DNA of 64,000 nt, from assembly GCA_046350795.1 (NCBI GenBank), contig JAXLZT010000001.1, positions 80,468 through 144,467 of the forward strand. The letters are read 5' to 3'. The position numbers and the translations under genes were made by a program. This DNA comes from Minisyncoccota bacterium (GTDB lineage: Bacteria > Patescibacteriota > Minisyncoccia > Phycocordibacterales > CALRHW01). This document shows positions 1 to 64,000 of the stretch, in pieces. Every line of letters begins with the position of its first letter. Within the stretch, counting starts at the first letter, position 1. Under the pieces are notes generated by a model. That model had not been told where the DNA came from and ran no database searches. It saw only the letters and a list, made by a program, of their open reading frames with translations.

Positions 1-194
1 ATAATGCTCTTTTATATATTCTCCATTTTAAAAATTTTCTTGTACATGGATAGTAAGTCGCATTCTGTAAGCGATACACTCATCAGCTTTTCTATACCAT
101 TTATAATATTAACCTGTCTTTTTCTTTTAATATGTTACAAAAAAGGTGAAAAACCTAGCTGGCATTGGGGTGATAAAAAATAAATAAACCAAAT

Positions 195-226
195 AAAAAA
201 ACCGGCATTAAGCCGGTTTTTTTATT
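195..226. terminator. rho-independent terminator hairpin ccggc-atta-gccgg flanked by A/T runs on both sides (bidirectional, ends ftsH)
   Basis: perfect GC stem with T-run seen in sequence 202-224. Confidence 0.6.
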
Positions 227-232
227 TGCTTA

Positions 233-2173
233 CTAGCCAGCATGTTCTATATCCATTTTATTTTTAAGCTGGATACCGTTTGCGACGATTATCTTTTCAT
301 ACTCTTCCCTTTCTATAGTTTCCACCTCTACTAGACGCAGAGCTATGATATCCAAAAGTTTTCTGTGTTTTGTAATAATATCCTCAGTTTTTTCGTAAGC
401 TTCTTTCATTATTTTAGACACTTCAGCATCTATCATCGCGCTTACCTCTTGGGAATATTCTTTTTCTTCTACACCTCTTCCAAACATAGCTCTACCACCA
501 GAACCCTCCAAAGCTATAGGTCCTATCTTTTCAGACATTCCGTATTTTGTAACCATATCGCGCGCGAGAGCTGTAGACACTTGCAAATCATTTGATGAAC
601 CGGTAGTAAGGTCGCCAAAAATATTTTTTTCTACTACATATCCACCAAGCGAAACCGCAATGTCATCTAGAAATTCATTTTTTGATTGCATCTTTTTGTC
701 ATCGAGAGGAAGCTTTAAAGTGTAGCCAGCCGCACGTCCACGAGAGATAATAGATATTTTGTGCACTGGATCAGCATACGGAAGCACTGAAGCGACGAGA
801 GCATGTCCGGCTTCGTGATACGCAGTGATTTCTTTTTCTTTTTTTGAAAGAATGTGACTTCTTCTCTCAGGACCAAGCATCACTTTTTCAATAGAACGAA
901 TCAGATCGTACTGAGAAACTTGTGTGCGGTTCTCTCGTGCAGCTAGTATTGCACCCTCATTCATTAGAGAGTACAAATCCGCACCAGAAAATCCTGGGGT
1001 ACGCTCTGCTATCACTCCCAAATTTACATCTTCTGCAAATGGTTTTGATTTTGAATGAATAGCCAAAATTTCTTCTCTGTCTTTTCTATCTGGAAAATCT
1101 AGAGTGACGCGTCGATCGAAACGTCCTGGTCGTAGCAGAGCCGGGTCAAGCACATCAGGTCTATTTGTCGCAGCCATTACTATCACCTTTTCATTTGGCT
1201 CAAAGCCGTCCATTTCTACAAGTATTTGATTTAGTGTCTGCTCTCTTTCATCATTTCCCCCACCAGCACCCACTCCTCTGACACGACCCACAGCGTCTAT
1301 TTCATCTACGAAAATTATCGCCGGCGCATTTTGTTTTGCCACCTTAAATAGATCACGCACACGTGAAGCTCCAACACCCACAAACATTTCAACAAACTCT
1401 GAACCAGAAATAGAAAAGAAAGAAACACCCGCTTCACCCGCGACCGCTCGCGCAAGCAAAGTCTTTCCTGTGCCGGGCGCGCCCATTAGCAAAATACCTT
1501 TTGGAATTCTTGCGCCAATATCTAGAAACTTTTTTGGATTCCTCAAAAAGTCGACAATTTCTTTCAATTCTTCTTTTGCTTCTTTTACACCAGCAACATC
1601 TTTAAAAGTCACTCTTTGTTTTTTGTCATCAGGAGAAATCATTCGCGCTTTTGATTGACCAAAAGTGAAAGCTTGTACTCCCGCACCACGCACCTGCCGA
1701 GTCATAAACCACAAAAAGAAAACTACGAAAATAATAGGAACGATTATCGGTGCTAAATTTATAACCCAATACCAAAAACCACTATCCCCCCTTATTTCTA
1801 TTTTCACTTCACTGAGTTTTTCTGGAGTGACCCCATAGTTTGTGAGAGTTTCAGAAAGTGCTGTCGTATCCTCTTTTTTTGCATCCTTTTTTTCTTGACT
1901 CTTGTAAACAATGTCTAAAAATTCCCCTTTTACATAAATATCTGACACAAGACCGGCATTTACATCACGTGCAAGCTCGCTGATAGATATTGTTGTGGAT
2001 TGTTTTTCTGCACCAGACAAAAAAGAATAAATAGTAAGAATGATAAAAAATATTAAAAATGTGCTACCAATATTTAGCCACATTTTATTTTTTTCTGGCA
2101 TACCTTTTTGTGGTACAGTTTTCTTTAAAACAACTTTAAGGTTTTTCTTATTTTTTTGATTAAATAGTTTCAT
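233..2173 (-). CDS. ftsH: ATP-dependent zinc metalloprotease FtsH
   Basis: N-terminal TM segments, AAA Walker [21 protein letters not shown], zinc site HEAGHALV; ORF-track start at 2290 adds 39 non-conserved codons, ATG at 2171-2173 (MKLFNQ) preferred. Confidence 0.93.
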
Positions 2174-2501
2174 ATGGACGATTATACAATAAAAGTTGAA
2201 GGGTCGCCTATGACAGCGACCCCTCCTGGGGACCAACGAGAGTTCGTGTGGCTCATGTATCGGGATTGAGCAACCTGCTAGAAAGCCCACGATTCCTCAT
2301 GCCTGTTGCGTGAGGATTGATCCTCCGTCTCGGAGGAAGTTTCTCCCACAGCCAGCTTCCCGCGTCACATGCCCAGGCAAGGGCAATGCAAAAGACAAGA
2401 ACAAACGTGGGAGGGAAATTGTCATCGAAACTCCCCTCAGCGTAACGTTCGCGACGCATAGCGTGTTCTCCTAAAGATGTGCGTACAGACCCTGCAAGAT
2501 T

Positions 2502-2984
2502 ATGCCAAAAATCCCCCATTTTTGCTATAGTAGGCTTGTGGCAACATTTATCCAAAATAAAAAAGCGCATTTCAACTATGAAATTACAGAAAAGCTCACT
2601 GCCGGTGTAGAGCTTCTTGGCTTTGAAGTAAAATCTGTGCGCGCGGGACAAGGATCTCTCGAAGGCTCATATGTCACCGTCCGTGGTGCAGAGGCATTCA
2701 TCATCGGCATGCATGTGGCACCATTTCAAGCTTTCAATACTCCACGCGATTACGATCCACTACGCAACCGCAAACTGCTTTTAACAAAAAAAGAAATCGC
2801 TACGCTCGGAGAAATAGAAAAAAAGAAGGGTTTGACAATAGTGCCTATTTCGGTGTATAGTATGGGCCGTAAGATCAAAGTGGAGCTAGGTATAGCGCGC
2901 GGAAAGAAAAGTTTTGATAAGCGCGAGACGATAAAAAAGCGAGACTCTGATCGAGACATACGACGCGCGATAAAAGATAGATAG
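2502..2984 (+). CDS. smpB: SsrA-binding protein SmpB
   Basis: KKAHFNYEI...GFEVKSVRAG...RNRKLLL..KKE...KG.TIVP..VY...KIKVELGIARGKK motifs typical of SmpB; true start may be GTG near 2538; located just upstream of tmRNA. Confidence 0.85.
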   Translation: MPKIPHFCYSRLVATFIQNKKAHFNYEITEKLTAGVELLGFEVKSVRAGQGSLEGSYVTVRGAEAFIIGMHVAPFQAFNTPRDYDPLRNRKLLLTKKEIATLGEIEKKKGLTIVPISVYSMGRKIKVELGIARGKKSFDKRETIKKRDSDRDIRRAIKDR

Positions 2985-3022
2985 TGATGCGCAGAAAATA
3001 CGCGTCGAGCGAACATTGAAAT

Positions 3023-3429
3023 GGGGATGATCGGCCTAGACAGGAGATCAAATCATATATGTGCAAAGTGGAGCTCTGGTGACTCCTAAATCCGCCAGAA
3101 ATTCTAAGTGCAAACGCCTTAGTTACAAAAGCAAAGATCGTCTCTCCATTTTTTGGACAGAAAGATTTTGCTTTCGCTTACGCTTTAGCCTAAGCGACGT
3201 CGCACGAGCCGGCTCCCGTAAAGCTCATTGCGGTGTTATATATTCGGGATAAAGTGTCAGGGCGTTTCGACTGACATTGAAAATAATTGAAACTAGGTAC
3301 TACAAGGTTTTGTTTGTTCCCTACTTGTAGTACTCAAATCGTTCGCAAGAACGAAGAAACATCCTAAACTTTGTAGACTCATATCTGATCATTTCTTGCA
3401 CCCGAGTTCGATTCTCGGCATCTCCACAA
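3023..3429 (+). ncRNA. ssrA: transfer-messenger RNA (tmRNA, one-piece)
   Basis: 5' GGGGAUGA pairs with 3' CAUCUCC to give a 7-bp acceptor stem plus discriminator A (3426); T-arm CCGAG-UUCGAUU-CUCGG at 3401-3419; internal tag ORF 3110-3193 reading ANALVTKAKIVSPFFGQKDFAFAYALA-stop (AYALA ending typical of tmRNA tags); adjacent to smpB. Confidence 0.8.
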
Positions 3430-3552
3430 ATTAGTTAAGAAAATCACGTGATGGAAAATAAGAAAAGAGAGTGGTCTATCGTTGAGACCCAAGATTTTTA
3501 TAAAAATCTGCTAAAAAAAGCGCTAGCGACTATTCCTGAAAAAGGAGCGGCT

Positions 3553-3855
3553 ATGGTACTTGGACCTATGTTTATTATTAGAGCGCCAGAAGAAAACTTC
3601 GCCTTATTTGAAAAAGCACAAAATGAGTTACAAGAAAAAGGTGTTGAGATTTTTAATCAATTACCTTTTGTTGACTATATTATCGGAGACGCACCATTTG
3701 ATTACAAAACTAAATTCGAATTATTTTATAAAGCACTCATAAACTCTGGGAAAATTACGTCCTGCTATTTACTTCCTGATTGGGAAAAGTCAGAAGGCAC
3801 AAGAAGCGAAATCCAGTATTGCAAAGATGCGAAAATACCGGTTTTTGAGATGTAA
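3553..3855 (+). CDS. DUF4406-like (nucleoside 2-deoxyribosyltransferase-like fold) protein
   Basis: MVLGPMFIIRAPEEN...CYLLPDWEKSEGTRSEIQYCKDAKIPVF resembles the DUF4406 pattern (AGPM...LPGWE.SRGA..E); RBS AAAGGAG 5 nt upstream of ATG 3553; ORF-track start 3448 probably too early. Confidence 0.5.
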   Translation: MVLGPMFIIRAPEENFALFEKAQNELQEKGVEIFNQLPFVDYIIGDAPFDYKTKFELFYKALINSGKITSCYLLPDWEKSEGTRSEIQYCKDAKIPVFEM

Positions 3856-3909
3856 GTATTTGTTGACATAATACACAAAAAGTACTATTTTCACTATGAA
3901 ATGCACAAA

Positions 3910-3927
3910 ACCGATAACGTTATCGGT
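3910..3927. promoter_or_regulatory. 18-bp perfect palindrome ACCGATAACGTTATCGGT upstream of high-GC gene (candidate operator)
   Basis: seen directly in sequence; lies between a TTGACA-like hexamer (3872) and the start codon at 3957. Confidence 0.3.
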
Positions 3928-3956
3928 CTGAACGAAGACCTGAAAGGATGGTCCAA

Positions 3957-4421
3957 ATGAAGGAGAACGACCTAAAAATCGGGAGAAAGGTGGAAGTGAC
4001 TTCCCTTTCCAACACACAGGATTGGGGAATTGATGACCAGTACCTCGCGGGGCGCAAGCTGGGGGCCGTAGGCACAGCGCACAAGGCTGCATTCGGCAGG
4101 TGCGCTGGTCTCTGGTACATCAGGGACAACGATGGGCGACTCTCCGTCTACCACGCAGACGAGCTGAGCATCCCTCGCGCGGAGCTCGAGCTAGAGCTTG
4201 CCGAAGCCAAGAACGCCATCGAGGAGTTGATCGCAAACGTGGATAGAGCGACCAATGAGGTGCTGTACCTGACCACTGCCCTGCACCATCTCTCCAATCT
4301 TCGGAAGGGCTGGTGGCCATTTGTCGCCAAGCACAGGATCGATGACATCTTCAAGGTACTCAAGGAGGCCCGCAGACTCTTTGAAGAAAGACTTGAAAAA
4401 AGCCGTGAGAAGCCGCAGTAA
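3957..4421 (+). CDS. hypothetical protein, high-GC, coiled-coil C-terminus
   Basis: long ORF with markedly higher GC and different codon usage than neighbours; second ATG preceded by GAAAGGA. Confidence 0.55.
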   Translation: MKENDLKIGRKVEVTSLSNTQDWGIDDQYLAGRKLGAVGTAHKAAFGRCAGLWYIRDNDGRLSVYHADELSIPRAELELELAEAKNAIEELIANVDRATNEVLYLTTALHHLSNLRKGWWPFVAKHRIDDIFKVLKEARRLFEERLEKSREKPQ

Positions 4422-4542
4422 GCGAGACTCACGGCTTTCTCATTTGTCTAAAGTTTTTTAATGGTAGATAATGTATGAGGCGTTCCCGTATCGCGCATTT
4501 ATGCGCAACAGAAGTTTGGGCAACTTACTGGGAGATCACATG

Positions 4543-4818
4543 GCTACGGTGGGAGACATCGTGGAGGTCGTGGACAAAATCAAGGAGGAAAACAAGAAAC
4601 TCAAGGGGTTGGACTTCACACGAGAGCAGTGTGAACTCATCAGCAAACTTGGAGACATCGTCTTTGAGCACATCGGACTGAGAGATGTTCGACGTCCATT
4701 CGCGCTCACCATTCAGGTCAACGCAGAAGCGGAGAGTGTCTTGCACACTCTCCGGGGGTTCTTGATCCAAACACACACAGAGACAAAGAGAAAGGAGCCT
4801 GAAGGCACACTCGTGTAG
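4543..4818 (+). CDS. hypothetical protein (high-GC)
   Basis: ORF 4471-4818; start ambiguous (MATVGDIV at 4543 plausible); followed by terminator. Confidence 0.4.
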   Translation, partial: ATVGDIVEVVDKIKEENKKLKGLDFTREQCELISKLGDIVFEHIGLRDVRRPFALTIQVNAEAESVLHTLRGFLIQTHTETKRKEPEGTLV

Positions 4819-4838
4819 GCGCAAGCCTGACACACATA

Positions 4839-4880
4839 CCGACCCGTAGGAAAGAAATTTCCCGGGTCGGTTTAATATTT
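4839..4880. terminator. bidirectional terminator hairpin CCGACCCG...CGGGTCGG plus T-run
   Basis: 8-bp GC stem 4839-4846 / 4863-4870 followed by TTTAATATTTT; sits between convergent genes. Confidence 0.55.
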
Positions 4881-5438
4881 TCTAACCACACCTTTTACCA
4901 CAGCAGCGATACGAAAACTTTCTGTGGGATAAATGGGTTTGTAGTTTTTGTTGGCTGGCTCGAGCCAAACTTTACCATTTTTTGATCTGTAAAATTTCAT
5001 AGTCCACCCACCATCTACTTCCGCAATAACTATTTCACCATCGCGTGCATACTCGCGTCTCTCCGCAACCACCATGTCTCCTTCTTGTATACCTTCTTCT
5101 ATCATTGAATCACCCTTTACCTCCAACATGTAGGTTTTGCTCTGATCTTCGATAAGAAGCTCGTCTATACTCATAGTGTCTAGCTGATCCTCTTCTGCAA
5201 CAGAAGGAAAACCAGCTTCCACCAAACCAAGGACAGGGACTTGTCCAAACATATTTTTAGGAATGAGCCGGCCTTGAGAATCTTTTTCTACTATCCCCGC
5301 CTCTACCATTTTATTGATGAGTTTGTAGACAGCATTTTTAGATTTGAAACCAACGAGTGCCATGATTTCTTTGTATCCAGGCATTCGTCGATGCTTTTTA
5401 TAAAATCCTAAAATTTTTTGTTTGTATTGTTCGTTCAT
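4872..5438 (-). CDS. lexA: LexA-family transcriptional repressor (S24 peptidase)
   Basis: N-terminal winged-helix (PGYKEIMALVGFKSKNAVYKLINKM), Ala-Gly cleavage site VEAGFP, catalytic Ser in VKGDSM and Lys in TMKFYRS. Confidence 0.85.
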   Translation of the reverse strand: MNEQYKQKILGFYKKHRRMPGYKEIMALVGFKSKNAVYKLINKMVEAGIVEKDSQGRLIPKNMFGQVPVLGLVEAGFPSVAEEDQLDTMSIDELLIEDQSKTYMLEVKGDSMIEEGIQEGDMVVAERREYARDGEIVIAEVDGGWTMKFYRSKNGKVWLEPANKNYKPIYPTESFRIAAVVKGVVRKY

Positions 5439-5459
5439 TTAAATCTATTGCACTCCTGA

Positions 5460-5654
5460 TTAAAGAAACGACGCAAAGCCAAATGATCTTGTGAGCCAAG
5501 CACTGCGACGCATCTGACTGAGCTGACTGCGAAGACGCTTGTGTGCTTTTGCTTCTTTGGAATATGATTGGCCTTTTATAATTTTTAAATCTATCTGATC
5601 ATTTAGCCTTTTGAGCTCATCGTGTATTGAATATAACATTCTGTTTTTACTCAT
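5460..5654 (-). CDS. small hypothetical protein co-transcribed upstream of lexA
   Basis: 64-aa basic ORF between LexA box and lexA, same strand. Confidence 0.35.
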   Translation of the reverse strand: MSKNRMLYSIHDELKRLNDQIDLKIIKGQSYSKEAKAHKRLRSQLSQMRRSAWLTRSFGFASFL

Positions 5655-5697
5655 GTTTTTTATGTTATTAAATAATTAATCTTTATATAGAGTATAG

Positions 5698-5713
5698 GTG
5701 AACTAGGGTTCAC
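5698..5713. promoter_or_regulatory. LexA (SOS) box GTGAAC-TAGG-GTTCAC
   Basis: perfect GAAC-N4-GTTC palindrome (Cheo-box type) about 45-60 bp upstream of the lexA operon start and in the divergent promoter of the 5867 gene. Confidence 0.55.
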
Positions 5714-5866
5714 CAGTCAATGTGGACAAGATTCTAGAAAATAAAAAATGGGTGCGGTCAACTCTACCCTATTTAAATTACGAGTGTATACTTTTATACG
5801 GCGTTCACAAACATTGTGCTGAGAAACAGACCCGGTCTTGCCACTTACAAAAGGAATGGTGACACA

Positions 5867-6205
5867 ATGTCCACCGAAGAAACACCGGAATACGATTTCG
5901 AGGGCGTAGCCCACAGGGTGTACCCAGGAACAAGGACTCGCAACCCCAACATTGCACCGATCCACGTCAGGGCATTCGGTACGTGCGGAGGAATCCAGCA
6001 TCCCATTCACGCTCAGCTGTTGGGTCTCGAAAGACCACAGTCGGCCACTGACCAACGCTCTCAGCCCTCTCTCTTTGGGGATGATGAAGAAAAGAGGTGC
6101 TGTGGCAATCCATCTTGTGCAGGATCTTGTCCGCACAAGAGAGAGGGTGCCGAGATCTCCGCTGACACCGACAGCGTCAACGTCACCTCTTCGGTGAAGC
6201 ACTAG
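5867..6205 (+). CDS. hypothetical Cys-rich protein (high-GC)
   Basis: ORF 5816-6205; MSTEETPEY start likely; CCGNPSCAGSCPH motif; followed by strong terminator. Confidence 0.45.
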   Translation: MSTEETPEYDFEGVAHRVYPGTRTRNPNIAPIHVRAFGTCGGIQHPIHAQLLGLERPQSATDQRSQPSLFGDDEEKRCCGNPSCAGSCPHKREGAEISADTDSVNVTSSVKH

Positions 6206-6237
6206 CCCACATCGCGACCAACGTGGTCGCGGTACAA

Positions 6238-6283
6238 GCCCAACCCCTATGGACGGGGGTTGGGCACTTTTTTTATTTTTTTT
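6238..6283 (+). terminator. rho-independent terminator GCCCAACCCC-tatggac-GGGGGTTGGGC plus T9
   Basis: seen in sequence. Confidence 0.65.
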
Positions 6284-6299
6284 GATGTAAAATAAGTAA

Positions 6300-7376
6300 A
6301 TGGAAAAAAACACTCCACAATTTTTCACCAGAACAGAAGAAGCTTGGGATGCAATGTTGGCCGAATGCTCAAAAGCAGAGCACTCTATAGATATAGAACA
6401 ATACATCTTTACAAATGATACCGTCGGTAAACGTTTCCTAGAGACATTAATACGAAAACAAAAAGAAGGAGTGAGAGTGCGTATGATTTGCGACACAGTG
6501 GGAAGTTATTTTTTTTATAATTCACTCACCCCAGATGAACTAAGAGCAATAGGAATACAAATACAATTTTTTAATATCATAAGTCCGTGGAGGTTGCATA
6601 ATATTTTTTCTTGGTATTTTAGAGATCACAGAAAAATACTCGTTATAGACGGAAAAACAGCTATCGTCGGTGGATCTGGAATACGAGAAGATATGCGTTT
6701 TTGGCGTGACACAAATGTGAAAGTGACGGGTGCGATAGCAGAAGAAATGCAAGAAATATTTAATGAAATGTGGGTGCTTGCTAAAGAAAAAAATATATTT
6801 AAAAGAATAAACAGGTCTAGAAGAAGAAAAAAACTGCAACACATCGTTACCAATGCCCCCTACCTACGTAGACGATTTTTATATCGCAGATTTCTAAAAG
6901 AAATACGTTATTCAAAAAAATATATTTTACTAACAACGCCGTATTTTGTACCAAATCAAAAATTACTTAATGCTTTATGCTACGCTGTGCGACGTGGAGT
7001 GGATGTGCGAGTTATAGTACCAAAAACATCTGACACCATCTTAGTAAACCGCGCATCTCATAGTTTTTTCTATGATCTACTAATGGGAGGGGTAAAAATA
7101 TACCAATACCCACATTATTTTATACACACAAAGACAGCCGTAATAGACGACACATGGTCTACGATAGGTAGTTTTAATTTTGATAATCTCAGTTTCTTTT
7201 ATAATCACGAAGCAAACATAGTTTCCAACAACAAATCGTTTATTTTCCCTCTAAAAAGACACTTTGAATATGATATGGCCAAATCTGAGATGGTCACTCT
7301 AGAGAATTGGAAAAAAAGGCCTATTTTATGGAAATTTCGTGAATTTATGGTTACCCCAATAAGGCGTTTTCTATAA
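6300..7376 (+). CDS. phospholipase D-family protein (cardiolipin synthase-like)
   Basis: two HKD motifs: HRKILVIDGKTAIVGGSGI and HTKTAVIDDTWSTIGSFNFD. Confidence 0.8.
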   Translation: MEKNTPQFFTRTEEAWDAMLAECSKAEHSIDIEQYIFTNDTVGKRFLETLIRKQKEGVRVRMICDTVGSYFFYNSLTPDELRAIGIQIQFFNIISPWRLHNIFSWYFRDHRKILVIDGKTAIVGGSGIREDMRFWRDTNVKVTGAIAEEMQEIFNEMWVLAKEKNIFKRINRSRRRKKLQHIVTNAPYLRRRFLYRRFLKEIRYSKKYILLTTPYFVPNQKLLNALCYAVRRGVDVRVIVPKTSDTILVNRASHSFFYDLLMGGVKIYQYPHYFIHTKTAVIDDTWSTIGSFNFDNLSFFYNHEANIVSNNKSFIFPLKRHFEYDMAKSEMVTLENWKKRPILWKFREFMVTPIRRFL

Positions 7377-7461
7377 ATAACATCAAGCCCCGTAGCCTAT
7401 TGCTCTATTTTCAAAAGAATGCTATATTTTTGGGACGTTATCAGGTTATTTCACACATATA

Positions 7462-7971
7462 TTGAGTACCAAGGTTAGAATCAATCATCAAATAAAAGCA
7501 CCGCAATTGCGGGTTTTAAGTGCCGATGGGGAAAATTTTGGGGTTATCTCTCTAGAAGAGGCCCTAAAAAAGGCAGAATTGGCTGGATTAGATCTCATTG
7601 AGATATCGCCAAACGCTACACCACCCGTTGCAAAGATAATGGACTATGGTAAATTCCAGTACGACGATAACAAAAAGCAGAAGCTCGCAAAGGCAAAAGC
7701 TCACGTAGTGGAAGTCAAAAATATACAGGTAAAAGTAGGTACCGGCGATCACGATCTAGCTCTAAAAGCAAAAAAGGCTTCAGAGTGGCTAGAAGAAGGA
7801 AATCGAGTAAAAATAGATCTTTTTCTACCAGGAAGAACTAAATACATGGATCTAAACTTTCTAAAAGAAAGAATGGATAGAGTACTTAAGCTCATCACAG
7901 TAGAATTTAAAATCGCAGATGCGCCAAAGAAAAGCCTAAAAGGACTTACAGCAATAATAGAGAGAAAATAG
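7462..7971 (+). CDS. infC: translation initiation factor IF-3
   Basis: INHQIKAPQLRVLSADGENFGVISLEEALKKAELAGLDLIEISPNATPPVAKIMDYGKF matches IF-3; TTG (or upstream ATA) non-canonical start as usual for infC. Confidence 0.9.
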   Translation: MSTKVRINHQIKAPQLRVLSADGENFGVISLEEALKKAELAGLDLIEISPNATPPVAKIMDYGKFQYDDNKKQKLAKAKAHVVEVKNIQVKVGTGDHDLALKAKKASEWLEEGNRVKIDLFLPGRTKYMDLNFLKERMDRVLKLITVEFKIADAPKKSLKGLTAIIERK

Positions 7972-7994
7972 AAAAGTGCACAAAAATAAAAATT

Positions 7995-8180
7995 ATGAAA
8001 ACAAACAAATCATTTTCAAAAAGATTAAAGCTTACAAAGCAAGGAAAAATCATTGCTCGTAAGACTGGTCAAAACCACTTCAATTCAAAAGAGAGTGGTC
8101 GAAGTCAGATTTCAAAAAAGCGATCTGTGGGTTTTGTGATGAGTAATAAAACAAAAAGCCGATATCTGATAAACATGTAA
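7995..8180 (+). CDS. rpmI: 50S ribosomal protein L35 (bL35)
   Basis: small basic protein between infC and rplT, KTNKSFSKRLKLTKQGKI pattern. Confidence 0.85.
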   Translation: MKTNKSFSKRLKLTKQGKIIARKTGQNHFNSKESGRSQISKKRSVGFVMSNKTKSRYLINM

Positions 8181-8199
8181 TAAATTTTAAATAAAGACC

Positions 8200-8544
8200 A
8201 TGACAAGAGTAAAAAAAGGAGTAAATGCATTAAAGACAAGAAAAAATGTACTCAAAAGAGTAAAGGGTTTTAGATTTGGACGTGGAACAAAAGAGCGCCA
8301 AGCATACGACGCTATCGCCCACGCCGGAGCACACTCTTTTGCACATCGACGCGATAAGAAAAATGATATGCGAAAGCTTTGGAATGTACGTATCAATGCT
8401 GCCCTAGATCCAAAAGGTCTTTCTTACAGTAAATTTATTGGTGCTTTAAAAAAGAAAAATATTGTCATAGACAGAAAAATACTTTCTCTCCTTGCAGACA
8501 AAAACCCAGAAACATTTGATCGAATCATAGCAAAGGTAAAATAA
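8200..8544 (+). CDS. rplT: 50S ribosomal protein L20 (bL20)
   Basis: MTRVKKGVNALKTRKNVLKRVKGFRFGR...LWNVRINAA...SYSKFIGALKK. Confidence 0.92.
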   Translation: MTRVKKGVNALKTRKNVLKRVKGFRFGRGTKERQAYDAIAHAGAHSFAHRRDKKNDMRKLWNVRINAALDPKGLSYSKFIGALKKKNIVIDRKILSLLADKNPETFDRIIAKVK

Positions 8545-8576
8545 CAAAAAACCCGCAGTAAGCGGGTTTTTTGTTT
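8545..8576. terminator. terminator CCCGC-agta-GCGGG plus T-run
   Basis: seen in sequence after rplT. Confidence 0.65.
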
Positions 8577-9961
8577 TAACAAGGCAACTCGTAAGTCTTC
8601 CCCCTTTCTGGATACAGTGCATCCACTCCCACATAGTCACGCAATCTTTGAACCAAAAAAAGGCCTGATTTTGGTTCACCTAAAACAACAAAAACTTTTT
8701 TTACAGTTTTACTAGTATGTTCTACGAATTCTATTAAATGATCAGAATCCTTGTGCGCAGAATATCCAGAAATATTTTCTATTCTTGCCCTTACAGATAC
8801 GTGCTCCCCTTTTATCACCACCTCACGCACGCCATCTTGTAGTTGGCGACCAAAAGTGCCCAGCCCTTGATACCCGATAAGTAAAATAGTATTTTTTTCA
8901 TCTGGCAAATAGTGCGCTTCATGTCCCACCACTCGCCCACCATTACTCATACCAGAACCAGCAATAATTATTTTTGGATTTGGTGTATTTATAATTCCTC
9001 GAGAATCCTCGCTACGAATAACATTTTTGAGTTTTGGAAAATTAAATATATGGTCACCACCAGCAATATCCCTTCTCGTAGCCTCGTTGAAGAGTTTTTG
9101 CGAACTCTGACGTTGATATATATCTGTAATCTTTATTGCAAGCGGAGAATCTAGGTAAACCGGAATTTGCGGTACAACTCCATCTTCCATCATATTATTT
9201 ATTTTATATAAGATAATCTGTGTGCGTTCTAGAGAAAAAGAAGGAATCACGAGAACTCCTTGTTTTTTTATAGTATCTTTTATGACCGCCACAAGTTTCT
9301 TATCAGAATCAGCCTGATTTTCATGATTCCTGTCACCGTATACACTATCTAAAACAAGATAGTCTGCATCCGTAACCCACTCTGTATCCTTTAAAAGCAT
9401 AGCCGGAGAATTACCCAAATCGCCACAAAAAACGATCTTTTTACCATTGTATGAAAGCTCGTATATAGCCGAACCAAGCACGTGTCCAGCATCCTTTAAA
9501 TATACTTTAAAGTCCGGCGCGCTTAGGTTGCCACCGACCACTTTCTCCTGATGATATGGAATAGTCTGCCAAAGCGAAAAAGCTTGGTTTACATGAATAT
9601 CAAAATACATTGGCGGTTTACCATTTGCCTTTGACTCCATTTCAATAATTTTTACAGCGTCTTCTAGCATCAGACGTGCTATTTCTCTCGTCTGCTCTGT
9701 AGAATAAATAACTCCCTTAAAACCGTCTTTTACGAGTTTTGGAATTCTACCTATATGATCTATGTGAGCGTGTGTTACAAAAAGTATATCAATACTCGCT
9801 GGATCATATGAAAAATCTTTTTTATTTTCTTCTTCTGCGTACTGACTTCCCTGCATTAATCCGCAATCAACAAGTATTTTTGTCTTGTCGCTTTCTAATA
9901 AAAAGTTGGCGCCAGTCACGGTGCCCACTCCCGTGCAAAATGTAAGTTTAAGAGATGACAT
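8576..9961 (-). CDS. metallo-beta-lactamase fold, beta-CASP family RNA-metabolising hydrolase
   Basis: HAHIDHIGRIP motif, MBL fold then beta-CASP-like C-terminal region; start taken at MSSLKLTF (9961), ORF-track start 10027. Confidence 0.7.
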   Translation of the reverse strand: MSSLKLTFCTGVGTVTGANFLLESDKTKILVDCGLMQGSQYAEEENKKDFSYDPASIDILFVTHAHIDHIGRIPKLVKDGFKGVIYSTEQTREIARLMLEDAVKIIEMESKANGKPPMYFDIHVNQAFSLWQTIPYHQEKVVGGNLSAPDFKVYLKDAGHVLGSAIYELSYNGKKIVFCGDLGNSPAMLLKDTEWVTDADYLVLDSVYGDRNHENQADSDKKLVAVIKDTIKKQGVLVIPSFSLERTQIILYKINNMMEDGVVPQIPVYLDSPLAIKITDIYQRQSSQKLFNEATRRDIAGGDHIFNFPKLKNVIRSEDSRGIINTPNPKIIIAGSGMSNGGRVVGHEAHYLPDEKNTILLIGYQGLGTFGRQLQDGVREVVIKGEHVSVRARIENISGYSAHKDSDHLIEFVEHTSKTVKKVFVVLGEPKSGLFLVQRLRDYVGVDALYPERGKTYELPC

Positions 9962-10379
9962 TTTTTTTGTTAGCAAAATATAAAAATATTGCAGAAACAA
10001 CACCACCCAAAGAATCCATAATGACATCTTTTACTGTATCAAAAATATGGTCGGCTAGTGGACCATATAAAAAAGTAATACCTGTAACGTATTCGAAAAT
10101 TTCCCAAACAAAACCTATACCAATAGCAACTGTGGTAGCGACAAGTATAAAAAACTTGAGATCACTCCTTTTTGGTACAGATATATATCCAGAAAAGAAA
10201 AGAATCCATAATGAAAAATACCCAAACCAAAAACCGCCAAGAAAATGCATTAAAATATCAAACCAATCCAAAGTCCAATACAGATAATAATGTACAGCGA
10301 CCTGCTGAAGTATTCCAATAACAAGTATTATGAAAAAAAGAAACAAAAAAAGTGGTTTTTTGAGCATCATTCTTTTCAA
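9948..10379 (-). CDS. VanZ-like integral membrane protein
   Basis: 4 predicted TM helices and D-x3-D-x2-GG motif (IFDTVKDVIMDSLGG). Confidence 0.45.
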   Translation of the reverse strand: MKRMMLKKPLFLFLFFIILVIGILQQVAVHYYLYWTLDWFDILMHFLGGFWFGYFSLWILFFSGYISVPKRSDLKFFILVATTVAIGIGFVWEIFEYVTGITFLYGPLADHIFDTVKDVIMDSLGGVVSAIFLYFANKKNVIS

Positions 10380-10710
10380 TAATAACTTTTTTATCTGAAA
10401 ATTAAAACATCCGCTTTCGCGGATATCTTAATAAGGGTTACTCGAGTATATTGCCCTAGTGTTTAGCTAGGTGGGTGCCCGAAACGCTATACCAAGGTAT
10501 AGAATTATCTTTGGCTCCCTGAATATTTATTTAATCTAGATAATATCCCAAATAACCCTGTCATAATTATACGCCTGTCTACACACCATTCAATCTTTTT
10601 GCACACATTTTGCATCATTGTGATACAAATCAGAAAGAGAAGCAAGAAAAGCAACAAAAAATGGCTTCAAAAAAGAGTTAAGTGAGATTGATTTTTAAAT
10701 GTACAAAATT

Positions 10711-11328
10711 TTATTCCAAAATACCGTCTAAATTTACATCGTAAAGCATCTGCTCTGCGAGAAGTCTGTAGTCCACCACCTCTTCTGGAGAAAACCAGTG
10801 ATTTATTTCATTGTTTGCTTCCTCTACTGAGCCTGAAGCATGCACTAGATTGCGCACTGCACGTCCATCTGTATCTGACATCATGTATGAATCAAGAACA
10901 AAGTCTCCGCGAATAGTACCGACATCTGTAGAAAGTGGCTCTGTGCCTCCAGTGATCTTGCGAACAATCTTTACAGCATGTGCACCCTGCCAGACCATAG
11001 CTATCACAGGACCACTTGTCATGTATTTCTTTAAAACATCCAAAACAACTCTTGTTATTTCTAGAGGGTCTTCTGTTGTGAGAGTCTCCCCTTTTTCTTT
11101 TGCTACTTTGATGCGCTTTTCACCTGTAATGCGTCGCCACTCTGGATCTAGTGTGTAATGTTGCTCGATTTTTTCTGCTGTAGGCACCAACATTTTGATA
11201 GCTACTAGCTTGAGGCCAGCTCGCTCGTATCTTTTGATAATCTCTCCGATGAGAGTTCGTTGCACGCCGTCTGGTTTGATAATCACGAGAGTCCGCTCGT
11301 TTTTCGGATGTGAATTTTTTGTCATTTT
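10711..11328 (-). CDS. ndk: nucleoside diphosphate kinase
   Basis: ERTLVIIKPDGVQR..., NLVHASGSVEEANNEINHWF; start at MTKNS. Confidence 0.85.
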   Translation of the reverse strand, partial: KMTKNSHPKNERTLVIIKPDGVQRTLIGEIIKRYERAGLKLVAIKMLVPTAEKIEQHYTLDPEWRRITGEKRIKVAKEKGETLTTEDPLEITRVVLDVLKKYMTSGPVIAMVWQGAHAVKIVRKITGGTEPLSTDVGTIRGDFVLDSYMMSDTDGRAVRNLVHASGSVEEANNEINHWFSPEEVVDYRLLAEQMLYDVNLDGILE

Positions 11329-11462
11329 GTAAGTATAAAAGAGGGGTTTGAAAAAGACAAGTTTAAAAATCAAAAAAGTGACTCCCTCTCTAAAGCGCTT
11401 CGCTAACCCATTCGGGAATTACTTTCTTGATTTTTTTACATTATCCTTTATTATTCAAAATT

Positions 11463-12143
11463 ATGAATGACTATGTTTTACTATCAGAAAGATTCTCCCG
11501 CTTTAAAGAAATAAGTAGAGAGGAGGAAACTATAATTAATCTAATAAGACAAAACATTTTGGTCAATGAAAATTGCAAAATATTGGATATTGGTTCAAAT
11601 AGAGGTGCAATATCTCATGCCCTGCAAAAAAATACAAACAACATAACCTTAATAGATGTAGAAGATTTTGACATTAAGACAGGTGCAAGATTTTTTAAAG
11701 GAAAATGGGAAGATCTAAATCTAGATGAAAAATTTGATGTTATCCTAGCTAGTCATATTTGGGGACATTTTCATTATGAAAAAACAACAAGAAAGTCTTT
11801 CGAAAAAGCTCTAAACTCCCTTACCCCTAAAGGCAAAATAATTCTTTGTTACAATTCCAACGATGATTTTGTTGGAAAACTAGTAAATTTTTGTAATACA
11901 ATATTTAATGATTTCCAATACGATATCTTTGATGAATCATTATTGGACAATCCCAAAATAGTAAACTTTTCTTTAACATTAAAATGTAAAGATTTCGGAG
12001 AGTTGGCAGATTTAGTCCAGGTATTGATTATCGTTCCAGATACTGAATTTGAGTCTAAGAAAGCAGAGATAGAAAGTTTTTTGCGCAACAATCTGGAAAA
12101 ACCAGAATTTGCTATAAACCAAAAACTGGTAATCATTGGTTAG
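11463..12143 (+). CDS. class I SAM-dependent methyltransferase
   Basis: motif I ILDIGSNRG, acidic residue after beta2 (LIDVED). Confidence 0.6.
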   Translation: MNDYVLLSERFSRFKEISREEETIINLIRQNILVNENCKILDIGSNRGAISHALQKNTNNITLIDVEDFDIKTGARFFKGKWEDLNLDEKFDVILASHIWGHFHYEKTTRKSFEKALNSLTPKGKIILCYNSNDDFVGKLVNFCNTIFNDFQYDIFDESLLDNPKIVNFSLTLKCKDFGELADLVQVLIIVPDTEFESKKAEIESFLRNNLEKPEFAINQKLVIIG

Positions 12144-12184
12144 TAAACAAAAAGTCCGTACCCTTTTTAGTACTTTTTGTTTAC
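12143..12184. terminator. bidirectional AT-rich hairpin GTAAACAAAAAGT...ACTTTTTGTTTAC
   Basis: 13-bp inverted repeat between convergent methyltransferase and map. Confidence 0.45.
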
Positions 12185-12188
12185 TACC

Positions 12189-12959
12189 TTACTCCCCCTT
12201 TGTCAAAACAATTGGCGGGCCATCTGTGATGGCCACAGTGTGTTCAAAGTGCGCGCTACGTTTGCCGTCGCGTGTGCGAAAAGTGTATCCATCCTGATCT
12301 AGTTTTATTTTTCCTGTACCAATATTTAGCATCGGCTCTATAGCTATGACCATACCGGGCTTGAGTAATATACCTGTACCTTTTTTACCGGTATTTGGTA
12401 CATACGGCTCTTCATGCACAGCATACCCCACACCATGACCAGCAAGACCTTCAGCATTTGAAAATCCACGTGATGTAGCAAAAGTTTCGATAGCGTATCC
12501 AATGTCACCTATGCGAGCTCCGCCACGCGCTGCTTCTATTCCCTTTTGCAAAGCTTCACGAGTCACTTTCAAAAGTGTCTTTGCTTCATCATCTATTTTT
12601 CCCACAGGCACAGTGATAGCAGAATCTACCACCATGCCTTTGTGTGTAATACAAAAATCCAAACCTACGATGTCGCCCTCTTTTAAGATACGATCTTCGC
12701 TCGGTATGCCATGTACCACTTCATCGTTTATAGAGACACACATACTAGCCGGATATGGTCTTTTTGCTCCATATGGCTTGTAGTGTAAAAGAGATAGCTC
12801 ATCCCCACCCTCTAGGGCAAGCTCGCGCGCACGGTCATCTAGAGCCTTTGTAGACACTCCCGGTGCCACCATCTTTTCTAGTTCACGCAAGATAAAAGCC
12901 AAGCGCTTTCCACCCTCTCTTAGAATCTCTATTTCCTCCTGTGTCTTTATTGTAACCAT
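12189..12959 (-). CDS. map: methionine aminopeptidase type I
   Basis: metal ligands in DIVGLDFC, GHGVG, VIAIEPM, HFEHTVAIT. Confidence 0.9.
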   Translation of the reverse strand: MVTIKTQEEIEILREGGKRLAFILRELEKMVAPGVSTKALDDRARELALEGGDELSLLHYKPYGAKRPYPASMCVSINDEVVHGIPSEDRILKEGDIVGLDFCITHKGMVVDSAITVPVGKIDDEAKTLLKVTREALQKGIEAARGGARIGDIGYAIETFATSRGFSNAEGLAGHGVGYAVHEEPYVPNTGKKGTGILLKPGMVIAIEPMLNIGTGKIKLDQDGYTFRTRDGKRSAHFEHTVAITDGPPIVLTKGE

Positions 12960-12995
12960 GGCAACAAGTGTATGAAACAAAAAGATAACTTTTAT

Positions 12996-13589
12996 TTAGT
13001 ATAAAATCAACTTTTCTTTGATGTCGGCAAAAACTTTTTCTCTCCCCTGCTCACCGTCTACTTCTATAAAATTATAGTTGGGATTGTTGCGATAATACTC
13101 TATAGCTGGCACCACATCAGTATCAAACCAGCCCAGACGTGTTTCTATGCCTTCTGGTGAGTCATCAGATCGTCCACGTGACATCAAATGCTTTCTGGAC
13201 CATTCGCGACTGACTCTAGGATAGATTACATTTGCCTTTCGCCCATAAAAAGAAAGCGCTGAATCGAAACTTTCAGCCTCTATGAGAGATCGAGCGACAC
13301 CGTCAATAATCAGATGCTCGTCTCCTTTGAAATTTTTTATCATCACATCAGCGGCAAGCCATATCGCAAGAAAATCTGGCTGACGTTCTTTTCTAGAATA
13401 AATTTTTGCAGAAAGCTCGCTCGTATAACCCTTTTCTTTTATAAACTCACGAAATTTTTCTCCGGACTCTAGATGAAAAACCGGACGGACTGCTGTGTCT
13501 TTTTCTTTTAAATATGCTTTTAAAAATTCAGCCTGAGTCCCCTTACCGCACCCCGAATTGCCTATGAATATAAATGTTTGTGGGTTCAT
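12996..13589 (-). CDS. adk: adenylate kinase-like nucleoside monophosphate kinase
   Basis: P-loop IGNSGCGKGTQAE, LIIDGVARS; conserved position after secY. Confidence 0.78.
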   Translation of the reverse strand: MNPQTFIFIGNSGCGKGTQAEFLKAYLKEKDTAVRPVFHLESGEKFREFIKEKGYTSELSAKIYSRKERQPDFLAIWLAADVMIKNFKGDEHLIIDGVARSLIEAESFDSALSFYGRKANVIYPRVSREWSRKHLMSRGRSDDSPEGIETRLGWFDTDVVPAIEYYRNNPNYNFIEVDGEQGREKVFADIKEKLILY

Positions 13590-13667
13590 GAGTTAAGTAT
13601 ACCAGTAGACAAGAGAAAAACATCATAGCGATTGACGCGTGCTTTTCAAATGATGTTTTTCGTTGGC

Positions 13668-14939
13668 CTAGTACTCTCTTATTGAGATTTGCGCCTCAGT
13701 CTTTTTGATGAGATCAATAACCACAGAAACCACGATAAGTAGCGCGGTACCACCAACAGAGAAAGCTGTGATACCTGTACCCGCTTTTACGACAAGAGGA
13801 AGCACAGCGATGATACCTAGGAATAGCGCACCAAAAAGTGTGAGACGAGTGAGTATGCGAGCGATATGATCTGAAGTGGATTGACCTGGTCGCACACCTG
13901 GGATAAATGCTCCACCTTTTTGCAGGTTTGTAGAAATAGAGTCTGGATCAAAAGTCACGGCTGTGTAGAAATATGTGAAGATAAACACAAGGAAGAAATA
14001 CAATACACCGTGTATCCAGCCGTTATTTAGGAAATCCAGGACAAACCTTGAAACACTCTGAAATGTTGCATTGTTTACATTATGAAGGAAATTAAAAATC
14101 ATCTGAGGGAAAAGCAGGATAGAAAGAGCAAAGATGATTGGAATCACTCCAGCTTGATTGAGTCGCAAAGGCAAATATGTAGACACGCCACCGTATACCT
14201 TTGCTCCACGAACACGCTTTGCATATGTAATAGGAATAGGTCGCTCTGCTTCTGTAATCACCACTACACCAGCGATGACCACGAGTGTCACAGCAACAAA
14301 CAAAATGTATGTAGGTATTTGAGAAGGTTCAAAAATCAAAGCAAGTTGAGAAATACCTGAAGGAAGTCTAGATACTATACCAGCGAAAATGATAAGTGAT
14401 AGACCGTTACCTATACCATACTCAGAAATAAGCTCACCTATCCACATAAGCAACATAGCACCAGCTACAATGATGGCGATATTTACTATCTGATCAAAAC
14501 CACTTATAGAAGCGAGTACACCGTTTGTTCTCAAAAGTGCCAAAAATCCAAAAGCTTGCACAGCTGCAATAGGCACAGTGAGCATACGTGAATATTGTGA
14601 AAACTTTTTTCGTCCAGCATCTCCCTCCTCTTGGTATAAAGCCTTTAATCTAGGAGACATGATGGTCGAAAGTTGCATGATAATAGAAGCCGTAATGTAT
14701 GGACTCACTCCAATCATCACTATAGATAGATTTGAAAAACCACCTCCAGAGAAAATATTGAAAAGATTTAGAAAATCATTACCAGCAAAAAGAGCTTGTA
14801 ACTTTAAAGTATCCACACCTGGAATAGGAATAGCAGCGAAAAGACGAAAGACCACTAGAGCTCCCAATGTGAACAAAATTCTCTTTCGTAGGATTCGATC
14901 CTGAAAGATTGATTTTATTTTTGCGAAAAAAGTTTTCAT
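13668..14939 (-). CDS. secY: preprotein translocase subunit SecY
   Basis: 10-TM protein, GGGFSNLSIVMIGVSPYITASIIMQL. Confidence 0.93.
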   Translation of the reverse strand: MKTFFAKIKSIFQDRILRKRILFTLGALVVFRLFAAIPIPGVDTLKLQALFAGNDFLNLFNIFSGGGFSNLSIVMIGVSPYITASIIMQLSTIMSPRLKALYQEEGDAGRKKFSQYSRMLTVPIAAVQAFGFLALLRTNGVLASISGFDQIVNIAIIVAGAMLLMWIGELISEYGIGNGLSLIIFAGIVSRLPSGISQLALIFEPSQIPTYILFVAVTLVVIAGVVVITEAERPIPITYAKRVRGAKVYGGVSTYLPLRLNQAGVIPIIFALSILLFPQMIFNFLHNVNNATFQSVSRFVLDFLNNGWIHGVLYFFLVFIFTYFYTAVTFDPDSISTNLQKGGAFIPGVRPGQSTSDHIARILTRLTLFGALFLGIIAVLPLVVKAGTGITAFSVGGTALLIVVSVVIDLIKKTEAQISIREY

Positions 14940-14940
14940 A

Positions 14941-15375
14941 TTATTCTGCTACTGTACCGCCAGCTTTTTCTATCTTTGTCTTTGCGCCAACTGATACTAG
15001 ACATCCTGAAATAGTTAGCTTTTTTGTAAGGTCACCACCAGCAAGAATCTTTACTGTTGCTCGTGTTCCCTTTCTTAAGTTTATCACACCCTTTTCTACT
15101 AGTGTGTTTGGGGTTACGCTTTCACCATTTGAAAAAGCAGTCTCTATTACGCCCAGGTTTACAGATATAGATTTTGAACGAATAGTGTTGAAAGAATATC
15201 CGCGTAGCTTTGGTAGACGCTTTATGAAATCACGAATCTCAGGTCGTAGCTTTCCACCTGCGCGAGCTTTCTGACCCTTTGTGCCTCGGCCAGAAGTTTT
15301 GCCACGCTTACCGCCACGTCCCACTGATTGAGACTTTTTGTTTGATGTTTTTCTTTTTATATTATGAATCTGCAT
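14941..15375 (-). CDS. rplO: 50S ribosomal protein L15 (uL15)
   Basis: Gly/Lys-rich N-terminus GRGGKRGKTSGRGTKGQKARAGG; operon position. Confidence 0.92.
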   Translation of the reverse strand: MQIHNIKRKTSNKKSQSVGRGGKRGKTSGRGTKGQKARAGGKLRPEIRDFIKRLPKLRGYSFNTIRSKSISVNLGVIETAFSNGESVTPNTLVEKGVINLRKGTRATVKILAGGDLTKKLTISGCLVSVGAKTKIEKAGGTVAE

Positions 15376-15379
15376 GGTT

Positions 15380-16024
15380 TTATGCTTTTACACTTTCAGC
15401 TGCCACTTTTGCCGCTTCTACTGAAGCTTTTACCTTTCTTGTTTTTAGTTTTCTCAAAGCTTCGATAGCTGCACGGGCATTGTTTAATTTGTTTTTACTT
15501 CGAGAAAAAATCTTTGCACCTGAGTTTTTAATACCAGCAAGCTCTAGTACAGGTCGTACTGAGCTACCTGCGATAATACCTTTTCCTGGAGCTGGCATAA
15601 TCATTACCCTAGATCCACAGTACTTTGCCTCCACGTCATGAGAAATAGACATGTCTTTTGTCAAAGTCACAGTAATCATGTTTTTCTTTGCATCTCGCAC
15701 TGCTTTATCAATAGCCAAAGAAGTGTCTCCTGCTTTTCCTATACCCACTCCCACAGAGCCTTTTTTATTACCAGCCACTATAGCCACACTAAAGCTAAAT
15801 CGGCGTCCTCCAGTTACCACACGAGTCACTCGGCGAATACTGATGATTTTCTGATCAAATTCTGGCTTTGCTCGAGCTTCGCGTCGTGGAGATTTTCTCG
15901 GATTTTTCTGAAAAGAAGATCGGCGATCTTGACCACCTACACCAAAAGTCTTTTGAGTTTTAGACTCTGTTGTCGCAGTCTCTACTGGTGGAATATTTTC
16001 TGTTGTAGTTGTTTCTGTTTCCAT
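15380..16024 (-). CDS. rpsE: 30S ribosomal protein S5 (uS5) with N-terminal extension
   Basis: VTRVVTGGRRFSFSVAIVAGNKKGSVGVGIGKA...IMPAPGKGIIAG. Confidence 0.92.
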   Translation of the reverse strand: METETTTTENIPPVETATTESKTQKTFGVGGQDRRSSFQKNPRKSPRREARAKPEFDQKIISIRRVTRVVTGGRRFSFSVAIVAGNKKGSVGVGIGKAGDTSLAIDKAVRDAKKNMITVTLTKDMSISHDVEAKYCGSRVMIMPAPGKGIIAGSSVRPVLELAGIKNSGAKIFSRSKNKLNNARAAIEALRKLKTRKVKASVEAAKVAAESVKA

Positions 16025-16027
16025 ATA

Positions 16028-16378
16028 TTAAAACTTTAATCCTCCCTCTCTAGCACCCTCTGCCACCGCTTTTATCTTGCCAGTATACACAAATCCGCCT
16101 CGATCAAAAACAACTTCTTTGATGTTTTTTTCCAAAGCTTTTTTTGCTATCTCTTTTCCAGCAGCCAAAGCCTTCTCTGTGCCAGTCTTTCCTTTTACAT
16201 CTTTTGTAGAAGAAGCGACTAGAGTCTTGCCCGCTTCATCATCTATAAGCTGTAGATAAAGAGCTGTGTTTGTTTTTGCTACTGAAAAACGTGGGCGTAG
16301 AGAAGTACCAGAAATCACTGTTCGGATTTTCTTGTGTCGTCTTACTCTTTTTTCTGTTTTAATCTGACTTTTACTCAT
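16028..16378 (-). CDS. rplR: 50S ribosomal protein L18 (uL18)
   Basis: RPRFSVAKTNTALYLQLIDD...FDRGGFVYTGKIKAVAEGAREGGL. Confidence 0.92.
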   Translation of the reverse strand: MSKSQIKTEKRVRRHKKIRTVISGTSLRPRFSVAKTNTALYLQLIDDEAGKTLVASSTKDVKGKTGTEKALAAGKEIAKKALEKNIKEVVFDRGGFVYTGKIKAVAEGAREGGLKF

Positions 16379-16387
16379 GTTATTTTT

Positions 16388-16918
16388 TTATGCGGCCTTC
16401 TTTCCCTGCTTTCGGCGAATTACTTCATCTGAATATCGGATACCCTTACCTTTGTAAGGCTCAGGCTTTTTCAGTGAACGAATCTTTGCCACAAACTGAC
16501 CTACTTTTTCTATATCAATACCAGTCACAGTGATATTACCTTTTTCAGAGACCACTTTTAGATCAGCTGGGATAGGCACTTTTACTAAATGTGAAAAACC
16601 AAGTCCCATCACTAGCTCAGCTCCCTTTACTTCCGCCTTGTATCCAATACCTTCTATGATGAGCTTTTTTTCAAATGCTTTGTTTACACCAGCAATCATG
16701 TTGGTTAGATGAGAAGCAAATGTGCCCCAAAGAGCTACGTTTTTGTTTTCTTTGTTTAGAGAAAGAACAGCAGTACCGTCAGCAACAGTCACCACTACTC
16801 CGCCACCAAACTCCCTTGAGATCTCACCGAGAGGACCTTTTACTATGACCATATCACCAGAAGTTTTCACTTCTGTTTTCTCTGGGATTGTTATTACTTT
16901 TTTACCGATTCTAGACAT
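16388..16918 (-). CDS. rplF: 50S ribosomal protein L6 (uL6)
   Basis: MSRIGKKVITIP...GIGYKAEVKG...GFSHLV; operon position. Confidence 0.92.
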   Translation of the reverse strand: MSRIGKKVITIPEKTEVKTSGDMVIVKGPLGEISREFGGGVVVTVADGTAVLSLNKENKNVALWGTFASHLTNMIAGVNKAFEKKLIIEGIGYKAEVKGAELVMGLGFSHLVKVPIPADLKVVSEKGNITVTGIDIEKVGQFVAKIRSLKKPEPYKGKGIRYSDEVIRRKQGKKAA

Positions 16919-16944
16919 TTTTGTTTTATTTTCTTCGCTGATTT

Positions 16945-17334
16945 TTACCAGATCTTAAACAATACTTCACCTCCCACCTTTTCTTTCTTTGCTTCTTTAT
17001 TTGTCATTATTCCTTTTGGTGTAGTGAGGACGAGTAAACCTGTGCCATATTTTACAGATCGCAAATCTTTTGATTTTTGATAAATTCTTTTTGAAAGTTT
17101 TGAAACGCGCTGTACACCTCTAACCTTTGGAGATCCATCAGCTTCATAGTTGAGCTCTGCCTCTATAAACTTTGTCACTTTTTTTCCTTTCTTTGCTACA
17201 GATTTTAGGTAACCCTCTTTTTGTAACACAGAAGCAATTTCGAATTTGATTTTTGAATATGGAAATACGAGAGACTCCTTTTTTACGTCTCCAGCGTTTT
17301 TTATTCTTGTTATCATGTCAGCTATTTGATCCAT
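16945..17334 (-). CDS. rpsH: 30S ribosomal protein S8 (uS8)
   Basis: MDQIADMITRIKNA...GGEVLFKIW; start at MDQIAD (17334). Confidence 0.9.
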   Translation of the reverse strand: MDQIADMITRIKNAGDVKKESLVFPYSKIKFEIASVLQKEGYLKSVAKKGKKVTKFIEAELNYEADGSPKVRGVQRVSKLSKRIYQKSKDLRSVKYGTGLLVLTTPKGIMTNKEAKKEKVGGEVLFKIW

Positions 17335-17344
17335 ATATGTATTT

Positions 17345-17530
17345 TTACCAAGAAGATTTCTTGATTCCCGGGATTTTACCCTCGTTAGCAAACTCTCTAA
17401 AACAGATACGGCATAGATCAAAATCTCTCATATATCCTCGCTTTCGACCACATCTAAAACATCGTCTTACCACTCTCGTGCTAAACTTTGGTTCCTTTTT
17501 TGATCTTGCTATAACTGATGTTTTTGCCAT
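17345..17530 (-). CDS. rpsZ: 30S ribosomal protein S14 type Z (zinc-binding)
   Basis: 61 aa, CFRCGRKRG...CRICFRE Zn ribbon. Confidence 0.92.
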   Translation of the reverse strand: MAKTSVIARSKKEPKFSTRVVRRCFRCGRKRGYMRDFDLCRICFREFANEGKIPGIKKSSW

Positions 17531-17550
17531 ATTGTGTAGGGATTAGAATA

Positions 17551-18138
17551 CTAGGATTTAGCCTTTTTAGCAACCTTTTTACCCTTTTCATTCTCCTCCG
17601 ACTTTTTGAATGGAAAACCTAGGTGGTCAAAGAAAGCCTTAGCCTCTTCCTTGCTTTTTGCTGTAGTCACCACAGTAATAGACATACCGAAAATATCCTT
17701 TAGTTCTTCATCTGTAGTTTCCGGGAAAATAGTATGCTCTCTGATGCCTAGGGTGTAGTTGCCCATACCATCAATAGCGCTAGAAGAAATACCTCGAAAA
17801 TCCTTTGTACGAGGCAAAGCGATATTGATGAGTTTATCTAGAAAGTCATACATTCGCTTGCCACGAAGTGTGACCTGAAAGCCTACTGGATCGCCTTGTC
17901 TTACCTTAAAGGCAGCGATAGAAACTTTTGCACCCTTTTTTACTGCTTTTTGTCCGGTAATTTTTGTTAGACGATCAGCTACTAGATCGATTTTCTTTTT
18001 ATCCTTAAAAGATCCAACACCAGAGCTCACTACCACTTTTACTATATGTGGAGCTTGCATAGGATTCTTATATCCCTGCATTTCTGAAAGAGCTTTAAAA
18101 GTTGAGTCGTTTTTTTCTTTTATAGTTTTGATAGACAT
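17551..18138 (-). CDS. rplE: 50S ribosomal protein L5 (uL5)
   Basis: NPMQAPHIVKVVVSSGVG...GFQVTLRGKRMYDFLDKLINIALPRTKDFRGI. Confidence 0.92.
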   Translation of the reverse strand: MSIKTIKEKNDSTFKALSEMQGYKNPMQAPHIVKVVVSSGVGSFKDKKKIDLVADRLTKITGQKAVKKGAKVSIAAFKVRQGDPVGFQVTLRGKRMYDFLDKLINIALPRTKDFRGISSSAIDGMGNYTLGIREHTIFPETTDEELKDIFGMSITVVTTAKSKEEAKAFFDHLGFPFKKSEENEKGKKVAKKAKS

Positions 18139-18149
18139 ACTTTTGAAAT

Positions 18150-18455
18150 TTATACCTTTGCTCCGCTCTTTTTAGTCATGCGGATTTTTTTACCATTCTC
18201 TATTTTTAGAGTGACACGTGTACCTTTATTTGTCTTAGGATCAACAATCATGACATTTGAAACGTTTATGGGCATAGCTTTGTCTATGATCTGACCCTTT
18301 TGTCCGCCGTTTCTTGCGCGCTCATGCACTTTGCGTAGGTTGATTCCAGCTACAATTACTTTATTTTCTTTAGGCAAAGACTTGGTAACTTTTCCAGTTT
18401 TACCTTTGTCTTTTCCAGTGATCACTATGATGTTGTCGTCTTTTCGGATTTTCAT
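18150..18455 (-). CDS. rplX: 50S ribosomal protein L24 (uL24)
   Basis: MKIRKDDNIIVITGKDKGKTGKV... KOW motif. Confidence 0.92.
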   Translation of the reverse strand: MKIRKDDNIIVITGKDKGKTGKVTKSLPKENKVIVAGINLRKVHERARNGGQKGQIIDKAMPINVSNVMIVDPKTNKGTRVTLKIENGKKIRMTKKSGAKV

Positions 18456-18460
18456 AATAT

Positions 18461-18832
18461 TTATACTACTTCTGGCGCCTTTGAAATGATTGTTTGAAAA
18501 CCTTTTTCAGCCATTTCTCTAGGAATAGGACCGAAGATTCTACCAGCGATAGGCTCATCTTTCTCTTTTTCTAGTATGACTACTGCGTTTTCATCAAATC
18601 GGATATATGATCCGTCCTTTCGGCGGAAAGCTGCTTTTTGTCGCACAACCACTGCGCGAAGTACATCTTTCTTTTTTACAGATTTTCTAGGAGCTGCTTT
18701 TTGCACAGAAAGAATAATAGTATCGCCAATAGTTGCCCATCTTTTCTTTGAGCTACCTAGCACCTTAAACACTCGTCCGATTTGTGCTCCGGAGTTGTCA
18801 GCTATTTTAATAATTGATCGTGGTTGAATCAT
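18461..18832 (-). CDS. rplN: 50S ribosomal protein L14 (uL14)
   Basis: MIQPRSIIKIADNSGAQIGRVFKVLG. Confidence 0.93.
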   Translation of the reverse strand: MIQPRSIIKIADNSGAQIGRVFKVLGSSKKRWATIGDTIILSVQKAAPRKSVKKKDVLRAVVVRQKAAFRRKDGSYIRFDENAVVILEKEKDEPIAGRIFGPIPREMAEKGFQTIISKAPEVV

Positions 18833-18843
18833 GGTTTTAAATT

Positions 18844-19098
18844 TTACGCCGCTTCTTGCACGACTTTAAAATGTTTATCCTTTGAAATAGGAGCTGTCTC
18901 CTCTATCACTACTTTGTCTCCAATCTTTTTTGTATTACCAGCATCGTGAGCTTTGTACTTTTTGTGTATATGAATATATTTGTGATACTTTGGATGTTTT
19001 TCGTATCGAGCTACACGCACAGTCACAGTATCCTTCATCTTGTCTGAAGTTACTATTCCTGTAAGTGTTCTTTTTGTTTTTTCTACTTTCTTTTCCAT
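18844..19098 (-). CDS. rpsQ: 30S ribosomal protein S17 (uS17)
   Basis: TLTGIVTSDKMKDTVTVRVARYEKHPKYHKYI. Confidence 0.92.
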   Translation of the reverse strand: MEKKVEKTKRTLTGIVTSDKMKDTVTVRVARYEKHPKYHKYIHIHKKYKAHDAGNTKKIGDKVVIEETAPISKDKHFKVVQEAA

Positions 19099-19121
19099 GT
19101 TTTTGTTTGTAGCTGTTTTGT

Positions 19122-19346
19122 TTAAGCTTTTTTGCTTAGTACAGAAAGCTCAGTCATGATACGCGCTATGTCTTTCTTTAGCTCTCGGCCTTCTTTTACG
19201 TTTCTGATCTTGCTTCCAGAAATACCAAAACGGAAATTCTTTAAAGCCACCCTCTTGTCGTAGAGTGCTTTTTGTAGATCTTTTTCTGTTTTGTTTTTAA
19301 ATTCTGACATAACGTTGTATACTATCTTTTTTTTGATTTTAGTCAA
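19122..19346 (-). CDS. rpmC: 50S ribosomal protein L29 (uL29)
   Basis: helical protein with KTEKDLQKALYDKRVALKNFRF; true start may be MSEF at 19310. Confidence 0.85.
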   Translation of the reverse strand: MTKIKKKIVYNVMSEFKNKTEKDLQKALYDKRVALKNFRFGISGSKIRNVKEGRELKKDIARIMTELSVLSKKA

Positions 19347-19349
19347 ACT

Positions 19350-19775
19350 TTAAGCCATTTCTCGGGCTATCACCTTTGATTTAAGTGGTAGCTTTGTACC
19401 CGCCTTTCGCAAAGCCTCGCGAGCTGTAGCCTCATCTACTCCGTCTACTTCAAAGACCACTCGTCCTGGCTTTACAGGTACCTGATATCCCTGAGGATCT
19501 CCCTTTCCTTTTCCAAGCTTTACTTCAGCTGGCTTTGATGTAAATGGCATGTCTGGGAAAACGCGAATCCAGATACGGCCGTTTTTACCGAGAGCTTTTG
19601 AAAGCGCCTTTCGAGCAGCTTCTAGCTGATTTGAACGCACTCGCTCATATGTAAGAGCCTTTAGTCCAAAAGATCCAAAAGAGATTTTTGTACCACGAGT
19701 AGCCACGCCGATTTTTTTCGGGTTTTCACGGAAGGTATGCCACTTTCGATATTTTACTTTTTTAGGGACTAACAT
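19350..19775 (-). CDS. rplP: 50S ribosomal protein L16 (uL16)
   Basis: MLVPKKVKYRKWH...RIWIRVFPD... Confidence 0.93.
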   Translation of the reverse strand: MLVPKKVKYRKWHTFRENPKKIGVATRGTKISFGSFGLKALTYERVRSNQLEAARKALSKALGKNGRIWIRVFPDMPFTSKPAEVKLGKGKGDPQGYQVPVKPGRVVFEVDGVDEATAREALRKAGTKLPLKSKVIAREMA

Positions 19776-19789
19776 GGTGTTTATTTAAA

Positions 19790-20461
19790 TTATGCTTTCT
19801 TTATATCCTTTGCGAAAATATCGCCTTTGTAAATCCAAGTCTTGATACCTATTTTTCCGTAAGGCAAATAAGCTTCGTATTTACAAAAATCTACATCAGC
19901 ACGCAAAGTCTGTAGAGGGATGCGTCCTTTTTTAAGCTTTTCTGTACGTGACATTTCAGCTCCACCTAGACGACCTGATAGCTCTATTTTTACTCCAAGC
20001 ACCTCACGATTTGCCATGACTTTTTCTACCATTTGCTTCATGACTCGGCGGAAAGGCATTCTTTTTTCTAGACCCTCAGATACCATTTGAGCTACGATGA
20101 CAGCGTTTGATTCTGGGTATCGGATTTCTTTGATGTCTATTTTTAGATCTTCTTTTACTTCAAGACCTTTTTTAGCAAGCATTGAAAGAAGGTCAGCGCG
20201 TAGCTTTGTCATTCCCTCTCCATTTCGGCCGATGATAGCTCCCGGTCGTGAACTCTCGATAATGATGCGTAGAGTCTTTGAACCTCGCTCAATGTCTATG
20301 CCACTCACAAACATTCCTCGGAGTTTCTTTTCTAGATATTCTCGAATAGTAATATCACTCTTTAGAAATTTTTTGTATTGTGTTCCCACACCAAACCAGC
20401 GAGATTTCCAATCTTTTATTATTCCTAGTCTATGTGCATATGGATGGACTCTGTGTGACAT
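19790..20461 (-). CDS. rpsC: 30S ribosomal protein S3 (uS3)
   Basis: MSHRVHPYAHRLGIIKDWKSRWF, KH domain. Confidence 0.93.
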   Translation of the reverse strand: MSHRVHPYAHRLGIIKDWKSRWFGVGTQYKKFLKSDITIREYLEKKLRGMFVSGIDIERGSKTLRIIIESSRPGAIIGRNGEGMTKLRADLLSMLAKKGLEVKEDLKIDIKEIRYPESNAVIVAQMVSEGLEKRMPFRRVMKQMVEKVMANREVLGVKIELSGRLGGAEMSRTEKLKKGRIPLQTLRADVDFCKYEAYLPYGKIGIKTWIYKGDIFAKDIKKA

Positions 20462-20467
20462 ATTATT

Positions 20468-20866
20468 TTATTTTTTTACGGCCTTAGCCTTTACTGGCTT
20501 TGGTTTTGAAACTTTTTCTACTTTTTCTTTAGCCATTTTTTCTCCAAGTACCACTACTACCTTGCTAGTGCGCTTTCGCATAGGAAAAGCTCGGCCTCGT
20601 GCCATAGGTAGAGATCGGTAAAGAATAGCACCACCGTTTACTGTGACAGATTTTACTACTAGATTTTCTACATCTAGATTTAGGTTTTTTGCATTTGAAA
20701 GTGCAGATCGCAAAAGCTTTTCGATAGGAAGAGCTGCTTTTTTGTCTGCAAACTGAAGAGCAGATATGGCTTGCTCTACTTTTTTTCCTCTAACGAGGTC
20801 TGCTACGAGACGAACCTTTCTCGGAGATTGTCGGTAGTTATTGAGTTGTGCTGTAGCAGTGTTCAT
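20468..20866 (-). CDS. rplV: 50S ribosomal protein L22 (uL22)
   Basis: SPRKVRLVADLVRGKKVEQA...GAILYRSLPMARGRAFPMRKRTS. Confidence 0.92.
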   Translation of the reverse strand: MNTATAQLNNYRQSPRKVRLVADLVRGKKVEQAISALQFADKKAALPIEKLLRSALSNAKNLNLDVENLVVKSVTVNGGAILYRSLPMARGRAFPMRKRTSKVVVVLGEKMAKEKVEKVSKPKPVKAKAVKK

Positions 20867-20874
20867 ATATAAAT

Positions 20875-21228
20875 TTATTTCTTAGCGCCTGCGCCTGCAG
20901 TAGTAGCAGCCTTTGCTGATTGTGCAGCAGCAATCTCGCTTTCCTTCTTTTTAATTTCAAGGTCTTTCTGCATCTTTCCACCGTGCTTAATAAACTTTCG
21001 AGTAGGAGAAAATTCACCGAGTCTGTGACCTACCATGTCTTCTGTAACAAGCACTTCTATGTGCTCTCGGCCGTTGTGAACCCCAAACACGAAACCAACC
21101 ATTTCTGGCGCTATTTGACTATCACGAGCCCAAGTCTTTATAACCCCAGTTTCTAGGGGTTTTTTGCCCTCAATTTTTTTGAGAAGCTTTTCGTAGACGT
21201 ATGGACCTTTTTTAAGTGATCGTGTCAT
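20875..21228 (-). CDS. rpsS: 30S ribosomal protein S19 (uS19) with Ala-rich C-terminal tail
   Basis: [11 protein letters not shown]...[36 protein letters not shown]. Confidence 0.92.
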
Positions 21229-21324
21229 TTTTTAAATATTTTTTGACGGATATAAACAAAAACAGCACCAAGCTGCGTATGCACCATAATAGCCAAAAGG
21301 GCTATAATAGTCAATCGCTAAACC

Positions 21325-22164
21325 TTATTTCTTCCCCACCTTTCGACGGCTAACAATAAGTCGATTTGAGTACTTCTTTGGAGTACGTGACTTTTGTCCC
21401 TTGCCTGTAGGCTTGCCCCAACGGCTCTTTGCACGTCGTGTACCTCGTCCTTGTCGTCCTTCTCCTCCACCGTATGGATGATCCACAGGGTTCATGGCTG
21501 TACCACGAACAGTAGGACGGATACCAAGCCATCGGCTTCGGCCAGCTTTTCCGATATTTACAAGGCGATTTTCATCATTTGATACTTCACCTACAGTAGC
21601 CCAAGCAGTCTCAGGCATCTTTCGCACTTCTGTAGAAGGCATCTTGATATCTACATATCCAGCGTCTTTTGCTACTACTTCTGCAAAACTTCCAGCAGAT
21701 CGAACGAGCTTTGCTCCACCCTTTGGCTTGATTTCAATATTGTATACAAATGTTCCTACAGTAATGTTGCGTAGTGAAAGACGATTACCCGGCTTGATGT
21801 CTGCCTTATCTGAGTTGATGAGAGTATCGCCTACTTTTACACCCTTTGGCAAAAGCACATATCGCTTTTCACCATCTTTGTAGAAAACAAGACCGATAAA
21901 ACCAGAACGATTTGGATCATACTCTACAGTCTTTACAGTGTAAGGAATGTCTATTTTTTCTAAAGTAAAATCAATCTCTCGATAAAGGCGCTTGTGTCCA
22001 CCTCCTTTGTGACGAGTAGTGATACGTCCGCGGTTGTTGCGTCCGACAGCTCGAGTAAAACCATGAGTTAAAGATTTCTCAGGAGTGCTAGTAGTAATGA
22101 CATTGCTGTATGCAATACCTGTCATTCCGCGACGTGATGGTGATGTTGGTTTATATCTTTTCAT
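21325..22164 (-). CDS. rplB: 50S ribosomal protein L2 (uL2)
   Basis: GGGHKRLYR..., ...GRNNRGRITTRHKGGG. Confidence 0.94.
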   Translation of the reverse strand: MKRYKPTSPSRRGMTGIAYSNVITTSTPEKSLTHGFTRAVGRNNRGRITTRHKGGGHKRLYREIDFTLEKIDIPYTVKTVEYDPNRSGFIGLVFYKDGEKRYVLLPKGVKVGDTLINSDKADIKPGNRLSLRNITVGTFVYNIEIKPKGGAKLVRSAGSFAEVVAKDAGYVDIKMPSTEVRKMPETAWATVGEVSNDENRLVNIGKAGRSRWLGIRPTVRGTAMNPVDHPYGGGEGRQGRGTRRAKSRWGKPTGKGQKSRTPKKYSNRLIVSRRKVGKK

Positions 22165-22182
22165 GGTTTTATTTATGCAGGA

Positions 22183-22461
22183 TTAAATTATTTCAATCTT
22201 GTCTCCTGCCTTTAGATAAACATAGGCTTTTTTGATAGCCGCTTTTTTGCCGACTTTTCCTCGGACAAACACTTTCTTTGCTGGGGTCTTTGTGATGTTT
22301 ACAGATATTGGATGCACTTTGTAGTTTTCAAAAATAGCGTTTGCCACATCTGTTTTGTTTGCCTTTGCATCAATCTCAAAAACATATGCATTCTTTTCAT
22401 TTTGCACTGTAGCTTTTTCTGTAATTCTCGGTCGGAGAAGTGTTGTTGTAGAGTTTTTCAT
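22183..22461 (-). CDS. rplW: 50S ribosomal protein L23 (uL23)
   Basis: LLRPRITEKAT...YVFEIDAKANKTDV. Confidence 0.9.
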   Translation of the reverse strand: MKNSTTTLLRPRITEKATVQNEKNAYVFEIDAKANKTDVANAIFENYKVHPISVNITKTPAKKVFVRGKVGKKAAIKKAYVYLKAGDKIEII

Positions 22462-22462
22462 A

Positions 22463-23221
22463 TTATTTCTTTGCTACTGTTTTCTTTTTTGGCGCAGGCT
22501 TAGCCTTTGTCGCTTTAGCTACTTTTGGCTTTGACGGTGCCTTTTCTTTTACCTCTCCCACAACTTCTGTACGAGAAATAGCTCGTAGAGACGTCTCTGG
22601 ATCTACGATGACTACATATTTTGTATTTACGAGCTGCACTGGATTTATATTTCGTGCCTCACTCATTTCTATATTTGAAAAATTACGGAAACTTTTTTCT
22701 GTAGCAGAATCTTTTTTTGAAAGCGCGATAGTCGCTGCGTTGTTTTTCTTATTTGAAATTGCCTCAAAACCTTTGACAGTGGCAAAAGCATTTAGAACTG
22801 TTTTTGCTTCTGCTGTCTTTGGCGCATTAAATGAAAGTGAATCTATGAAAAGTACTTCGCCATCCTTAAACTTTCGAGAAAGTATAGTAAAGAGAGCCTT
22901 CGCCTTCATCTTTTTATTTATCTTTCGATCAAAGTTTTTGTCATTGCGAGGACCATGTGTGACTCCTCCACCCACCCATATAGGAGAACGTGTAGAACCA
23001 TGTCGAGCACGACCAGTACCTTTTTGCTGCCAAGGCTTTTTTCCTCCTCCACGTACATCACCTCGCATTTTTGTATGAGCTATAGGACTACGAGCACTAG
23101 AAGTCATAGAAGTAACAACCTGATGCACTAAATCAGAATTCCATTTTAAGCCAAAAACACTCTCTGGAAGTGTGATGCTTCCTGTCTCTTTGCCTTTTTG
23201 GTTGTATACTTTTGCTTCCAT
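22463..23221 (-). CDS. rplD: 50S ribosomal protein L4 (uL4) with Lys/Ala-rich C-terminal extension
   Basis: KKPWQQKGTGRARHGSTRSPIWVGGGVTHGP. Confidence 0.92.
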   Translation of the reverse strand: MEAKVYNQKGKETGSITLPESVFGLKWNSDLVHQVVTSMTSSARSPIAHTKMRGDVRGGGKKPWQQKGTGRARHGSTRSPIWVGGGVTHGPRNDKNFDRKINKKMKAKALFTILSRKFKDGEVLFIDSLSFNAPKTAEAKTVLNAFATVKGFEAISNKKNNAATIALSKKDSATEKSFRNFSNIEMSEARNINPVQLVNTKYVVIVDPETSLRAISRTEVVGEVKEKAPSKPKVAKATKAKPAPKKKTVAKK

Positions 23222-23239
23222 TTTAAATTTCTAAATTTA

Positions 23240-23857
23240 TTACATTCCAAACACCTCTACTACAGTGCCACGTCGTCCTGGAATAGATCCACTGATTAAA
23301 ATCTGATTGTTGGCTGTGTCTACATCTACAATCTTTAGATTTTTTGTAGTCATACGATCACCACCCATGCGTCCGGCCATGCGCATATTTTTTGGCACAC
23401 GTCCTCCGTTGCGCACTCCTCCAGAAATACTTCCAGGCTCTCGCTCTGAATGCTTTTGTCCGTGACTTCGTGGGCCTCCACCGAAACCATGTCGCTTGAC
23501 CACACCCTGGAAGCCTTTTCCTTTTGAAACAGAAGAAACAACAACAGCATCCCCCGCTACAAAAGCGCCTACATCTATCTTGTCACCCACCTTTATTGTG
23601 ATGTCACCGCTCTTTACCCGAAATTCTTTTGTATGAGCAAAATTGCCTAGATTTTTGAAATGTCCCTTTTGAGCTTTAGCAATGTTGCTTTCTTTTCGCT
23701 CTCCAAAACCTACCTGCACAGCCTTGTATCCATCCTTTCCACCATCTTTCACCTGAGTTACTACCACAGGTCCGGCATCAATAACAGTCACAGGAACAAC
23801 CTCGCCTTTGGCGTTGAAGATTTGTGACATATTTACCTTTTTTCCAAGAATGAATTT
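23240..23857 (-). CDS. rplC: 50S ribosomal protein L3 (uL3)
   Basis: GKKVNMSQIF...QVGFGERKESN..., FQGVVKRHGFGGGPRSHGQ; start at MKFILG. Confidence 0.92.
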   Translation of the reverse strand, partial: KFILGKKVNMSQIFNAKGEVVPVTVIDAGPVVVTQVKDGGKDGYKAVQVGFGERKESNIAKAQKGHFKNLGNFAHTKEFRVKSGDITIKVGDKIDVGAFVAGDAVVVSSVSKGKGFQGVVKRHGFGGGPRSHGQKHSEREPGSISGGVRNGGRVPKNMRMAGRMGGDRMTTKNLKIVDVDTANNQILISGSIPGRRGTVVEVFGM

Positions 23858-23938
23858 CATGCTAATACTGTTTGTTTTACAGAGTATATTAAGGCTCAAG
23901 GCAGGCTCTCACCCGCCTATTGAAGCCCCATACTACCC

Positions 23939-24298
23939 TTACATTATCTTTACGTCAATGTTTACACCCGATGGCAGACTCAAGTTGGTCAAAGATTCAA
24001 TAATCTTTGGACTTGGGTTTAAAATATCGATGAGTCTCTTGTGGATTCTCATTTCAAACTGTTCTCGTGCATTTTTGTACACGAACGCAGCTCTGTTTAC
24101 TGTGTACTTCTTTATCTCTGTTGGAAGAGGAATAGGACCAAGTACTTTTGCATCATATCTGATAGCAGTGTCGATGATTTGCTTTACAGAAATGTCTAGC
24201 ACTTTGTATTCATATGCTTGCACACGAATACGAAGCTTTTGAATGACATCTCCGTCTGCTTTCTTTGGCGATTTTTTTGTTGCTGTTGCTTTGGTCAT
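23939..24298 (-). CDS. rpsJ: 30S ribosomal protein S10 (uS10)
   Basis: KLRIRVQAYEYKVLD...GPIPLPT...FEMRIHKRLIDI. Confidence 0.92.
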   Translation of the reverse strand: MTKATATKKSPKKADGDVIQKLRIRVQAYEYKVLDISVKQIIDTAIRYDAKVLGPIPLPTEIKKYTVNRAAFVYKNAREQFEMRIHKRLIDILNPSPKIIESLTNLSLPSGVNIDVKIM

Positions 24299-24337
24299 AT
24301 TTTTAAAGTACTAGATTTTTGCGTGTGTTGCTTTTGA

Positions 24338-25537
24338 CTATGCAATGATCTTTGTAACAACTCCCGCACCCACTGTCTTGCCTCCTTCTCGAATAGCAAA
24401 GTTTTGTTTTTCCTCAAGAGCAACTGGCGCTACAAGCTTTACCTTGAAAGTCACTGTATCTCCAGGCATAACCATTTCTACTCCCTCTTTTAGAGTCACA
24501 TCTCCTGTAACGTCTGTTGTACGGATGTAAAATTGTGGCTTGTATCCTGAGAAGAATGGAGTATGTCGTCCACCTTCTTCTTTCTTTAGAATGTAAACTT
24601 CTGCTTCGAAATCAGTGTGAGGAGTCACAGATCCTGGCTTTGCTAGCACCTGTCCTCGAGAGATATCTTCTTTCTTTAGACCTCGCACTAGAATACCGGC
24701 GTTGTCTCCAGCCATACCTTCTGATAGAGATTTGTTGAACATTTCAATACCAGTCACCACTGTCTTTGCAGCAGCCTTTAGACCAATAACCTCAACTTCT
24801 TCACCTACCTTGATGCGTCCTCGCTCAATACGACCTGTAACCACTGTTCCACGGCCTTCGATAGAGAAGATGTCTTCTACTGGCATAAGGAAAGGTTTTT
24901 CTAGATCACGCTCTGGGATTGGTACATATGTATCAAGAGCGTTTGCGAGCTCAAGAATCTTTTGTGCCCATTCATCTGAGTTGTCCTTTGACTCAAGAGC
25001 CTTTAGACCAGAACCTCGAATAATAGGAGTATTTGCTCCATCGTAACCATTCTTTGTAAGGAGCTCTCGCACCTCTTCTTCCACAAGGTCAATAAGCTCT
25101 TTATCAGGCACCATATCACACTTGTTTAGGAACACGAGGATTTTTGGCACACCGATTTGATGAGCTAGGAGTACGTGCTCACGAGTTTGTGGCATCACAC
25201 CGTCAGTAGCAGCTACCACGATAATAGCGCCGTCCATTTGAGCAGCACCAGTAATCATGTTTTTGATGTAGTCGGCATGTCCAGGAGCATCAATATGAGC
25301 ATAATGACGAGTAGGAGTCTCGTATTCATTGTGAGAAAGGGCAATAGTAATTCCACGAGCCTTTTCTTCAGGCGCCTTATCAATACCGTCGATACCGACG
25401 ATCTTTGCACTATAGCCATTACCCTGTCGTCCAAGGACTGAAAGGATAGCCGCTGTCAAAGTTGTTTTACCATGATCCACGTGTCCGATTGTTCCTACGT
25501 TCACGTGTGGTTTTGATCGATCAAATTCTCCTGCCAT
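24338..25537 (-). CDS. tuf: elongation factor Tu
   Basis: [29 protein letters not shown], full-length EF-Tu. Confidence 0.97.
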
Positions 25538-25680
25538 ATTTTTATAAAATTAATTTTTAATAAATAATTATTTTATGCCCTATTTTGCTAGTGTTTTTGT
25601 CGGATTTTTAAAAACCCAAAAACAAAAACGGCGCAAAAAGCGATAACGCTCATATTAACAAACGCCTTGCAATAGTCAAG

Positions 25681-26805
25681 TTATTTTTTACTACCGTCTG
25701 GATAGAAAAACTCTGGTATGGTTTTATGGAAATCTCGCTTTGATTCGTAAGTGAGGCATGCCCACAAAACAGGTCCTTTTTTATTTATACATGACTCAAT
25801 CATCTCCTTTACCTCCGGAAAATCATTACCATAATAATCAGTGTAAGGACTAATAGCTACGCGTTGTCCTTCAAAATCTAAAAAGTTGCCATGCTCATCT
25901 AAACCGCGCAAATACTGTGTGTATGGGTACGCTTTATATAATTTATCGCGTAGTGGCAAATGTGGTGGCACTTGGTCAAATGGCCCATCAAAATAATTGT
26001 TTGCCATGATACTGTAAGCATCAACCCCTATCAATATCTTCCTTCGTGTATCTTCATCGTTCCAATAAATAAATTTTGTCCTATCACCCAGCAAAAGATG
26101 CTCACCTAAATCAGTAAGTGTCTCTGTAATAGGATAATCTTCATTTACAACATAATAAAAACTCTTTGTCGTATTATTAAAAATTAAAAAAAATCTAATA
26201 GCGGACTCGTCTTGTATATTTGCCACAAACTCCTCATCTGGTAAGAGAGAAAAACTATTAGGTAAATTTGTGTCCTGTGATGGTAGATGGAAAAAGACCG
26301 TTTTGCCAGCATAAGATAACTTTACAAGTTTTTCAGAGATCATTTTTACATCTAAACCATCTTTTTGCGATAAAACAGTATACTGAAACTGTAGTGTATC
26401 CTCTGTATTAAAATATGCGAAAGACAATAAACCAGTCTCGATATCCGCAAACCTCAGATTACCAGCAAGTGATATTGATGGGATAGAAAAATAATAATAC
26501 CTTTCGGTTGGATATACGATAGCGTAATAAGGTAGTTTTTTCCAAACATAATCAAAAACATTCTTAGGATTAGACAAATCAAGCTCTTCAGAAAAGCTAC
26601 CGTTAAAAAAATTATTTAACCTAGCTGAATAATTTGATAGACCAAACAATAAGAAATCACTCTTTGAATAAGATTTAAAACTTCTAAATAGTTCTTCCTG
26701 AAATCGTTGATTGAACGAGATATTATTACTCTTAAATGGGACGTTGAAAGATAAAACAATAGTTAAAAAAATAACAACACCAAGCAATACTAGAGATTTT
26801 TTCAT
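25681..26805 (-). CDS. hypothetical signal-anchored extracytoplasmic protein (inserted between tuf and fusA)
   Basis: N-terminal hydrophobic anchor LVLLGVVIFLTIVL, Tyr/Phe-rich 374-aa body, no recognised motif. Confidence 0.6.
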   Translation of the reverse strand: MKKSLVLLGVVIFLTIVLSFNVPFKSNNISFNQRFQEELFRSFKSYSKSDFLLFGLSNYSARLNNFFNGSFSEELDLSNPKNVFDYVWKKLPYYAIVYPTERYYYFSIPSISLAGNLRFADIETGLLSFAYFNTEDTLQFQYTVLSQKDGLDVKMISEKLVKLSYAGKTVFFHLPSQDTNLPNSFSLLPDEEFVANIQDESAIRFFLIFNNTTKSFYYVVNEDYPITETLTDLGEHLLLGDRTKFIYWNDEDTRRKILIGVDAYSIMANNYFDGPFDQVPPHLPLRDKLYKAYPYTQYLRGLDEHGNFLDFEGQRVAISPYTDYYGNDFPEVKEMIESCINKKGPVLWACLTYESKRDFHKTIPEFFYPDGSKK

Positions 26806-26822
26806 AATTTAAACTAAAGCCT

Positions 26823-27854
26823 CTATCTGCTTGTACTAGGAGTAACTATCCCTGAAGCCGGCTTGCCTCCCAAAGAAACATTGTATAAATGATCAATCGA
26901 CATAGACGAACTTATAGTAGCACTGTGGTTTGGTGGCCATGTTTGACTATGCTGAAAGCTATGTGTCGGTGGCCAAGACTGACTAGTATTAACGGCGTGC
27001 TGAGAATAATCAGAACTAGTAGTCTTATCATGATTTGGTGGCCAAGAAGGACTAGTCATTGGCATGTGGCTTGGTGGCCAAGTGAGACTTGTATCTGTTT
27101 TATGATTTGGTGGCCACGGTAGTGGTAAAGGAGGATATTGATACTGACTACTCCATGCAGTCTTATGATTTGGTGGCCAATCCTTACTGTAATAAAGATT
27201 ATGTCCAGCCGGCCAAGTAGCACTTAATGCTGTATTATGAGAAACCCACGTATTACTAGGATACGCCTGATGACCAGTAGGCCACAAACTACTCATAGCG
27301 AAAGAGTGATTTTTTGGCCAATTTTTACTTAGATCTACACTGTGATTATTCTCGGTCCATGTTTTACTAAAAGAATACTCATGATTTGGCAACCAAGTTT
27401 TACTTAGAGTATAAGAATGGTTGAAAGGCATTGGCCAACCTTTACTTATAGAAAAACCGTGATTAGCTGGCCAAGATGAGCTGTCGGCAAGAGAGTGGTT
27501 GTTTTGATTCCAAACCTTACTTACACTTAAATTGTGATTTGGTGGCCATGTCCAGCTTGTATTTACAGAATGATTGGTCCAAGTAGTACTCACCTGAGAA
27601 CCATGACCTGGTGGCCATGTTCTGCTTATTGATTGAGAATGTTCTGGTTGGATTGTGCCTTCTGCAGACAGAGTGGTTTGTGAAGAAGGGCCACTTTTTA
27701 CAATAGTCGTTCCAGCTGAGACAGAAGCTAAGCTTTCGTAATTATCAGAAGAAAAAAAGCCCTCACCATCATCTCTAAATAGAAAGAATATGTTCCAAAT
27801 TATAAATAATAATAAAACAACATCAATAACGTTTCTTGTTTTTTTACTAACCAT
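26823..27854 (-). CDS. membrane-anchored protein composed of ~18 tandem ~12-aa W-P-P-N-H repeats
   Basis: N-terminal TM VIDVVLLLFIIWNIFFLF then repeats such as TWPPGHGSQVST / WPPNHNLSVSK / SWPANHGFSISK / TWLPNHEYSFSK / WPPNHKTDTSL / WPPTHSFQHSQT / WPPNHSATISS seen in translation. Confidence 0.7.
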   Translation of the reverse strand: MVSKKTRNVIDVVLLLFIIWNIFFLFRDDGEGFFSSDNYESLASVSAGTTIVKSGPSSQTTLSAEGTIQPEHSQSISRTWPPGHGSQVSTTWTNHSVNTSWTWPPNHNLSVSKVWNQNNHSLADSSSWPANHGFSISKGWPMPFNHSYTLSKTWLPNHEYSFSKTWTENNHSVDLSKNWPKNHSFAMSSLWPTGHQAYPSNTWVSHNTALSATWPAGHNLYYSKDWPPNHKTAWSSQYQYPPLPLPWPPNHKTDTSLTWPPSHMPMTSPSWPPNHDKTTSSDYSQHAVNTSQSWPPTHSFQHSQTWPPNHSATISSSMSIDHLYNVSLGGKPASGIVTPSTSR

Positions 27855-27871
27855 ATGCCCTAAGTATAGGA

Positions 27872-30016
27872 CTATTTTCGAGACTCAACAATAGTCTTCT
27901 CCACGTTTGGAGGTACGATTTCGTAGTGATCGAATTCCATTCCAGCGTTTCCACGACCTTCTGTCATAGAGCGAAGCTGTGTAGTGTATCCAAACATTTC
28001 AGAAAGAGGCACCATCGCACGAATTACTTTTATATTCGCAGGACGATCTTCAAAGCCTTCGATAGTTGCACGCTTTGATGAAAGGCTACCCGTAATATCT
28101 CCAAAGAATTTTTCAGGCACAGTCACTTCTACTTTCATTATAGGCTCCAAGATAACAGGTCGTGCTTTCTTTGCGGCTTCTTGGAAAGCTTGTGAAGCGG
28201 CGATTTTGTAAGCGATTTCAGATGAGTCCACATCATGGTAAGAACCAAAAGTAAGCTCACAGGATACGTTTACCATTTTGTAGCCAGCCACGATACCTCT
28301 ATCCATAGCTTCTTTTACTCCCTTTTCTACAGCAGGAATAAACTCCTGAGGAATAACTCCTCCTTTGATAGAATCAATAAACTCAAATTCATCGTATCGT
28401 TTTACGTTTTTTGGTACCTTTGCTCCCTCTTCAAGCTTTTCCATAGGCTTGATAGTGATACGCACGTGACCGTACTGACCTTTTCCTCCAGATTGCTTGA
28501 TATATTTGTGTTCTGCCTCAGCAGTACCTGTAATAGTTTCCTTGTATGACACTTGTGGCTGACCGACGTTTGCTTCTACAGCAAATTCTCGTTTCATACG
28601 ATCCACCATGATTTCTAGATGCAACTCTCCCATTCCTGAGATAATAGTCTCACCTGTGTCAGAGTTTGAACTGATTTTAAATGTAGGATCTTCGTCTGAA
28701 AGTTTTTTTAGAGCAATACCCATCTTTTCCTGATCAGCTTTTGTCTTTGGCTCTATACGTAGAGATACCACAGGCTCTACGAATTTAATAGGATCAAGAA
28801 CTATCGGATTATTTTCATCAGAGAAAGTGTGAGATGTACGTGCAGATTTTAGTCCCACAGCAGCAGCGATCTCTCCAGCAAAAACTTTTTTCACTTCTTC
28901 TCGCTTGTCTGCTTGTAGTCGCACGATACGACCAAGTCGTTCTTTTTCACCAGTTGTTGAGTTGTAAATATATGTTCCCGCTTCGATAGTACCAGAATAC
29001 ACGCGGAAGAATGTGAGCTGTCCTACGAATGGGTCGTTTTGTAGTTTGAAAGCAAGTGCAGCAAATGGCTCTGTATCAGATGCTTTACGCTCTATAGTCT
29101 CTCCTGTCTTTGGATCCAGACCCGTTACAGGTGGAATATCAAGTGGAGACGGAAGGTACTCCACCACACCGTCGAGCACTAGCTGTACTCCTTTATTTTT
29201 TAGAGCAGAACCAGCGTATACAGGAATGAGTTTTACAGCTAGAGTCGCTTTTCGAAGGGTTGCCTTTAGCTCTGCAAGAGACGGCTCTTTTCCCTCTAGG
29301 TACATACTCATCTGTGCATCATCTTGCTCTACGATTTTTTCTATAAGCTCTGCGCGAAACTTTTTTGCTTCTTCTAAATATTCAGCAGGGATTTCAGCCT
29401 CACGAATAGTGTTACCCATGTTTCCTTCAAAATAGTAGGCCTTCATTTTCAAAAGATCTATCACACCTTCGAAATTTTCTTCTAGACCAATAGGAATCTG
29501 CACTCGCACAGCATTTTTATTTAGTCTGTCTACGATAGACTTGTATGAACGCTCAAAGCTTGCACCCATTCGATCGAGTTTGTTTATAAAACACACTCGT
29601 GGCACCTTTCCATCATCAGCATATCGCCAGTTGGTCTCAGATTGAGGCTCCACTCCAGCCACTCCGTCGAAAACTACCACAGCTCCGTCGAGTACTCGCA
29701 AAGAACGCTTTACCTCAGCAGTAAAGTCGATGTGTCCCGGTGTGTCGATAATATTGAATCGAAACATTTTCGCAGGATCTTTTACCTCGTATGTAGGATT
29801 CCAGAAACATGTGATAGCAGCGGCAGTAATAGTGATACCTCGCTCTCTCTCCTGCTCCATCCAGTCAGTAGTAGTGTTTCCTTCGTGCACTTCACCTATT
29901 TTGTGGCTTTCTCCTGTGTAATAAAGTACGCGCTCTGATGTAGTCGTCTTTCCAGCGTCGATATGCGCAATGATTCCAAAATTTCTAACTTTCTCTAATG
30001 GGTAGTCTCTGTTCAT
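27872..30016 (-). CDS. fusA: elongation factor G
   Basis: [19 protein letters not shown], five-domain EF-G length. Confidence 0.96.
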
Positions 30017-30041
30017 AAGTATTTTTGTTCTGTTTTATTTA

Positions 30042-30566
30042 TTAGAAAAAGAGTCGGCTAAATACAAAGAAGAAGTAAGCCAAGACGATAACAAGAACGA
30101 TACCGCCAATAGAGAAATTCCTACCCTGCTTCTTGAACACTGTATTCCCTTCTCCCTGAAGACAAGTCATTACAATGATAAATGAGCCAAAAGCGAGTAC
30201 TGCTACTGAGCCAAGAGATTTGTAAAGCACATCCTTATCAGCAATAACATCCCAAATAGCAAGTACACCAAGAAGTGCCAAAATAGCAGCTGAAATTATT
30301 AGTATTACTACAGTTACGCTTCTTATTACTTGAAAAGCTGGATTTGCTACTACTGGCATAGTGATTTCTACAGCATTTTTACTTTGCATAAACTTTCCAG
30401 CGACCATTATTACTACAGCAACCGCCGCAAGAAGACCTAGAGTCTCAAAAGATTTTACGATTACATCGCTAGCAAAGAAATCCCAAATACCCAACACTGA
30501 GATGATAGAAAGCAAAGCTACCGCACAAATAAAAATAAGCCCAGCAACGTCTTGAAGTTTTTTCAT
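30042..30566 (-). CDS. hypothetical 4-TM membrane protein with internal two-fold duplication (inserted between rpsG and fusA)
   Basis: halves LLSIISVLGIWDFFASDVIVKSFETLGLLAAVAVVIMVAG and ILALLGVLAIWDVIADKDVLYKSLGSVAVLAFGSFIIVMT align. Confidence 0.55.
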   Translation of the reverse strand: MKKLQDVAGLIFICAVALLSIISVLGIWDFFASDVIVKSFETLGLLAAVAVVIMVAGKFMQSKNAVEITMPVVANPAFQVIRSVTVVILIISAAILALLGVLAIWDVIADKDVLYKSLGSVAVLAFGSFIIVMTCLQGEGNTVFKKQGRNFSIGGIVLVIVLAYFFFVFSRLFF

Positions 30567-30609
30567 AAAAACATTTACTAATTTTTAATTATTAAAATAC
30601 TAACCAATT

Positions 30610-31080
30610 TTACCATGCAAAATGAGCAAAAGCTTTGTTTGCTTCAGCCATCTTGTGTGTGTTTTCTCGCTTCTTCACAGCCTCACCTTCATTTTTACTT
30701 GCTGCGATTATTTCCTCAGCTAGTCTCATGTGCATAGGAGAGCCTTTTTTTGCACGAGCTGCCTCGATAATCCATTTCATAGATAGAGCTAGCTTTCTCT
30801 CTGGTCGTACTTCACGAGGAATTTGATAGTTGGCACCTCCCACTCGGCGAGATCGCACCTCCATCAAAGGGCCAGTATTTTTCAAAGCCATATCAAGAAC
30901 CTCAATAGGGTCTTCTGTTTTTTGCTTCTCTTTTATCTCTTGTAGAGCACCGTATACTATCTTTTGAGCAGTCTGCTTTTTGCCACTGTCCATCACATAG
31001 TTGATAAGCTTGCCCACTTTTGTGGAGTCGTATGTAAAGTCTGGACCTACTATATTTCTATTTTTTACTTTTCTTCGCAT
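30610..31080 (-). CDS. rpsG: 30S ribosomal protein S7 (uS7)
   Basis: MRRKVKNRNIVGPD..., GGANYQIPREVRPERKLAL..., AFAHFAW C-terminus. Confidence 0.93.
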   Translation of the reverse strand: MRRKVKNRNIVGPDFTYDSTKVGKLINYVMDSGKKQTAQKIVYGALQEIKEKQKTEDPIEVLDMALKNTGPLMEVRSRRVGGANYQIPREVRPERKLALSMKWIIEAARAKKGSPMHMRLAEEIIAASKNEGEAVKKRENTHKMAEANKAFAHFAW

Positions 31081-31097
31081 GGGAAATTCTGTTTATT

Positions 31098-31508
31098 TTA
31101 TTTCTTAGGCTTTTTAGCTCCGTACACAGATCGACTTGTCATTCTGTCTGCAACGCCAGTAGCATCAAGTACTCCTCGCACGATAGTGTATCGTAGACCT
31201 ACGTCCTTTACACGTCCACCTCGTATCATTACCACTGAATGCTCTTGGAGATTGTGACCAATACCTGGGATGTATGCTGTGACTTCCATACCGTTTGTAA
31301 GGCGTACACGAGCGATTTTTCGGATAGCTGAGTTTGGCTTTTTAGGAGTCTTTGTTGTCACTTTTGTACATACACCTCGCTTGAAAGGAGCAGGATAGTA
31401 GACTGGTCGGTTTTTGATAACGTTAAATCCACGAGAAAGAGCGACAGCTTTTGACTTTCGCTTGTTTTTACTTCTCTTTCGTTTTACGAGCTGATTTATC
31501 GTTGACAT
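31098..31508 (-). CDS. rpsL: 30S ribosomal protein S12 (uS12)
   Basis: MSTINQLV...[45 protein letters not shown]; start at MSTINQ. Confidence 0.94.
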
Positions 31509-31610
31509 TTTGTCGATCGGCACAATTTGCCGAATAAAAAACCGCCTAGCGGAATACCACACACTTTAATATGTAACCGTAAAAAATGCAAGCGCCTTGG
31601 CGACTGCCGG

Positions 31611-32225
31611 CTAAAAACCAAGACCTGTAATCAAAGAAAAGAAAAATCCTATGATCGGAGATAAAAATCCAGCTAGGAAAAATATGAAGAAAAGCACCAT
31701 AACAAAGCCGTAGGATTCAAAAGCATTTCTAAATCTCTGGAAGTGATATGGCAATACAGAGAAAAGTATTTTTGAACCATCAAGTGGTGGAATGGGTACC
31801 AGATTAAAAACAGCAAGCATTAGATTGATGATGACCAATGTCGCAGAAATAGAAATAAATGCCGGTGAAAGTAACCCAGATCCTCCCGCGAATCTAATGA
31901 GTAAACCAAAAAATAAAGCAATGATAATATTGGACGCCGGCCCAGCCCCCGCTACTATCGCCTCTCCCCATCGTCGCGCGCGCAGATTGTAAGGATTATA
32001 CGGCACTGGTTTTGCCCAACCAAAAAGAAATCCTGATTTTGTAATAACCAAAAACGCGGGAATAATAATAGAACCCCAAAGATCGAGGTGTTTTATAGGG
32101 TTTAAAGTAAGTCTTCCCTGATGTTTGGCGGTAGGATCACCCAACATATAAGCTGCATATCCGTGAGATACTTCGTGTACCACTACGGACATTACCAAAA
32201 GAATAATTTGAAAAAAGGTTTCCAT
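31611..32225 (-). CDS. site-2 protease family (M50) zinc metalloprotease
   Basis: HEVSHG (HExxH) in TM helix and NLVPIPPLDGSKIL (LDG motif). Confidence 0.8.
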   Translation of the reverse strand: METFFQIILLVMSVVVHEVSHGYAAYMLGDPTAKHQGRLTLNPIKHLDLWGSIIIPAFLVITKSGFLFGWAKPVPYNPYNLRARRWGEAIVAGAGPASNIIIALFFGLLIRFAGGSGLLSPAFISISATLVIINLMLAVFNLVPIPPLDGSKILFSVLPYHFQRFRNAFESYGFVMVLFFIFFLAGFLSPIIGFFFSLITGLGF

Positions 32226-32278
32226 ATACTTGCCAAATATGAAACATATGATAGCATACAGAACATTCATTTAAAAAC

Positions 32279-32521
32279 ATGGCTAATACATGCGCAGTTA
32301 CAAAAAGGGGTTCAATTGTTGGCGGTGGCTATAGCAACCGTACTCGTGCTACACAATTTAATCCAACAGGAAAAGTCCGAAAATACCTAAATCTTCAAAA
32401 GAAGAAAATCTACGTGCCTGAATTAAAAAAGTACGTAAATATTACACTATCCACACGAGCGATAAAGACTATTAATAAAAACGGGGCTTTCGCAACACTA
32501 AAGAAAGCAGGACTAATTTAA
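32279..32521 (+). CDS. rpmB: 50S ribosomal protein L28 (bL28)
   Basis: MANTCAVTKRGSIVGGGYSNRTRATQFNPTGKVRKY... Confidence 0.85.
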   Translation: MANTCAVTKRGSIVGGGYSNRTRATQFNPTGKVRKYLNLQKKKIYVPELKKYVNITLSTRAIKTINKNGAFATLKKAGLI

Positions 32522-32546
32522 AAAACCGCCTTCGGGCGGTTTTTTG
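32521..32546 (+). terminator. terminator CCGCC-ttcg-GGCGG plus T-run
   Basis: seen in sequence right after rpmB. Confidence 0.7.
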
Positions 32547-32618
32547 CAATTGAAAACCCCACGCGCAGATACGCATGGGGTCGTGATTCATGATTGCCCG
32601 GAATCAATTCGGGTCAGG

Positions 32619-33356
32619 TCAGCCCCTCTCTCCCAACAACTCTTGATCTATGGGAGAAAATTTCGCCCTCGCCACACTCCAGTAGCGTCCTGCCTCTGAG
32701 ACAAGACCAAACTTCAGAGCAGCGGCATACAGCGATGAAAACTCCCTCTTGCGGTAATAACGATGAAACGCGGCCCGACACTGCTCATCCATACTCAGCT
32801 TCTTGTCACCCAAAGAAAGTTCCGCCTTGAGCACCATGAAGGCCAAGTCAACGAGGTGGCGTTCGACCATTTCCCTGCCCAGAGACTCACCCAGATACTC
32901 GCTTCCAAGACCGAGCTCATCCCGAAGACTGTGGATGTTGCGCACGATCTCAACACCAGCAGAACGGAGGCGGTCAAAATGACGACGAAACTTGATGACA
33001 ATCTCAAGCAGGATGAAGGAGATTGCCATGGCGATGGTGTGGTATACCAACTGAAAATCTGGTTCAAAGGACCACACAACAATTCCCAAGGAGGACAAGG
33101 TCGTCCCGAACCCGAAGAGAATAATCAGCCACATCACAATCCCCAGAATGTGAAACAGTCGGTCCGCCCTCAACACACCGTCAACCGTTTGCTGAGTTTT
33201 CTCCCAGCCAATCCATCGATCGACAAGATCCCTCGACGCCAGATTCTGATTAAGAACAGATTGCAGTGTCATTACGACACTCCTTGTTGCCCAGATTGAA
33301 ATTGGTGGGGTCAGCCACATCCATTTGCAAGTGTCAGCAAGCAAAGGATACTTCAA
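32619..33356 (-). CDS. hypothetical high-GC protein with two central TM helices and helical C-terminal domain
   Basis: TM1 FHILGIVMWLIILFGFGTTL, TM2 HTIAMAISFILLEIVI; GC and codon usage differ from flanks; start ambiguous (33356/33320/33272). Confidence 0.5.
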   Translation of the reverse strand: MKYPLLADTCKWMWLTPPISIWATRSVVMTLQSVLNQNLASRDLVDRWIGWEKTQQTVDGVLRADRLFHILGIVMWLIILFGFGTTLSSLGIVVWSFEPDFQLVYHTIAMAISFILLEIVIKFRRHFDRLRSAGVEIVRNIHSLRDELGLGSEYLGESLGREMVERHLVDLAFMVLKAELSLGDKKLSMDEQCRAAFHRYYRKREFSSLYAAALKFGLVSEAGRYWSVARAKFSPIDQELLGERG

Positions 33357-33423
33357 TTTCTGATAATGCGGGCCACATTTCTCTAAAGTTGATTAAATAT
33401 CGTTTTTAGTTAAAAGTCAATGT

Positions 33424-34329
33424 CTATTTTCTACCAAACCACCCCTCCCCGTCTGATTCAAAAATAATCGTGCCACTATCGTACGTACCAAAAATCTGAA
33501 TTTTATTCTCTTTTAAACGATGAGTGACTTCTGGGCTCGGATGACCATAAGAATTGTTTTTTCCAGCAGAGATAACTGCGTATTTAGGTAAAACTTTTTG
33601 CAAAAAATCCTGACTTGTAGAAGTTTTTGATCCATGATGACCCACTTTTAAGATATCGCTATATAAATGCGCGCTACTTGTAGCAGAAAGACCCGTCTCA
33701 AGTGCGACCAAATATTTTTCTGTTTTTTCTGGAGCATCACCAGTGAGCATTATAGATGTGTTTTTATACACCAACTTCGCGACTATCGAGCCGTCATTTG
33801 TAGAAAAAGTCGATACGTCTTTGTCAGGAAAAAGTATGAATAGATGCACGTCAGTATCAAGTAAAAAATCCATGCCTCGGCGTGCGATTATCTTTTTTGC
33901 TGGCACATCATTTATATTTTTCTCTGTAGCAATAGCTTTCTCTAAATTTTTATATACCTGTGTGTCAGTGACTGTCCCAGGCTCGACCACCAAACCAACA
34001 TCAAACTTTTTTAAAACACCAAGAAAACCTTCTATATGATCCCTATCGGGATTTGTTACCACAATCATGTCTATTGAATCATCAAAAAAAGACATTCGTT
34101 TTGATAATTCACCAATGACATTATTACCAGGTCCTCCATCTACAAGAATCTGATTTCCGTTGGGGGTTTCAATAAAAATAGCGTCACCCTGTCCAATATT
34201 TAAAAAAGCAACCTCAAGCAAACCACCGCCTTTGCTAGAAAAGATAAACACCTGATACCAGACAAGCATTGAAGTAATAACGAAAAGTGTTATGAGCGAA
34301 AGTCGTGGGTATTTAAATAAGTTTTTCAT
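33424..34329 (-). CDS. ComEC/Rec2-related membrane-anchored MBL-fold protein (ComEC C-terminal domain as separate gene)
   Basis: N-terminal TM then LNIGQGDAIFIETPNGNQILVDGG and HHGSKTS MBL motifs. Confidence 0.75.
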   Translation of the reverse strand: MKNLFKYPRLSLITLFVITSMLVWYQVFIFSSKGGGLLEVAFLNIGQGDAIFIETPNGNQILVDGGPGNNVIGELSKRMSFFDDSIDMIVVTNPDRDHIEGFLGVLKKFDVGLVVEPGTVTDTQVYKNLEKAIATEKNINDVPAKKIIARRGMDFLLDTDVHLFILFPDKDVSTFSTNDGSIVAKLVYKNTSIMLTGDAPEKTEKYLVALETGLSATSSAHLYSDILKVGHHGSKTSTSQDFLQKVLPKYAVISAGKNNSYGHPSPEVTHRLKENKIQIFGTYDSGTIIFESDGEGWFGRK

Positions 34330-34473
34330 GATGAAGGTGATTTTTGGATTATGACCTTCGAAGGGGGTCGCGAGCGCGACGGTGCGAGCGTTTCAGGACT
34401 TTTTAAGCTTCAAAAAGTCCGTACCCTGAGAATGTCATAATCCAAAAATCAAATAATTTGATATGATAAACGC

Positions 34474-35073
34474 ATGAAACCATACACAGAACAAAAATTT
34501 AATATTCCAGAGCTTACAGGTATTTCTAAGAAAAATATCGAAGAGCATCTCAAGCTTTACTCAGGGTATGTAAAAAATACCAACCTTATAGCAGAAAAAA
34601 TAGCCGATCTGCAAAAAGACAGCGAAAAAAATGCTTACATGATCGGCGAGCTTCAGAGGCGTTTTGGTTTTGAATTTGATGGAATGAGAAATCATGAATA
34701 TTATTTTAAAAGCTTAGAGGGCGGACACTCAGAGATCAACGCAGGTGACCTAAAGAGTATGATTGAGTCCCAGTTTGGTAGCTTTGACGCTTGGCTTGCT
34801 ACATTTACAGCTATGGCAATGACTCGAGGAGTGGGCTGGGCAATGCTTTACTACGATCATCACGCTGGACAGCTCGTACATGCTTGGGTAGAAGAACAAC
34901 ACCTCGGACATCTTACCGGTCTACAGCCAGTCCTCGCTCTCGATATGTGGGAACATGCATATGTATATGACTATGCAACATCTGAAAAGAAAAAATACAT
35001 CGAGGCTTTTTTCAAAAATCTAAATTGGACTGCAATCGAAAATAATTTTACGGCGGCAAAGAAACTCGGCTAG
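34474..35073 (+). CDS. sodA: Fe/Mn superoxide dismutase
   Basis: HH..H N-terminal metal ligand region and DMWEHAYVYDY C-terminal motif. Confidence 0.9.
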   Translation: MKPYTEQKFNIPELTGISKKNIEEHLKLYSGYVKNTNLIAEKIADLQKDSEKNAYMIGELQRRFGFEFDGMRNHEYYFKSLEGGHSEINAGDLKSMIESQFGSFDAWLATFTAMAMTRGVGWAMLYYDHHAGQLVHAWVEEQHLGHLTGLQPVLALDMWEHAYVYDYATSEKKKYIEAFFKNLNWTAIENNFTAAKKLG

Positions 35074-36547
35074 AACGACCCCTTACCTTTCTCCATACGT
35101 AGACGACAGCAAAAACAAAATAGAAAGAAAAAACTAGCCACACGGACACTTGTGGCAAGTTTACATACGCAAAAGGCAAAGCTGAAAATATTTCTACAAC
35201 AGAAAGCATGTATTGCAGTAACAAATAAGCAAGATACCCCACCACAACAGAGAAAAAGCTACTCACGAAACCCAATATTCCTGCCAAAAAGCTCACAGCC
35301 ATAGCCATAGGCACCACAATTAACACTAAAATATTTGTAACAAGGGAAACTATAGACACCATGCCTGTCATGTATACAAGCATTGGCAAAAGAAAAACTT
35401 GAGTCGCTAAAGTCGAAGCAATAGTAGCGCGAATACCAAGTCTTTCTGGCAAAAACCATAAATACCTTTCAAAAAATGGCGAGCATACCACCAAAGCAAA
35501 TGTAGCCATACAAGAAAGCTGAAAAGATGGATCCGAAAGTAAAATAAATGGATTATGAAAGACCATCACACACGCGGCCAGAAAAAGTGCGCGCATGATG
35601 TCATACGTCCTGCCTGTCGATCTACCCACAAGTGCAATACAGGCCATGACAGAAGCACGTACCACTGTAGCACCACTACCAGTGATGAGAGCAAAAGCGA
35701 AAATACCAAATATTCCACCAGCTACACCAGCATACTTTGGCAGAAAAGAAAATATTTTTATTATAAAATCAGCGACTATAGTGACGTTGTATCCAGACAA
35801 TACCACTACATGTATGAGTCCGGACTGTCTGAATGCATTTGTAAGCTCTTTACCCAAAGAATGTTTTGCGCCAAGCAAAATGCCACCAGCTAGAGATGAG
35901 TGCGGCGCAGGTATTGCACTTTCTAAATTTTCTATAAAAGACTTCTTAGCAAACAGAAGTATACTTTTTATAAAATGACCTTGGCTGTGCGCTATGAGTG
36001 AGATCTCAGGCCGATACATTTGATAACCGATACCATCTTTTGCTAGATATGACACATAATCAAACTCTCTTCCTGTATCAGTTTCAAAATTTTCAGGCAA
36101 CTCAAGAGTGCCGGACACTAGCACTGAGTCTCCGTATGAAAAATCCTCACCCAAAGCATCATGAGCTACAGTAACCAGTATTTTCTTTTTAAAATTTTCA
36201 GCATAAGCAAATCTTTTTGGCAAAAAAGTAAGACGTGTATTATTTTCACGGATATCTGGCTCATCTACTATGAGCCCATCAATCTCTACATTTTCTCCTA
36301 CAAAATCTTCCAATGAATCATCTGAAAAATTATAAATAGCGTACGAATTCCGTAATATCCCTATGCTGGCCGAAAATACAAATACTGCACATAAAAAAAT
36401 CACAATAACCTTACGAAACAAAATAAAAACAAACAAAGATAAAACAAAAATCAATAAAGATAAGTAAAAACTCAATGGTACCAAAGAATCTATAGCCACA
36501 CCGCACAAAAAACCTGCCAAAACTGTGTATAAAATATAACCGCGCAT
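35048..36547 (-). CDS. comEC: ComEC/Rec2 DNA internalisation channel (DUF4131 + competence domain), lacks MBL domain
   Basis: multi-TM, GLIHVVVLSGYNVTIV competence-domain motif; 3' end overlaps sodA convergently by 26 nt. Confidence 0.8.
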   Translation of the reverse strand: MRGYILYTVLAGFLCGVAIDSLVPLSFYLSLLIFVLSLFVFILFRKVIVIFLCAVFVFSASIGILRNSYAIYNFSDDSLEDFVGENVEIDGLIVDEPDIRENNTRLTFLPKRFAYAENFKKKILVTVAHDALGEDFSYGDSVLVSGTLELPENFETDTGREFDYVSYLAKDGIGYQMYRPEISLIAHSQGHFIKSILLFAKKSFIENLESAIPAPHSSLAGGILLGAKHSLGKELTNAFRQSGLIHVVVLSGYNVTIVADFIIKIFSFLPKYAGVAGGIFGIFAFALITGSGATVVRASVMACIALVGRSTGRTYDIMRALFLAACVMVFHNPFILLSDPSFQLSCMATFALVVCSPFFERYLWFLPERLGIRATIASTLATQVFLLPMLVYMTGMVSIVSLVTNILVLIVVPMAMAVSFLAGILGFVSSFFSVVVGYLAYLLLQYMLSVVEIFSALPFAYVNLPQVSVWLVFSFYFVFAVVYVWRKVRGRSSRVSLPP

Positions 36548-36591
36548 CTATAAAATATAATGCGCAGTTATAAATTATTTTTAAATAAAAA

Positions 36592-37332
36592 CTAAAGTTT
36601 TTTCCAATCAGCAATAATCGCTTTTTCGTCACTTGCACTTAGCGCTTTTTTAAATTTAGCTCCTCGCACGCCTTTTACATGCTTTTCACACTCCGCCCAA
36701 GTAGTGTGCGTCTTTACAACACCATTTACCATACTGACATATGAATACGCTTTTGCGCGGGATCTACTTTTTGCTTCACTTTTGTCTTTTTTCTGTGCTA
36801 TTTGCCTTTCATCTAAAGAAACATTTTTTATACCACTTTTATATTCAGAAATTCTCCCAGAAAAAAGTGTTGGTGTATCTCCGGTTGCAAAACTAGACGC
36901 TATCTCATCTACCCTTTCATTACCCACAATACCAATATGACCACCAACGTAGACCCATTTTATTTTTACATCATTATTACGGAAATTTTCTACCAATAAA
37001 TCGAGCTTCTCCCACAAATCTCTATTTACCACATCTTCTTTTTGCAAAGTCTTCCAGTCACGCTTTTTCCAGTTGGAAATCCATTTTGTAATGCCATTTA
37101 TAACATAGCGTGAGTCTGTATATAGTGTGACAGATGCGGAAATTTTCTTACTAGCAAAATTTTCTAGCGCCTTTATAGCACCCACGAGCTCCATTCTGTT
37201 GTTGGTTGTATATGTTTCTCGTCCACCAAGCTCTACCACATCACCACCCGCAACAACAACAGCGCCCCACCCTCCCGGACCAGGATTTCCCTTTGATGCA
37301 CCATCACTAAATACAACGATTTCTTCTGTCAT
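36592..37332 (-). CDS. rnhA: ribonuclease HI with C-terminal hybrid-binding-like domain
   Basis: DGASKGNPGPGGWG, TNNRMEL, DSRYV catalytic motifs; C-terminal YSYVSMVNGVVKTHTTWAECEKHVKGVRGAKFKK resembles RNase H HBD/Cauli_VI domain. Confidence 0.85.
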   Translation of the reverse strand: MTEEIVVFSDGASKGNPGPGGWGAVVVAGGDVVELGGRETYTTNNRMELVGAIKALENFASKKISASVTLYTDSRYVINGITKWISNWKKRDWKTLQKEDVVNRDLWEKLDLLVENFRNNDVKIKWVYVGGHIGIVGNERVDEIASSFATGDTPTLFSGRISEYKSGIKNVSLDERQIAQKKDKSEAKSRSRAKAYSYVSMVNGVVKTHTTWAECEKHVKGVRGAKFKKALSASDEKAIIADWKKL

Positions 37333-37334
37333 TG

Positions 37335-39068
37335 TTAAACAATAATATCAACCACCCTTAAACGCAATTCTGGATAATTTTTAAACATAGATTTTTCAAA
37401 AGTCGCTACCAGATTGATTTTCATACCAGCGACCAAACTTTCCCGATAATGTACTGAAGCAAAAAAACAAATAGCTGGGACCGACTTACCTTGTGGATGC
37501 GCAAAGCGAAGCTCTAAGTGGTTTTTTTCTTTACCAAAAAGTTTGGCTTCTTTTATCTCTACTTGCTCAAAAAGAAAAAGTGGCTTTGGATTGCCCACAC
37601 CAAAAGGAGCCAGCTTTTCTATCATCTTATATGTATTCCAGTTTACGTCCCCGATTGTGAGTTTTTTATCTATGACAATCTTTTCTATCTCCCGCCCCTT
37701 ATCACCGGCCATGATTTTTTCGTATGCAGACAAAATCTCATCTTCTAGTGTGTGAATTTTTTCATGAGACACAGCAAACCCACCAGACATTTTATGTCCA
37801 CCAAAGTGTGTAAAAGAATCTTTCGTCGCTTCCATCAGCTCCACCACACTTACTCTACCATCAGACCGACAAGATCCTTTTATAGTAGATCCGCCTTCAC
37901 GACCCCACAAAAACACAGTTACACCATAGTCATCTTTCAAAGTATTGGCCGCCAATCCGAGTAGTGATGGTCTCCAGTCAGGATTACCTATGACCACAAC
38001 TTTTTTCATTGTGCCGTTTTCTACACGATGTGTCAGAATTTTTTTAATCTCTTTTACCATTGATGCGACAATTCCCTTTCTCTCATCATTTATACTATTT
38101 AAATGCTCACTCAACACCCCGGCCTCGACTTCATCGCGAGTAGAAAGGAGTTTGAAAGCATCTAGTGGTACACCCATACGAGATGCGGCGTTGATACGAG
38201 GAGAAATCATAAAACCAATATCATCTTCAGAAATATGTCGTTGATTTGTTTTTACGGTGCGCAAAAGTTTGAGCAATCCAACACGAGGAGAAATCCGTAA
38301 AACCTTTAAACCATAATACGCAAAGACTCTATTTTCTCCGACAAGTGGCACCATATCTGAAAGCGTTGCAAGCCCCACCATATCCAGAAGCCATTTTTCC
38401 CAGCCATATCGCACATCTTTTATCATGTCCCTCTGACGCATGGTGTAAATAAGGCCCTGAACAAATTTAAAAATCACCCCAGAACCACAAAGAGTCTTTT
38501 CTGGATACTGACAGTCTACTTGTTTTGGATTGAGGATTGCGTATGCGGGAGGTATTTCACTACCAGCCTCATGATGATCTGTAATAATCACATCTAAACC
38601 AAGCTCTGATGCACGCTTTACAGCAACCACATCAGTAATGCCACAATCAATACTAATGACCAATCCCGCCCCACTCTTTGCAAACTCTTCTATAGCATCC
38701 ACGTGTATACCAAAGCCTTCATCTATACGATGTGGAATATAATTTTCAAAATTCTCGTAGCCGATTTTTTTAAAAATATCATGAAGCACTACCGCACCTG
38801 GTATACCATCAGCATCATAGTCACTATAAATAATTATTTTTTGTTTTTCTGATATTGCTTTTAGCACTCGCTCTACTGCGCGCTCCATATCTTTCATTCT
38901 ATATGGATGATGATTGTCTCGATCGTAGTCTGGATTTAAAAATTGCTCTGCTTGTTCACGACTCATTATCCCCCGCGCTCGCAACAAATCTCTGAGTAGC
39001 TCGGGGTAAGTATCCATTTCACCTTCTGTCGTTTGTGGTAAATTTTCCCGAAGCAAATATTGATTCAT
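37335..39068 (-). CDS. recJ: single-stranded-DNA-specific exonuclease RecJ
   Basis: DHH family motifs [23 protein letters not shown]1 domains. Confidence 0.88.
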
Positions 39069-39090
39069 ACATTTATTTTATCACATCAAA

Positions 39091-39468
39091 ATGTATAATA
39101 TAGATATGAATGATTGTATCTTTTGTAAAATAGTGCGCGGAGAAATACCTTCGCATAAAGTATACGAGGACGATAAGTTTTTAGCTTTTTTGGACATCAA
39201 CCCTCGTGCGCCAGGACATACGCTAGTGGTACCAAAAGAGCATCACAGATGGGTATGGGACGTGCCCGAAGTAGGCGCTTATTTTGAAATCGCTTCCAAA
39301 ATAGCAAAAGCTCAGCAAAAAGCTTTTGACACAGAAATGATTCTCTCTAGAGTCACAGGAGAAGAAGTACCTCATGCACACATTTGGGTATTTCCAAATG
39401 CAGAAAAAGCTGTCGGTGATAAAAAAGATTTTGTATCAAACGCAGATAAAATAAAAGAAAACTTATAA
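39091..39468 (+). CDS. HIT-family (histidine triad) hydrolase
   Basis: CIFCKIV...[11 protein letters not shown]...HAHIWVFP. Confidence 0.85.
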
Positions 39469-39586
39469 ATAAAAGACGTATTAGACCAGACTTGACTTTT
39501 CTATAAAAAATGTTAGATTTTGCTGGTTCGTGGAAACAATTCACGACAAGCACATTCACACTTCAAATCTCACAGGAGACTGGACA

Positions 39587-40673
39587 CATGAAGAAGGTTC
39601 TTTTCGTCGCACAAGATGCGGCGCCAAGCAGGGCATTCCAGAGGTTTGCCCCTGCTTTGACTGAGGCTGGTTTTGGCGTTGAGCTCATTGTCGCTGACGG
39701 CAAGACCTTCCCGACAATCGACGGAGGCATGTCTCGAAAGGTGGGGTCTGCGGACCTACTTGTCATTGGCATGTCCTCACGACCTGAGTACGCAACGGAC
39801 GAATTGTTTGCCGCCAAGCAAGCAATCAAGTCTGGGGTGCCACTCGCCTGCTACGGTGACGTGCCAGGCTGTCATGTGCGTCACGCTTTCTGGGGGAATG
39901 ACATCTCCCGAGAGCTTTCGCTCTACCTCGGCTACAACCAAGCAGAGGAGGACGGCGTGCGGAAGTCTTTCCCAAACGCTCGTTTCCGTGCGATCGGCAA
40001 CCCACTTCGTGAGGAGATGGCATTTGCGCGATATACTCGCGAAGAGGTGCGTCTCCGTCTGGGTGTCACCCCAGATGACAAGGTCATTCTGGTGGGCGGT
40101 GGCAAGAGTCCATACAGCAACATGGTTCGTATCGGGCTCGTGCTCGAAACGATGAACATGTTGGATGGATTCCGCAAGACGCCCATCAAGGTGTTGCTCT
40201 CTCTGCATCCGGGAGACAAGGCGCCGGTCTCCAACTACGACGAAATCGTCAAGGAGAGTCCGGTGCCATTCCGGATTGCTGAGTCCATCAAGGGAAAGTT
40301 CGAGACCTCCGACATGATCGGGGGCGCCGATCTGGTCTTTTGCGGACTCACTGGTTCGACAGCCATCGAAGCCGCCTACAAGCGGATTCCGGTCATTCAG
40401 ACCGGTGGTGAGATCGAGCTTGTGAAGCTCTTCAAGGAAACCGGATCAAGGACTCCTGAAGCAGTGGCCGTTGGAGCATCATTGTTCTGCAACGGAGGAA
40501 ACTGCGGGCTCGATCTCGTAAGAGCAATGGATCTGATCTGGGGCACTGGTGTGGGAGCAAGCCTCATGAACGACCAAGCCTCCGCCTACCCGATCCCACA
40601 AAGGGTCGGGCAGGCAACGGAAAACGCTGTCAACGTAATCCGTGAATTCTTGGAAGTTCCGGCCATGGCCTGA
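39587..40673 (+). CDS. high-GC hypothetical protein, two Rossmann-like halves (GT-B glycosyltransferase / UDP-sugar epimerase-like)
   Basis: RBS AGGAGA before ATG 39587; KVLFVAQDAAPSRAFQRFAPAL N-terminus, KVILVGGGKSP and DLVFCGLTGSTAIEAAYKRIPVI in second half; about 60% GC. Confidence 0.5.
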
Positions 40674-40715
40674 CGACCTTGCACCAAGTGGTGCACACGC
40701 TCTTTTTGAAACAGT

Positions 40716-40760
40716 GGGGCCGGCGCGTTTCGCGCCGGCCCTTTCTCTTTGTATTTTATT
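40716..40760. terminator. bidirectional terminator GGGGCCGGCGCG-tttc-GCGCCGGCCC plus T-rich tail
   Basis: 12-bp GC stem between convergent genes. Confidence 0.7.
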
Positions 40761-41880
40761 TTTTCAAAGCTTCAATCCCCGGCAGTGTCCCATTCGCCAA
40801 AAAATCAAGCATCGCACCACCACCAGAAGATACGAAGTTAAATTTTTTTTCTAGATCCATAGAAGAAATAGCAGCAAGAGTATCTGCCCCACCCACCACA
40901 GACTCTGCAGATGTATCTGCTATTTTCCCAGCAAGCTCCAGGGTTCCTTCCTTAAAACCAATTTCAAAATTACCCAGAGGTCCATTCCATAATACATACT
41001 GGGCACTATCTACAAGCTCAGCTAGATTTATGAGAGTCTCAGCACCAGCGTCTACTATTACATCATCCTGTCCCACCTCAGTCGGTAACTTTATAGATAT
41101 CTCATCACCATGCTTTACCACCACATCCGTAGGCAAAACTATCTTTTTGCTATCAAGCATTTCTTTTAGTTCAAAAACTCCCTCAGACACAACAGACGCA
41201 CCGATAGGATAGCCTAGCTCTTTGAAAAAATTGTGTGCAAGTGCCCCACCCACAAATACAGTGTCAGCTATTTTCAAAAACTTTTTTATAAGAGGTATTT
41301 TTGTATCAAACTTTGCGCCACCGAGAATAAAAACAAAAGGATGCGGAGGATTGAACGTTTTTGATAAATGCTCTATCTCACTTTGAAAAAGAAGACCGAC
41401 AAATCCGGGTAAATATTTAGGAATACCGACTATAGAAGAGTGCTCTCTGTGTGAACAAGAAAAAGCATCATTTACATAAAAATCAGCAAGGCTAGCGAGT
41501 GACTTTGCAAAATCTTGATCATTTTCTTTTTCACCTGGATATACTCGTAAATTTTCAAACAAAACCACCTCACCATCTTTCATAGCGTTAACGGTCTCTA
41601 AGGTCGTAACATCTACATATTTTTCTATAAAAGAAATCGGCATTCTTTCTTTTAAATATTCAAAAACGGGTTTTAAAGTAGCGGACTCCTTCCCTTCGCA
41701 GTGACTTAGTATGATTATTTTTGCTCCACGAGACTGTAGTAGCTCTATGGTAGGCATGGATTTTCTAATACGAAAATCATCAAAAACTTTTCCATTACGC
41801 AAAGGCACATTAAAATCTAAACGCAAAATAACCTTTTTACCCCTTACATCATTCATTTCTGTTACTGAGCGTGGCATCAT
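40756..41880 (-). CDS. pgk: phosphoglycerate kinase
   Basis: RLDFNVPL, hinge and C-terminal GGGA motifs. Confidence 0.92.
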   Translation of the reverse strand: MMPRSVTEMNDVRGKKVILRLDFNVPLRNGKVFDDFRIRKSMPTIELLQSRGAKIIILSHCEGKESATLKPVFEYLKERMPISFIEKYVDVTTLETVNAMKDGEVVLFENLRVYPGEKENDQDFAKSLASLADFYVNDAFSCSHREHSSIVGIPKYLPGFVGLLFQSEIEHLSKTFNPPHPFVFILGGAKFDTKIPLIKKFLKIADTVFVGGALAHNFFKELGYPIGASVVSEGVFELKEMLDSKKIVLPTDVVVKHGDEISIKLPTEVGQDDVIVDAGAETLINLAELVDSAQYVLWNGPLGNFEIGFKEGTLELAGKIADTSAESVVGGADTLAAISSMDLEKKFNFVSSGGGAMLDFLANGTLPGIEALKK

Positions 41881-41893
41881 AATATTAAAAATT

Positions 41894-42670
41894 TTATTTT
41901 GCAGTACTAACTATTTTTATAATCTCTCCAAAATTTATTGGCTCAAGACTTTGTCTACCCACCAAAAAACCATCAACCTGCCCAGACTCTATAATATCCC
42001 TAGCGTTTATCGGCGCCACAGATCCACCATATAAAATAAGATTTTTTGATGTCTCATCTTTACCGTAAATATCCGCGAGTACTTTTTTTATAAAAATAGA
42101 AATTTCCTGCATGTCTTTTCCAACCATTGCATTGTTAAAACTTTTTCCTATAGCCCAGACAGGTTCGTATGCAATAACTATGTTTGATAGGTAACGCTTT
42201 TGCACTTTTGAAAGCGACTCGGTAAGTTGGTTTTTTAAAAACTCCAGATAATCACCATTTTCATCACGCACTTTTTCACCAATACACAAAATAACTTTTA
42301 GATTTTTCTCGACAGCTTCCTTTACCTTTTTTGTAATCATCTCACTTGTTTCTCCCATCGCCCTCCTCTCAGAATGTCCCACTATCACATATGTACATCC
42401 TAAATCACGCAACATACTAGCGCTCACCTCTCCAGTAAAAGAACCCGCCTCCTCCCAAAACACATCCTGAGCACCAATAAATATACCTCCGGCTATTTTA
42501 TTGAGAGGATAGATATGAGAAAAAGAAGGACATATTGCTACATTTACACCCTTTATGCTATCTGCCGCCTTTTTTATTCTTTTAAAAATTTTACGTGCGT
42601 CTTCTGTTGTCTGCGGATTCATCTTCCAGTTACCCACCACTAGTTTCTCTCTTTTTGTTGTTTTTGCCAT
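41894..42670 (-). CDS. tpiA: triosephosphate isomerase
   Basis: VVGNWKMN, IVGHSERR, YEPVWAIGKS. Confidence 0.93.
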   Translation of the reverse strand: MAKTTKREKLVVGNWKMNPQTTEDARKIFKRIKKAADSIKGVNVAICPSFSHIYPLNKIAGGIFIGAQDVFWEEAGSFTGEVSASMLRDLGCTYVIVGHSERRAMGETSEMITKKVKEAVEKNLKVILCIGEKVRDENGDYLEFLKNQLTESLSKVQKRYLSNIVIAYEPVWAIGKSFNNAMVGKDMQEISIFIKKVLADIYGKDETSKNLILYGGSVAPINARDIIESGQVDGFLVGRQSLEPINFGEIIKIVSTAK

Positions 42671-42686
42671 TACTGTATTTTATCAC

Positions 42687-44162
42687 TTATTCTATCTCTT
42701 CCCAAGACAGTATCGTATATTGATCAGATGTAAGAGGAAAACTAGGCGGTGGACCATATAGAAGATTGGCATCATATATTATCTGTCTTGTGTCATATCC
42801 GGTCCCATCTGTATAAGCAAAACCATAACGATTGTAGGTAGCCAACATTCCATACAGAGTAATAATGCTTCTTGTATACCAATTATTTCCACCAGATTTA
42901 CAGCTAGTACTGTAATAATACCTTCCCACTCTGCCGTTTTGTGCCACCAAAGCAGCATCTATACGTAGATCGTTCTCGCTCACCATTCCCACGTTTATAT
43001 CTTTCTGTGCAATAAGAGAAAGAACGTCTTGTCCATCATAGTTTGTATATTTTAAATCATTATTTACTGTAATACTCGTGCGTGTAGACGAGTTATCTGG
43101 AAACTTACCCGAAGCAATGGTGAGTCTAGCTGTATTTATAGTGCCCTCTACCCACAAATTGTCCTCAACAAAAATAATTCCGTTGGTTGGAAAGTTCTGA
43201 TTTGATTGCAAAAGAGTCGTACCATTGACACTCCATGTTCCCCATCCAGTTTGATTTTGAGAATTGGAACAACTACCGGGTGGAGACACCAGTGTGTTTA
43301 CTTTGTATAAATCAAACTTATCATTATTTTTTAAAACTAGTTTATATCCAAGGGCACCAGATCCAGCAAAATATCTTCCAGAAGACTGAGCGCTGGATTT
43401 CATCTGGGCTAAATCAGAAGTAAGACCAGTAAAATCAACTGCTGGCACAGGAAACTGTCTGCCGGCCTCAAAAACATCTGCTCTAGTGGGCACGGGACTA
43501 GTAGGCGGTGCCTCATTTGGACGAAAAGCATCATTTATTCCAGAAGACGGTGGTGCGTTAACATGTGTATGTACAGCAAACTCATTATTACCACTATGAT
43601 CTGGGTCGTCGTACTCAGAAAGAGCACTTGAAATAGTGTTATGTGCCAAACCATCAAAACGAATTCCACCGTTTGAATGAATTGGTCCAAATACTTCTGT
43701 ACCTTCTCCAAAACGCATATCTCCGTTTGAAACAAAAGCAAATTTTGCAAAAGAAGCTATAGCCAACTGTGATTCTATAGTACGAGAGGCGCTGGGATCA
43801 GCGAGTACATTACCGGTAGACCTAATCTTTACAATAGTTGTGCCAGTAGGCGGTGGTGTTATGGTTAAAACAAAATTTCCAACTTCCACACCGTCTTTAT
43901 CATAAAAAGAATGAGTATATGGTCCAGGCTGACCAGTACCATCTTGATAGTCTTGTGGTGCATGAGCTAAATGCCACCTATAATAATCTATCCCTGCTTC
44001 TGCTATTTGTATTGCTTGCTCTCTGTATACAGAGCGTTTTGATAATTTTATATTTGAAGCGCCCCACATAATAAGACCACCCATTACAACCACAGCAATA
44101 GAAGAAAAAACGAGCGCTTGGATTATTAGAAAACCACTTTTTTTGTTTCGAGAAGCTATCAT
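42687..44162 (-). CDS. type IV pilus-associated protein with PilX-like N-terminal anchor (putative minor/tip pilin)
   Basis: N-terminal KKSGFLIIQALVFSSIAVVVMGG hydrophobic helix, large Gly/Asn/Thr-rich beta domain; in pilin cluster. Confidence 0.55.
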   Translation of the reverse strand: MIASRNKKSGFLIIQALVFSSIAVVVMGGLIMWGASNIKLSKRSVYREQAIQIAEAGIDYYRWHLAHAPQDYQDGTGQPGPYTHSFYDKDGVEVGNFVLTITPPPTGTTIVKIRSTGNVLADPSASRTIESQLAIASFAKFAFVSNGDMRFGEGTEVFGPIHSNGGIRFDGLAHNTISSALSEYDDPDHSGNNEFAVHTHVNAPPSSGINDAFRPNEAPPTSPVPTRADVFEAGRQFPVPAVDFTGLTSDLAQMKSSAQSSGRYFAGSGALGYKLVLKNNDKFDLYKVNTLVSPPGSCSNSQNQTGWGTWSVNGTTLLQSNQNFPTNGIIFVEDNLWVEGTINTARLTIASGKFPDNSSTRTSITVNNDLKYTNYDGQDVLSLIAQKDINVGMVSENDLRIDAALVAQNGRVGRYYYSTSCKSGGNNWYTRSIITLYGMLATYNRYGFAYTDGTGYDTRQIIYDANLLYGPPPSFPLTSDQYTILSWEEIE

Positions 44163-44776
44163 AAATTATCTTTCAAATTTCTTGGTGTTACTTGAGATGT
44201 AACAGTAGATGGACCAGGTGGACGATTTACATCTTTATCAATTGTAACGTTGATTTTTATAAGGCGCACTGAAAGCGTATCTACCGGCATAGATAAAGGT
44301 GTAGTAGTGCCAGCATAAGATGAATCATAATAACTAAATATTGGTGAGCTTGTAGCGTTTACCACATTTGTTATTAAAGTTTCTATTTTTTCTGTACCAG
44401 TATAACCCACTGGATTACCCGAAGGATCTACCACACCCTTTTTTAAAGATCCATTTTGTAAATAATAACGCACTTTTTCTTTTGACCCATCATTATCTAT
44501 ATCAGTGTAAAAAGTCATAGTACTAGTGGCCGCCTGAGCTATAGGATATGCACCGGCTGCAGACTGAGACATAGATCGTAATTCCCCCACCATAATACGA
44601 AGCACCCTACCACCTTCAAATTGCGCATTGAGACTACCCTGCAAACTATAATTGAGAGAAAAAATATCTTTCTGAAATGTTGTAATGCCCACTATTATCA
44701 GAGTCAAAATACCGAGCACCACTAGGGTTTCTACAATCGAATATCCGCTATTATTTTTTTTAAATCTAAAATACAT
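44159..44776 (-). CDS. type IV pilin-like protein (prepilin-type N-terminal domain)
   Basis: NNSG-YSIVETLVVLGILTLIIVGI class III signal / methylation motif. Confidence 0.7.
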   Translation of the reverse strand: MYFRFKKNNSGYSIVETLVVLGILTLIIVGITTFQKDIFSLNYSLQGSLNAQFEGGRVLRIMVGELRSMSQSAAGAYPIAQAATSTMTFYTDIDNDGSKEKVRYYLQNGSLKKGVVDPSGNPVGYTGTEKIETLITNVVNATSSPIFSYYDSSYAGTTTPLSMPVDTLSVRLIKINVTIDKDVNRPPGPSTVTSQVTPRNLKDNL

Positions 44777-44780
44777 AAAT

Positions 44781-46559
44781 TTATTCTGGTAAAAGGACAA
44801 TGTCATGTTGTTGCCAATTTGCTGAGACCGGTACAGAATCAGTCACATCCTCATATCCAGTTCTAGAAACAGTTACATCATAAGTGCCAGCAGATAAATC
44901 AGAGAAGAAAGCTTGTCCGGGCGGTATACAAGAGGAGGTATAAGTAAAAGAAATCTGCGCGATATTTGGTGTAAGCGTTGTGCTAGCTGTGTTTAAGAAA
45001 ATTTTATATCTTAAATATTCATTGTTATTGTGTGCTGAACTTAAATCTGGTGTAGAAATTGTGTAATAAGATCCAGCGGTACCATCTGGTCCAATAAAAT
45101 TCCATGTAGCATTGTCATTGTTAGTTGCCACTTTGAAACGTACATTGTCAGCACCAGTATCTGCTGGCTGACCTACAGGCTCCCACAATATCTTATTAAA
45201 ATTGCTTGTCGTACCGGTATCAAAAGTTGAGCTTATCAAAAAACCATCAGTAATATATGTACCGAATACATTTCTCAATCTCAACTCACCTGTCGGATTA
45301 TTTGTCTCAATATTTCCATCTGAACTAAAATACTGATCATCATTTACCATATTTGATTGACCACTACCGCCAGACCAATCACTTTGAGTAGAGAAACCTT
45401 GACCAGTAATAAGGGTTTGAGTGAAAGAACCAGATGTAATAGTCACCTCTGCGCCAGATATCGGTAGTTGTGTACTCGCATCCCTCACAGATACGAGCAG
45501 GCTTTTAGTATTTTTAGGAACCACAATCAAGTCCACGTCTTGGGACGAATTTGGAACAAGAGCAAATGGGTTTGGCGGATTCATACCCACCAAATCATAT
45601 GAGCTATCAGTAAGGTCAACAGTGTATGTATCCCAGCGCATATTTGACACAGTTTTTCTCCCAGAAGAATTTGTAACATGATCCACAGAATATTTCCTTA
45701 CATCAGGATTTGTACCAATAGAAGTAGCGCCGGTAAGTGTAAAATCGATATTTGGCACCGTCGCGCAAGATGGAGTAATACTAGAAAAATTGATGGTGCT
45801 CACGCGATCTATAACCAAAGTGACTTGGGTCACTTGTTGCACTGCCACAGTTGCGTGTGGCTTTATTGGATTTGGATTATTTACATCACCTGAAGTATAT
45901 GTCTGATCACTTGTATACCCGGACTTGCTTACTGTTATCTGATAAGACTGCACTCCAGGTGGCACATCCACCACCTGCAACATACCAGATGTATTGGTAA
46001 CGTCATCAATTACAAGATCCGGATTGGGTTGCGTATTTACAATATGCACATCTGCATCAGATACGGGCTGACCATTTGAATCCAATACCTGAATAAAAAG
46101 TGCGCCATTTGTAGAAGCTGTCTCTAAATTTTTTGGAGCAACCCTAGAAGTAATACTCATTCCAGAAAAATTTTTACATGTATCACAAGTCACCCCTATT
46201 TCCACAAGACGATAGTCAGCTGGAGAGAGATCATTTGGTGATTGACCAATAAGCCCATCAAAAGGATCGTCTATATTTCTTATGGTTGTGGTGACCAAAA
46301 AAGAAACACCGTCTCGCACCAAAGTCTGCTCATGTGGCAAAACACCAGACGGCACAGAGTTGACTATACCTACATCTACATATTCAAGATTGCGAATAAT
46401 TTCAAACTGTTCGTTTATCAAATTCGCAGCTGTTATTTTTACATGCGAAGCGCCTACTACACCATATATAGAAGTAAATCCGCCATAAACACTGACAGAT
46501 ACAAGTAAAAACAGAGCGACTCCCACAAGCACTTCTACTAGAGTAAGACCTTTATTCAT
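44781..46559 (-). CDS. large (592 aa) type IV pilin-like protein with C-terminal beta-sandwich domains
   Basis: MNKG-LTLVEVLVGVALFLLV prepilin N-terminus followed by long Thr/Ser/Asn/Val-rich domains. Confidence 0.7.
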   Translation of the reverse strand: MNKGLTLVEVLVGVALFLLVSVSVYGGFTSIYGVVGASHVKITAANLINEQFEIIRNLEYVDVGIVNSVPSGVLPHEQTLVRDGVSFLVTTTIRNIDDPFDGLIGQSPNDLSPADYRLVEIGVTCDTCKNFSGMSITSRVAPKNLETASTNGALFIQVLDSNGQPVSDADVHIVNTQPNPDLVIDDVTNTSGMLQVVDVPPGVQSYQITVSKSGYTSDQTYTSGDVNNPNPIKPHATVAVQQVTQVTLVIDRVSTINFSSITPSCATVPNIDFTLTGATSIGTNPDVRKYSVDHVTNSSGRKTVSNMRWDTYTVDLTDSSYDLVGMNPPNPFALVPNSSQDVDLIVVPKNTKSLLVSVRDASTQLPISGAEVTITSGSFTQTLITGQGFSTQSDWSGGSGQSNMVNDDQYFSSDGNIETNNPTGELRLRNVFGTYITDGFLISSTFDTGTTSNFNKILWEPVGQPADTGADNVRFKVATNNDNATWNFIGPDGTAGSYYTISTPDLSSAHNNNEYLRYKIFLNTASTTLTPNIAQISFTYTSSCIPPGQAFFSDLSAGTYDVTVSRTGYEDVTDSVPVSANWQQHDIVLLPE

Positions 46560-46567
46560 GGTTTAAA

Positions 46568-47788
46568 TTAAATTGCGTCGGCAAGAGAATACATCGGTCC
46601 GAGCATAGATATCGCAAAAAATCCAACACCGATACCAATAACGACCATCAAAAATGGTTCTATAATGGTCGACATGTCTTTTGTTTTTTGATCAACCTCT
46701 TCTTCATAAAATTGAGCTACGTTTGCAAGCATTTCAGATAATTTTCCTGTCTCCTCTCCAATGCTCACCATCTCCCCCACAAACACCGGGTAAAGTTTTT
46801 CGTGTTTTAAGAAAATATTTGAAACCGGATCTCCTTTTTCTATATTTATCTCAGCCTCTTTTAACACAGCTTTATAATAAGAATTTTGAATAACATCTTG
46901 TGTAATACGTACAGCCACAAGCACATCCACACCAGAAGAAAGTAGAGAAGAAAAAGTACGTGCAGTACGAGCGGAGTTGAGATCTTTTACAATTCCAGAA
47001 ATCACGGGTACGTGAAGCACAAAAGTATCTAAAGCCCTCTTGCCTCTTTTTGTCTTTATAGAAAAATAAAAAACCAAACCAACAGTAATAAGGATTAATA
47101 GATTTATAATAATATGATTTTTCAAAAAGTCTGACAGCCAAATAACCATTTTTGTAGAAAAAGGTAAGGAAACATTCAAATCTTTAAAGGTTGATGTAAG
47201 TGTCGGCACCAAATATATAAGCATCAAAACACCTATAGTAATCATAATAGACAAAATAATTGCTGGATATATGAGCGCTCCACGAATTTTTTTTGTAAGC
47301 TGATAAGCTTTTTCAAGCTGAGCAGACACCACCTTAAGAGACTGAGTGACACTACCGCTTTCCTCTCCAGATTTAACCATTGATACAAAGAGTGAAGAAA
47401 AAACATCCAAATGCTTTGCCATTGCCTCACTTAGAGCACTTCCCTTGCCGATATCAACATTGAGTTCACCTATTACTTTTTTAAATTTCTTATTTTTTGT
47501 CTGTCGCTCCATTACAGAAAGCGCACGCGCCAAAGGCAATCCAGCTTCTATCATTGTGCCGAGGTTTTTTGCAAACATTATCTTGTCTATTGTCTTAACC
47601 CTACCCAGTAGATTGCCAAAATGAATATTTTTAACAAAACCCACTCCATCTTTTTGCTCCTCAGCAAAAGTAACGGTGTCCCCGTCTAGACGAATCTGCT
47701 GATATAGAGCAGATTTACTTTCTGCTTCTTTTACACCACTATATTTTTCACCCGTCTTTTTTACCGCTTTGAAGTTAAATTTTGGCAT
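46568..47788 (-). CDS. pilC: type IV pilus assembly platform protein PilC (GspF family)
   Basis: two T2SS-F repeats, three TM segments. Confidence 0.88.
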   Translation of the reverse strand: MPKFNFKAVKKTGEKYSGVKEAESKSALYQQIRLDGDTVTFAEEQKDGVGFVKNIHFGNLLGRVKTIDKIMFAKNLGTMIEAGLPLARALSVMERQTKNKKFKKVIGELNVDIGKGSALSEAMAKHLDVFSSLFVSMVKSGEESGSVTQSLKVVSAQLEKAYQLTKKIRGALIYPAIILSIMITIGVLMLIYLVPTLTSTFKDLNVSLPFSTKMVIWLSDFLKNHIIINLLILITVGLVFYFSIKTKRGKRALDTFVLHVPVISGIVKDLNSARTARTFSSLLSSGVDVLVAVRITQDVIQNSYYKAVLKEAEINIEKGDPVSNIFLKHEKLYPVFVGEMVSIGEETGKLSEMLANVAQFYEEEVDQKTKDMSTIIEPFLMVVIGIGVGFFAISMLGPMYSLADAI

Positions 47789-47815
47789 ATAGTTTTACGA
47801 TATTTATTAGAAAAA

Positions 47816-49570
47816 TTATTCTGATACCACACGCAATATTTCTTCTATTGTGGTCTGACCCTGAACAGCTTTGAAAATGCCGTCTTCTATCATAGACAAC
47901 ATACCTTCGGCTTTTGCTTGTTTCTCTATTTCTTTATCAGTCTTACCCTGCATCACAAGCTCTTTTATAGCTGGAGACACCTTGAGCACTTCGTATATAC
48001 CCACTCGGCCACTAAAAGCTTGCTCAGGGTCTACACCGGCTTTTGGTCTATAAAAAGGTATTTTGTCCCAAGACACTTTTCCTTCTACCACCTTTTCTTC
48101 TTTCAAAAACTTTAAGACACGATCAAGGTCAACGGTTTTTTTCAAAGTTTCTATCTCGGCGTCAGTCAAAAAGTATTTTTCTTTTTTATCAGTAAGTTTA
48201 CGAACGAGACGCTGTGCAATAACTACGTTTAATGTAGAGACGATTAAAAACGGCTCGACTTTCATATCTATGAGACGAGGTATCGCACCTGCAGCTGAGT
48301 TGGTGTGCAGTGTGGAAAGCACGAGATGACCTGTAAGTGATGCGTTGACCGCAAGAGAAGCTGTCTCACCATCACGGATCTCTCCCACCATGATAATGTC
48401 TGGGTCCTGACGCACTAGTGTGCGTAGACCGTTACTAAAGGTCAATCCTATCTCAGACTTTACTTGCGTTTGGTTGATACGATTCATTTGATACTCTACC
48501 GGATCCTCTATAGTAGAAATATTTACGTCAGGCGTATTTAAAATATCAAGCATTGTATATAGAGAAGTGGTCTTTCCAGATCCTGTCGGTCCAGTAGTGA
48601 GTATGAGTCCAGTCGTCTGATTCATTGCCTTGTGTATTTGCTCTAGAGCCTCACCGTGATAACCGAGTACTTCGAGAGTAAATCCAGAAGCTGATTCGCG
48701 AAGCAAACGCATTACAGTCTTTTCTCCGTAGTAAATAGGCAAAGTAGAAACACGGAAAGAAACTTTTTCTCCGTTCATGTCTATTTTAAAGCGACCGTCT
48801 TGTGGTAAACGCTTTTCATCTAGCTTTAGATTTGCGAGCACTTTTATGCGTGCGGTGATACTAGTAGAAATATTTTTAGGTAATGTCATAGCGTCATGAA
48901 GCATACCGTCGATACGGTATCTGACTATCACCTGATTTTCGAGGGGCTCGATGTGAATATCAGAAGCGTTTTGAATAATTGCATGTTTTAAAAGAGTATC
49001 GACTATGCGCACCACAGGCATATCCTCAGCAAGCTTCTTGAGGTCGCTCTCTGACACATCTTCGTTTTCACCTCCATCGGCTACAGCTTTTATGGACACG
49101 GATTCTTTTTGAATCAAATCTCCAAATTCTGCCTTAAGACTTTTTTGATATTGCAAAAGCACACTCTTAATAGATTCGCTATCAGTCAAACGAGGCAATA
49201 TTTTCAATCCAACTTTCTTTTTTACAAAATCAATAGCGGTCAGATTGGCAATATCAAGCATTGCCACCTCGAGTCCCCCAGGTACTTTTTTAAAACCAAC
49301 TATATTGTGATTGCGAGCAATAGGTTCTGGAATAAGAGCGAGCACATCAAAATCTATCTTTATACCCTTTAAATCAACAAAAGGAATACCTAAAATATTA
49401 GCCTGAATCTTGCGCAATTCATCCTCACCTATCTTACCCTTGCTTACAAGTACTTCTCCCACATCAACATCCTTTTCCTCTGCCTCTTTTTCTGCAGAAG
49501 CAAAATCGGCTTTTGATACAAGACCAGAGTCCAAGATGAAATCTTTAAATTGTTTTTCTTCAATGTGCAT
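47816..49570 (-). CDS. pilB: type IV pilus assembly ATPase PilB (GspE family)
   Basis: N-terminal GSPII_E_N domain, Walker A TGPTGSGKTTSLY, Asp box, His box. Confidence 0.92.
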   Translation of the reverse strand: MHIEEKQFKDFILDSGLVSKADFASAEKEAEEKDVDVGEVLVSKGKIGEDELRKIQANILGIPFVDLKGIKIDFDVLALIPEPIARNHNIVGFKKVPGGLEVAMLDIANLTAIDFVKKKVGLKILPRLTDSESIKSVLLQYQKSLKAEFGDLIQKESVSIKAVADGGENEDVSESDLKKLAEDMPVVRIVDTLLKHAIIQNASDIHIEPLENQVIVRYRIDGMLHDAMTLPKNISTSITARIKVLANLKLDEKRLPQDGRFKIDMNGEKVSFRVSTLPIYYGEKTVMRLLRESASGFTLEVLGYHGEALEQIHKAMNQTTGLILTTGPTGSGKTTSLYTMLDILNTPDVNISTIEDPVEYQMNRINQTQVKSEIGLTFSNGLRTLVRQDPDIIMVGEIRDGETASLAVNASLTGHLVLSTLHTNSAAGAIPRLIDMKVEPFLIVSTLNVVIAQRLVRKLTDKKEKYFLTDAEIETLKKTVDLDRVLKFLKEEKVVEGKVSWDKIPFYRPKAGVDPEQAFSGRVGIYEVLKVSPAIKELVMQGKTDKEIEKQAKAEGMLSMIEDGIFKAVQGQTTIEEILRVVSE

Positions 49571-49656
49571 AATAGTAGTGCAACAATGAAATTATTATAT
49601 CAGAAAACAAAACACACATCTGTGGAGATGTGTGTTTTGTTTAAAAAAACGCAAAA

Positions 49657-50463
49657 TTAATTTTTAACACAATACAACAAAGCAATGTATGGATTTAACA
49701 TGTTCATTGCCTCAGCGTTTCCAGTAGCACCTATACTAGGTGAGGACGTATTTGGATTATCCCAAGGAATGTCTACGTTTTGTTGACAAGTGCCCCCAGA
49801 ACAATAATTTTTTCCTGTATTTCCAAAAGCGTTTACAAGATAATTTCCATTATTATTTATGGTGTGATTATGAGATGCCATCTGTTCTAAAGTCTGTACA
49901 ATAGCCTCCTGACCACCCTTTTGTCCTAAAGTATGATTTGTACTAGCAGTGGATCCACTTCCTGTATTAGAGTTTCCTACTCCCAGTATTACTCTACCTG
50001 CACCATCAGTAAAAGGACTCCATCCAGATGGGCATGAAGATAGGTTGAAAGACATGACCGCACCAGAAGGAGCATTTATCACAACACCGCCACTATTTGT
50101 CGGCCACTGTGTAATACAAGCATCTCCTATACAAAAACCTGTGCGACTTTTTGAGTATCCCACCACATCAAGCATTTGAGTTGGCGCATCTGTACCAATA
50201 CCAACCTTGCCAGCATAAGCAGAAAAACCGAGATCATCTTGCAACACAGCGGCGCCCACAGTAAGTCCTCCTTGTTTTATCTGACCGACTGTACCTAAAT
50301 TTATAGGCGGTCTACATCCAGGCGTAAAGTTGTTAGCACAATCTGGCGGTGGAGATGAAGGCGCACTCCAACCAAAAACAGTTACAGAACCAAAGTAAAA
50401 TACGCAGGTTAAAAGAACAATCTTAATATTTTTTATAATTTCTTTTTTATTATTCATATTCAT
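49657..50463 (-). CDS. secreted phage tail-collar/MdpB-like domain protein, paralog 1
   Basis: signal peptide, conserved CPSGWSPFTDGAGRVILGVG...LGQKGGQEAIVQ...H-x-H...NPYIALLYCVKN resembling tail-collar / microcystin-dependent protein domains. Confidence 0.65.
   Translation of the reverse strand: MNMNNKKEIIKNIKIVLLTCVFYFGSVTVFGWSAPSSPPPDCANNFTPGCRPPINLGTVGQIKQGGLTVGAAVLQDDLGFSAYAGKVGIGTDAPTQMLDVVGYSKSRTGFCIGDACITQWPTNSGGVVINAPSGAVMSFNLSSCPSGWSPFTDGAGRVILGVGNSNTGSGSTASTNHTLGQKGGQEAIVQTLEQMASHNHTINNNGNYLVNAFGNTGKNYCSGGTCQQNVDIPWDNPNTSSPSIGATGNAEAMNMLNPYIALLYCVKN
49895..50051. repeat. 157-bp block 100% identical to 50711-50867 and 51530-51686 (within three paralogous genes)
   Basis: direct comparison of sequence text. 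Confidence 0.9.
50132..50184. repeat. 53-bp block identical to 50939-50991 and 51770-51822
   Basis: direct comparison; encodes QMLDVVGYSKSRTGFC on minus strand. Confidence 0.85.
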
Positions 50464-50469
50464 AATCTT

Positions 50470-51267
50470 CTAAGGTAAATCTTTAGAACAATAAAGCAAT
50501 GTGACATATGGATCCGTAATATTCATTGGACTGCCACCCAAATTGTTATTAACGGTTGGGGTAAAAAAATCTCCAGTAGTAATAATAGAATTTGAACTAA
50601 CACAAGATTGATTGGTGCAAAAATTTTTTTGTTGTTTACCAAGATAGTTCACCCAAATAGGATAGTTGCCGGTCGCGGCATGATTGTGCGGAGGAAGTTG
50701 AGACGCTTCTTGTACAATAGCCTCCTGACCACCCTTTTGTCCTAAAGTATGATTTGTACTAGCAGTGGATCCACTTCCTGTATTAGAGTTTCCTACTCCC
50801 AGTATTACTCTACCTGCACCATCAGTAAAAGGACTCCATCCAGATGGGCATGAAGATAGGTTGAAAGCCGCAACAATAGCGCCAGAAGGTATACTTGATC
50901 CACCAGCATTCCAGTTTTGTATACAACTATCATTGATGCAAAAACCTGTGCGACTTTTTGAGTATCCCACCACATCAAGCATTTGAGTTGGTTCAATAGT
51001 GCCTATACCGGCCTTTCCTTTCAAGACCAAAAGGCTTGGTTGGCTTGCATCCAAACCATAACCAACAGTAAGGCCTCCCTGTTTTATTTGACCGTCACCC
51101 CCCAAGTGTAATGGCGCATCACATCCAGGATAATTTGTAGGGCAATTGGTTGGACTGCCTGGTGGAGGGCTCCATGCTCCATAAACAGCATTTACACCAA
51201 CACTCAAAAAAAATGCAATTACTACTATCTTAAAATTTTGTAATATTTTTTCTTTTAGAAGATTCAT
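50470..51267 (-). CDS. secreted phage tail-collar/MdpB-like domain protein, paralog 2
   Basis: same conserved core as 49657-50463, divergent N- and C-terminal flanks. Confidence 0.65.
   Translation of the reverse strand: MNLLKEKILQNFKIVVIAFFLSVGVNAVYGAWSPPPGSPTNCPTNYPGCDAPLHLGGDGQIKQGGLTVGYGLDASQPSLLVLKGKAGIGTIEPTQMLDVVGYSKSRTGFCINDSCIQNWNAGGSSIPSGAIVAAFNLSSCPSGWSPFTDGAGRVILGVGNSNTGSGSTASTNHTLGQKGGQEAIVQEASQLPPHNHAATGNYPIWVNYLGKQQKNFCTNQSCVSSNSIITTGDFFTPTVNNNLGGSPMNITDPYVTLLYCSKDLP
50711..50867. repeat. 157-bp identical block, copy 2
   Basis: direct comparison. Confidence 0.9.
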
Positions 51268-51279
51268 GGCGTATTTAAA

Positions 51280-52107
51280 TTAATTTTTGGAACAATAAAG
51301 TAATGTGACATATGGATCCATAATATTCATCGGTAACGGACTATCTGAACCTATTGGTTGCAACCACACCGTACCTTGATTGTTATATGCATTTTTAAAA
51401 TTTCCACCACTGCAATTATTTGATCCCTGTTGACAGCTATTAATACTAGGAACACCAATAGGCCTCAACCAACCAGAAGACCCGCCACCATTAAACGAAT
51501 GGCTATGAACTGCCACCTGTGATTCGTCTTGTACAATAGCCTCCTGACCACCCTTTTGTCCTAAAGTATGATTTGTACTAGCAGTGGATCCACTTCCTGT
51601 ATTAGAGTTTCCTACTCCCAGTATTACTCTACCTGCACCATCAGTAAAAGGACTCCATCCAGATGGGCATGAAGATAGGTTGAAAGGTAAAACGGTACCA
51701 GAAGGAAGTTCTACCACATTATCACCGCCAGTCGCCCATGAAAAAGACGTGATACAGCTATCGTTGATGCAAAAACCTGTGCGACTTTTTGAGTATCCCA
51801 CCACATCAAGCATTTGAGTTGGTTCGGTCGTACCTATACCAGCTTTTCCGCCAGCAACAGCAAAGCCAAGAGAATCTGTAGACAAACTTTCACCAAGTAT
51901 TAAACCGCCGTCTTTTATCTGCCCGTAAGATCCAATATGAACTGGTTTATCACAACCAGTAGCGCCAGAAGGGCAATTGTTTTCAATGTTTGGAATACCA
52001 GGTGGACCCACCCAAGCCAAAAGAGTGCTCACCCCTGTGCCAAGCATAAAGGTTAACAAAGCTATTTTCATCCAATCAATAATTTCTTTTTTTATAAAGC
52101 TTTTCAT
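51280..52107 (-). CDS. secreted phage tail-collar/MdpB-like domain protein, paralog 3
   Basis: same conserved core; C-terminus DPYVTLLYCSKN. Confidence 0.65.
   Translation of the reverse strand: MKSFIKKEIIDWMKIALLTFMLGTGVSTLLAWVGPPGIPNIENNCPSGATGCDKPVHIGSYGQIKDGGLILGESLSTDSLGFAVAGGKAGIGTTEPTQMLDVVGYSKSRTGFCINDSCITSFSWATGGDNVVELPSGTVLPFNLSSCPSGWSPFTDGAGRVILGVGNSNTGSGSTASTNHTLGQKGGQEAIVQDESQVAVHSHSFNGGGSSGWLRPIGVPSINSCQQGSNNCSGGNFKNAYNNQGTVWLQPIGSDSPLPMNIMDPYVTLLYCSKN
51530..51686. repeat. 157-bp identical block, copy 3
   Basis: direct comparison. Confidence 0.9.
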
Positions 52108-52116
52108 TTTTTAAAA

Positions 52117-52452
52117 TTATTTTGCTGTCATTGAGTTGATAAGTTTGTTCTTTTTCTCTACGGACAGGCCCGCTTGGCTTGATTTTGCTGTACTAGACTT
52201 TATAAGTGCCTGTCTTTCTTTTTCAGTAAGATTTGATGGGCCTTTTGCTGTCATTGAATTGATAAGTTTTTGTTCTGGAGTCATCTGAGAATCTGGAGAA
52301 GTGCCCGTCTTTTCTTTAAACATAAAAATTATAGCAACAAAAACAATTAGGCACGCTATAAAAATAACAACCCATCTAGTTTTATTGTGTTGAGAGTCGG
52401 CAACTTGATTTATGTTATTTAGATTGTTATCCATGTCATTTAAATTATACAT
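52117..52452 (-). CDS. small single-TM protein with three (L/I)INSMTAKGPS-type repeats
   Basis: TM WVVIFIACLIVFVAIIFMF; repeats seen in translation; ATG overlaps stop of upstream 762-aa gene (translational coupling). Confidence 0.55.
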   Translation of the reverse strand: MYNLNDMDNNLNNINQVADSQHNKTRWVVIFIACLIVFVAIIFMFKEKTGTSPDSQMTPEQKLINSMTAKGPSNLTEKERQALIKSSTAKSSQAGLSVEKKNKLINSMTAK

Positions 52453-54740
52453 TAAAATTCATTTGTATCTGGTTGCGCTACTACAACTATAGAGTTATCA
52501 CATTTTTTAACAGTAGAAACACCATTTACATTTGTAGCTGTAACATAAAGCTCTTTTATTCCAGTTGTAGCATATGTTTTTACAAAGTTTGTATTAGAAC
52601 CCGTAGATGTTGGATTAACATTTGTTCCCTCCCAAGAATATGTTAGTGGATTTAGTGGATCAACAGTCGCTGGTGTAGCCACCCAAGTAACAGGATTGTT
52701 TACCAAATATGGCGGACCGCCCGCTGCTTTACATGAGGCCAAATCGAAAGATGGTACAAGCACTGGAATAGTAACTGTTTTTTCTGGAATAGAAGATTGG
52801 CCCTTAACAATAACTTCGTACATACCAGGGTCAGTATCTGGAGATACATTTATTGAAAGAGTCTTTTGACAATCTGGTTTGCAACTAGCATTTGCAGGCA
52901 GAGACGCTGTGAGTGGTGAGGTAGCACCACCCGGCGCATTTACCTGAACTGATAAATCAACTGTTTCTGTCTTTCCAGAAGTAAGGGTTAAATTGATATC
53001 GGAAGTTACATTGTGAGTTTCTCCCGGAACAGTCCAGCTAGTAAAACCACTCGGTAAAGCAGTAATAGAATAATCAAAAGGAGCTGGAACGCCATAGGTT
53101 ACCTTATGATAACCATTCACAGGATCATTAAACCGGATCCATCCAAGCGCTTCTCCACCCCACATTGATCCCATTATACGAGCAGTCTTTCTGTTGTAAG
53201 TAAGTCCAGCATCTCCGTGTTCATGACTATAGCCGGTTGGGAAAGTATTATCAGAAAGTTTTATCCAACCATCAAATCCTGGAGTGCTATCTCCACTCAA
53301 GACTCTAGCCCAACCAGCAATAGAACCAACATTCTGATCTATGTTTGTTAGACTAGCAACGTCACTTGAATTATTTGGTCCTGTTAGACCACCAAAATTT
53401 ATCCAACCCACAGAATCACTCCAAGCATGACCAGAAAGTGTTCCAGATCCACCCATAACACCGCCATTATTTACACTTACTCCAAAACCACCGGATGTAG
53501 CACAAGGTGAATCGGCCACACCATCCTGATCTTCATCAAAACAACTATTCATCTGTATCCAGCCAATGTTGTCTGACCAAGCATATCCAAAAATATTACC
53601 AATTTCATTTTCTACACACTGGCCATTTACAGGCTCAGTATTGCCCTGACACTTTGCTTCACATTTTGGCGCACTACCAGATGGAGAACTACATGAAGCT
53701 ACTGTTGTATAAGGAGTATCAGCTGTCAGACCGGTGCCATCTCCAGCACAAAGGGTAGAATTTGCAGGAAGAGTACCTGTGCATGAATAGGTGGGAGCTG
53801 GAACACAAGAATCTGAATTACCCGGACCAGGAGAATAAACGTATCCTATGTCACACTCTCTTTCACATTTTGGTGCGCTTCCTGTTGGAACGCTACAAGA
53901 CTGGACCAAATCATACTGTATATTGCCACTAAACCCAGCGTTGTCTCCCGAACAAAGTACTGAATTTGATGCAACATTTCCATTACATGACCCACTCAAA
54001 CCACCTCCACCGGATTGAGTAATAGTGCCTGATTGTCTCCACTCACTCCACAATCCCTGACAGCTATCCCAATTACGCACTGCTATTTTTATAGGTTCTC
54101 CTTGATATTTTGTTGGGGTCTGAAGTTGAGCTACACCACTATATCCAGCAGGAATTACTGGTGGATAATCTACCCATATCGGCACACTTACATCTTCTGG
54201 CTCCTGATTATTTAAAATTACAATAACCTGATGCTCCTCTCCTGTTCCGTTGTTTGCAGCTGGCGGAATAGTAATATTTAGATCGTTTAAACCGGGATTT
54301 ACATACGAACCAGAAAAGCTACCGGATACCCATGTAGGTGGTACTGGAAAATCATTTGTACAAGGACCCTCTTTTCCGCCTCCACCATTGCCTCCATCAC
54401 CATCTGACATTGTTGGAGTGTAATCTTGAATACCTCCCACACCATCATTATCAATAGTAGTTATCTGGCAAGTACCGACGTTTTCAGCAGTACAAGCTGG
54501 TGGATTTCCAATACCGTTCACACCCACACAAAGACCAGACTGACACTGACTATTACTAACACATATACCACCATTTGGGGTGTTATTGGTACAAGAGAGT
54601 ACTGTTGGGTTAGCACCTTTTCCCTCTACACCAGGTGAATGAGCAACAAAAAGCATTCCTCCAAAAAGCACAGCCACAGCTAAAGCAAAAAACAAAAGTG
54701 ATCTATTACGAATAATTCCTTCTTTTATATTTTTCACCAT
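52452..54740 (-). CDS. large Cys-rich secreted surface protein with AWS-x-NIGWI repeats and C-terminal PKD-like domain
   Basis: signal anchor; CSxPxGSAPKCE Cys repeats; four G(Y/W)AWSxNIGWI-like repeats; C-terminal PYLVNNPVTW...YSWEGTN...TTGIKELYVTATNVNG PKD-like; ends ...PDTNEF. Confidence 0.65.
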   Translation of the reverse strand: MVKNIKEGIIRNRSLLFFALAVAVLFGGMLFVAHSPGVEGKGANPTVLSCTNNTPNGGICVSNSQCQSGLCVGVNGIGNPPACTAENVGTCQITTIDNDGVGGIQDYTPTMSDGDGGNGGGGKEGPCTNDFPVPPTWVSGSFSGSYVNPGLNDLNITIPPAANNGTGEEHQVIVILNNQEPEDVSVPIWVDYPPVIPAGYSGVAQLQTPTKYQGEPIKIAVRNWDSCQGLWSEWRQSGTITQSGGGGLSGSCNGNVASNSVLCSGDNAGFSGNIQYDLVQSCSVPTGSAPKCERECDIGYVYSPGPGNSDSCVPAPTYSCTGTLPANSTLCAGDGTGLTADTPYTTVASCSSPSGSAPKCEAKCQGNTEPVNGQCVENEIGNIFGYAWSDNIGWIQMNSCFDEDQDGVADSPCATSGGFGVSVNNGGVMGGSGTLSGHAWSDSVGWINFGGLTGPNNSSDVASLTNIDQNVGSIAGWARVLSGDSTPGFDGWIKLSDNTFPTGYSHEHGDAGLTYNRKTARIMGSMWGGEALGWIRFNDPVNGYHKVTYGVPAPFDYSITALPSGFTSWTVPGETHNVTSDINLTLTSGKTETVDLSVQVNAPGGATSPLTASLPANASCKPDCQKTLSINVSPDTDPGMYEVIVKGQSSIPEKTVTIPVLVPSFDLASCKAAGGPPYLVNNPVTWVATPATVDPLNPLTYSWEGTNVNPTSTGSNTNFVKTYATTGIKELYVTATNVNGVSTVKKCDNSIVVVAQPDTNEF

Positions 54741-54907
54741 ATAAAAACAACAAAGATTAATGTCGATTAAAATTATAGCACATTGCTCAAACTAAAATTT
54801 AGTTTTAAATCTGTTATGTGGATAATACTTGACTTATTGCTCAAATTTTGCTACTGTATTTGTATTAGAAGTTCGCCTCACGGCGGACTAATTTTTTTAA
54901 AAAATAT

Positions 54908-56050
54908 ATGTTAGATCTAAAAGTAATTCATTCAGTGCTTCATCAGCTCGAAGAAGAGCGAGGCATTCCAAAAGAGAAAATAATAGAGGCCATAGAAATG
55001 GCTCTTGCTACTGCGTATAAAAAAGAATATGGCGAAAAAGGCCAAATTGTTCGCGCTAAATTTGATATAAACTCAGGAAAAACAGAATTTTTGCAGGTGA
55101 AAATCGTCGTAGACGATACTACAGTTATAATTCCAGATAAAAATGGCGAGGTAGATTTTGAGCGTGCAGAAGCCGAAGAAAAAGATATTTTCAATCCAGA
55201 ACATCACATTCTCCTAAACGATGCTAAAAAAATCAAAAAAGACGTAGCGCTTGGCGAAGAAATGGTTTTCCCTCTAGAGGGACATGACGACTACGGACGC
55301 ATTGCTTCTCAAACAGCAAAGCAGGTCATCATCCAAAAGATTCGCGAGGCAGAAAAAACAGCTGTGCTAGGTGAATACGGCAAACAAGAAGGAACTATAG
55401 TAAACGGAACAGTTCAAAGAATGGAAAGAGGTGCAATATTCGTCGATATGGGCAGAGCTACAGGTATTCTTTCATATGAAGACCAAATTCCAGGAGAGAG
55501 ATACTCTCAAGGAGAGCGTGTCCGAGCATATCTATATAGAGTAGAAGAGACTCCTCGAGGAATCTTCCTACGACTTTCTCGTTCACATCCACAATTCCTA
55601 CAAAAACTTTTTGAGGTAGAAACTCCAGAGATCGGTGCGGGTGTAGTGCAGGTAAAATCTGTTGCCCGCGAAGCTGGTGCTCGTACAAAAATAGCAGTAG
55701 CTTCTACAGATGAGCATATTGACCCTGTCGGCTCTATGGTGGGTCAGCGTGGAGTACGCGTAAGCACAGTCATGAGCGAGCTTGGTGGCGAAAAAATTGA
55801 TATTATAGAGTGGTCAGCAGATCCTAAAAAGTTTGTTGAGGACTCTCTTTCTCCAGCAAAAGTTATTTCTGTTGAAATAGATGAGACAGAAAAGAAAGCT
55901 ACAGTAAAAGTCTCAGAAGACCAACAGTCTCTGGCTATCGGAAAAGGTGGTCAAAACGTGCGACTAGCAGCAAAGCTCACAGGATGGAAAATAGACATAC
56001 AGTCTGTGAAAGGAGAATCCGTAGCTGACTCAGAAGAAGTACAAGCTTAA
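54908..56050 (+). CDS. nusA: transcription termination/antitermination factor NusA
   Basis: N-terminal domain, S1 and two KH domains; 380 aa (no AR repeats). Confidence 0.9.
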   Translation: MLDLKVIHSVLHQLEEERGIPKEKIIEAIEMALATAYKKEYGEKGQIVRAKFDINSGKTEFLQVKIVVDDTTVIIPDKNGEVDFERAEAEEKDIFNPEHHILLNDAKKIKKDVALGEEMVFPLEGHDDYGRIASQTAKQVIIQKIREAEKTAVLGEYGKQEGTIVNGTVQRMERGAIFVDMGRATGILSYEDQIPGERYSQGERVRAYLYRVEETPRGIFLRLSRSHPQFLQKLFEVETPEIGAGVVQVKSVAREAGARTKIAVASTDEHIDPVGSMVGQRGVRVSTVMSELGGEKIDIIEWSADPKKFVEDSLSPAKVISVEIDETEKKATVKVSEDQQSLAIGKGGQNVRLAAKLTGWKIDIQSVKGESVADSEEVQA

Positions 56051-56089
56051 ATTTATCAGGGTGCATTTGCACCATAATAAAAAATAAAT

Positions 56090-56614
56090 ATGAATTTGTG
56101 GCACGATATTGCATCAGGAGAAAAAGATTCAATAAATACTATTATTGAAATCAACAAAGGTTCAAAAAATAAATATGAAATAGACAAAGAAACAGGCATG
56201 ATCGCTCTTGATCGTGTTCTCCACTCTTCCCAAGATTACCCCTTTGACTATGGCTTTGTACCACAGACTCTTTGGGATGACGGAGACGCTGTAGACGTAA
56301 TAGTCCTTACTACTTACCCGCTTTTACCTGGCATTCTAGTACGAGTACGCCCTGTAGCTATCATGGACATGGTTGATAGCGGTGAGTCAGATGCAAAAAT
56401 AATTGCTGTGCCAGTAGATGATCCTAGATGGAATGATGTAAAAGATTTAGCTGATGTAAATAAACACACCCTAAAAGAAATGGAACACTTCTTTTCAACG
56501 TATAAAAAACTACAAAACAAAGAAGTGTCAGTGCAAGGATTCCACGGAAAGGACAAAGCAGAAGAAGCGTTTTTGCGAGGAATAGAGTTATATAAACAAA
56601 AGTTTTCTAAATAA
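56090..56614 (+). CDS. ppa: inorganic pyrophosphatase (family I)
   Basis: DYPFDYGFVPQTLWDDGDAVDVIV signature. Confidence 0.92.
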   Translation: MNLWHDIASGEKDSINTIIEINKGSKNKYEIDKETGMIALDRVLHSSQDYPFDYGFVPQTLWDDGDAVDVIVLTTYPLLPGILVRVRPVAIMDMVDSGESDAKIIAVPVDDPRWNDVKDLADVNKHTLKEMEHFFSTYKKLQNKEVSVQGFHGKDKAEEAFLRGIELYKQKFSK

Positions 56615-56619
56615 ACAAA

Positions 56620-56657
56620 ACAAAAAACACCAATGCATAAGCTTGGTGTTTTTTGTT
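56620..56657 (+). terminator. terminator ACACCAA-tgcataagc-TTGGTGT plus T-run
   Basis: seen in sequence after ppa. Confidence 0.6.
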
Positions 56658-56750
56658 TGTCTAACAATTTATCTGTATAATGTAAGCAGACAAGACGCTT
56701 TCCGTCTTATTATTTAGTAGAACACGCTTATAAAATATAACTTACAAAAT

Positions 56751-57485
56751 ATGAAAAAAATTATCTATAGCTTTTTGTTTATTGCACTCGCTTTTGTTTT
56801 ATTTCCTGGTTTTTCACATGCACAAACAGGTGTTGCGCCAATGAAAAACAATTATGCTGGTAAAAAAATCGATCCACCAGGAGTAAGGCCTACCAACATG
56901 ATGGAAAAGGCACAAAACATAAAAGACACAGCCTTTGATGACAGAGTTCGACTCGCTCCAGATCTAGAAAAAAGACGTGAATTTGAAATGACAAAAGACG
57001 GTCAGATACGAGCAAAAGACGGTCAACCAGTAGGTAGACGAGAGAAACTTGGAAAACACGTTGAAATAATCACAACCAGACTAAATGCTGGTGTAATGCG
57101 ACTAGAACAAATAATCACCAGAATAGAATCTCGAAATGAAAAGATAAAATCAGAAGGAGGTGATGTTTCCGCTTCAGAAAAAGCAATAACTAGCGCACAA
57201 ACAGAAATAGAAAAGGCAAAAACAGACATCTCTTCCCTATCGACAATGTTTGAAAGTGTTGTAGAAGAATCAGATTTGTCCACAACAGAAGGAGCTGCTG
57301 CGATAAGCGCTATAAAAGCCACACAACAAGCAAATAAAGACGCACTAATGAAAATGCGCGCAACTATTCAAAGTGCGAAAGGACACCTAGAGTCTGCAAG
57401 AAAATATCTCGTAAACTCTGTTACAGTAATAAAAAGTATGCGTTCAACATCACCAACATCCGCTACGCCAGTTGAATCAATATAA
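56751..57485 (+). CDS. hypothetical secreted coiled-coil protein
   Basis: signal peptide ending FSHA-QT, charged helical body. Confidence 0.5.
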   Translation: MKKIIYSFLFIALAFVLFPGFSHAQTGVAPMKNNYAGKKIDPPGVRPTNMMEKAQNIKDTAFDDRVRLAPDLEKRREFEMTKDGQIRAKDGQPVGRREKLGKHVEIITTRLNAGVMRLEQIITRIESRNEKIKSEGGDVSASEKAITSAQTEIEKAKTDISSLSTMFESVVEESDLSTTEGAAAISAIKATQQANKDALMKMRATIQSAKGHLESARKYLVNSVTVIKSMRSTSPTSATPVESI

Positions 57486-57519
57486 AAAATTAATAATTAA
57501 TTATTAAGAAAATAAAAAT

Positions 57520-57891
57520 ATGGATATACAACAAAATGGAATGGGAATGCAAAGTGGAATGAACACACCCCCACCTACACCACAACCACCAGTAATGCCA
57601 ACAATAGAATCTCCAAAGAAAAGCCCAATTGGTCCAATGATTGGTCTAATAGTAATACTGGCAATAATAGTAGTGGGCACATTATATTTTTGGGGCCAAA
57701 GAGTAGATAAAACACAAAATGTTCAACAAAAAACAGAAACACAAACAGAAAATGTAGCACCGGTAGTGACAGACACTCAAACAGAACAGTTACAGGTTCA
57801 AAACACATCAGACGATATAGATTCAATAGACGCTGATCTAAACTCAACAGATTTTGGAAATATAGACTCAGGAGTAGAACAACTACAATAA
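57520..57891 (+). CDS. hypothetical single-TM protein (Pro-rich N-term, acidic/Thr/Gln-rich C-term)
   Basis: TM IGPMIGLIVILAIIVVGTLYFW. Confidence 0.45.
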   Translation: MDIQQNGMGMQSGMNTPPPTPQPPVMPTIESPKKSPIGPMIGLIVILAIIVVGTLYFWGQRVDKTQNVQQKTETQTENVAPVVTDTQTEQLQVQNTSDDIDSIDADLNSTDFGNIDSGVEQLQ

Positions 57892-57973
57892 ACCGCTCTC
57901 GTATTTCTTGCAAAAAATAAGCGCAGACTATACACTGTAGCCTATTATTTCATCACATTTTTTACCAAAGCAC

Positions 57974-59026
57974 ATGTCAAAAAAAGATAAAAAATATTCA
58001 AATATAAAGATATCAAACCTTGAAAACTCTGAAGTGGAGATAGAGGGAGAAATCGCTGCCGACCTACTCGAAGAGCATCGTCAAATTGTTATAAAAAAAT
58101 TGGTTAGCAGTGCGGAACTACCGGGCTTCCGCAAAGGTTTTGCTCCAGAAAATCTAGTAGTACAAAAGTTTGGTGACATGAGAATATTAGAAGACGCTGC
58201 AGAAGAAGCCTTGCATTCACAATACGTTAGTATAATCACTGATAATTCTATACAAGCTATGGGTGATCCAAAAGTAACGATCACAAAACTCGCAGTGGGT
58301 AGTCCACTTGGTTTTAAAATAAAGACTGCTATTTTCCCAGAAGTAAAACTGCCTGATTACAAATCAATCGCCAAAAAAGAAATGGCGAGCGTAAAAGAAA
58401 TCACAGAAGTAGATGAAAAAGAAATAGAGGCAATCATTGATCAAATTCGAAAATCAAAAGCAAAAGAAGGTGGTGAAGAAAAAGAAAATACCGAAGGAAA
58501 AACAGAACTTCCCGATCTTGATGACAACTTTGCCCAATCACTCGGTGACTTTAAAACAGTAAATGATCTTAAAGAAAAAATAAAAGAAAATGCTTTGTTT
58601 GAGAAGAAAATGCAAGCAAAAGAAAAGAGTAGACTTTCTATTATTGAAGCTATAGTCAAAGAGAGCGACATCACTGTGCCAGAACTCATGATAGAAAGTG
58701 AGTTTCTAAAAATGTTAGCTCAATTTAAAGACGATATCACTCGCGCAGGATTAACGTATGAGGCCTATCTTTCTCATATAAAAAAGACTGAGGATGATAT
58801 TAGAAAAGAGTGGAGAGACAACGCGATAAAGCGCGCAAAAACACAACTCATTTTGGCAAAAATAGCCAAAGAAGAAAAACTAGCACCAGATGAAGAGGTG
58901 ATAAAAAAAGAAGTAGATCATATTATTTCACACCACAAAGATGCTGACAGATATAGAGTACGAATGTATGTAGAAAATATGTTGACTAATGAGAAGGTGT
59001 TGGAGTTTTTGGAAAATCAAAAATAG
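57974..59026 (+). CDS. tig: trigger factor lacking the PPIase domain
   Basis: ribosome-binding signature LPGFRKGFAPENLVVQKFG in N-domain; 350 aa (too short to contain FKBP domain); precedes clpP region. Confidence 0.65.
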   Translation: MSKKDKKYSNIKISNLENSEVEIEGEIAADLLEEHRQIVIKKLVSSAELPGFRKGFAPENLVVQKFGDMRILEDAAEEALHSQYVSIITDNSIQAMGDPKVTITKLAVGSPLGFKIKTAIFPEVKLPDYKSIAKKEMASVKEITEVDEKEIEAIIDQIRKSKAKEGGEEKENTEGKTELPDLDDNFAQSLGDFKTVNDLKEKIKENALFEKKMQAKEKSRLSIIEAIVKESDITVPELMIESEFLKMLAQFKDDITRAGLTYEAYLSHIKKTEDDIRKEWRDNAIKRAKTQLILAKIAKEEKLAPDEEVIKKEVDHIISHHKDADRYRVRMYVENMLTNEKVLEFLENQK

Positions 59027-59259
59027 CAATAGCGTAAAAAGAGCTTTTGAAAAGCACGCGTCAATCGCTGCTGCGATTGCTGCTCCGCTCGGCGCCGTCG
59101 CGCCTGCGCGAGTCTTTTCAAAAGCTATTTTTACTTGACCCTCCTTATTTGTTTATACAAAAGAAAAAGCTCCCGGTCCGCTTGCGCGAAACCGAGAGCT
59201 TGAGATCAAAACCGAGTGATAGTGCTGTAGCCGAAGCCAGAGCACAGAACTCAGTCAAT

Positions 59260-59814
59260 TCAGTTGTTGTGTGGAGAGAAGCGACCTCCATAGCTGTCGT
59301 CCCCCGGGGACTTTCCCTTCTTCCACCAGTCAGCGGGGTCTTCTGTCTCCCTCTTGGGGCCAAACAGATTCTTGAGAAACACCCCCCAGAATCTTGCCTT
59401 GGCAGATCCAGTCTTCCTTGACTGGTGTTCTGCAACATCCGCGGCTGCCATCAGCCCAGCGGTAATCACATCCGCCAAGACGTCGTTGTCAGTGTTGATC
59501 TTCCTGGGTTCCTTCCACCGGAACGTCCAGGCCACCACAAGTCCCACCATCGCACACATCAAAGATTTGACGATCCACAACTGAGTTATGGAGAGGCCCG
59601 TGCTGGTCGGGACACCGTCGATCAGCATCGACATGCAGAAGCATGTCACGGCGACCGCCCTCACTGCATTGTTTGCCATCGTTCGCTTCCACCGAAGCGG
59701 AAGGACAAACGACACAAACAGAACGCCTGAAGAGATGAGAAACATCATAGCGGGAACGAAGGTCATGAATAGCTCCTTGTAAATCAAGTTTTTGACCACC
59801 GCATTGGTAGCCAT
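59260..59814 (-). CDS. hypothetical high-GC membrane protein
   Basis: 3 predicted TM helices, about 58% GC, start at MATNAVV (ORF-track start 59871). Confidence 0.45.
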   Translation of the reverse strand: MATNAVVKNLIYKELFMTFVPAMMFLISSGVLFVSFVLPLRWKRTMANNAVRAVAVTCFCMSMLIDGVPTSTGLSITQLWIVKSLMCAMVGLVVAWTFRWKEPRKINTDNDVLADVITAGLMAAADVAEHQSRKTGSAKARFWGVFLKNLFGPKRETEDPADWWKKGKSPGDDSYGGRFSPHNN

Positions 59815-59934
59815 ATTTACAAAACCCCCACTGATAAAGAATCTTGTAAATATGGCCACCTCACACAACAAATGTTAAAGAACCCTACTTTTATATTATA
59901 CACCTAAAATATCTACCTGTCAATAGACCATATT

Positions 59935-60663
59935 TCACCCCATCAAAAACAATGTCGCCGTTGCGACAGCCGCCGTCTCCGCCCGCAGTATCTGATTGCC
60001 CATAGTTTTTAGGTCTACCTCTTGTTTTTTAAAAAATTCAATCTCTTTTTCACTCCAACCACCCTCTGGTCCGATGAAAATAGCGACAGGCTCTGTATCA
60101 GACGTGTCCTTTGAAATCATGGCTATACCCCCTGGATCAAAGGCTATTTTATGAGCCGGAAATTTAAAAAACGAATCATTACTGTTAGAAAAAATATCTT
60201 CAAGTGTCATCACCGGATGAATTTCTGGCACAGTACCTCTACCAGACTGCTCACTTGCTTCGCGAGCTATTTTTATGAGACGCTCCATATTTAAATCTTT
60301 TTTCTCAGAACGCTCTGCAACCACCGGTACAAAATGATTGACGCCTATTTCAGTCCCCTTTTCTACTATCCATTCAAAATTATCTTTTTTTACAATAGCC
60401 ATACAAAGCCATACGTCTTTTTTGGCTGTAGGTACGGTGCGTGATTCACCTACAGAGATTTGCGCTGATTCTTTTGAAAGCATTTCTATCTTGCATGTGT
60501 ACTCTCGGCCAGAGCCGTCAAAAAGTATCACATTGTCGCCCGTGCCTAGCCGGAAAACCTTTTTCCATTGATGTATCAAATCCGCATCAAAAATATCGAG
60601 TCTTTTTTGCTCTCCTATCTGCTTAGCACCTTTCTCTCCGACAAAAAATCTATGTAATCTCAT
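59935..60663 (-). CDS. rsmE: 16S rRNA (uracil1498-N3)-methyltransferase RsmE (SPOUT)
   Basis: MRLHRFFV N-terminus, PUA-like domain, GPEGGWSEKE SPOUT knot motif. Confidence 0.85.
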   Translation of the reverse strand: MRLHRFFVGEKGAKQIGEQKRLDIFDADLIHQWKKVFRLGTGDNVILFDGSGREYTCKIEMLSKESAQISVGESRTVPTAKKDVWLCMAIVKKDNFEWIVEKGTEIGVNHFVPVVAERSEKKDLNMERLIKIAREASEQSGRGTVPEIHPVMTLEDIFSNSNDSFFKFPAHKIAFDPGGIAMISKDTSDTEPVAIFIGPEGGWSEKEIEFFKKQEVDLKTMGNQILRAETAAVATATLFLMG

Positions 60664-60723
60664 ATGGTTTGATTATACACAAATTTTGCTATAGTATATG
60701 GGTCTTATCATTAAATAAAACAT

Positions 60724-61293
60724 ATGTTAATACCAACAGTTATTGAAAAAACAAATTTTGGGGAGCGAGCATATGACATTTATTCTCGCTTACTAAAAGA
60801 GCGCATTATCTTTTTAGGAGGACCGATAGACGATCATATGGCAAATATAGTCATTGCTCAGCTACTTTTCCTAGAATCAGAAGACCCTAAAAAAGATATC
60901 CAACTATACATCAACTCTCCAGGTGGTTCTGTCACTGCTACCCTAGCAATGCTAGATACAATGAATCACATAAAACCAGACATTTCTACTGTATGCGTAG
61001 GTATTGCGGCGTCTGGTGCAGCTATTTTGCTAGCAGGGGGTAAAAAAGGAAAGCGACTTGCTCTACCAAATGCAGAAGTGATGATTCATCAACCTTGGGG
61101 TGGAGCGCAAGGACAAGCCACAGACATAGAAATCACAGCACGGCAAATACTAAAGACTCGATCAAAATTAAATAAAATTCTCGCAGACACTACAGGTAAG
61201 CCACTAGAACAAATAGAGAAAGATGTGGAACGTGACTACTTTATGGACGCAACAGAAGCAAAAAAGTACGGAATTATCGACAAAGTTTTGTAA
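60724..61293 (+). CDS. clpP: ATP-dependent Clp protease proteolytic subunit
   Basis: catalytic Ser in GIAASGAA, His in MIHQP, RIIFLGG. Confidence 0.94.
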
Positions 61294-61309
61294 TTATATT
61301 TACAAAATA

Positions 61310-62185
61310 TTATTGAATTCTCACAGCCCAACCGTTTCTTGTTTCTCCACAGTCGTAATCATTTCCTGTGGTTGTACAGTCTGTAGGTGGTACTCCTAAA
61401 ATACTTCCGATACTTGTGCCACCATTTACTACAGTCAAACTTACATATGGAATTGAAGTATACATTTCTCGATCAGCTGCACTATCTCCTATCTGATCCA
61501 TTCTCACCATATTTACCATCCACTTGGCACTAGATCCACCAGGCAAAGCTGGACCTGTACCACCAGTTACAGTACCGGCCCATGAAGTTGCCCACTTTCC
61601 ACCGGTCACACCAATATTATGACCAGGTTCTTGACCGTATGCTTCTGAATATCCAAAGGCAAAAGATACGGTAGCGCCCACACCAGTAGTTTGATTTGAT
61701 CCGGTTCCATATGGCTTCATATTAAGACCTGACTGTGCCTGAGGAAGATCTCTCCACTCCGCAACACCAGATGTACCAATAGCTGTAAGCACTTGCCCAT
61801 TTGAAATAAGACCATCAGAAGCTGTTGCTCCACCACGAATTCTTACTTGACCGCCCACATCAAGCTTGATGTTGTCATTTCCGGTATCATTTAAATAATT
61901 ATTTATAGCGACTCTACCGTTTACTACAAAAAGTCCAGGTGCTCCGGGAGCTGGAGTACCAGAAGATACTATCAACCCTCCTACCTTTGACTGAGCAACA
62001 CCACTTATGTTTATAGGTGGATTACAGCCAGGAATACTCATATCTGTACATACTGGAGGATCACCTGCTGGTGGTGGGGTCCATGCACCATGCACCACTC
62101 CTATGCCCATTACCAAAACAAGAGCAAGTATCAAAACCCTCACACTTTGTAATATTTCTTTTTTAAATGAATTCATTTTTTTCAT
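61310..62185 (-). CDS. secreted protein sharing the N-terminal AW(S/T)PPP...C...GC.PP...Q.K.GGL module with the tail-collar paralogs but with a different Gly/Thr-rich C-terminal domain
   Basis: VHGAWTPPPAGDPPVCTDMSIPGCNPPINISGVAQSKVGGLIV aligns with N-termini of 49657/50470/51280 proteins. Confidence 0.55.
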   Translation of the reverse strand: MKKMNSFKKEILQSVRVLILALVLVMGIGVVHGAWTPPPAGDPPVCTDMSIPGCNPPINISGVAQSKVGGLIVSSGTPAPGAPGLFVVNGRVAINNYLNDTGNDNIKLDVGGQVRIRGGATASDGLISNGQVLTAIGTSGVAEWRDLPQAQSGLNMKPYGTGSNQTTGVGATVSFAFGYSEAYGQEPGHNIGVTGGKWATSWAGTVTGGTGPALPGGSSAKWMVNMVRMDQIGDSAADREMYTSIPYVSLTVVNGGTSIGSILGVPPTDCTTTGNDYDCGETRNGWAVRIQ

Positions 62186-62212
62186 AATAATTTTAATAAT
62201 TTTTTGATTATT

Positions 62213-62488
62213 TTACTGACTACTCATCGACTTTATTATTTTTGCCATCTCCTCATCTGATATTGTACTTTCTTTTGTACTTGTCATCTCTTTTATAATT
62301 CTTTTACTTTCTTCAGAACTTAATGTCGATGGTCCGGTTGCGGTCATTTCTTCTATTATCCTCTGAGAATCTGTTGCTTCTGGTAAATTGGGAGCGGATG
62401 AGTATTTTTTTATTATCCCAAACACCACCACAATCACCGATATGCACATTATTAGAGTAATAATTTTTTTATTTTTTAAATAATTCAT
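62213..62488 (-). CDS. small single-TM protein with three RIIEEMTATGPS-type repeats (paralog of 52117-52452)
   Basis: TM IITLIMCISVIVVVFGII; repeats RIIEEMTATGPS / RIIKEMTSTKES / KIIKSMSSQ. Confidence 0.55.
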   Translation of the reverse strand: MNYLKNKKIITLIMCISVIVVVFGIIKKYSSAPNLPEATDSQRIIEEMTATGPSTLSSEESKRIIKEMTSTKESTISDEEMAKIIKSMSSQ

Positions 62489-62493
62489 GTTTT

Positions 62494-64000
62494 TTAAAAT
62501 TCACCAGTTTTTGGTTTAGCTAATATCAATACTTCAGCGTCATTACATGTCACAGGTATGCTTCCGCTTGAACTATCTCTAATGGTTAGACTCATTCTTT
62601 TTGTACCAGTAGTTTCATATGATCTATTAAAAGATACTTCTGTGGCATTTGTTGTCTCAGAACTTAAAACAACACCGCGCTCAACCCAATCGTATTGATA
62701 AGGTGGAGTACCTCCCGAAATTTGAGCCTTCCATTCTACTGGCTTGTTTATTACAACAATAGATTTTGTTGATTGTAGAGAGGAACATGTTGGACTAATC
62801 GAAACATCACCACTGATATTCGCAGTAACTGTTACCGGTATATCTATTGATTTTGTTGGTAAATCAGCTGTTGTCGCTTTTACACGAACATTATAAAGTC
62901 CCGGAGTAGTAAGCGTTCCAGCATTAACGGTAAGTGTTTTTTCACATGCAGGGGCCGGCGGTGTCGTAGGAATACATTTATTATTTCCATTAAAAGAAAC
63001 ACTTAAAGGATGGAGTAAATCATTGTTTGTAACGAGAGAAGCCAGAGTAACTTCTTGCGCTACAGGATTATCTAAAATAACACCAATTTTTGTTGTCTTT
63101 GAGCTTCTTTGCGTCATGGAAAGAGATGCGGGTGTCGCTGTAAGATGATAATTAAAAGTATTTGTTGGCACACTATATGTAACATCAGAAAAATTAACCC
63201 AACCCAACACATCACCACCCCAAGCATATCCTACGATGTGAGCTGTTGGCTTATTGAAAGTAACCCCAGCCAATCCATCGGTATGAGTAGGGCCAGATGG
63301 AAAAGAAGTACCGGCCAGACTAAGCCAACCATCCCAGCCAGATGTATTGTCACCCCAAAAAGCTCTTGCCCACCCACGAATAGTGGCTTGGTCTGGCATT
63401 AATTCTGCATTTACGGATTCTGTTCCACCGCCAGACGGAAAACCAGACAAGCCACCAAATTTAATAAAACCAATATTTGGACTCCAAGCATAACCAGTAA
63501 TGGTTCCAGGACCAGACGGTATGTTTGTGCTCACATCATTATTTGCATTATTGATTCTCACACCATAGCTGTTTGGTCCACAACTTCCAGAATCAGCAAA
63601 ACCGTTATGATCTTCATCTTTACAACTATTCATACTTATCAAACCAATATTTGAAGACCATGCCCAACCATACACATTACCCGTTTCAGTCATAGCAGAA
63701 ACAACTTCACACTTTGTATTTTGTGTACAACTAGAAACCACTGACCATGGTGTATTTTGTGTCACATTGGTATCACCGGGACACACTTGACCAGGTGGTT
63801 GTGTACCAACGCAAGAGGGCGCTGGTGGCAAAACACAAACACCGCCCTGATTTATATATGGCGCATTACAAGTCATTTCACACTTTTTACCGTCGGTACA
63901 AGCAGAAACGATTGACCATGGCACATCTCCGGATACACCATCTGTATCATTTGGACAAACTGTATTATTGGAAGGATCTGGTGGTGTACCAACACATTGA
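62494..64000 (-). CDS. large Cys-rich surface protein with AWS-x-NIGWI repeats and C-terminal PKD-like domain (paralog of 52452-54740), N-terminus beyond window
   Basis: frame stays open to 64000 with repeat CVGTPPDP...VCPNDTDG...PWSIVSACT; YGWAWSSNIGLI, GYAWSPNIGFI, GYAWGGDVLGWVNF repeats; PYQYDWVERG...TTGTKRMSLTIRD PKD-like; ends ...PKTGEF. Confidence 0.65.
   Translation of the reverse strand, partial: QCVGTPPDPSNNTVCPNDTDGVSGDVPWSIVSACTDGKKCEMTCNAPYINQGGVCVLPPAPSCVGTQPPGQVCPGDTNVTQNTPWSVVSSCTQNTKCEVVSAMTETGNVYGWAWSSNIGLISMNSCKDEDHNGFADSGSCGPNSYGVRINNANNDVSTNIPSGPGTITGYAWSPNIGFIKFGGLSGFPSGGGTESVNAELMPDQATIRGWARAFWGDNTSGWDGWLSLAGTSFPSGPTHTDGLAGVTFNKPTAHIVGYAWGGDVLGWVNFSDVTYSVPTNTFNYHLTATPASLSMTQRSSKTTKIGVILDNPVAQEVTLASLVTNNDLLHPLSVSFNGNNKCIPTTPPAPACEKTLTVNAGTLTTPGLYNVRVKATTADLPTKSIDIPVTVTANISGDVSISPTCSSLQSTKSIVVINKPVEWKAQISGGTPPYQYDWVERGVVLSSETTNATEVSFNRSYETTGTKRMSLTIRDSSSGSIPVTCNDAEVLILAKPKTGEF

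Follow-up and report, generated by a model that had tools for sequence, protein, structure and literature searches.

The first alanine of an ssrA tag comes from the charged tmRNA, and in Escherichia coli tagged proteins are degraded chiefly by ClpXP with SspB, and also by Lon and FtsH. A longer tag is known from Mycoplasma pneumoniae, where it has 27 residues (PMC8403727). In Mycoplasma, this 27-residue tag marks proteins for degradation, chiefly by Lon; these bacteria lack ClpXP, ClpAP and Tsp, and their tags end in AFA (PMC8403727; PMC3985003). Our literature search found no paper on the tmRNA tags of Patescibacteria/CPR or on the protease repertoires of these bacteria.

Here we analyze the tmRNA gene in a 64,000-nucleotide stretch of a patescibacterial genome with ~40% G+C (the window, whose positions are used throughout). 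Our main reading, to which we assign a probability of roughly 0.85, is that this locus is a functional canonical one-piece tmRNA gene (ssrA) of Paceibacteria (Parcubacteria, Patescibacteria/CPR), a judgment that covers the gene, the RNA structure and the reading frame. The window tmRNA shares the following traits with the E. coli SsrA/RF00023 archetype: its tRNA-like domain combines a G3:U pair with a T-arm and an A discriminator; the first pseudoknot (PK1) stops ~10 nt short of the resume codon, a GCA for Ala; helix 5 contains the stop codon and is followed by three more pseudoknots; and SmpB is its partner. By contrast, its predicted tag has 27 codons rather than the 10 of E. coli SsrA and a tail reading FAFAYALA rather than YALAA, and its CCA is not encoded. 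Measured against the Rfam RF00023 consensus, the reading frame is longer by a 39-nt insertion, and PK4 carries an additional hairpin.

The Mycoplasma/Mesoplasma tag offers a second comparison, as it is similar in length, belongs to hosts with small genomes and has an aromatic/Ala-rich C-terminal part. Moreover, many relatives of the window tag end in FAFA, and the Mycoplasma tags end in AFA (PMC3985003). Nevertheless, the window tmRNA is not a member of the Mycoplasma tag–Lon system, because the two lineages are unrelated, their tags are not known to be homologous and clpP is present: Mycoplasma lacks ClpXP and ClpAP, whereas the window encodes a bona fide ClpP, and no lon turned up among ~45 open reading frames of the window or within 10 kb past clpP. 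We considered a Mycoplasma-like loss of Clp as the reason for the long tag, and the clpP gene weakens this explanation, as Clp loss followed by a switch to Lon is not readily carried over to a genome that encodes ClpP. What is new here is modest, namely a tag family conserved across a clade; long tags and the canonical RNA were already known.

A one-piece tmRNA gene adjoining smpB

In the window, ARAGORN calls just one tmRNA, at 3023–3427 on the forward strand, and places the tag ANALVTKAKIVSPFFGQKDFAFAYALA at gene positions 88–171, corresponding to window positions 3110–3193. The Rfam model RF00023 matches 3023–3429 on the same strand over its entire length (model positions 1–374 of 374) at 117.8 bits, the gathering score being 47 (E = 2.3e-45), and this is the sole Rfam match at gathering thresholds in the 64 kb. 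The upstream smpB gene is intact, ends 38 nt before ssrA and scores above the two NCBIfam equivalog cut-offs for smpB, one of them that of TIGR00086. An earlier interpretation of this DNA from its letters and open reading frames (the sequence-only reading) had proposed a one-piece tmRNA next to smpB with canonical acceptor stem, T-arm and discriminator. These results bear that proposal out, and the individual elements can be read from the sequence as a 7-bp acceptor stem with G3:U, a 5-bp T-stem and A3426 (Table 1). Two of the checks that it had suggested, a search with RF00023 and tag prediction with ARAGORN, returned the full-model match and exactly the 27-codon tag, respectively. It had also named, as grounds for abandoning the idea, the lack of a covariance-model match and an inability to fold the pseudoknots and tRNA-like domain; the RF00023 match exists, and PK1–PK4 and the tRNA-like domain can all be drawn in the window by alignment and pseudoknot search.

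For comparison, we fetched the loci of SmpB relatives from GTDB species representatives, 80 loci in total, nearly all of them from MAGs labeled Paceibacteria, Parcubacteria, Patescibacteria, Taylorbacteria, Zambryskibacteria or Nomurabacteria. The nearest SmpB relative, from locus L001, is 91% identical. In addition, contigs of the same species in public assemblies (L081–L084) match the 3′ end of the window with 99.3–100% identity. These relatives place the window in a Paceibacteria (CPR) genome. An RNAalifold consensus of the window and 19 clade tmRNAs contains 64 pairs, of which 50 show compensatory changes in at least one sequence, and these pairs cover the acceptor stem, T-arm, helix 2, one PK1 stem, helix 5 and stems of PK2–PK4. 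All 20 sequences keep the G3:U pair. The T-stem, in which CCGAG (3402–3406) pairs with CTCGG (3414–3418) around the loop UUCGAUU, likewise shows compensatory changes among relatives. By all of the sequence-level defining features that we tested, then, the gene belongs to the one-piece tmRNA family.

Table 1 Features of the tmRNA gene and of the associated protein-coding genes in the window
Feature	Coordinates	Strand	Description	Basis
ftsH	233..2176	−	Divergent from smpB–ssrA; start codon uncertain; candidate tag protease (inferred)	NCBIfam FtsH equivalog, 778 bits vs 600
smpB	2541..2984	+	Protein partner of tmRNA; GTG start; 147 aa	Pfam SmpB 2.3e-50, full length; NCBIfam
ssrA	3023..3429	+	One-piece tmRNA gene; mature RNA probably ends at A3426 plus added CCA	ARAGORN, RF00023, RNAalifold
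Acceptor stem, 5′ strand	3023..3029	+	GGGGAUG; includes G3 of the G3:U pair	Pairs with CAUCUCC 3419–3425
PK1	3070..3099	+	GGAG 3070–3073/CUCC 3083–3086 and UCUGGUG 3075–3081/CGCCAGA 3093–3099	Rfam alignment, pseudoknot search
Spacer	3100..3109	+	Single-stranded, 10 nt, AAUUCUAAGU, ahead of the resume codon	Rfam alignment, relatives
Tag reading frame	3110..3193	+	27 codons, GCA...GCC (ANALVTKAKIVSPFFGQKDFAFAYALA), and stop UAA 3191–3193	ARAGORN; open and homologous in all relatives
Helix 5	3174..3197	+	UCGCUUA 3174–3180/UAAGCGA 3191–3197; stop codon in the 3′ strand	Rfam, RNAalifold columns 161–164/200–203, sequence
PK2–PK4	3196..3361	+	PK2 ~3196–3249, PK3 3253–3293, PK4 3296–3361; extra hairpin 3340–3353	Rfam, pseudoknot search, covarying stems
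T-arm and 3′ end	3402..3429	+	T-arm 3402–3418, 3′ acceptor strand 3419–3425, discriminator A3426, then C-A-A	Sequence
clpP	60724..61293	+	Clp proteolytic subunit; second candidate tag reader, via some unfoldase	Pfam CLP_protease 1.3e-83; TIGR00493

The 3′ end

After the discriminator the gene reads C-A-A, which makes its encoded end ACAA instead of ACCA (...CUCC-A-C-A-A), so that CCA must be added, as the sequence-only reading had supposed. Post-transcriptional addition of CCA is ordinary in many bacteria. Among 46 patescibacterial tmRNA genes from the fetched loci, 41 lack CCA and five encode it (L003, L004, L006, L024 and L040), making a non-encoded CCA the rule in the clade. A candidate for the enzyme is found in the same-species contigs, where a class-II nucleotidyltransferase lies ~8 kb past clpP, outside the window, and contains the domains PolyA_pol, PolyA_pol_RNAbd, HD and tRNA_NucTran2_2. 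Its top NCBIfam matches are to CCA tRNA nucleotidyltransferase, at scores below the cut-offs (283.2 vs 290 and 290.5 vs 438.8), and it is probably the CCA-adding enzyme.

Resume codon and reading frame

In the Rfam alignment, GCA 3110 coincides with the resume codon of the consensus, and UCUAAGU, directly ahead of it, with AAUAAuU. Positions −5 to −1 read UAAGU in the window and UAAGU, UAACU or UAAAU in most relatives. We tested PK1 by a per-sequence pseudoknot search with shuffled sequences as controls; a MAFFT alignment of this region had subgroups out of register. In 32 relatives, the mean PK1 score is 27.0, compared with 9.9 after shuffling, and the second stem covaries (UCUGGUG/CGCCAGA, GAAAGG/CCUUUC, UGCAAG/CUUGCG and UGGAAUU/AAUUCCA). 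The distance from the end of PK1 to the resume codon, 10 nt in the window (3099 to 3110), is 10–11 nt in 26 of these 32 relatives.

The frame that begins at this codon has the marks of coding sequence. Across 28 unique clade members, internal stops number 30 in the +1 frame and 35 in the +2 frame but none in the tag frame; for the N-terminal segment before S-P, the tag frame again has 0, compared with 17 and 20. Aligning 27 unique tags by codon shows an S-P-[Y/F]-F motif whose S, P and F codons are invariant at positions 1 and 2 but vary at position 3, with entropies of 1.64, 1.38 and 0.76 bits, and S-P is written with the synonymous codons TCT, TCA, TCC or TCG and CCA, CCG or CCT. Across N-terminal columns 2–13, mean entropies of 0.90, 0.69 and 1.18 bits at codon positions 1, 2 and 3 are as expected of coding sequence. 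The 5′ part of the tag reading frame is free of predicted conserved pairs in the RNAalifold consensus of the 20 sequences, which is expected of an mRNA-like segment.

The sequence-only reading had named the 27-codon frame ending in AYALA, with the reservation that the true resume codon might lie further 3′. On that alternative, the real tag would be short (GQKDFAFAYALA, or a peptide beginning ASPFF) and the upstream codons would be an untranslated spacer. Short tags are the commonest bacterial type, and ARAGORN itself picks shorter tags in four relatives (L010, L017, L020 and L028). In each of those four, however, the frame is open further upstream and encodes a homologous AN..V.KAKS segment starting from a GCN codon 10–11 nt past PK1, and the short calls are an artefact of the heuristic. 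Furthermore, a GGA resume codon would sit 45 nt from PK1 with no UAAGU-type motif upstream, and the S-P-[Y/F]-F codons, fixed at two positions and synonymously varied at the third, lie upstream of the proposed Gly, as does a segment free of in-frame stops. With the Rfam alignment also pointing to GCA 3110, we consider a downstream start very improbable. Taken together, the PK1 spacing, the UAAGU motif, the stop-free frame, the codon-level conservation and the Rfam alignment identify GCA 3110 as the predicted resume codon, and the homologous tags of relatives mark the 27-codon tag ANALVTKAKIVSPFFGQKDFAFAYALA as genuine and not an artefact of annotation. For annotation purposes, the gene and its 27-codon tag are acceptable as called.

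A conserved family of extended tags

With the alanine carried by the tmRNA, the 27-codon tag would add 28 residues. The sequence-only reading had called such a tag unusually long, which stands against E. coli-type tags but not within the lineage or beside the 27-residue tag of M. pneumoniae (PMC8403727). In 46 patescibacterial tmRNAs from the fetched loci, tags have 10–30 residues with a median of 24.5, and 39 of the 46 have at least 20; in the clade whose tags carry SP[YF][FV], the median is 27, and against these CPR tags the window tag is typical. Eleven more tmRNAs, found by Rfam and missed by ARAGORN, have tags of 20–28 residues, whereas three non-patescibacterial tmRNAs in the same locus set have tags of 9–10 residues. 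Predicted tags of 18–30 residues are the norm in the clade, and the mRNA-like domain of the window tmRNA falls within the published range of 48–126 nt (PMC1168896). There is a practical corollary: ARAGORN misplaces the resume codon in 4 of the 49 tmRNAs of these loci and misses at least 11 found by Rfam, so catalogues of tags in this lineage that depend on ARAGORN alone are incomplete.

The 27 unique tags follow the approximate consensus A-[NK]-x-[IVL]-V-x-[KR]-[AV]-K-S-[VI]-V-S-P-[YF]-F-[GA]-x-[NK]-D-F-A-F-A-[YF]-A-x-A, and tags of a sister group read ...K-S-P-Y-A-x-x-F-x-F-A-F-A. The most conserved parts are the internal S-P-[Y/F]-F, which is near-invariant, and F-A-F-A, with tails of the form DFAFAYA-x-A or FAFA. 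Other MAGs of Paceibacteria/Patescibacteria (for example L001, L003/L004, L014 and L024) share the tmRNA architecture of the window, its tag family (AN.[IV]V.KAKS.VSP[YF]FG.[NK]DFAFAYA.A), the ftsH/smpB/ssrA neighborhood and a mostly non-encoded CCA. The tag of L001 differs from the window tag at three residues and no more. Relative to most members of the family, the window tag has Q-K in place of A/V-N and I-V in place of S-[VI]-V.

How much of this conservation reflects the peptide differs along the tag. Synonymous variation at S-P-[Y/F]-F suggests selection on the peptide, as RNA structure cannot explain it, and on this codon-level evidence the tag peptide appears to be under selection. Conservation of the F-A-F-A-Y codons overlaps the 5′ strand of helix 5, and RNA structure may therefore account for part of it. 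The N-terminal 12 residues are more variable than the SPYF core, and clade tags differ in length (18–30 residues), so that a portion of the extension may be mere spacer. The extreme C-terminus is also loose. The last three residues take 12 forms (ALA in eight tags; otherwise VRA, ASA, ARA, YVA, AFA, ANA, AAA, LVA, YAA, AIA and VPA), and the penultimate residue has nine identities (L, R, S, V, A, F, N, I and P). The last residue is Ala in 28 of 28 ARAGORN-called tags of the SP[YF][FV] clade, an ending that ARAGORN itself favors; two tags found only by Rfam end in S or T (L005 and L011).

Candidate readers of the tag

From established tmRNA biology, we would expect the following course of events. 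The precursor would be trimmed and its 3′ end completed by the CCA-adding enzyme, giving a transcript of ~407 nt that ends ...CUCCACCA, with non-templated C and A. Alanyl-tRNA synthetase (AlaRS) would charge this RNA through the G3:U pair, and the SmpB–tmRNA complex would enter stalled ribosomes, where translation would resume at GCA 3110, 10 nt past PK1. The stalled protein would thereby gain the Ala and the 27 encoded residues ANALVTKAKIVSPFFGQKDFAFAYALA, with termination at UAA 3191–3193 inside helix 5, and the tagged product would then be degraded.

The window encodes two candidates for this last step, the FtsH adjoining smpB and a ClpP-based protease. Of the 80 loci, 44 carry ftsH no more than 3 kb from smpB, 38 of them with the gene upstream and divergent and six with it downstream. 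ClpP exceeds the TIGR00493 cut-off (319.7 vs 308.6 bits). Neither clpX nor lon was seen by Pfam among the ~45 open reading frames of the window or within 10 kb past clpP.

What such a protease would recognize is a matter on which the tag sequences themselves are suggestive. The variable C-terminus and conserved internal motif argue against strict C-terminal recognition of the E. coli kind. We judge the odds to be evenly poised that the tag is an extended, multipartite degron whose internal motif and aromatic tail would both aid recognition by an AAA+ protease or adaptor. A bolder version, which we offer tentatively and regard as rather doubtful, is that the Paceibacteria tag family is an independently evolved multipartite degron whose internal motif tethers the tagged protein to a protease or adaptor other than ClpX/SspB, for example FtsH. 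If true, it would be a CPR counterpart of the co-evolution of tag and Lon in Mycoplasma. More broadly, a conserved internal motif combined with a loose C-terminus across ultra-small, uncultured bacteria suggests that their ssrA tags may be read differently from those of E. coli.

Alternatively, the tag could be fully translated and yet matter only in its last residues, as with ClpX in E. coli, leaving the extension and SPYF as neutral or RNA-level features, for instance a spacer or an RNA-borne binding site. The presence of clpP, the uniform terminal Ala of the ARAGORN-called tags, the varying length of the N-terminal extension and the coincidence of part of the C-terminal nucleotide conservation with helix 5 are in keeping with this idea. 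Yet S-P-[Y/F]-F is maintained at the amino-acid level through synonymous changes, in a frame whose 5′ part has no conserved pairing by RNAalifold, which indicates selection on peptide and not on RNA. The highly variable penultimate residue and the two relatives ending in S or T also fit poorly with strict recognition of -LAA. On balance, we think it unlikely that the last residues alone count, and an extended degron is the reading that we carry forward.

Neighborhood and integrity of ssrA

Downstream of ssrA, the window differs from the other Paceibacteria/Patescibacteria MAGs. The 1.44 kb at 3430–4871 contain a DUF4406 protein and two orphan open reading frames and are absent from L003/L004, where lexA abuts ssrA. 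An insertion directly 3′ of ssrA relative to close relatives, at a type of gene known as an integration site, raises the question of whether the locus might be a decaying, non-functional or mobile-element-borne tmRNA copy and not a working ssrA. Against this, the covariance-model match spans the full RF00023 model, all helices are kept through compensatory changes across relatives, smpB is intact and adjoining, the ftsH–smpB–ssrA order is conserved, and the window holds no second tmRNA and no duplicated 3′ fragment or att-like repeat that we could find. A defective or mobile copy is, in our estimation, scarcely credible, and we retain the reading of a working ssrA. We also considered 3430–4871 as an integration site in its own right and looked for direct repeats of the tmRNA 3′ end or att-like repeats on its borders; only short, chance-level repeats and no integrase were found.

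A GC-rich, ORF-poor region at 5650–6300 was examined as a candidate structured RNA and rejected, the best Rfam E value being 0.1 and the folding z-score only −3.1. Compared with L003/L004, this region consists of a conserved leader followed by non-homologous small open reading frames, and no homologue was found for the small frame at 5867–6205. Ahead of that frame, at 5697–5714, lies an intergenic GAAC-N4-GTTC palindrome, which falls within the leader at 5686–5810; the leader is ~80% identical to that of L003/L004.

Genes flanking smpB–ssrA

The association of ftsH with smpB–ssrA is a conserved neighbourhood, which may be functional or may simply reflect gene order retained by descent. Among the 80 loci of smpB relatives, 44 place ftsH no more than 3 kb from smpB–ssrA (listed for window 233–2984 and loci L001–L063); it lies upstream and divergent in 38 of these, as in the window, and downstream in six. 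In E. coli, FtsH degrades ssrA-tagged proteins. Many relatives also encode a tRNA-Ile with anticodon UAU beyond ftsH, 2–3 kb upstream of smpB (upstream flanks of L008, L009, L011, L012, L015–L017, L028, L031, L033, L038–L040, L042 and L055). AUA is read in most bacteria by a lysidine-modified CAU tRNA. No tRNA gene was found across the 64-kb window, whose sequence begins just past ftsH, so that the position equivalent to that of the tRNA-Ile(UAU) gene falls outside it.

Two candidate sigma-70-like promoters precede ssrA, which may be transcribed from a promoter of its own or together with smpB: a near-consensus TTGACA-18-TATAGT (11/12) within smpB at 2832–2861, ~160 nt 5′ of the tmRNA gene, and a second (9/12) immediately ahead of smpB at 2502–2531. 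There is no terminator-like site immediately 3′ of ssrA, and the closest candidate is a hairpin at 3473–3489, within the next ORF.

Tags that ARAGORN misses or misplaces

In 11 loci (L005, L011, L025, L027, L041, L043, L044, L046, L048, L051 and L058), the tmRNA was found by the Rfam model RF00023 (66–110 bits) and was not called by ARAGORN. The tags of these loci are long as well, at 20–28 residues. The L005 tag has Ser as its last residue (...FAFAYVS) and the L011 tag has Thr (...FAFAYVRT), which is probably why ARAGORN misses these two. In L010, L017, L020 and L028, ARAGORN places the resume codon wrongly.

An apparently variable stretch and a leader with a palindrome

The ~1.44 kb between ssrA and lexA (3430–4871) looks like a variable region adjoining the tmRNA gene. 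This stretch is missing in L003 and L004, where lexA lies immediately 3′ of ssrA, and the genes 3′ of ssrA in L001 differ from those in the window. Its three ORFs (see table) have no homologues across the 80 loci, and neither an att-like repeat nor an integrase was found. G+C content is slightly elevated (0.46) in 4001–6000.

Between the orf5460–lexA operon (− strand) and a small ORF lies a leader (5686–5810) with ~80% identity to L003/L004. Within it, a perfect palindrome, GGTGAAC-TAGG-GTTCACC (5697–5714), contains GAAC-N4-GTTC, the LexA box of Gram-positive type. A search of a large protein database gave no homologue of the small ORF, and a strong terminator (6236–6285) lies 3′ of it; other small ORFs occupy the equivalent position in L003/L004. 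No Rfam family matches 5655–6300. The leader region is possibly a divergent promoter under SOS control, paired with a small, variable protein induced in the SOS response.

Coordinates of genes and regions (window positions unless stated)
Feature	Position	Remark
DUF4406 protein ORF	3448–3855	inside ssrA–lexA gap
Orphan ORF	3948–4421	inside ssrA–lexA gap
Orphan ORF	4471–4818	inside ssrA–lexA gap
Small ORF	5867–6205	GC-rich, Cys-rich, 112 aa
ComEC	35048–36547	competence
T2SSF	46568–47788	type IV pilus/secretion
T2SSE	47816–49570	type IV pilus/secretion
Large Pfam-unmatched ORFs	39510–40673, 42687–44162, 49657–54740, 61310–63924	
Trigger factor gene	57974–59026	
clpP	60724–61293	
Contig interval (see Distal genes)	L081 18305–19927	same-species contig

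Distal genes

Whereas tig–clpP–clpX is a common arrangement, in the window two genes separate trigger factor from clpP, the pair otherwise being close, and no clpX follows clpP. Past the window end, same-species contigs encode RNase Y, HU, adenylate kinase and a probable CCA-adding enzyme. Several large ORFs, reaching 762 aa and, in the L081 gene calls, 805 aa, lack a Pfam match; some of these border type IV pilus/secretion and competence genes.

Follow-up and report, generated by a model that had tools for sequence, protein, structure and literature searches.

Genes of different ages in the interval between ssrA and infC of a Paceibacteria genome

Introduction

Integrase-mediated islands and prophages are found in the 3' end of ssrA, examples being CP4-57 in E. 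coli and VPI in Vibrio cholerae. Hotspots or regions of genome plasticity that lack an integrase lie between conserved core genes, in many cases next to a tRNA or tmRNA gene. Phage morons are autonomous units of promoter, ORF and terminator, with a base composition unlike their surroundings. Autoregulated lexA genes of the Gram-positive type carry the Cheo or SOS box GAAC-N4-GTTC, and the SOS network of Patescibacteria was reportedly analyzed by Sanchez-Osuna, Barbe and Erill in 2017.

In this study, we analyzed a locus behind the tmRNA gene in a 64-kb stretch of DNA, referred to as the window. It resembles the ssrA islands in its variable accessory DNA, which starts at the exact tmRNA 3' end and differs in content between strains and species. 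Unlike them, it has neither an integrase nor a duplicated 3' segment of the tmRNA, its units are tiny (0.4-1.4 kb), its occupants are of different ages, and the supposed cargo gene lexA is a core gene. With the integrase-less hotspots it shares recurrent gain, loss and replacement in one interval (ssrA to infC) across the whole class, a turnover compatible with homologous recombination at conserved flanks. In contrast to the usual hotspots, the genome is likely of only about 0.56 Mb (the largest contig carrying orf157), and the cassettes comprise one or two genes with their own promoter and terminator.

Like morons, each GC-rich ORF of the locus has its own sigma-70-like promoter, a hairpin terminator and a sharply distinct composition, and the N-terminal domain of orf157 is predicted to resemble small phage SH3-like proteins. 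Unlike morons, these units stand in a bacterial chromosome without a surrounding prophage, and their GC is above the host's rather than below it. The lexA gene agrees with the Gram-positive type in encoding a LexA equivalog with an S24 domain and in the palindrome GAAC-N4-GTTC inside its own promoter. It differs in the extended half-sites (GGTGAAC/GTTCACC), in a conserved 64-aa ORF co-transcribed upstream and in a hypervariable divergent ORF.

Results and Discussion

The slot between ssrA and infC

The tmRNA, the DUF4406 gene, the LexA operon and the three GC-rich ORFs named in the original prediction were all recovered by ARAGORN, Rfam, Pfam, NCBIfam and third-position GC (GC3), and the anatomy of the locus is given in Table 1.

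Table 1. Features of the interval behind ssrA and of its flanks, in window coordinates
Feature	Position	Strand	Description	Evidence
smpB	2502..2984	+	conserved left anchor of the slot	Pfam SmpB 3.1e-50
tmRNA (ssrA)	3023..3428	+		ARAGORN; Rfam RF00023, 117.8 bits
Strain-variable cassette	3429..3862	+	carries the DUF4406 gene	
DUF4406 gene	3448-3855	+	nucleoside 2-deoxyribosyltransferase-like protein	PF14359, 32 bits (cut-off 22)
Module promoter block	3863..3909	+	TTGACAT ... TCACTATGAAATGCACA	sigma-70-like site at 3863-3891
orf157	3957..4421	+	alternative start 3948	GC1/2/3 0.60/0.37/0.70
Conserved spacer	4400..4539	+	terminator hairpin 4400-4437, T-run, orf92 promoter	
orf92	4540..4818	+	small GC-rich partner of orf157	GC3 0.64
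GC-rich hairpin	4838..4870	.	between convergent orf92 and lexA; ACCGACCCG...CGGGTCGGT	read from sequence
lexA	4872..5438	-		Peptidase_S24 5.7e-27; NCBIfam TIGR00498, 120 bits
orf64	5460..5654	-	64-aa ORF upstream of lexA, same operon	
orf64-lexA promoter	5691..5720	-	TTGACT, 18 nt, TATACT	promoter scan
orfX	5867..6205	+	GC-rich ORF divergent from the lexA operon	
Two hairpins ending the orfX unit	6213..6265	+	second is an intrinsic terminator with T-run	scan match 6238-6265; first hairpin (6213-6231) read from sequence
PLD-family gene	6300..7376	+	cardiolipin synthase-like, before infC	PLDc_2 1.9e-46

About 170 related loci were compared. The order ftsH(-)/smpB/ssrA is kept in loci L005-L036, and across L005-L040, all from Paceibacteria, the order ftsH(-)-smpB-ssrA-gap-infC-rpmI-rplT is kept, with a gap between ssrA and infC of 0.14 to 8.4 kb. 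The cargo of this slot depends on the lineage: L005 carries a TIM-barrel gene with GC 0.52, and L024 carries HTH_3 and rve fragments. The PLD-family gene adjoins infC in L005, L007, L008, L089, L009 and L035 and is the right-hand occupant of the slot at the genus level.

In every comparison made, similarity stops at the tmRNA 3' end; in alignment A1 the sequences are identical through ...CATCTCCAC, followed by unrelated sequence in L001, L005, L007 and L008. This boundary may just mark the end of functional constraint. In L007 and L008 the stop codon of lexA lies a few nucleotides past the tmRNA end, and positions 3429-4871 of the window are therefore extra DNA relative to both. This comparison and the gene swap in strain L001 described below show that genes are indeed gained and replaced at the ssrA 3' flank, as had been proposed.

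The absence of an integrase and of an att repeat, also part of the original prediction, was borne out. The 27 nt at the tmRNA 3' end are found a single time when up to 3 mismatches are allowed, and the one match to seeds of 11-20 nt is internal, 13 nt long and within conserved codons of orf64. Pfam families of integrases, recombinases or transposases were found neither among the ORFs of 2253-7376 nor, within about 10 kb, among the genes called in near-identical Logan contigs. Since no insertion mechanism is visible (integrase, transposase, att repeat or target-site duplication), we infer recombination from patterns only.

The strain-variable cassette

Replacement at the strain level was observed directly. 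In strain L001, whose backbone is 99.9% identical to the window on both sides, 681 nt with an opposite-strand NT5C gene stand in place of 3429-3862, and the breakpoint on the left coincides exactly with the end of the tmRNA (3428/3429). A presence/absence polymorphism with its breakpoint at this position is therefore found in L001 as well as in L007 and L008. Strain L002 retains the DUF4406 gene, and the sister lineage L085 carries NT5C. The window is nearer overall to L001 than to L002, yet it has the DUF4406 gene in common with L002, and the density of SNPs between strains is mosaic; taken together with the replacement in L001, these patterns agree with recombination. The cassette with the DUF4406 gene varies at the level of strains. 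The PF14359 match, above the gathering score, spans residues 47-132 of its product, which also matches PHROG 355 at 4.6e-5. Its GC3 of 0.31 is host-like, and the gene is thus not compositionally foreign. Both DUF4406 and NT5C are from families linked to deoxynucleoside or deoxynucleotide metabolism.

The lexA operon and its operator

To judge from its sequence and conservation, lexA encodes an SOS repressor that belongs to the host and was not brought in by an island. Its product passes the cut-off of the TIGR00498 lexA equivalog (120 versus 110.95 bits) and matches Thermotoga LexA (3k2z) over its full length at 2e-19, with residues 11-187 aligned. The catalytic motifs are present in the translation, namely LVEAGFPS with the Ala-Gly site, KGDSMIE with the Ser and WTMKFY with the Lys, the first two at the expected places in the 3k2z alignment. 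The N-terminal winged-helix family LexA_DNA_bind of Pfam gave an E-value of only 0.081, below the cut-off, while the alignment to the PDB structure includes residues 11-187. LexA is 91-98% identical over L005, L007, L008 and L085 (92% in L005, 91.5% in L008, 98% in L085), with dN of 0.02-0.05 against relatives. Between the window and L005, dS is 1.18 for lexA and 1.34 for ftsH.

Stretches related to lexA were found 297 times in metagenomes, and in 57 of 80 metagenome loci orf64 lies immediately upstream of lexA (tblastn). The 18-bp LexA box GGTGAACTAGGGTTCACC (5697-5714) fills the spacer between -35 and -10 of the orf64-lexA promoter; the 64 kb contain no second GAAC-N4-GTTC site, and conservation of the box in L005, L007 and L008 is 100%. 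Of 65 metagenome loci, none of them near ssrA, 62 have the extended palindrome GGTGAAC-N4-GTTCACC upstream of lexA, while its background frequency is 0.011 per 450 nt. The orf64-lexA operon is thus predicted to be autoregulated via this putative operator in its own promoter. Vertical descent of lexA is supported by identities and dS that match those of housekeeping genes, by the conservation of operon and box away from ssrA and by the equivalog score. The original prediction had counted lexA into the island and had named a lexA phylogeny congruent with the host as evidence to the contrary; identity of lexA indeed tracks the housekeeping genes, and the unit of orf64, lexA and operator is kept in dozens of Patescibacteria loci nowhere near ssrA.

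It is extremely improbable that all of 3430-6290 is one decayed island or prophage remnant in the ssrA 3' end, with integrase and att lost. This reading would account for the location at ssrA, for the clustering here of three of the six GC-rich ORFs of the 64 kb, and for the absence of the region from more distant Paceibacteria, and the DUF4406 and S24/LexA-like families occur in phages too. However, lexA, orf64 and the operator are conserved elsewhere across Patescibacteria and evolve like housekeeping genes, neither an integrase nor an att repeat is present, and GC3 of the DUF4406 gene, lexA and orf64 is host-like. The parts also differ in phyletic spread, in that the cassette varies at the strain level, the module of orf157 and orf92 at the sub-genus level and the block from lexA to PLD at the genus level; together with the vertical lexA and orf64, this is not one contiguous foreign block. 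The single-island reading is largely refuted by the unequal spread, the vertical operon and the missing integrase and att repeat. The region is a composite with parts of different ages, and the fallback of the original prediction, independent insertions, came close.

The GC-rich ORFs

GC3 in the window is sharply bimodal: 68 ORFs lie at 0.20-0.40, six at 0.58-0.70 and none between. The three GC-rich ORFs of the interval have GC of 0.51-0.56 and GC3 of 0.58-0.70, in line with the claim of a codon usage unlike the host's. GC-rich genes are not specific to ssrA, as three more are found at 32.6, 39.5 and 59.3 kb. Many overlapping ORFs on both strands were noticed in the GC-rich patches. Another GC-rich gene, HG387, proved to be an ordinary orthologue whose GC stayed high (0.56-0.58 in two species between which dS is as low as 0.31), and high GC is thus no proof of recent transfer. 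In other Patescibacteria, the GC of HG387 homologues is host-like. A search for a donor of the GC-rich genes gave no matches in viral contigs or phage genomes. The comparison with phage databases that had been suggested for the orphan proteins likewise gave no PHROG match for orf157, orf92 and orfX.

The orf157/orf92 module

Orf157 and orf92 form a lineage-restricted GC-rich two-gene module. Four related lineages carry it on the side of lexA that faces ssrA, with synteny in L085, L086 and L087, and three others lack it: the tmRNA abuts lexA in L007 and L008, and L005 has different content there. This distribution over seven lineages is compatible both with one gain followed by several losses and with several gains. 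The GC-rich pair predates the species, as three other lineages have orthologues at the corresponding position. Homologues of orf92, which starts with the ATG at 4540 and not at 4543, follow orf157 in L085 and L086 and lie beside lexA in L087.

The regulatory DNA of the module is better conserved than its genes. The promoter block is kept in L085 and L086 despite an identity of only 50-60% in the coding DNA that follows, and in L086 it begins 8 nt past the tmRNA end. DNA identity falls sharply at the module edges, from 90-98% to 55-70%, and within this region the spacer, which shows high conservation between L085, L086 and the window (alignment A7), forms a peak of 84% identity with a promoter-like site at 4444-4472. 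The stop codon of orf157 falls in the loop of the terminator hairpin. The hairpin between orf92 and lexA, which is absent in L007 and L008, is probably a bidirectional terminator.

Only two close homologues of orf157, P0002 (52% identical) and P0003 (38%), both syntenic, were found among 1.8 billion representatives, and of 5.8 billion proteins just three belong to the orf92 family. No match to Pfam, PHROG or NCBIfam was found for orf157, orf92, orfX and orf64, and the PADLOC models of known anti-phage defence and toxin-antitoxin systems gave none for these four proteins at E up to 0.01. The AF2 model of orf157 (pLDDT 84) predicts an N-terminal SH3-like barrel and two long helices, and remote relatives of the N-terminal domain sit in phage-like ORF arrays.

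Between the window and L085, dN and dS are 0.41 and 1.03 for orf157 and 0.41 and 1.5 for orf92, compared with 0.018 and 0.37 for lexA and 0.034 and 0.33 for NT5C. The background dS against the L085/L167 lineage is heterogeneous (lexA 0.37, HIT 0.65, recJ 0.93), and the module values of 1.0-1.5 are therefore clearly above the near flanks and only modestly above the genome-wide maximum. GC3 of orf157/orf92 is raised in three lineages (0.70/0.64, 0.56/0.59 and 0.50/0.44) over a host value of about 0.3.

Orf157 and orf92 may instead be ancestral and vertical in the genus, fast-evolving and lost in places, with a GC content that is kept high by selection or by some bias, for instance GC-biased gene conversion where recombination is frequent, and that does not reflect foreign origin. 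This is rather unlikely in our view, although position, promoter and terminator are alike in the lineages examined at the DNA level, GC is still high after long divergence, as in HG387, and no donor was found. Against it stands the jump of GC3 from about 0.30 to 0.58-0.70 without intermediates, which far exceeds the known effects of biased conversion. The host-like GC of HG387 homologues elsewhere suggests transfer between genomes of different GC, and the relatives of the orf157 N-terminal domain in phage-like arrays also argue against an ancestral origin. For the GC-rich genes, we infer a foreign origin.

Our best guess is that orf157 and orf92 are an accessory, moron-like module in conflict with phages or other mobile elements. 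A more specific proposal, and an unlikely one, is a Paceibacteria-specific two-gene conflict module (phage exclusion, defence or addiction) whose scaffold would be kept while its proteins diversify and divergent alleles are swapped between species; the hypervariable orfX with its Cys motif, a neighbour of the promoter predicted to be under LexA control, could be a second such locus, SOS-linked.

orfX and the coding status of the GC-rich ORFs

The positional counterparts of orfX in L005, L007 and L008 share with it only a C-terminal Cys cluster (CCGNPSCAGSC, CSGKKCGHCVEC, CGGDNCGKCPMC and CRNGESEKKACAHNCANC in orfX and these counterparts), and the body defies alignment even for L007 and L008, which are 92% identical in their flanks. 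OrfX may encode a small, hypervariable protein that ends in a Cys motif, or else it may be an RNA. That some or all of the GC-rich genes are non-coding, as structured RNAs or as chance ORFs in GC-rich DNA with few stop codons, is very unlikely. For orfX, this reading draws on a flat profile of GC1/2/3 (0.57/0.51/0.60), shared with the spacer between ftsH and smpB (2174-2501), on folding better than shuffled sequence in both (z-scores of -3.3 and -3.2), and on the lack of a called gene at the orfX interval in Logan contigs; the recurring Cys-rich motif and the lack of an Rfam match even at E up to 1 count against it. The overlapping ORFs on both strands would fit it too, whereas for orf157 and orf92 a non-coding nature is refuted by their clear coding signature (GC1 > GC2 < GC3), by dN/dS of 0.3-0.4 between homologues in frame (0.4 for orf157) and by the confident AF2 model.

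Conclusions

We consider it probable that the interval from ssrA to infC is a long-standing plastic slot in Paceibacteria, which holds here material of at least three ages. The resident layer, vertical at the genus level, would comprise the PLD gene, orfX and the putatively autoregulated orf64-lexA SOS operon. The intermediate layer would be the self-contained GC-rich pair orf157 and orf92, each gene with an AT-rich sigma-70-type promoter and a hairpin terminator, in which regulatory DNA is conserved and the proteins diverge about 10-20 times faster than their neighbours. A single acquisition from a mobile or phage-like source of higher GC is the most probable origin of the module, which would since then have evolved under weak or diversifying selection, with a possible exchange of alleles between species. 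The youngest layer would be the cassette of 0.4-0.7 kb from the tmRNA 3' end to the module promoter, with DUF4406 or NT5C within the species. Turnover would proceed without a site-specific integrase, by homologous recombination between conserved flanks (the tmRNA gene, the module promoter and lexA) after DNA uptake, with illegitimate insertions or deletions now and then in an intergenic gap that tolerates them.

Overall, the locus is an ordinary tRNA/tmRNA-flank hotspot with mildly interesting orphan genes, and current understanding is not overturned by any of these results. The lexA gene beside ssrA in these candidate phyla radiation bacteria is a regulator of the organism's own SOS response rather than cargo of a mobile element, and its predicted operator, GGTGAAC-N4-GTTCACC, can be read directly from the comparative data. 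Orf157, orf92 and orfX represent three tiny fast-evolving orphan families, which are candidates for conflict or SOS-linked functions. A strongly reduced genome still has a defined site of gene turnover, at which units of one or two genes are exchanged without a visible integrase.

Organization and base composition of the ssrA-infC interval

Gene content and closest relatives assign the window to Paceibacteria, a group of the Patescibacteria (candidate phyla radiation). The window has a GC content of about 40%, and the GC3 values of its 74 ORFs are bimodal, with 68 at 0.20-0.40 and six at 0.58-0.70. Three of the six, orf157, orf92 and orfX, are located between ssrA (the tmRNA gene) and infC, confirming the GC-rich ORFs beside ssrA that had led to positions 3430-6290 being proposed as a possible integrated island. 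The tmRNA was the sole match of ARAGORN over the whole 64 kb, with no tRNA gene in the window, and it alone was recovered among known RNA families, even at E values up to 1. tRNA-Ile(TAT) and tRNA-Ser genes are found within a few kb of ftsH in several relatives.

Features of the ssrA-infC region, other GC-rich ORFs of the window, and the Cys-motif membrane protein of relatives
Feature	Positions	Strand	Remark
ftsH	233-2173	-	
GC-rich spacer	2174-2501		330 nt
smpB	2502-2984	+	
tmRNA	3023-3428	+	
DUF4406 gene	3448-3855	+	
orf157	3948/3957-4421	+	
orf92	4540-4818	+	
lexA	4872-5438	-	
orf64	5460-5654	-	
orfX	5867-6205	+	
PLD-family gene	6300-7376	+	
infC, rpmI, rplT	beyond 7376	+	
Predicted promoters	3863; 4444		
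Predicted promoter	5720	-	
Predicted terminators	4400-4437; 4838-4870; 6238-6265		
GC-rich ORF	32619-33356	-	GC3 0.59-0.67
GC-rich ORF (HG387)	39510-40673	+	GC3 0.59-0.67
GC-rich ORF	59260-59871	-	GC3 0.59-0.67
Cys-motif membrane protein, L005	~8770-8970		
Cys-motif membrane protein, L007	2375-2563		
Cys-motif membrane protein, L008	~4330-4530		
Cys-motif membrane protein, L089	5768-5959		

The ftsH-smpB spacer has a GC content of about 0.5 and is only 22-48 nt long in L005, L008 and L086. It has a folding z-score of -3.2, ends just upstream of ftsH with a minus-strand intrinsic terminator (2225-2198), and is overlapped by an 88-aa minus-strand ORF (2253-2519) lacking the coding GC pattern. 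The spacer could encode a small RNA or a small membrane protein.

Searches for integration machinery and phage relatives

As the original prediction had noted, no repeat of the tmRNA 3' end was found in the window (27-mer with up to three mismatches; 11-20-nt seeds), and no integrase gene within about 10 kb. Direct and inverted repeats between 2000 and 9000 comprised only AT-rich chance matches. A 13-nt exact match, TATCTGATCATTT, between the tmRNA interior (3382-3394) and orf64 (5592-5604) was attributed to chance plus codon constraint and dismissed as an att site, since the orf64 copy is part of the conserved LNDQIDLK codons and the tmRNA copy stops short of the 3' end. Integron cassettes were ruled out by the missing integrase and by 3' hairpins that are ordinary-looking terminators, some with T-runs. 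No site-specific recombination machinery is visible in the flagged interval.

A check of the orphan proteins against phage databases gave no relatives of orf157 or orf92 in IMG/VR viral contigs and none of orf157 in INPHARED phages, and the phage matches of the DUF4406 protein are only 28-33% identical. At the sequence level, a phage origin thus found no support in these searches.

The ssrA-infC slot in Paceibacteria

A scan for smpB yielded 80 loci, and the order ftsH(-)-smpB-ssrA...infC-rpmI-rplT-(beta-CASP) recurs in those of Paceibacteria. The tmRNA-infC distance is as short as 138 nt in L038 and as long as 8.4 kb in L024, with varying contents. Since the order is kept while the length and content of the gap vary, the ssrA-infC gap is a class-wide plastic slot. 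In L024, a more distant member of Paceibacteria, the slot (11441-19805) carries an Xre-type HTH gene, a DUF6941 gene and rve-type integrase/transposase core fragments, indicating that mobile-element remnants occur in the slot of other lineages. A membrane protein of 62-66 aa with the Cys motifs MEKNxCxCTHH...KCxCC, encoded between orfX and the PLD-family gene, is conserved in all four relatives (L005, L007, L008 and L089); tblastn found no counterpart in the entire 64-kb window.

The lexA-orf64 operon

LexA, orf64 (a small ORF upstream of lexA) and the PLD-family gene occupy the slot in the window and in the same four relatives. LexA and orf64 are also present in the sister lineage L085, where the contig ends short of the PLD-family gene. 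LexA is 92%, 91.5% and 98% identical to that of the window in L005, L008 and L085, respectively; the corresponding values are 91% (L005) and 85% (L008) for FtsH and 91-92% for IF3. Between the window and L005, dS is 1.18 for lexA and 1.34 for ftsH.

A metagenome scan returned 297 lexA-related stretches. The gene orf64 directly precedes lexA in 57 of the 80 kept metagenome loci, which belong to Patescibacteria, and no tmRNA was found near lexA in the 32 loci scanned for it. The palindrome GGTGAAC-N4-GTTCACC is located 230-440 nt upstream of lexA in 62 of the 65 loci with enough upstream sequence, against a background rate of 0.011 per 450 nt. The predicted LexA box of the window, GGTGAACTAGGGTTCACC (5697-5714), is the sole GAAC-N4-GTTC site in 64 kb and is shared without change by L005, L007 and L008. 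It takes up the whole 18 nt between the TTGACT and TATACT hexamers of a minus-strand promoter, and the predicted orfX promoter lies some 70-90 nt from it. The LexA protein itself scores above the TIGR00498 equivalog cut-off, aligns over its full length with Thermotoga LexA, and carries the Ala-Gly site with the GDSM and TMK motifs. By the original prediction's own standard, the suggestion that lexA was part of an island is contradicted by identities and dS that track those of housekeeping genes and by conservation of the operon elsewhere; judging from these comparisons, lexA is not cargo.

The 64-aa product of orf64, co-transcribed with lexA, is helical with a hydrophobic C-terminal tail (...WLTRSFGFASFL). 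No family matches it, and it stands as a LexA partner that is conserved yet uncharacterised.

The orf157/orf92 module

The GC-rich pair orf157 and orf92 is protein-coding. Both display the coding pattern GC1 > GC2 < GC3 (0.60/0.37/0.70 and 0.59/0.32/0.64, respectively) and their homologues align in frame at dN/dS values of 0.3-0.4. An AlphaFold model of orf157 from a six-sequence alignment reached pLDDT 84 and is confident, showing an SH3-like barrel at the N-terminus and two long helices after it, while the single-sequence AF2 model (pLDDT 47) was uninformative.

The module families have no match in Pfam, PHROG, PADLOC or NCBIfam. The orf157 record, on a 562-kb contig, is a hypothetical protein of 'Candidatus Paceibacterota bacterium'. 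A search of 1.8 billion representatives gave just two close homologues for it. For orf92, 5.8 billion proteins contained a family of three, and a profile scan of metagenomes found nothing. Fold matches of orf157 are weak and point to SH3-like domains, small phage proteins included, and remote relatives of its N-terminal domain are encoded within runs of small ORFs on one strand, an arrangement like that of phages.

Synteny is kept around the two close orf157 homologues, each with an orf92 homologue behind it, in the orders NT5C(-)-orf157-orf92-lexA(-) in L085 and ftsH-smpB-ssrA-orf157-orf92-glycan genes in L086. In the related lineage L087, lexA is followed by a convergent orf92 homologue. Other genes occupy the module position in L005, and only a few nt separate the tmRNA end from the lexA stop codon in L007 and L008.

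Compared at the DNA level, NT5C and lexA of the window lineage and L085 are 90-98% identical. Identity drops steeply to 55-70% within the module, although the module promoter and the inter-gene terminator-promoter spacer stay conserved. The dN and dS values against L085 are 0.41 and 1.03 for orf157 and 0.41 and 1.5 for orf92, compared with 0.018 and 0.37 for lexA and 0.034 and 0.33 for NT5C. Module GC exceeds host GC in all three lineages. Local hypermutation was ruled out, since the SNPs that separate strains form a mosaic and do not cluster in the GC-rich ORFs (orf92, 0; orfX, 0-1; orf157, 5-10). A perfect 18-bp palindrome, ACCGATAACGTTATCGGT (3910-3927), in the orf157 5' leader is not conserved in L085 or L086.

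Strain-level variation

Four near-identical assemblies (L001-L004) were recovered. Both flanks of L001 are 99.9% identical to the window, but in place of positions 3429-3862, the cassette with the DUF4406 gene, it has a 681-nt segment that encodes NT5C on the strand opposite to DUF4406. The breakpoints are the last base of the tmRNA on the left and the start of the module promoter on the right. L002 is 99.3% identical and retains DUF4406, whose GC3 of 0.31 is host-like. Overall, the window is closer to an NT5C strain, but the strain with which it has DUF4406 in common is a more distant one. NT5C of L085 is 92% identical to that of L001 at the amino acid level, so the cassette probably carried NT5C first. 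SNP density between strains is mosaic, and together with the cassette distribution this fits an exchange by homologous recombination.

A second strain-level presence/absence polymorphism, at 11342-12188, is a low-GC (0.29) methyltransferase gene (11427-12143), present in L001 and L003 and absent from L002 and L004.

Other GC-rich genes

The three GC-rich ORFs far from ssrA are isolated between housekeeping genes, each with a promoter-like site and a terminator hairpin of its own, and Pfam gave no match for any of them. No motif is shared up- or downstream of the GC-rich genes, which rules them out as a single repeated element. One of them, the 387-aa HG387, falls in a family with 39 members, all uncharacterised and one of them labelled Patescibacteria. 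In an L085-related sample it occupies the same place (recJ-HIT-gene) with 84% amino acid identity, dN of 0.098, dS of 0.31 and a GC content still at 0.58. HG387 thus has a normal orthologue in the sister lineage, and hyperdivergence is not a general property of the GC-rich genes. A homologue in another genome has host-like GC and lies within a glycan-biosynthesis cluster. On this evidence, high GC marks genes that were probably acquired, ahead of the split of the present species, from Patescibacteria with higher GC or from the mobile elements of such bacteria. High GC is neither specific to ssrA nor evidence of recent arrival.

The status of orfX as a gene is uncertain. Its GC1/2/3 values are flat (0.57/0.51/0.60), no gene is called at its interval in Logan contigs, and its RNA folds better than shuffled sequence (z-score -3.3). 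Same-position ORFs of L005, L007 and L008 possess a similar terminal Cys cluster.

A composite interval

The orphan families orf157, orf92 and orfX are new and uncharacterised, and the flagged interval has a composite make-up. Its resident layer, at the genus level, consists of the lexA-orf64-operator unit, the PLD-family gene and perhaps orfX. The orf157/orf92 module, rich in GC, is probably an older accessory acquisition, and it evolves very fast on a conserved regulatory scaffold. The DUF4406/NT5C cassette is polymorphic at present. Turnover by homologous recombination at conserved flanks would be the most economical mechanism, and the interval fits the established idea of hotspots that lack an integrase and adjoin tRNA/tmRNA genes.

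Follow-up and report, generated by a model that had tools for sequence, protein, structure and literature searches.

GC-rich accessory genes of probable horizontal origin between the housekeeping genes of a low-GC Paceibacterota genome

Five segments within 64,000 nt of a low-GC Paceibacterota (CPR) genome (the stretch analysed here, hereafter the window) carry six island ORFs, which are compositionally foreign accessory genes with housekeeping genes on either side. These genes were probably acquired, singly or in pairs, by ordinary horizontal transfer from GC-richer genomes, and for islands 3 and 4, those with relatives, other Patescibacteria of 50-60% GC appear from the sequences to be the most probable source. 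Horizontal acquisition, as proposed in the initial annotation, is supported both by the foreign composition and by the fact that the nearest other species lack islands 3 and 4 at the corresponding junctions.

The GC content amounts to 0.529 in island 1 (3940-4830), 0.554 in island 2 (5816-6210), 0.508 in island 3 (32594-33360), 0.555 in island 4 (39510-40673) and 0.515 in island 5 (59030-59871), compared to 0.391 in the window outside the five islands and 0.400 in the entire window. The contrast, initially given as 55-60% versus 37%, is real, but its size had been overstated (51-55.5% versus 39%). The difference is most pronounced in the third codon position: while the 73 host ORFs of the window have a GC3 of 0.304 ± 0.044 with a maximum of 0.400, the six island ORFs range from 0.58 to 0.71 (z = 6.3-9.1 versus host ORFs), and neither further GC3 outliers nor intermediate genes were found among the ORFs of the window. 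Uniform codon usage even fits the island genes better than the host codon tables do, consistent with the earlier claim of codon usage unlike that of the host. Tetranucleotide analysis, suggested at the same time as a check, pointed in the same direction, as the z-score correlation between islands and host was 0.22, while host samples of matching size gave 0.64 ± 0.07 (more than 6 sd apart); when the island set was split in two, the parts had no such signature in common. Furthermore, a clear GC3 > GC1 > GC2 pattern, that is, codon periodicity, was seen in five of the six ORFs (1a, 1b, 3, 4 and 5). Long antisense ORFs had also been claimed and are indeed present at the islands, for example 4148-4432(-), 4525-4833(-), 5717-6496(-), 32763-33299(+) and 39777-40208(-). 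Two further GC-rich spots lie outside the five islands, namely the tmRNA gene (3023-3429) and the ftsH/smpB intergenic region (2174-2501).

Terminator hairpins and promoter-like sites accompany every unit, in agreement with the bounding terminators or host genes originally described, and the first descriptions of the proteins (1a coiled-coil-like, 2 Cys-rich, 3 with two and 5 with three membrane segments, 4 GT-B) were likewise borne out. Island 1 contains two genes. Gene 1a (U0522_00490; 3957..4421, plus strand; GC 0.56, GC3 0.70) lies downstream of a promoter-like site, TTGACA-17-TATTTT (3863..3891, plus strand), recognized by consensus match only, and encodes a soluble, helix-rich protein of 154 aa whose weak matches are helical and coiled-coil-like. 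Among 5.8 billion clusters it had no relative besides its own sequence. In conspecific strains, its 13 variable sites are distributed 2/2/9 across the codon positions, the pattern that purifying selection on a coding sequence should leave. Gene 1b (U0522_00495; 4471..4818, plus strand; GC3 0.64; 115 aa) encodes an identical protein on 14-16 contigs from independent samples, and the gap between it and the convergent lexA gene holds a hairpin with a T-rich tail, CCGACCCG...CGGGTCGG, read from the sequence (4839..4870). Both are likely small soluble helical proteins, as predicted from their sequences, and no Pfam, PHROG, PADLOC or NCBIfam family was matched by 1a, 1b or the island 5 protein. Island 1 is located ~500 bp downstream of the tmRNA gene, and the gene directly after the tmRNA is exchanged between strains.

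Islands 3 and 5 each likely encode a small membrane protein, as predicted from hydrophobic segments. The island 3 gene (U0522_00710; 32619..33272, minus strand, ATG at 33272; GC3 0.59; 217 aa) specifies two such segments and belongs to a very rare family, of which 1.84 billion proteins yielded only 4 representatives. One relative, L099, resides on a CPR-like contig and has a GC of ~0.46, as has that contig. Upstream of the island 3 gene, a region (33273..33385, minus strand) is conserved in nucleotides between the two, although the proteins are only 26% identical; the reading frame in which its Shine-Dalgarno-like motif, AAGGAGTGTC, is placed differs between island 3 and L099. This region, which had no Rfam match, could represent a leader or else extend the protein N-terminally. 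No island 3 terminator was found by a strict scan rule, hairpins there being visible by eye only. Island 5 (U0522_00835; 59260..59814, minus strand; GC3 0.67) encodes 184 aa as annotated, or 168 aa from an alternative ATG at 59766, which in the sequence follows AAGGAG; hydropathy predicts three membrane segments. Upstream lies a promoter-like site of perfect consensus, TTGACA-17-TATAAT (59895..59923, minus strand).

Island 4 (39588..40673, plus strand, inside U0522_00745; GC 0.56, GC3 0.63; 361 aa) has a TG-extended promoter-like site, TTGACT-16-TAGATT (39492..39519, plus strand), that is also conserved in the relative L016, and shares with the convergent pgk gene a hairpin of 12 pairs, 11 of them G-C (40716..40742). 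With a dN/dS of 0.35, the gene behaves as a genuine coding sequence. Its AlphaFold2 model (pLDDT 91.5, pTM 0.88) shows alternating strands and helices in two halves, corresponding to the two predicted Rossmann-like beta/alpha/beta domains with an inter-domain cleft that characterize the GT-B fold. Foldseek returned 316 PDB matches at E <= 1e-3, with MurG, MshA and UDP-GlcNAc 2-epimerases at the top (E ~1e-10), and the family profile matched CapG (E 4.6e-7) and the E. coli UDP-GlcNAc 2-epimerase (5e-3). Thus, island 4 is confidently modelled as a GT-B-fold enzyme, sharing the two-domain architecture of UDP-GlcNAc 2-epimerase/CapG, MurG and MshA/BshA, but its identity to any solved structure is only 12-16% and the window protein matched no Pfam or NCBIfam family; Epimerase_2 was reached by 3 of 31 homologs (best E 6e-4). 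Every named one of the ~30 homologs is patescibacterial, and the family, for which invariant columns were recorded and which is to date confined to Patescibacteria, is scattered across this group in differing genomic contexts. Three homologs adjoin NeuB, CMP-sugar transferase and glycosyltransferase genes in glycan-synthesis clusters, which, along with the modelled fold, points to a probable role of the island 4 protein in surface glycan modification, be it as an epimerase or as a transferase.

In the next-closest genomes the corresponding junctions lack islands 3 and 4, which identifies both as insertions. The gap between HIT and pgk measures 0-40 bp in five relatives, whereas the window and L016 have a 1.29 kb unit there. 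Similarly, the spacer between ComEC and L28 is 46-78 bp long and without insert in two relatives; in a third, the junction is occupied by other cargo, namely a GC-rich Band_7 gene of 2.3 kb. Inserts of at least 500 bp, mostly of host-like GC, were present at these junctions in about one third of 37-53 related species.

Island 2 is the one case where the coding nature itself must be weighed. Its putative coding sequence (5867..6205, plus strand; 112 codons, or 129 from a GTG at 5816) would specify five Cys in 112 aa, including the motif CCGNPSCAGSC, and ends before a strong terminator-like hairpin of 11 pairs, 8 of them G-C, followed by a T run (6238..6265, plus strand). Structured RNA genes are the usual cause of GC peaks in AT-rich genomes, and the tmRNA gene of the window gives just such a peak; one might therefore take the GC-rich stretches for structured non-coding RNA genes. 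Island 2 would fit this description, as its GC of 0.55 is flat over the codon positions (0.55/0.52/0.59), its RNA fold z is ~ -3 on both strands, and its ORF was left uncalled by the gene caller of any assembly examined. However, when the six frames were scored with a codon model derived from the other islands, that of the island 2 ORF ranked first by a small margin, and no known RNA family was matched in any island, island 2 included, even with permissive Rfam filters. The remaining ORFs speak against an RNA nature by their codon periodicity, the third-position polymorphisms of 1a, the protein homologs of islands 3 and 4 and the confident fold of island 4. Hence, we regard non-coding RNAs as a very improbable explanation of the islands; at most island 2 could be such a gene, being either a small Cys-rich protein or an untranslated transcript. 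Even less credible, indeed close to negligible, is that fragments of a higher-GC organism were joined into the contig by assembly or binning error. The source is a metagenome-assembled genome and Logan contigs break repeatedly near 59093-59100, but islands 1, 2, 3 and 5 were found again at 99-99.9% identity in conspecific contigs from independently assembled samples, the same junctions occur at ~99% identity in a second NCBI MAG, and island 4 with its flanks is co-linear in the 86% identical L016. This recurrence and co-linearity effectively rule out an assembly artefact for the islands. Furthermore, host-style promoter-like sites and terminators coincide with the island borders.

As to the source, the initial annotation had speculated on a high-GC donor, for instance an actinobacterial host of an episymbiont, that is, an organism outside the CPR. 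The GC content of the islands does exceed that of the genome, most of them have no detected relatives that would point to a source, and donors from outside the CPR, among them Actinomycetota in one event, are occasionally listed for Patescibacteria (PMC12455944). Nevertheless, such a donor is without support and seems improbable here, as the named relatives of island 4 are all patescibacterial and the island 3 relative L099 lies on a CPR-like contig; these best hits within the CPR dismiss the exotic donor and leave transfer as such standing. GC3 tracks genome GC, and values of 0.58-0.71 would correspond to a genome of roughly 50-58% GC. By this relation they would be well below the expectation for an actinobacterium of 65-72% GC, while Paceibacteria of 55-60% GC with a mean GC3 of 0.69 were among the fetched relatives. 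In addition, a well-sampled phylum should have left homologs among the 5.8 billion clusters, in which 1a had none. For islands 3 and 4, the label "orphan" goes too far. Slightly less doubtful, though still quite unlikely, is an origin from CPR phages, as their remnants or morons, or as the cargo of other mobile elements. Small size and orphan status are typical of phage-derived genes, and the tmRNA near island 1, with its neighbouring gene swapped between strains, is a common integration site. Against this, neither mobility genes such as an integrase were present in or beside any island, nor att-like repeats or a shared border motif, the tmRNA being intact and its end unduplicated. Matches were likewise absent from PHROGs, from 50,697 phage (INPHARED) and 72,556 plasmid records searched by tblastn, and, for islands 1b, 4 and 5, from IMG/VR, although these phage negatives are weak because CPR phages are poorly sampled. 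PADLOC defence models identified 0 families among all six island proteins. Finally, the high GC3 might be actively kept, by selection on synonymous sites (RNA or codon) or because a GC-rich pool of CPR accessory genes re-seeds related genomes again and again at the same junctions, an alternative that we consider unlikely, yet not as remote as the preceding ones. The divergence of island 4 at 4-fold sites is 0.219 (0.16-0.28), compared to 0.479 (0.41-0.55) in the adjacent RecJ and 0.38 in HIT, despite a lower protein identity (82.7% versus 94% for RecJ), which neutral drift after one old insertion would not predict. Moreover, three paralogs that are 41-50% identical all have a GC3 of 0.67-0.75 in two low-GC hosts, and L117, the closest non-syntenic copy of island 4, is GC3-enriched in its host. 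However, the divergence case is one island against one relative, and if the two lineages had exchanged the island after separating, its low synonymous divergence would need no selection. The host-like GC of most inserts at the same junctions elsewhere, and the host-like GC3 of most island 4 homologs (four of five examined resemble their neighbouring genes), are as predicted by plain drift toward host composition.

According to the transfer scenario that we favour, GC-richer genomes would supply accessory genes, one or two per event, which would insert into the short gaps separating conserved housekeeping genes in the 39%-GC Paceibacterota genome. Every insert forms a full transcription unit comprising a sigma-70-like promoter, a leader of 60-120 nt, a Shine-Dalgarno sequence, the coding sequence and one or more hairpin terminators. 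The inserts are probably young, their synonymous codon usage having yet to drift to the AT-rich norm of the host. As a plausible route, DNA might be taken up and then recombine by way of the conserved flanks. Functionally, the island set would amount to variation of the cell envelope at strain and species level.

Gene-by-gene transfer of this sort is already described for Patescibacteria: hundreds of islands and individually transferred genes were reported from 125 genomes, with CPR-to-CPR events making up 83% of the detected transfers (PMC12455944, mSystems 2025). The present islands resemble these in phylum, in probable gene-by-gene and mainly CPR-to-CPR transfer, in probable envelope and glycan functions and in atypical composition as the detection signal. 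In contrast, the inserts described here are single-gene units of ~0.4-1.3 kb, smaller than most island finders report, and mostly orphans whose donor is not recoverable, and their junctions are re-used across species. With classical genomic islands they share atypical GC, a patchy distribution and, for island 1, the proximity to tmRNA, but they lack an integrase, flanking direct repeats and a duplicated tmRNA end, and consist of one gene per unit instead of a gene block. Bacterial ORFans, as reportedly described by Daubin and Ochman in 2004, are short, fast-evolving and usually AT-rich relative to their genome. The islands are likewise short, with little or no homology and, in island 4, an elevated dN/dS, but are GC-rich relative to the host. 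This reversal of the usual bias would be expected if a recipient of 39% GC drew on a pool of GC-richer genes.

A more far-reaching possibility, to which we assign a low probability, is that low-GC Paceibacteria share a pool of GC3-rich, CPR-specific single-gene units with their own promoters, which related species repeatedly exchange at a few fixed core-gene junctions, their synonymous GC being selected or constantly renewed by gene-specific sweeps. If true, such a shared pool would account for the neutral-site divergence of island 4, which is below half that of its flanks, alongside a threefold faster evolution of its protein.

In this Candidatus Paceibacterota (CPR/Patescibacteria) metagenome-assembled genome (NCBI locus tags U0522_), the five segments at 3940-4830, 5816-6210, 32594-33360, 39510-40673 and 59030-59871 (islands 1 to 5, the first of which carries two ORFs, 1a of 154 aa and 1b of 115 aa) are confirmed as foreign high-GC islands. 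Their GC contents of 0.529, 0.554, 0.508, 0.555 and 0.515, respectively, compare with 0.391 outside the islands (0.400 for the window overall); the contrast of 55-60 versus 37 % claimed by the initial annotation is therefore real, if slightly less extreme when measured, and the antisense ORFs it described within the islands are present as well. The third-codon-position GC (GC3) averages 0.304 ± 0.044 in the 73 host ORFs and never exceeds 0.400 there; in the six island ORFs it lies at 0.58-0.71 (z = 6.3-9.1), with no intermediate ORFs in the window. GC1 and GC2 of the island ORFs stay close to host values, and thus the anomaly resides in synonymous codon choice, not in amino-acid content. Furthermore, island genes score -1.96 to -2.25 bits per codon under the host codon table, worse than under a uniform one (about -1.75), and the tetranucleotide z-scores of the islands correlate with those of the host at 0.22, versus 0.64 ± 0.07 for size-matched host samples. 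One common donor for all islands is unsupported, as the two halves of the island set, admittedly small samples, share no tetranucleotide signature. A leave-one-out island codon model performed only slightly better than a plain GC3-matched model.

Chimeric assembly, for which the initial annotation had proposed a check, was addressed through independent contigs, and the islands are not artefacts. At least 16 contigs assembled from independent sequencing runs, plus a second NCBI MAG, encode the 115-aa protein of island 1b, and they are 98.9-99.96 % identical to the window over islands 1 and 2 plus flanks; islands 3 and 5 likewise recur in independent assemblies, and island 4 is co-linear with RecJ and HIT in an 86 %-identical relative (L016). 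Exact-protein look-ups with ClpP, L20, and trigger factor, aimed at the loci of islands 1, 2, and 5 in sister species, returned conspecific contigs only. At 59093-59100, where the trigger-factor terminator and the island 5 3' end lie, all Logan contigs of this species (at least eight runs) stop, which reflects either GC-rich palindromic hairpins disrupting de Bruijn assembly or population polymorphism at the island border.

In AT-rich genomes, a GC peak often turns out to be an RNA gene; the window has one such case in its tmRNA gene (3023-3429), which adjoins smpB and has the predicted tag peptide ANALVTKAKIVSPFFGQKDFAFAYALA. None of the islands matched Rfam, either at gathering thresholds or under permissive filters, and five of the six island ORFs display the coding pattern GC3 > GC1 > GC2. 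In addition, conspecific strains vary at 13 sites of island 1a, split 2/2/9 by codon position, and protein homologs exist for islands 3 and 4. That GC peaks in this genome are genes and not RNAs calls for caution in annotation. The remaining ORF, that of island 2, has flat GC over the codon positions and was called by the gene caller in no assembly; it is closed by a strong terminator, and its frame is the best of six by a small margin when scored with a codon model that had been trained on the remaining islands. Its RNA fold z of about -3 on both strands includes the terminator hairpins and is thus non-discriminating. Island 2 probably encodes a small Cys-rich protein. Separately, the divergent ftsH/smpB intergenic region (2174-2501) is also GC-rich (up to 0.55) and showed 0 variable positions in the two strain contigs covering it (L006, L008), versus 35 in 1941 nt of the adjacent ftsH; with RNA fold z of -2.7 on the minus and -1.8 on the plus strand, and unmatched in Rfam, it may represent a structured RNA missing from the annotation, or else a long leader.

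Each island is self-contained, comprising a sigma-70-like promoter site, a leader of 60-120 nt, a Shine-Dalgarno sequence, the CDS, and one or two G+C-rich hairpins with T-rich tails. For instance, the promoter-like site of island 5 is a perfect TTGACA-17-TATAAT, and that of island 4 reads TTGACT-16-TAGATT with a TG extension; the hairpins of island 3 are visible by eye only, its terminator going undetected under the strict scan rule. The preferred starts are 39588 for island 4 (361 aa) and, as annotated, 33272 for island 3 (217 aa), while 59766 (168 aa) is perhaps the better one for island 5. About 100 nt 5' of the island 3 gene (33273-33385, minus strand) are conserved at the nucleotide level with 1790-1910 of a related contig (L099), although the proteins are only 26 % identical. 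This stretch, for which Rfam gave no match, contains a GTGG-loop-CCAC and a Shine-Dalgarno-like motif, AAGGAGTGTC, in a frame differing between the two loci, and its translation 'MWLTPPI' also occurs in two more members of the island 3 family; it may serve as a cis-regulatory leader or else extend the protein at its N-terminus. Island 2 is divergently transcribed from the same spacer as the orf64-lexA operon (5654-4872, minus strand), whose promoter-like site is overlapped by a LexA box of the Gram-positive type (GAACTAGGGTTC, 5700-5711). This box suggests lexA autoregulation, but a single match of this kind is already expected by chance. The islands were rejected as targets of SOS control, as the sole GAAC-N4-GTTC box in the window is the one on the lexA operon promoter.

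For islands 3 and 4, insertion between core genes can be read from related genomes, of which 80 loci were fetched with RecJ as query. The gap between HIT and pgk measures 0-40 bp in five of them (L017, L018, L019, L022, L030), and the window and the 86 %-identical relative have the island 4 unit of 1.29 kb between the two genes. The spacer between ComEC and L28 is 46-78 bp long in L019 and L023 and 900 bp in the window, where it holds island 3; in L017 it spans 2.3 kb with a different, also GC-rich, Band_7 gene in opposite orientation. Inserts of at least 500 bp occupy each of three such junctions in about a third of 37-53 species, and thus these junctions are general landing sites. Most junction inserts are host-like in GC and only few are GC-rich (L017, L044); the window genome is distinct in that its cargo has yet to drift to the composition of the host. 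Neither an integrase, nor border direct repeats, nor a duplicated tmRNA 3' end was found at the islands. Integration at the tmRNA was rejected, since its 3' end is not duplicated and flanking repeats are absent, and a border motif common to the islands, a sign of cassette-like insertion, was looked for and not found. What enters the re-used housekeeping-gene junctions are complete small transcription units, with no recognisable mobile-element machinery.

Variability extends to other loci. The gene directly after the tmRNA (3429-3862) is a DUF4406 (nucleoside deoxyribosyltransferase-like) gene in the window and an NT5C nucleotidase gene on the opposite strand in conspecific L007 (8712-9392) and in L109. 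Two strain-variable segments have host-like GC: 11342-12188, whose methyltransferase ORF (11427-12143) is absent from L006, L008, and L010, and 30019-30609, where a 174-aa ORF without Pfam family (30042-30566) between rpsG and fusA is absent from L097 and L017 and present in L030. Elsewhere, three paralogs of an uncharacterised, Pfam-less family (L028 7916-8635, L073 12008-12679 and 14714-15394; 41-50 % identical) have GC3 of 0.67-0.75 in hosts of GC3 about 0.30, each at a different core-gene junction. A 40 %-GC CPR contig (L118) carries a Pfam-less 146-aa ORF of GC3 0.62 (806-1246), neighboured by a T4SS-pilin-like gene and a phage-type integrase.

As to the encoded proteins, the cargo leans to envelope and glycan functions. 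The island 4 protein in the window belongs to no Pfam family; its family profile matches CapG (4.6e-7), and the AlphaFold2 model from a 31-sequence alignment (pLDDT 91.5, pTM 0.88) displays two Rossmann-like halves, with Foldseek retrieving MurG, MshA, BshA, and many UDP-GlcNAc 2-epimerases at E about 1e-10. The initial description as GT-B-like was thus correct, and the predicted enzyme would be either an epimerase or a transferase. Its homologs lie among NeuB, CMP-sugar transferase, capsule-synthesis, and glycosyltransferase genes in L001, L003, and L004, and between dCMP deaminase and ClpP genes in L118. The island 3 family has four representatives among 1.84 billion proteins; a metagenome scan returned a single locus, the fifth relative L099, which is flanked by holB and frr on a CPR-like contig from groundwater and shares the GC of that contig. 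Island 1a matched only itself among 5.8 billion clusters, and its single-sequence AlphaFold2 model reached a pLDDT of only 48, too low for use. PHROGs, PADLOC, and NCBIfam matched none of the six island proteins, tblastn against phage and plasmid records gave no match for the five proteins other than that of island 4, and IMG/VR lacked relatives of islands 1b, 4, and 5.

The initial interpretation is partly supported: the view of foreign accessory genes is upheld, and the speculative donor, a high-GC host such as an actinobacterium, is not supported. GC3 tracks genome GC, so that a GC3 of 0.6-0.7 points to a donor of roughly 50-58 % GC, whereas an actinobacterium of 65-72 % GC would be expected to leave a much higher GC3 than observed, as well as homologs, of which none were found in the wide searches with islands 1a, 3, and 4. 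Among the fetched relatives, Paceibacteria of the appropriate GC do occur (L043, L048, L072, L078, L094; mean GC3 0.69), and every named one of about 30 island 4 homologs is patescibacterial. In L001, L003, L004, and L118 the homolog has the GC3 of its neighbours, and thus the island 4 family is at home in CPR genomes of varied GC; GC3 enrichment is confined to three of its copies: that of the window, that of L016, and the closest non-syntenic one, L117. A CPR-to-CPR source agrees with a survey of 125 Patescibacteria genomes that reported hundreds of islands along with individually transferred genes, 83 % of the detected transfers being between Patescibacteria (PMC12455944).

An intriguing observation concerns the synonymous divergence of island 4. 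In the comparison of the window with L016, dS is 0.32 for island 4 (dN 0.111, omega 0.35), versus 0.93 (dN 0.036) for RecJ and 0.65 (dN 0.032) for HIT, and the raw distance at 4-fold degenerate sites is 0.219 [0.16-0.28] versus 0.479 [0.41-0.55] for RecJ, the change at the island border being a step, not a gradient. Under AT-biased mutation, faster and not slower divergence is expected of a GC-rich neutral insert. This leaves two explanations: exchange of the island between the two lineages after their split, or constraint on its synonymous sites. Given one gene and one comparison, the shortfall is a lead, not a result, and it is the single outcome of this study deserving follow-up.

Overall, these islands are an instance of an already known kind of event, confirming the known picture without altering it. 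They resolve, down to single genes, how accessory genes enter a CPR genome of very small size (contig of 562 kb), which is useful to the annotation of CPR pangenomes.

Follow-up and report, generated by a model that had tools for sequence, protein, structure and literature searches.

The small-ORF/lexA operon and its promoter

The window, by which we mean the whole stretch of 64,000 nucleotides that was analysed, derives from a Candidatus Paceibacterota genome and has a GC content of approximately 40%. On its minus strand lies a short operon in which a small ORF is followed by lexA. The features at this locus are listed here by position in the window.

4838..4871, no strand: GC-rich hairpin ACCGACCCG...CGGGTCGGT, between lexA and the convergent gene at 4471-4818
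4872..5438, minus strand: lexA, encoding a 188-aa repressor (TIGR00498, Peptidase_S24 and structure alignment)
5460..5654, minus strand: gene for a 64-aa protein (64 codons; family range 62-94 aa), first in the operon and conserved in nearly all relatives
5691..5696, minus strand: -10 hexamer TATACT of the small-ORF/lexA operon promoter, from the promoter scan, abutting the box
5697..5714, no strand: putative LexA operator (SOS box) GGTGAAC-TAGG-GTTCACC, a perfect 7+4+7 palindrome
5715..5720, minus strand: -35 hexamer TTGACT of the same promoter, from the promoter scan, abutting the box
5721..5729, minus strand: DnaA-box-like 9-mer TTGTCCACA, abutting the -35 hexamer and matching TTATCCACA at 8 of 9 positions
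5858..5875, no strand: degenerate box-like 18-mer GGTGACA-CAAT-GTCCACC (GGTGACACAATGTCCACC), 11/14 matches, lying over the ATG of the ORF at 5867-6205
5867..6205, plus strand: 112-codon ORF in a segment of 56% GC, of doubtful coding status and not shown to be part of the LexA system

The other neighbours are ftsH, smpB, the tmRNA gene (3023-3429), a PLD-family gene (6300-7376) and infC. The hairpin at 4838..4871, which we read directly from the sequence, has a loop above the size limit of the terminator scan and was hence not reported there; it is probably a bidirectional terminator. We also observed that the island between the 3' end of the tmRNA gene and lexA, which holds a DUF4406 gene and two high-GC genes, is variable. 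It is absent from the related loci L001 and L002, and it varies within the species, since an NT5C gene replaces the DUF4406 gene in L323. When ten large ORFs from other parts of the window were scanned with Pfam, they matched housekeeping families (EF-Tu, EF-G, NusA, trigger factor and PGK) or nothing, and none of the ten was recognised as recA, uvr or dinB.

An earlier note on this DNA had described a palindrome at 5698-5713. Reading the window confirmed that sequence as stated (GTGAACTAGGGTTCAC) and we found that the palindrome extends by one base on each side, to 5697-5714. Its dyad core, GAAC-N4-GTTC, lies at 5700-5711 (GAACTAGGGTTC) and the gap between the half-sites is exactly 4 bp. The promoter scan reported a single minus-strand sigma-70-type promoter here, TTGACT-18-TATACT, with 10/12 matches. 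The 18-bp spacer between the -35 and -10 hexamers is exactly the palindrome, the minus strand reading TTGACT, GGTGAACCCTAGTTCACC, TATACT. Transcription of the small-ORF/lexA operon is predicted to start near 5684.

The number of such sites in the window is not remarkable. We found one copy of GAAC-N4-GTTC in the 64 kb where shuffled sequences lead one to expect 0.86, and 52 of 100 shuffles contained at least one copy. Sites matching the box with up to three mismatches numbered 13, below the expectation of 23.6. Since these counts lie at or below chance, the window alone cannot establish the site at 5697-5714. When the window was scanned with a position-specific scoring matrix (PSSM), the box scored 27.1 bits and the runner-up 1.5 bits.

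We next describe the product of the gene at 4872-5438. It passes the NCBIfam equivalog model TIGR00498 (120 bits against a cut-off of 110.95), which covers residues 15-187, and contains a Peptidase_S24 domain in Pfam (E 5.7e-27). The protein aligns over nearly its full length to the LexA structures of T. maritima and E. coli. From alignment and sequence the cleavage site is Ala75-Gly76 in VEAG(75-76)FP, the nucleophile Ser111 in GDS(111)M and the general base Lys148 in TMK(148). The Pfam model LexA_DNA_bind matches the N-terminus weakly, at residues 19-54 (13.2 bits against a cut-off of 23.7), and residue 11 is the first to align with T. maritima LexA (3k2z); the N-terminal DNA-binding domain was assigned only from the full-length equivalog model and the structure-sequence alignment. 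In this predicted winged-helix domain the recognition-helix region, again assigned by alignment, reads KSKNAVYKL. These features identify the gene product as a bona fide LexA.

The box in related genomes

A LexA protein search restricted to one genome per species gave 80 loci from Parcubacteria/Paceibacteria MAGs, with LexA proteins 60-92% identical. The exact sequence GTGAAC-N4-GTTCAC was present 220-590 bp upstream of lexA in 73 of the 80 loci, and two further loci carried a box with one mismatch (GGTAAAC). The remaining five were uninformative: four lack the upstream region, and in one the position of the box falls in a 100-N assembly gap. Thus the box is present in 75/75 informative orthologous lexA loci. 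It is nearly the sole copy of GAAC-N4-GTTC in each locus of approximately 6.5 kb.

The conservation within the box is uneven. The 12 half-site positions are invariant (146/146 half-site readings), and the positions of the N4 centre carry 0.1-0.4 bit each. A -35-like hexamer (TTGACA, CTTGCA or ATTGAC) lies on one side of the box at the same place in about 70 relatives and also in nearly all of the metagenome matches listed, and on the other side nearly all relatives have TATACT or TATAAT right after the box. Within the species, the 645 bp of 5655-6299 were compared with ten contigs recovered from other samples, and only two differences came up: 5706 G>T, which falls in the N4, and 6049 T/C. By this pattern the box appears to be the footprint of a protein-binding dyad, not a hairpin. 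In 1.18 Mb of CPR flanking DNA we found only one additional site scoring at least 14 bits, and this too stands before a lexA gene, in L320. At that locus 2.5 kb separate the small ORF from lexA, a box-containing promoter precedes each of the two, and lexA is followed by a dinB-like gene.

A metagenome search with the pattern GTGAAC-N4-GTTCACY-TATA, in which the required TATA favours lexA-type promoters, gave at least 120 loci. Of the matches listed, 112 could be classified by their downstream sequence, and in 99 of these lexA, or the small ORF plus lexA, lies behind the box. Among the listed matches, the small ORF and then lexA followed in 58, the small ORF on a contig ending before lexA in 6, and lexA or an S24-only ORF without the small ORF in 35 (directly downstream in 34); members of this last group often belong to more distant lineages of higher GC. 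Among these matches, the divergent LexA proteins encoded after the same box have in common the recognition-helix motif (K/R)SKNAV.K. Something else stood behind the box in 13 of the 112 listed. Y-family polymerases (IMS) are a classic SOS function, and two of the 13 have genes for such polymerases behind the box (IMS, Pfam E ~1e-44). In two others a gene appears to have been inserted behind a lexA-type promoter; one of these genes is a GIY-YIG nuclease, as Pfam confirmed, and the second a 615-aa ORF. The remainder look like chance matches in high-GC DNA. Judged from these sequences, the motif appears to be very rare, very specific and tied to lexA, its small partner and translesion polymerases. 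A scan of viral contigs with GGTGAAC-N4-GTTCACC also gave at least 120 matches, mostly in the coding sequence of high-GC phages; LexA was near none of the matches listed, and the viral scan is thus uninformative on the regulon.

We considered whether the palindrome might be a chance inverted repeat, or a DNA or RNA hairpin without a regulatory role. The chance frequency of the 12-base core in the window (1 copy, 0.86 expected) would be in keeping with this. However, across 75 species-level loci the half-sites do not vary while the 4-base centre varies freely, and the LexA identities of 60-92% show that these loci are not assembly duplicates of one sequence. The place of the box in the promoter spacer is also fixed and lies upstream of the predicted transcription start, so that it would be absent from the RNA. 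Conservation across loci refutes this reading, to which we give practically no weight.

It is also very improbable, in our judgement, that the palindrome is read by some factor other than LexA, such as the product of the small ORF or an unrelated dimeric regulator, its likeness to the Gram-positive SOS box being a coincidence. The constant company of the small ORF and the box in Paceibacteria is what such a reading would draw on. However, the same box occupies the same promoter position before lexA or an S24-only gene in the 35 listed metagenome loci that have no small ORF, and Y-family polymerase genes are found behind it as well. The small protein is modelled as a simple helical hairpin, in which we recognise no DNA-binding fold. 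Furthermore, the motif is identical to GAAC-N4-GTTC, the LexA motif established by experiment in Firmicutes and Actinobacteria (PMC4951493).

Together, this established motif (PMC4951493; PMC11442139) and the comparative data point to a LexA operator and to negative autoregulation. The site at 5697-5714 is thus very probably the operator by which LexA represses its own operon of the 64-aa ORF and lexA. The earlier note had proposed an operator of the GAAC-N4-GTTC type in front of a small ORF and lexA, with autoregulation implied. The operator stands on the 75/75 orthologous loci and on the LexA equivalog gene downstream, the identity of lexA on the TIGR00498 cut-off, and the arrangement of the operon on a box that fills the 18-bp TTGACT/TATACT spacer.

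We infer from the sequences that LexA binds the box, that it represses the operon and that DNA damage induces it. A LexA dimer would sit on the two GTGAAC half-sites through its winged-helix domains. Because the site fills the entire spacer, bound LexA would occupy the whole face between TTGACT and TATACT and exclude RNA polymerase by steric occlusion. Upon DNA damage, RecA would stimulate self-cleavage of LexA at Ala75-Gly76 by the Ser111/Lys148 dyad and the repressor would be removed. The operon would then be transcribed until fresh LexA shut the promoter again.

The high-GC ORF at 5867-6205

The earlier note had also read the box as lying in a divergent promoter, from which LexA would control the ORF at 5867-6205, and perhaps neighbouring foreign genes, making them SOS-induced. 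We regard this shared use of the box as unlikely. The ORF is indeed divergently oriented, with its ATG 153 bp from the box, and a leader of about 100 bp beside the box, which includes a TATACT/TATAAT-like hexamer at 5787-5792, is kept in the closest relatives. In addition, the second-best box-like site of the 64-kb window overlaps the ATG of this ORF; from the background rate, in a post hoc estimate, the chance of such a site within 400 bp on either side is approximately 1-2%. However, the promoter scan found no plus-strand promoter that overlaps the box and none between the box and the ATG at 5867. The hexamer at 5787-5792 is the only conserved plus-strand -10-like hexamer, and at 73 bp from the box it is too far away for steric repression. 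Of 70 loci from the clade, 42 have a co-directional gene upstream of the box and 27 a divergent one, and these genes fall into many unrelated families, of which the largest numbers 4. The divergent promoter thus did not hold up. A conserved divergent partner gene for the box was likewise rejected, the upstream neighbours being unrelated across the clade.

The box-like 18-mer at 5858..5875 is the runner-up of the PSSM scan. It breaks three positions that are invariant in the 73 real sites and is probably not functional. In relatives, degenerate box-like sites occur at 0.016 per kb near the box and at 0.021 per kb far from it. Cooperative or looping models were rejected because such secondary sites are not enriched near the primary box.

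The ORF itself has few of the marks of a gene. We found no homologue in 5.8 billion protein clusters and no family match in Pfam, NCBIfam, PHROG or PADLOC. Its GC1/2/3 values of 0.57/0.51/0.59 are nearly flat, and its antisense frame has 0 stops. In none of five longer public assemblies of the same species is it called as a gene; the species is represented by assembly GCA_964417815.1 (contig CAYQIZ010000004.1). An Rfam search of the segment, both at the gathering threshold and with E up to 1, gave nothing credible; the predicted RNA fold (z = -2.85) is largely due to two 3' hairpins and is not decisive. SOS induction of this ORF was therefore not borne out, given the lack of a homologue, the flat codon-position GC and its absence from the gene calls.

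The neighbouring high-GC genes at 3948-4421 and 4471-4818 have normal codon periodicity and are called as genes in same-species assemblies, and L004 holds, in the corresponding place, a homologue of the gene at 4471-4818 with 43% identity. Both are convergent to lexA, have promoter-like sites of their own and carry no box, which argues against their being SOS-induced as the earlier note had suggested.

Comparison with relatives places the ORF in a changeable segment. The approximately 100 bp of 5715-5814 are kept in the five closest aligning relatives (L004, L001, L002, L005 and L011, the last over only 34 bp). Similarity ends near 5814, and beyond it lie unrelated ORFs, several with raised GC. 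L001-L006 have other sequence in place of the 5867-6205 segment, and they carry a conserved 62-aa Cys/His-rich membrane ORF which this genome lacks. The slot between the promoter and the PLD gene may be a hotspot, in which L001-L006 carry unrelated orphan segments, several of them of higher GC. Caution is needed before the neighbouring high-GC ORF is taken for an SOS gene, or for a gene of any kind.

The small ORF, the DnaA-box-like 9-mer and known systems

The proteins encoded by the small ORF family share the motif LN..ID.KII.G..Y..EARRHK.L and end in a short hydrophobic/aromatic C-terminal tail of the FxFASFL type. The AF2 model of the 64-aa protein is a two-helix hairpin (pLDDT 81, helices 3-27 and 32-58), for which Foldseek found no significant match in the PDB, the best E being above 4. 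We found no match in Pfam, NCBIfam or PADLOC and a marginal one in PHROG (E 0.0027 over 13 residues), and reading the family's sequences revealed no hydrophobic segment of transmembrane length. A word-indexed protein search returned only 10 close relatives, all "hypothetical proteins"; the database entry identical to the 64-aa protein (locus tag U0522_00505) is a hypothetical protein from a Candidatus Paceibacterota MAG. The small ORF is thus a real, conserved gene. It appears to be an SOS gene in its own right, since it is constantly under putative LexA control, which is kept even where it stands apart from lexA (L320).

The promoter contains a further element. The 9-mer TTATCCACA, the textbook DnaA-box consensus, is found in exact form just upstream of the -35 hexamer in most relatives. 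In the 1.18 Mb of related loci, 103 of its 135 exact copies lie within 60 nt 5' of a box and on the same strand. With at most one mismatch it is present in 52/58 of the small-ORF promoters among the metagenome matches listed, compared with 7/34 of those in which lexA directly follows. The 9-mer is not enriched elsewhere in the 64-kb window, and L007, which has two extra copies of TTATCCACA, shows no dnaA or oriC context. From the identity to the textbook consensus we infer that DnaA may bind the 9-mer. It is possible, though doubtful, that the lexA promoter of Paceibacteria is a two-input switch that responds to replication status through DnaA and to damage through LexA and that drives a new, clade-specific SOS effector. 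Such an effector might, for instance, inhibit division or replication, its hydrophobic tail being degron-like.

The LexA motif of the Patescibacteria is not new as such. Sanchez-Osuna, Barbe and Erill (Environ Microbiol 2017;19:3465) reportedly defined a LexA-binding motif and regulon for this group by comparative genomics. The site at 5697-5714 is almost certainly an instance of that motif. We found no quotation of the motif in the open literature; the study is cited in PMC8565304 and PMC7739468.

The core motif and its autoregulatory logic are already known from the Gram-positive SOS box. The box of the Actinobacteria is flanked as TCGAAC...GTTCGA, and the lexA-yneA region of B. subtilis contains multiple boxes. 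In Paceibacteria we see instead a single box that is exactly the -35/-10 spacer. The flanks differ as well, being GTGAAC/GTTCAC here (mostly GGTGAAC...GTTCACY) and CGAAC...GTTCG in Firmicutes; this Firmicutes consensus is not matched, the T/A flanks being invariant in the 73 sites. GTGAAC...GTTCAC thus appears to be a clade-specific variant of the flanks and not of the core. The Gram-positive SOS box, also called the Cheo box (CGAACAAATGTTCG in S. aureus), has the same GAAC-N4-GTTC core with the same 4-bp spacer and is likewise used for lexA autoregulation (PMC4951493; PMC11442139); in two of the related metagenome loci the core also stands before a Y-family polymerase gene.

These comparisons suggest that the CPR Paceibacteria, with their tiny genomes, keep a classical, tightly autoregulated LexA switch with a core of the Gram-positive type, and that little in the box is new. 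The clean consensus GGTGAAC-N4-GTTCACY in a promoter spacer should be usable for calling SOS regulons in CPR metagenomes. The more useful leads are the small co-regulated protein, which may supply the missing SOS effector where SulA, YneA and SosA are lacking, and the conserved DnaA-box-like element in the same promoter.

As for the second of these leads, DnaA boxes are known to regulate the E. coli dnaA and nrdAB promoters and the replication-stress regulon that DnaA controls in B. subtilis. Such promoters likewise have a single consensus 9-mer, TTATCCACA, just upstream of a stress-related -35; the copy in this genome, TTGTCCACA, has one mismatch. To our knowledge, DnaA boxes have not been reported from lexA promoters.

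The small protein has its nearest parallel in SosA, a LexA-regulated protein of 77 aa whose gene lies upstream of lexA (PMC11442139). The small ORF lies next to lexA under putative LexA control, as expected of an inhibitor of the SulA/YneA/SosA kind, and purely by analogy with the lexA-adjacent YneA and SosA (PMC11442139) its product could be a division inhibitor. We detected no likeness of the 64-aa protein to a known SOS division inhibitor by sequence, fold or membrane anchor. The genomic logic is the same in both cases, in that a small, poorly conserved protein is encoded beside lexA under a LexA box, 62-94 aa in length in Paceibacteria. In contrast to the SosA type, the Paceibacteria ORF, which shows no sequence or fold similarity to it, runs in the direction of lexA as the first gene of the operon and is not divergent, and in place of a transmembrane helix or LysM domain its product has a predicted helical hairpin with a short hydrophobic tail.

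The first gene of the lexA operon and its promoter

In nearly all relatives the first gene of the lexA operon is a conserved ORF of 62–94 aa, which is predicted to fold as a helical hairpin. Two elements of the operon in the window are listed here.

5460–5654, minus strand: small ORF, conserved, member of the 62–94 aa family, predicted helical hairpin
5721–5729, minus strand: DnaA-box-like 9-mer TTGTCCACA, the window's version of TTATCCACA, identified by sequence match to the consensus

Searches of the small ORF against families (Pfam, NCBIfam and PADLOC) and folds (Foldseek) returned no assignment. In the metagenome locus L320 the small ORF and lexA (543–812 and 3356–3925) lie 2.5 kb apart, and despite this separation each keeps its own LexA box. 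The small SOS protein ends in ...SFGFASFL and the tag encoded by the tmRNA gene (3023–3429) ends in ...DFAFAYALA. Because both C-termini are aromatic/hydrophobic, we propose from the sequence that the tail of the small SOS protein is a candidate protease degron.

We found that lexA-operon promoters of the orthologous Paceibacteria loci (L001–L080) and the metagenome loci (L201–L320) carry TTATCCACA, the DnaA-box consensus, 0–18 nt upstream of the -35 element. Exact copies of TTATCCACA in 1.18 Mb of related loci fall at this spot in 103 of 135 cases. Among the metagenome matches listed, the 9-mer, allowing at most 1 mismatch, is present in 52 of 58 small-ORF-type operon promoters and in just 7 of the 34 promoters with lexA directly downstream.

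Variable and high-GC segments of the window

The similarity of the window to its relatives ends sharply near 5814. The slot between the lexA promoter and the PLD gene (5815–6299 in the window; about 1900–2700 in L001–L006) is variable in content. All six closest relatives (L001–L006) encode a 62-aa Cys/His-rich membrane ORF (MEKNTCNCTHHS...) there, together with further ORFs that are unrelated to one another and often of higher GC. The window instead holds a segment of 56% GC, whose ORF is doubtful.

The interval from the tmRNA 3' end to lexA (3430–4870) contains a DUF4406 gene and two orphan genes, all three absent from L001 and L002.

3948–4421: orphan gene, 51–56% GC, real coding periodicity
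4471–4818: orphan gene, 51–56% GC, real coding periodicity

Within the species (L321–L325) an NT5C-family gene replaces the DUF4406 gene in L323. This region resembles a small island of variable content beside the tmRNA gene; no integrase was seen there.

A further stretch of about 300 bp with 54–57% GC (about 2180–2500) separates the divergent ftsH and smpB, which are directly adjacent in L001. The stretch is not repeated anywhere else in the 64-kb window, and an Rfam search with hits allowed up to E 1 returned nothing for it. Three further ORFs with high GC3 were also found in this genome, whose overall GC is 40%.

39510–40673: ORF, 51–55% GC, high GC3
32619–33356: ORF, 51–55% GC, high GC3
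59260–59871: ORF, 51–55% GC, high GC3

The first of these, the single one scanned, had no Pfam match. Given these three ORFs, the lexA neighbourhood is therefore not special for high-GC genes.

The box away from lexA

Box-like 18-mers in the viral contigs named here are unrelated to lexA. Among the matches listed, six low-GC viral contigs (L083, L114, L128, L140, L146 and L166) share the conserved context GC-GGTGAAC-N4-GTTCACC-GGTATATTACATGTTA. The same 18-mer occurs four times with a 33-bp period in viral contig L122 (593–709), and three clustered copies are found in viral contig L195 (8077–8139).

Two metagenome loci have lexA-type promoters (TTATCCACA, box and TATACT) without the small ORF downstream. 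In L246 the promoter is followed by a 615-aa ORF, with a 312-aa ORF after it, and in L287 by a Pfam-confirmed GIY-YIG nuclease gene; these genes are possible insertions into an SOS-controlled leader. Among the matches listed, the same promoter-embedded box in L226, L263, L267, L283 and L315 is followed by short S24-only ORFs of 96–133 aa that have no DNA-binding domain. Peptidase_S24 was confirmed for the N-terminal 70 residues of one of them. These S24-only ORFs are UmuD-like or truncated LexA proteins.
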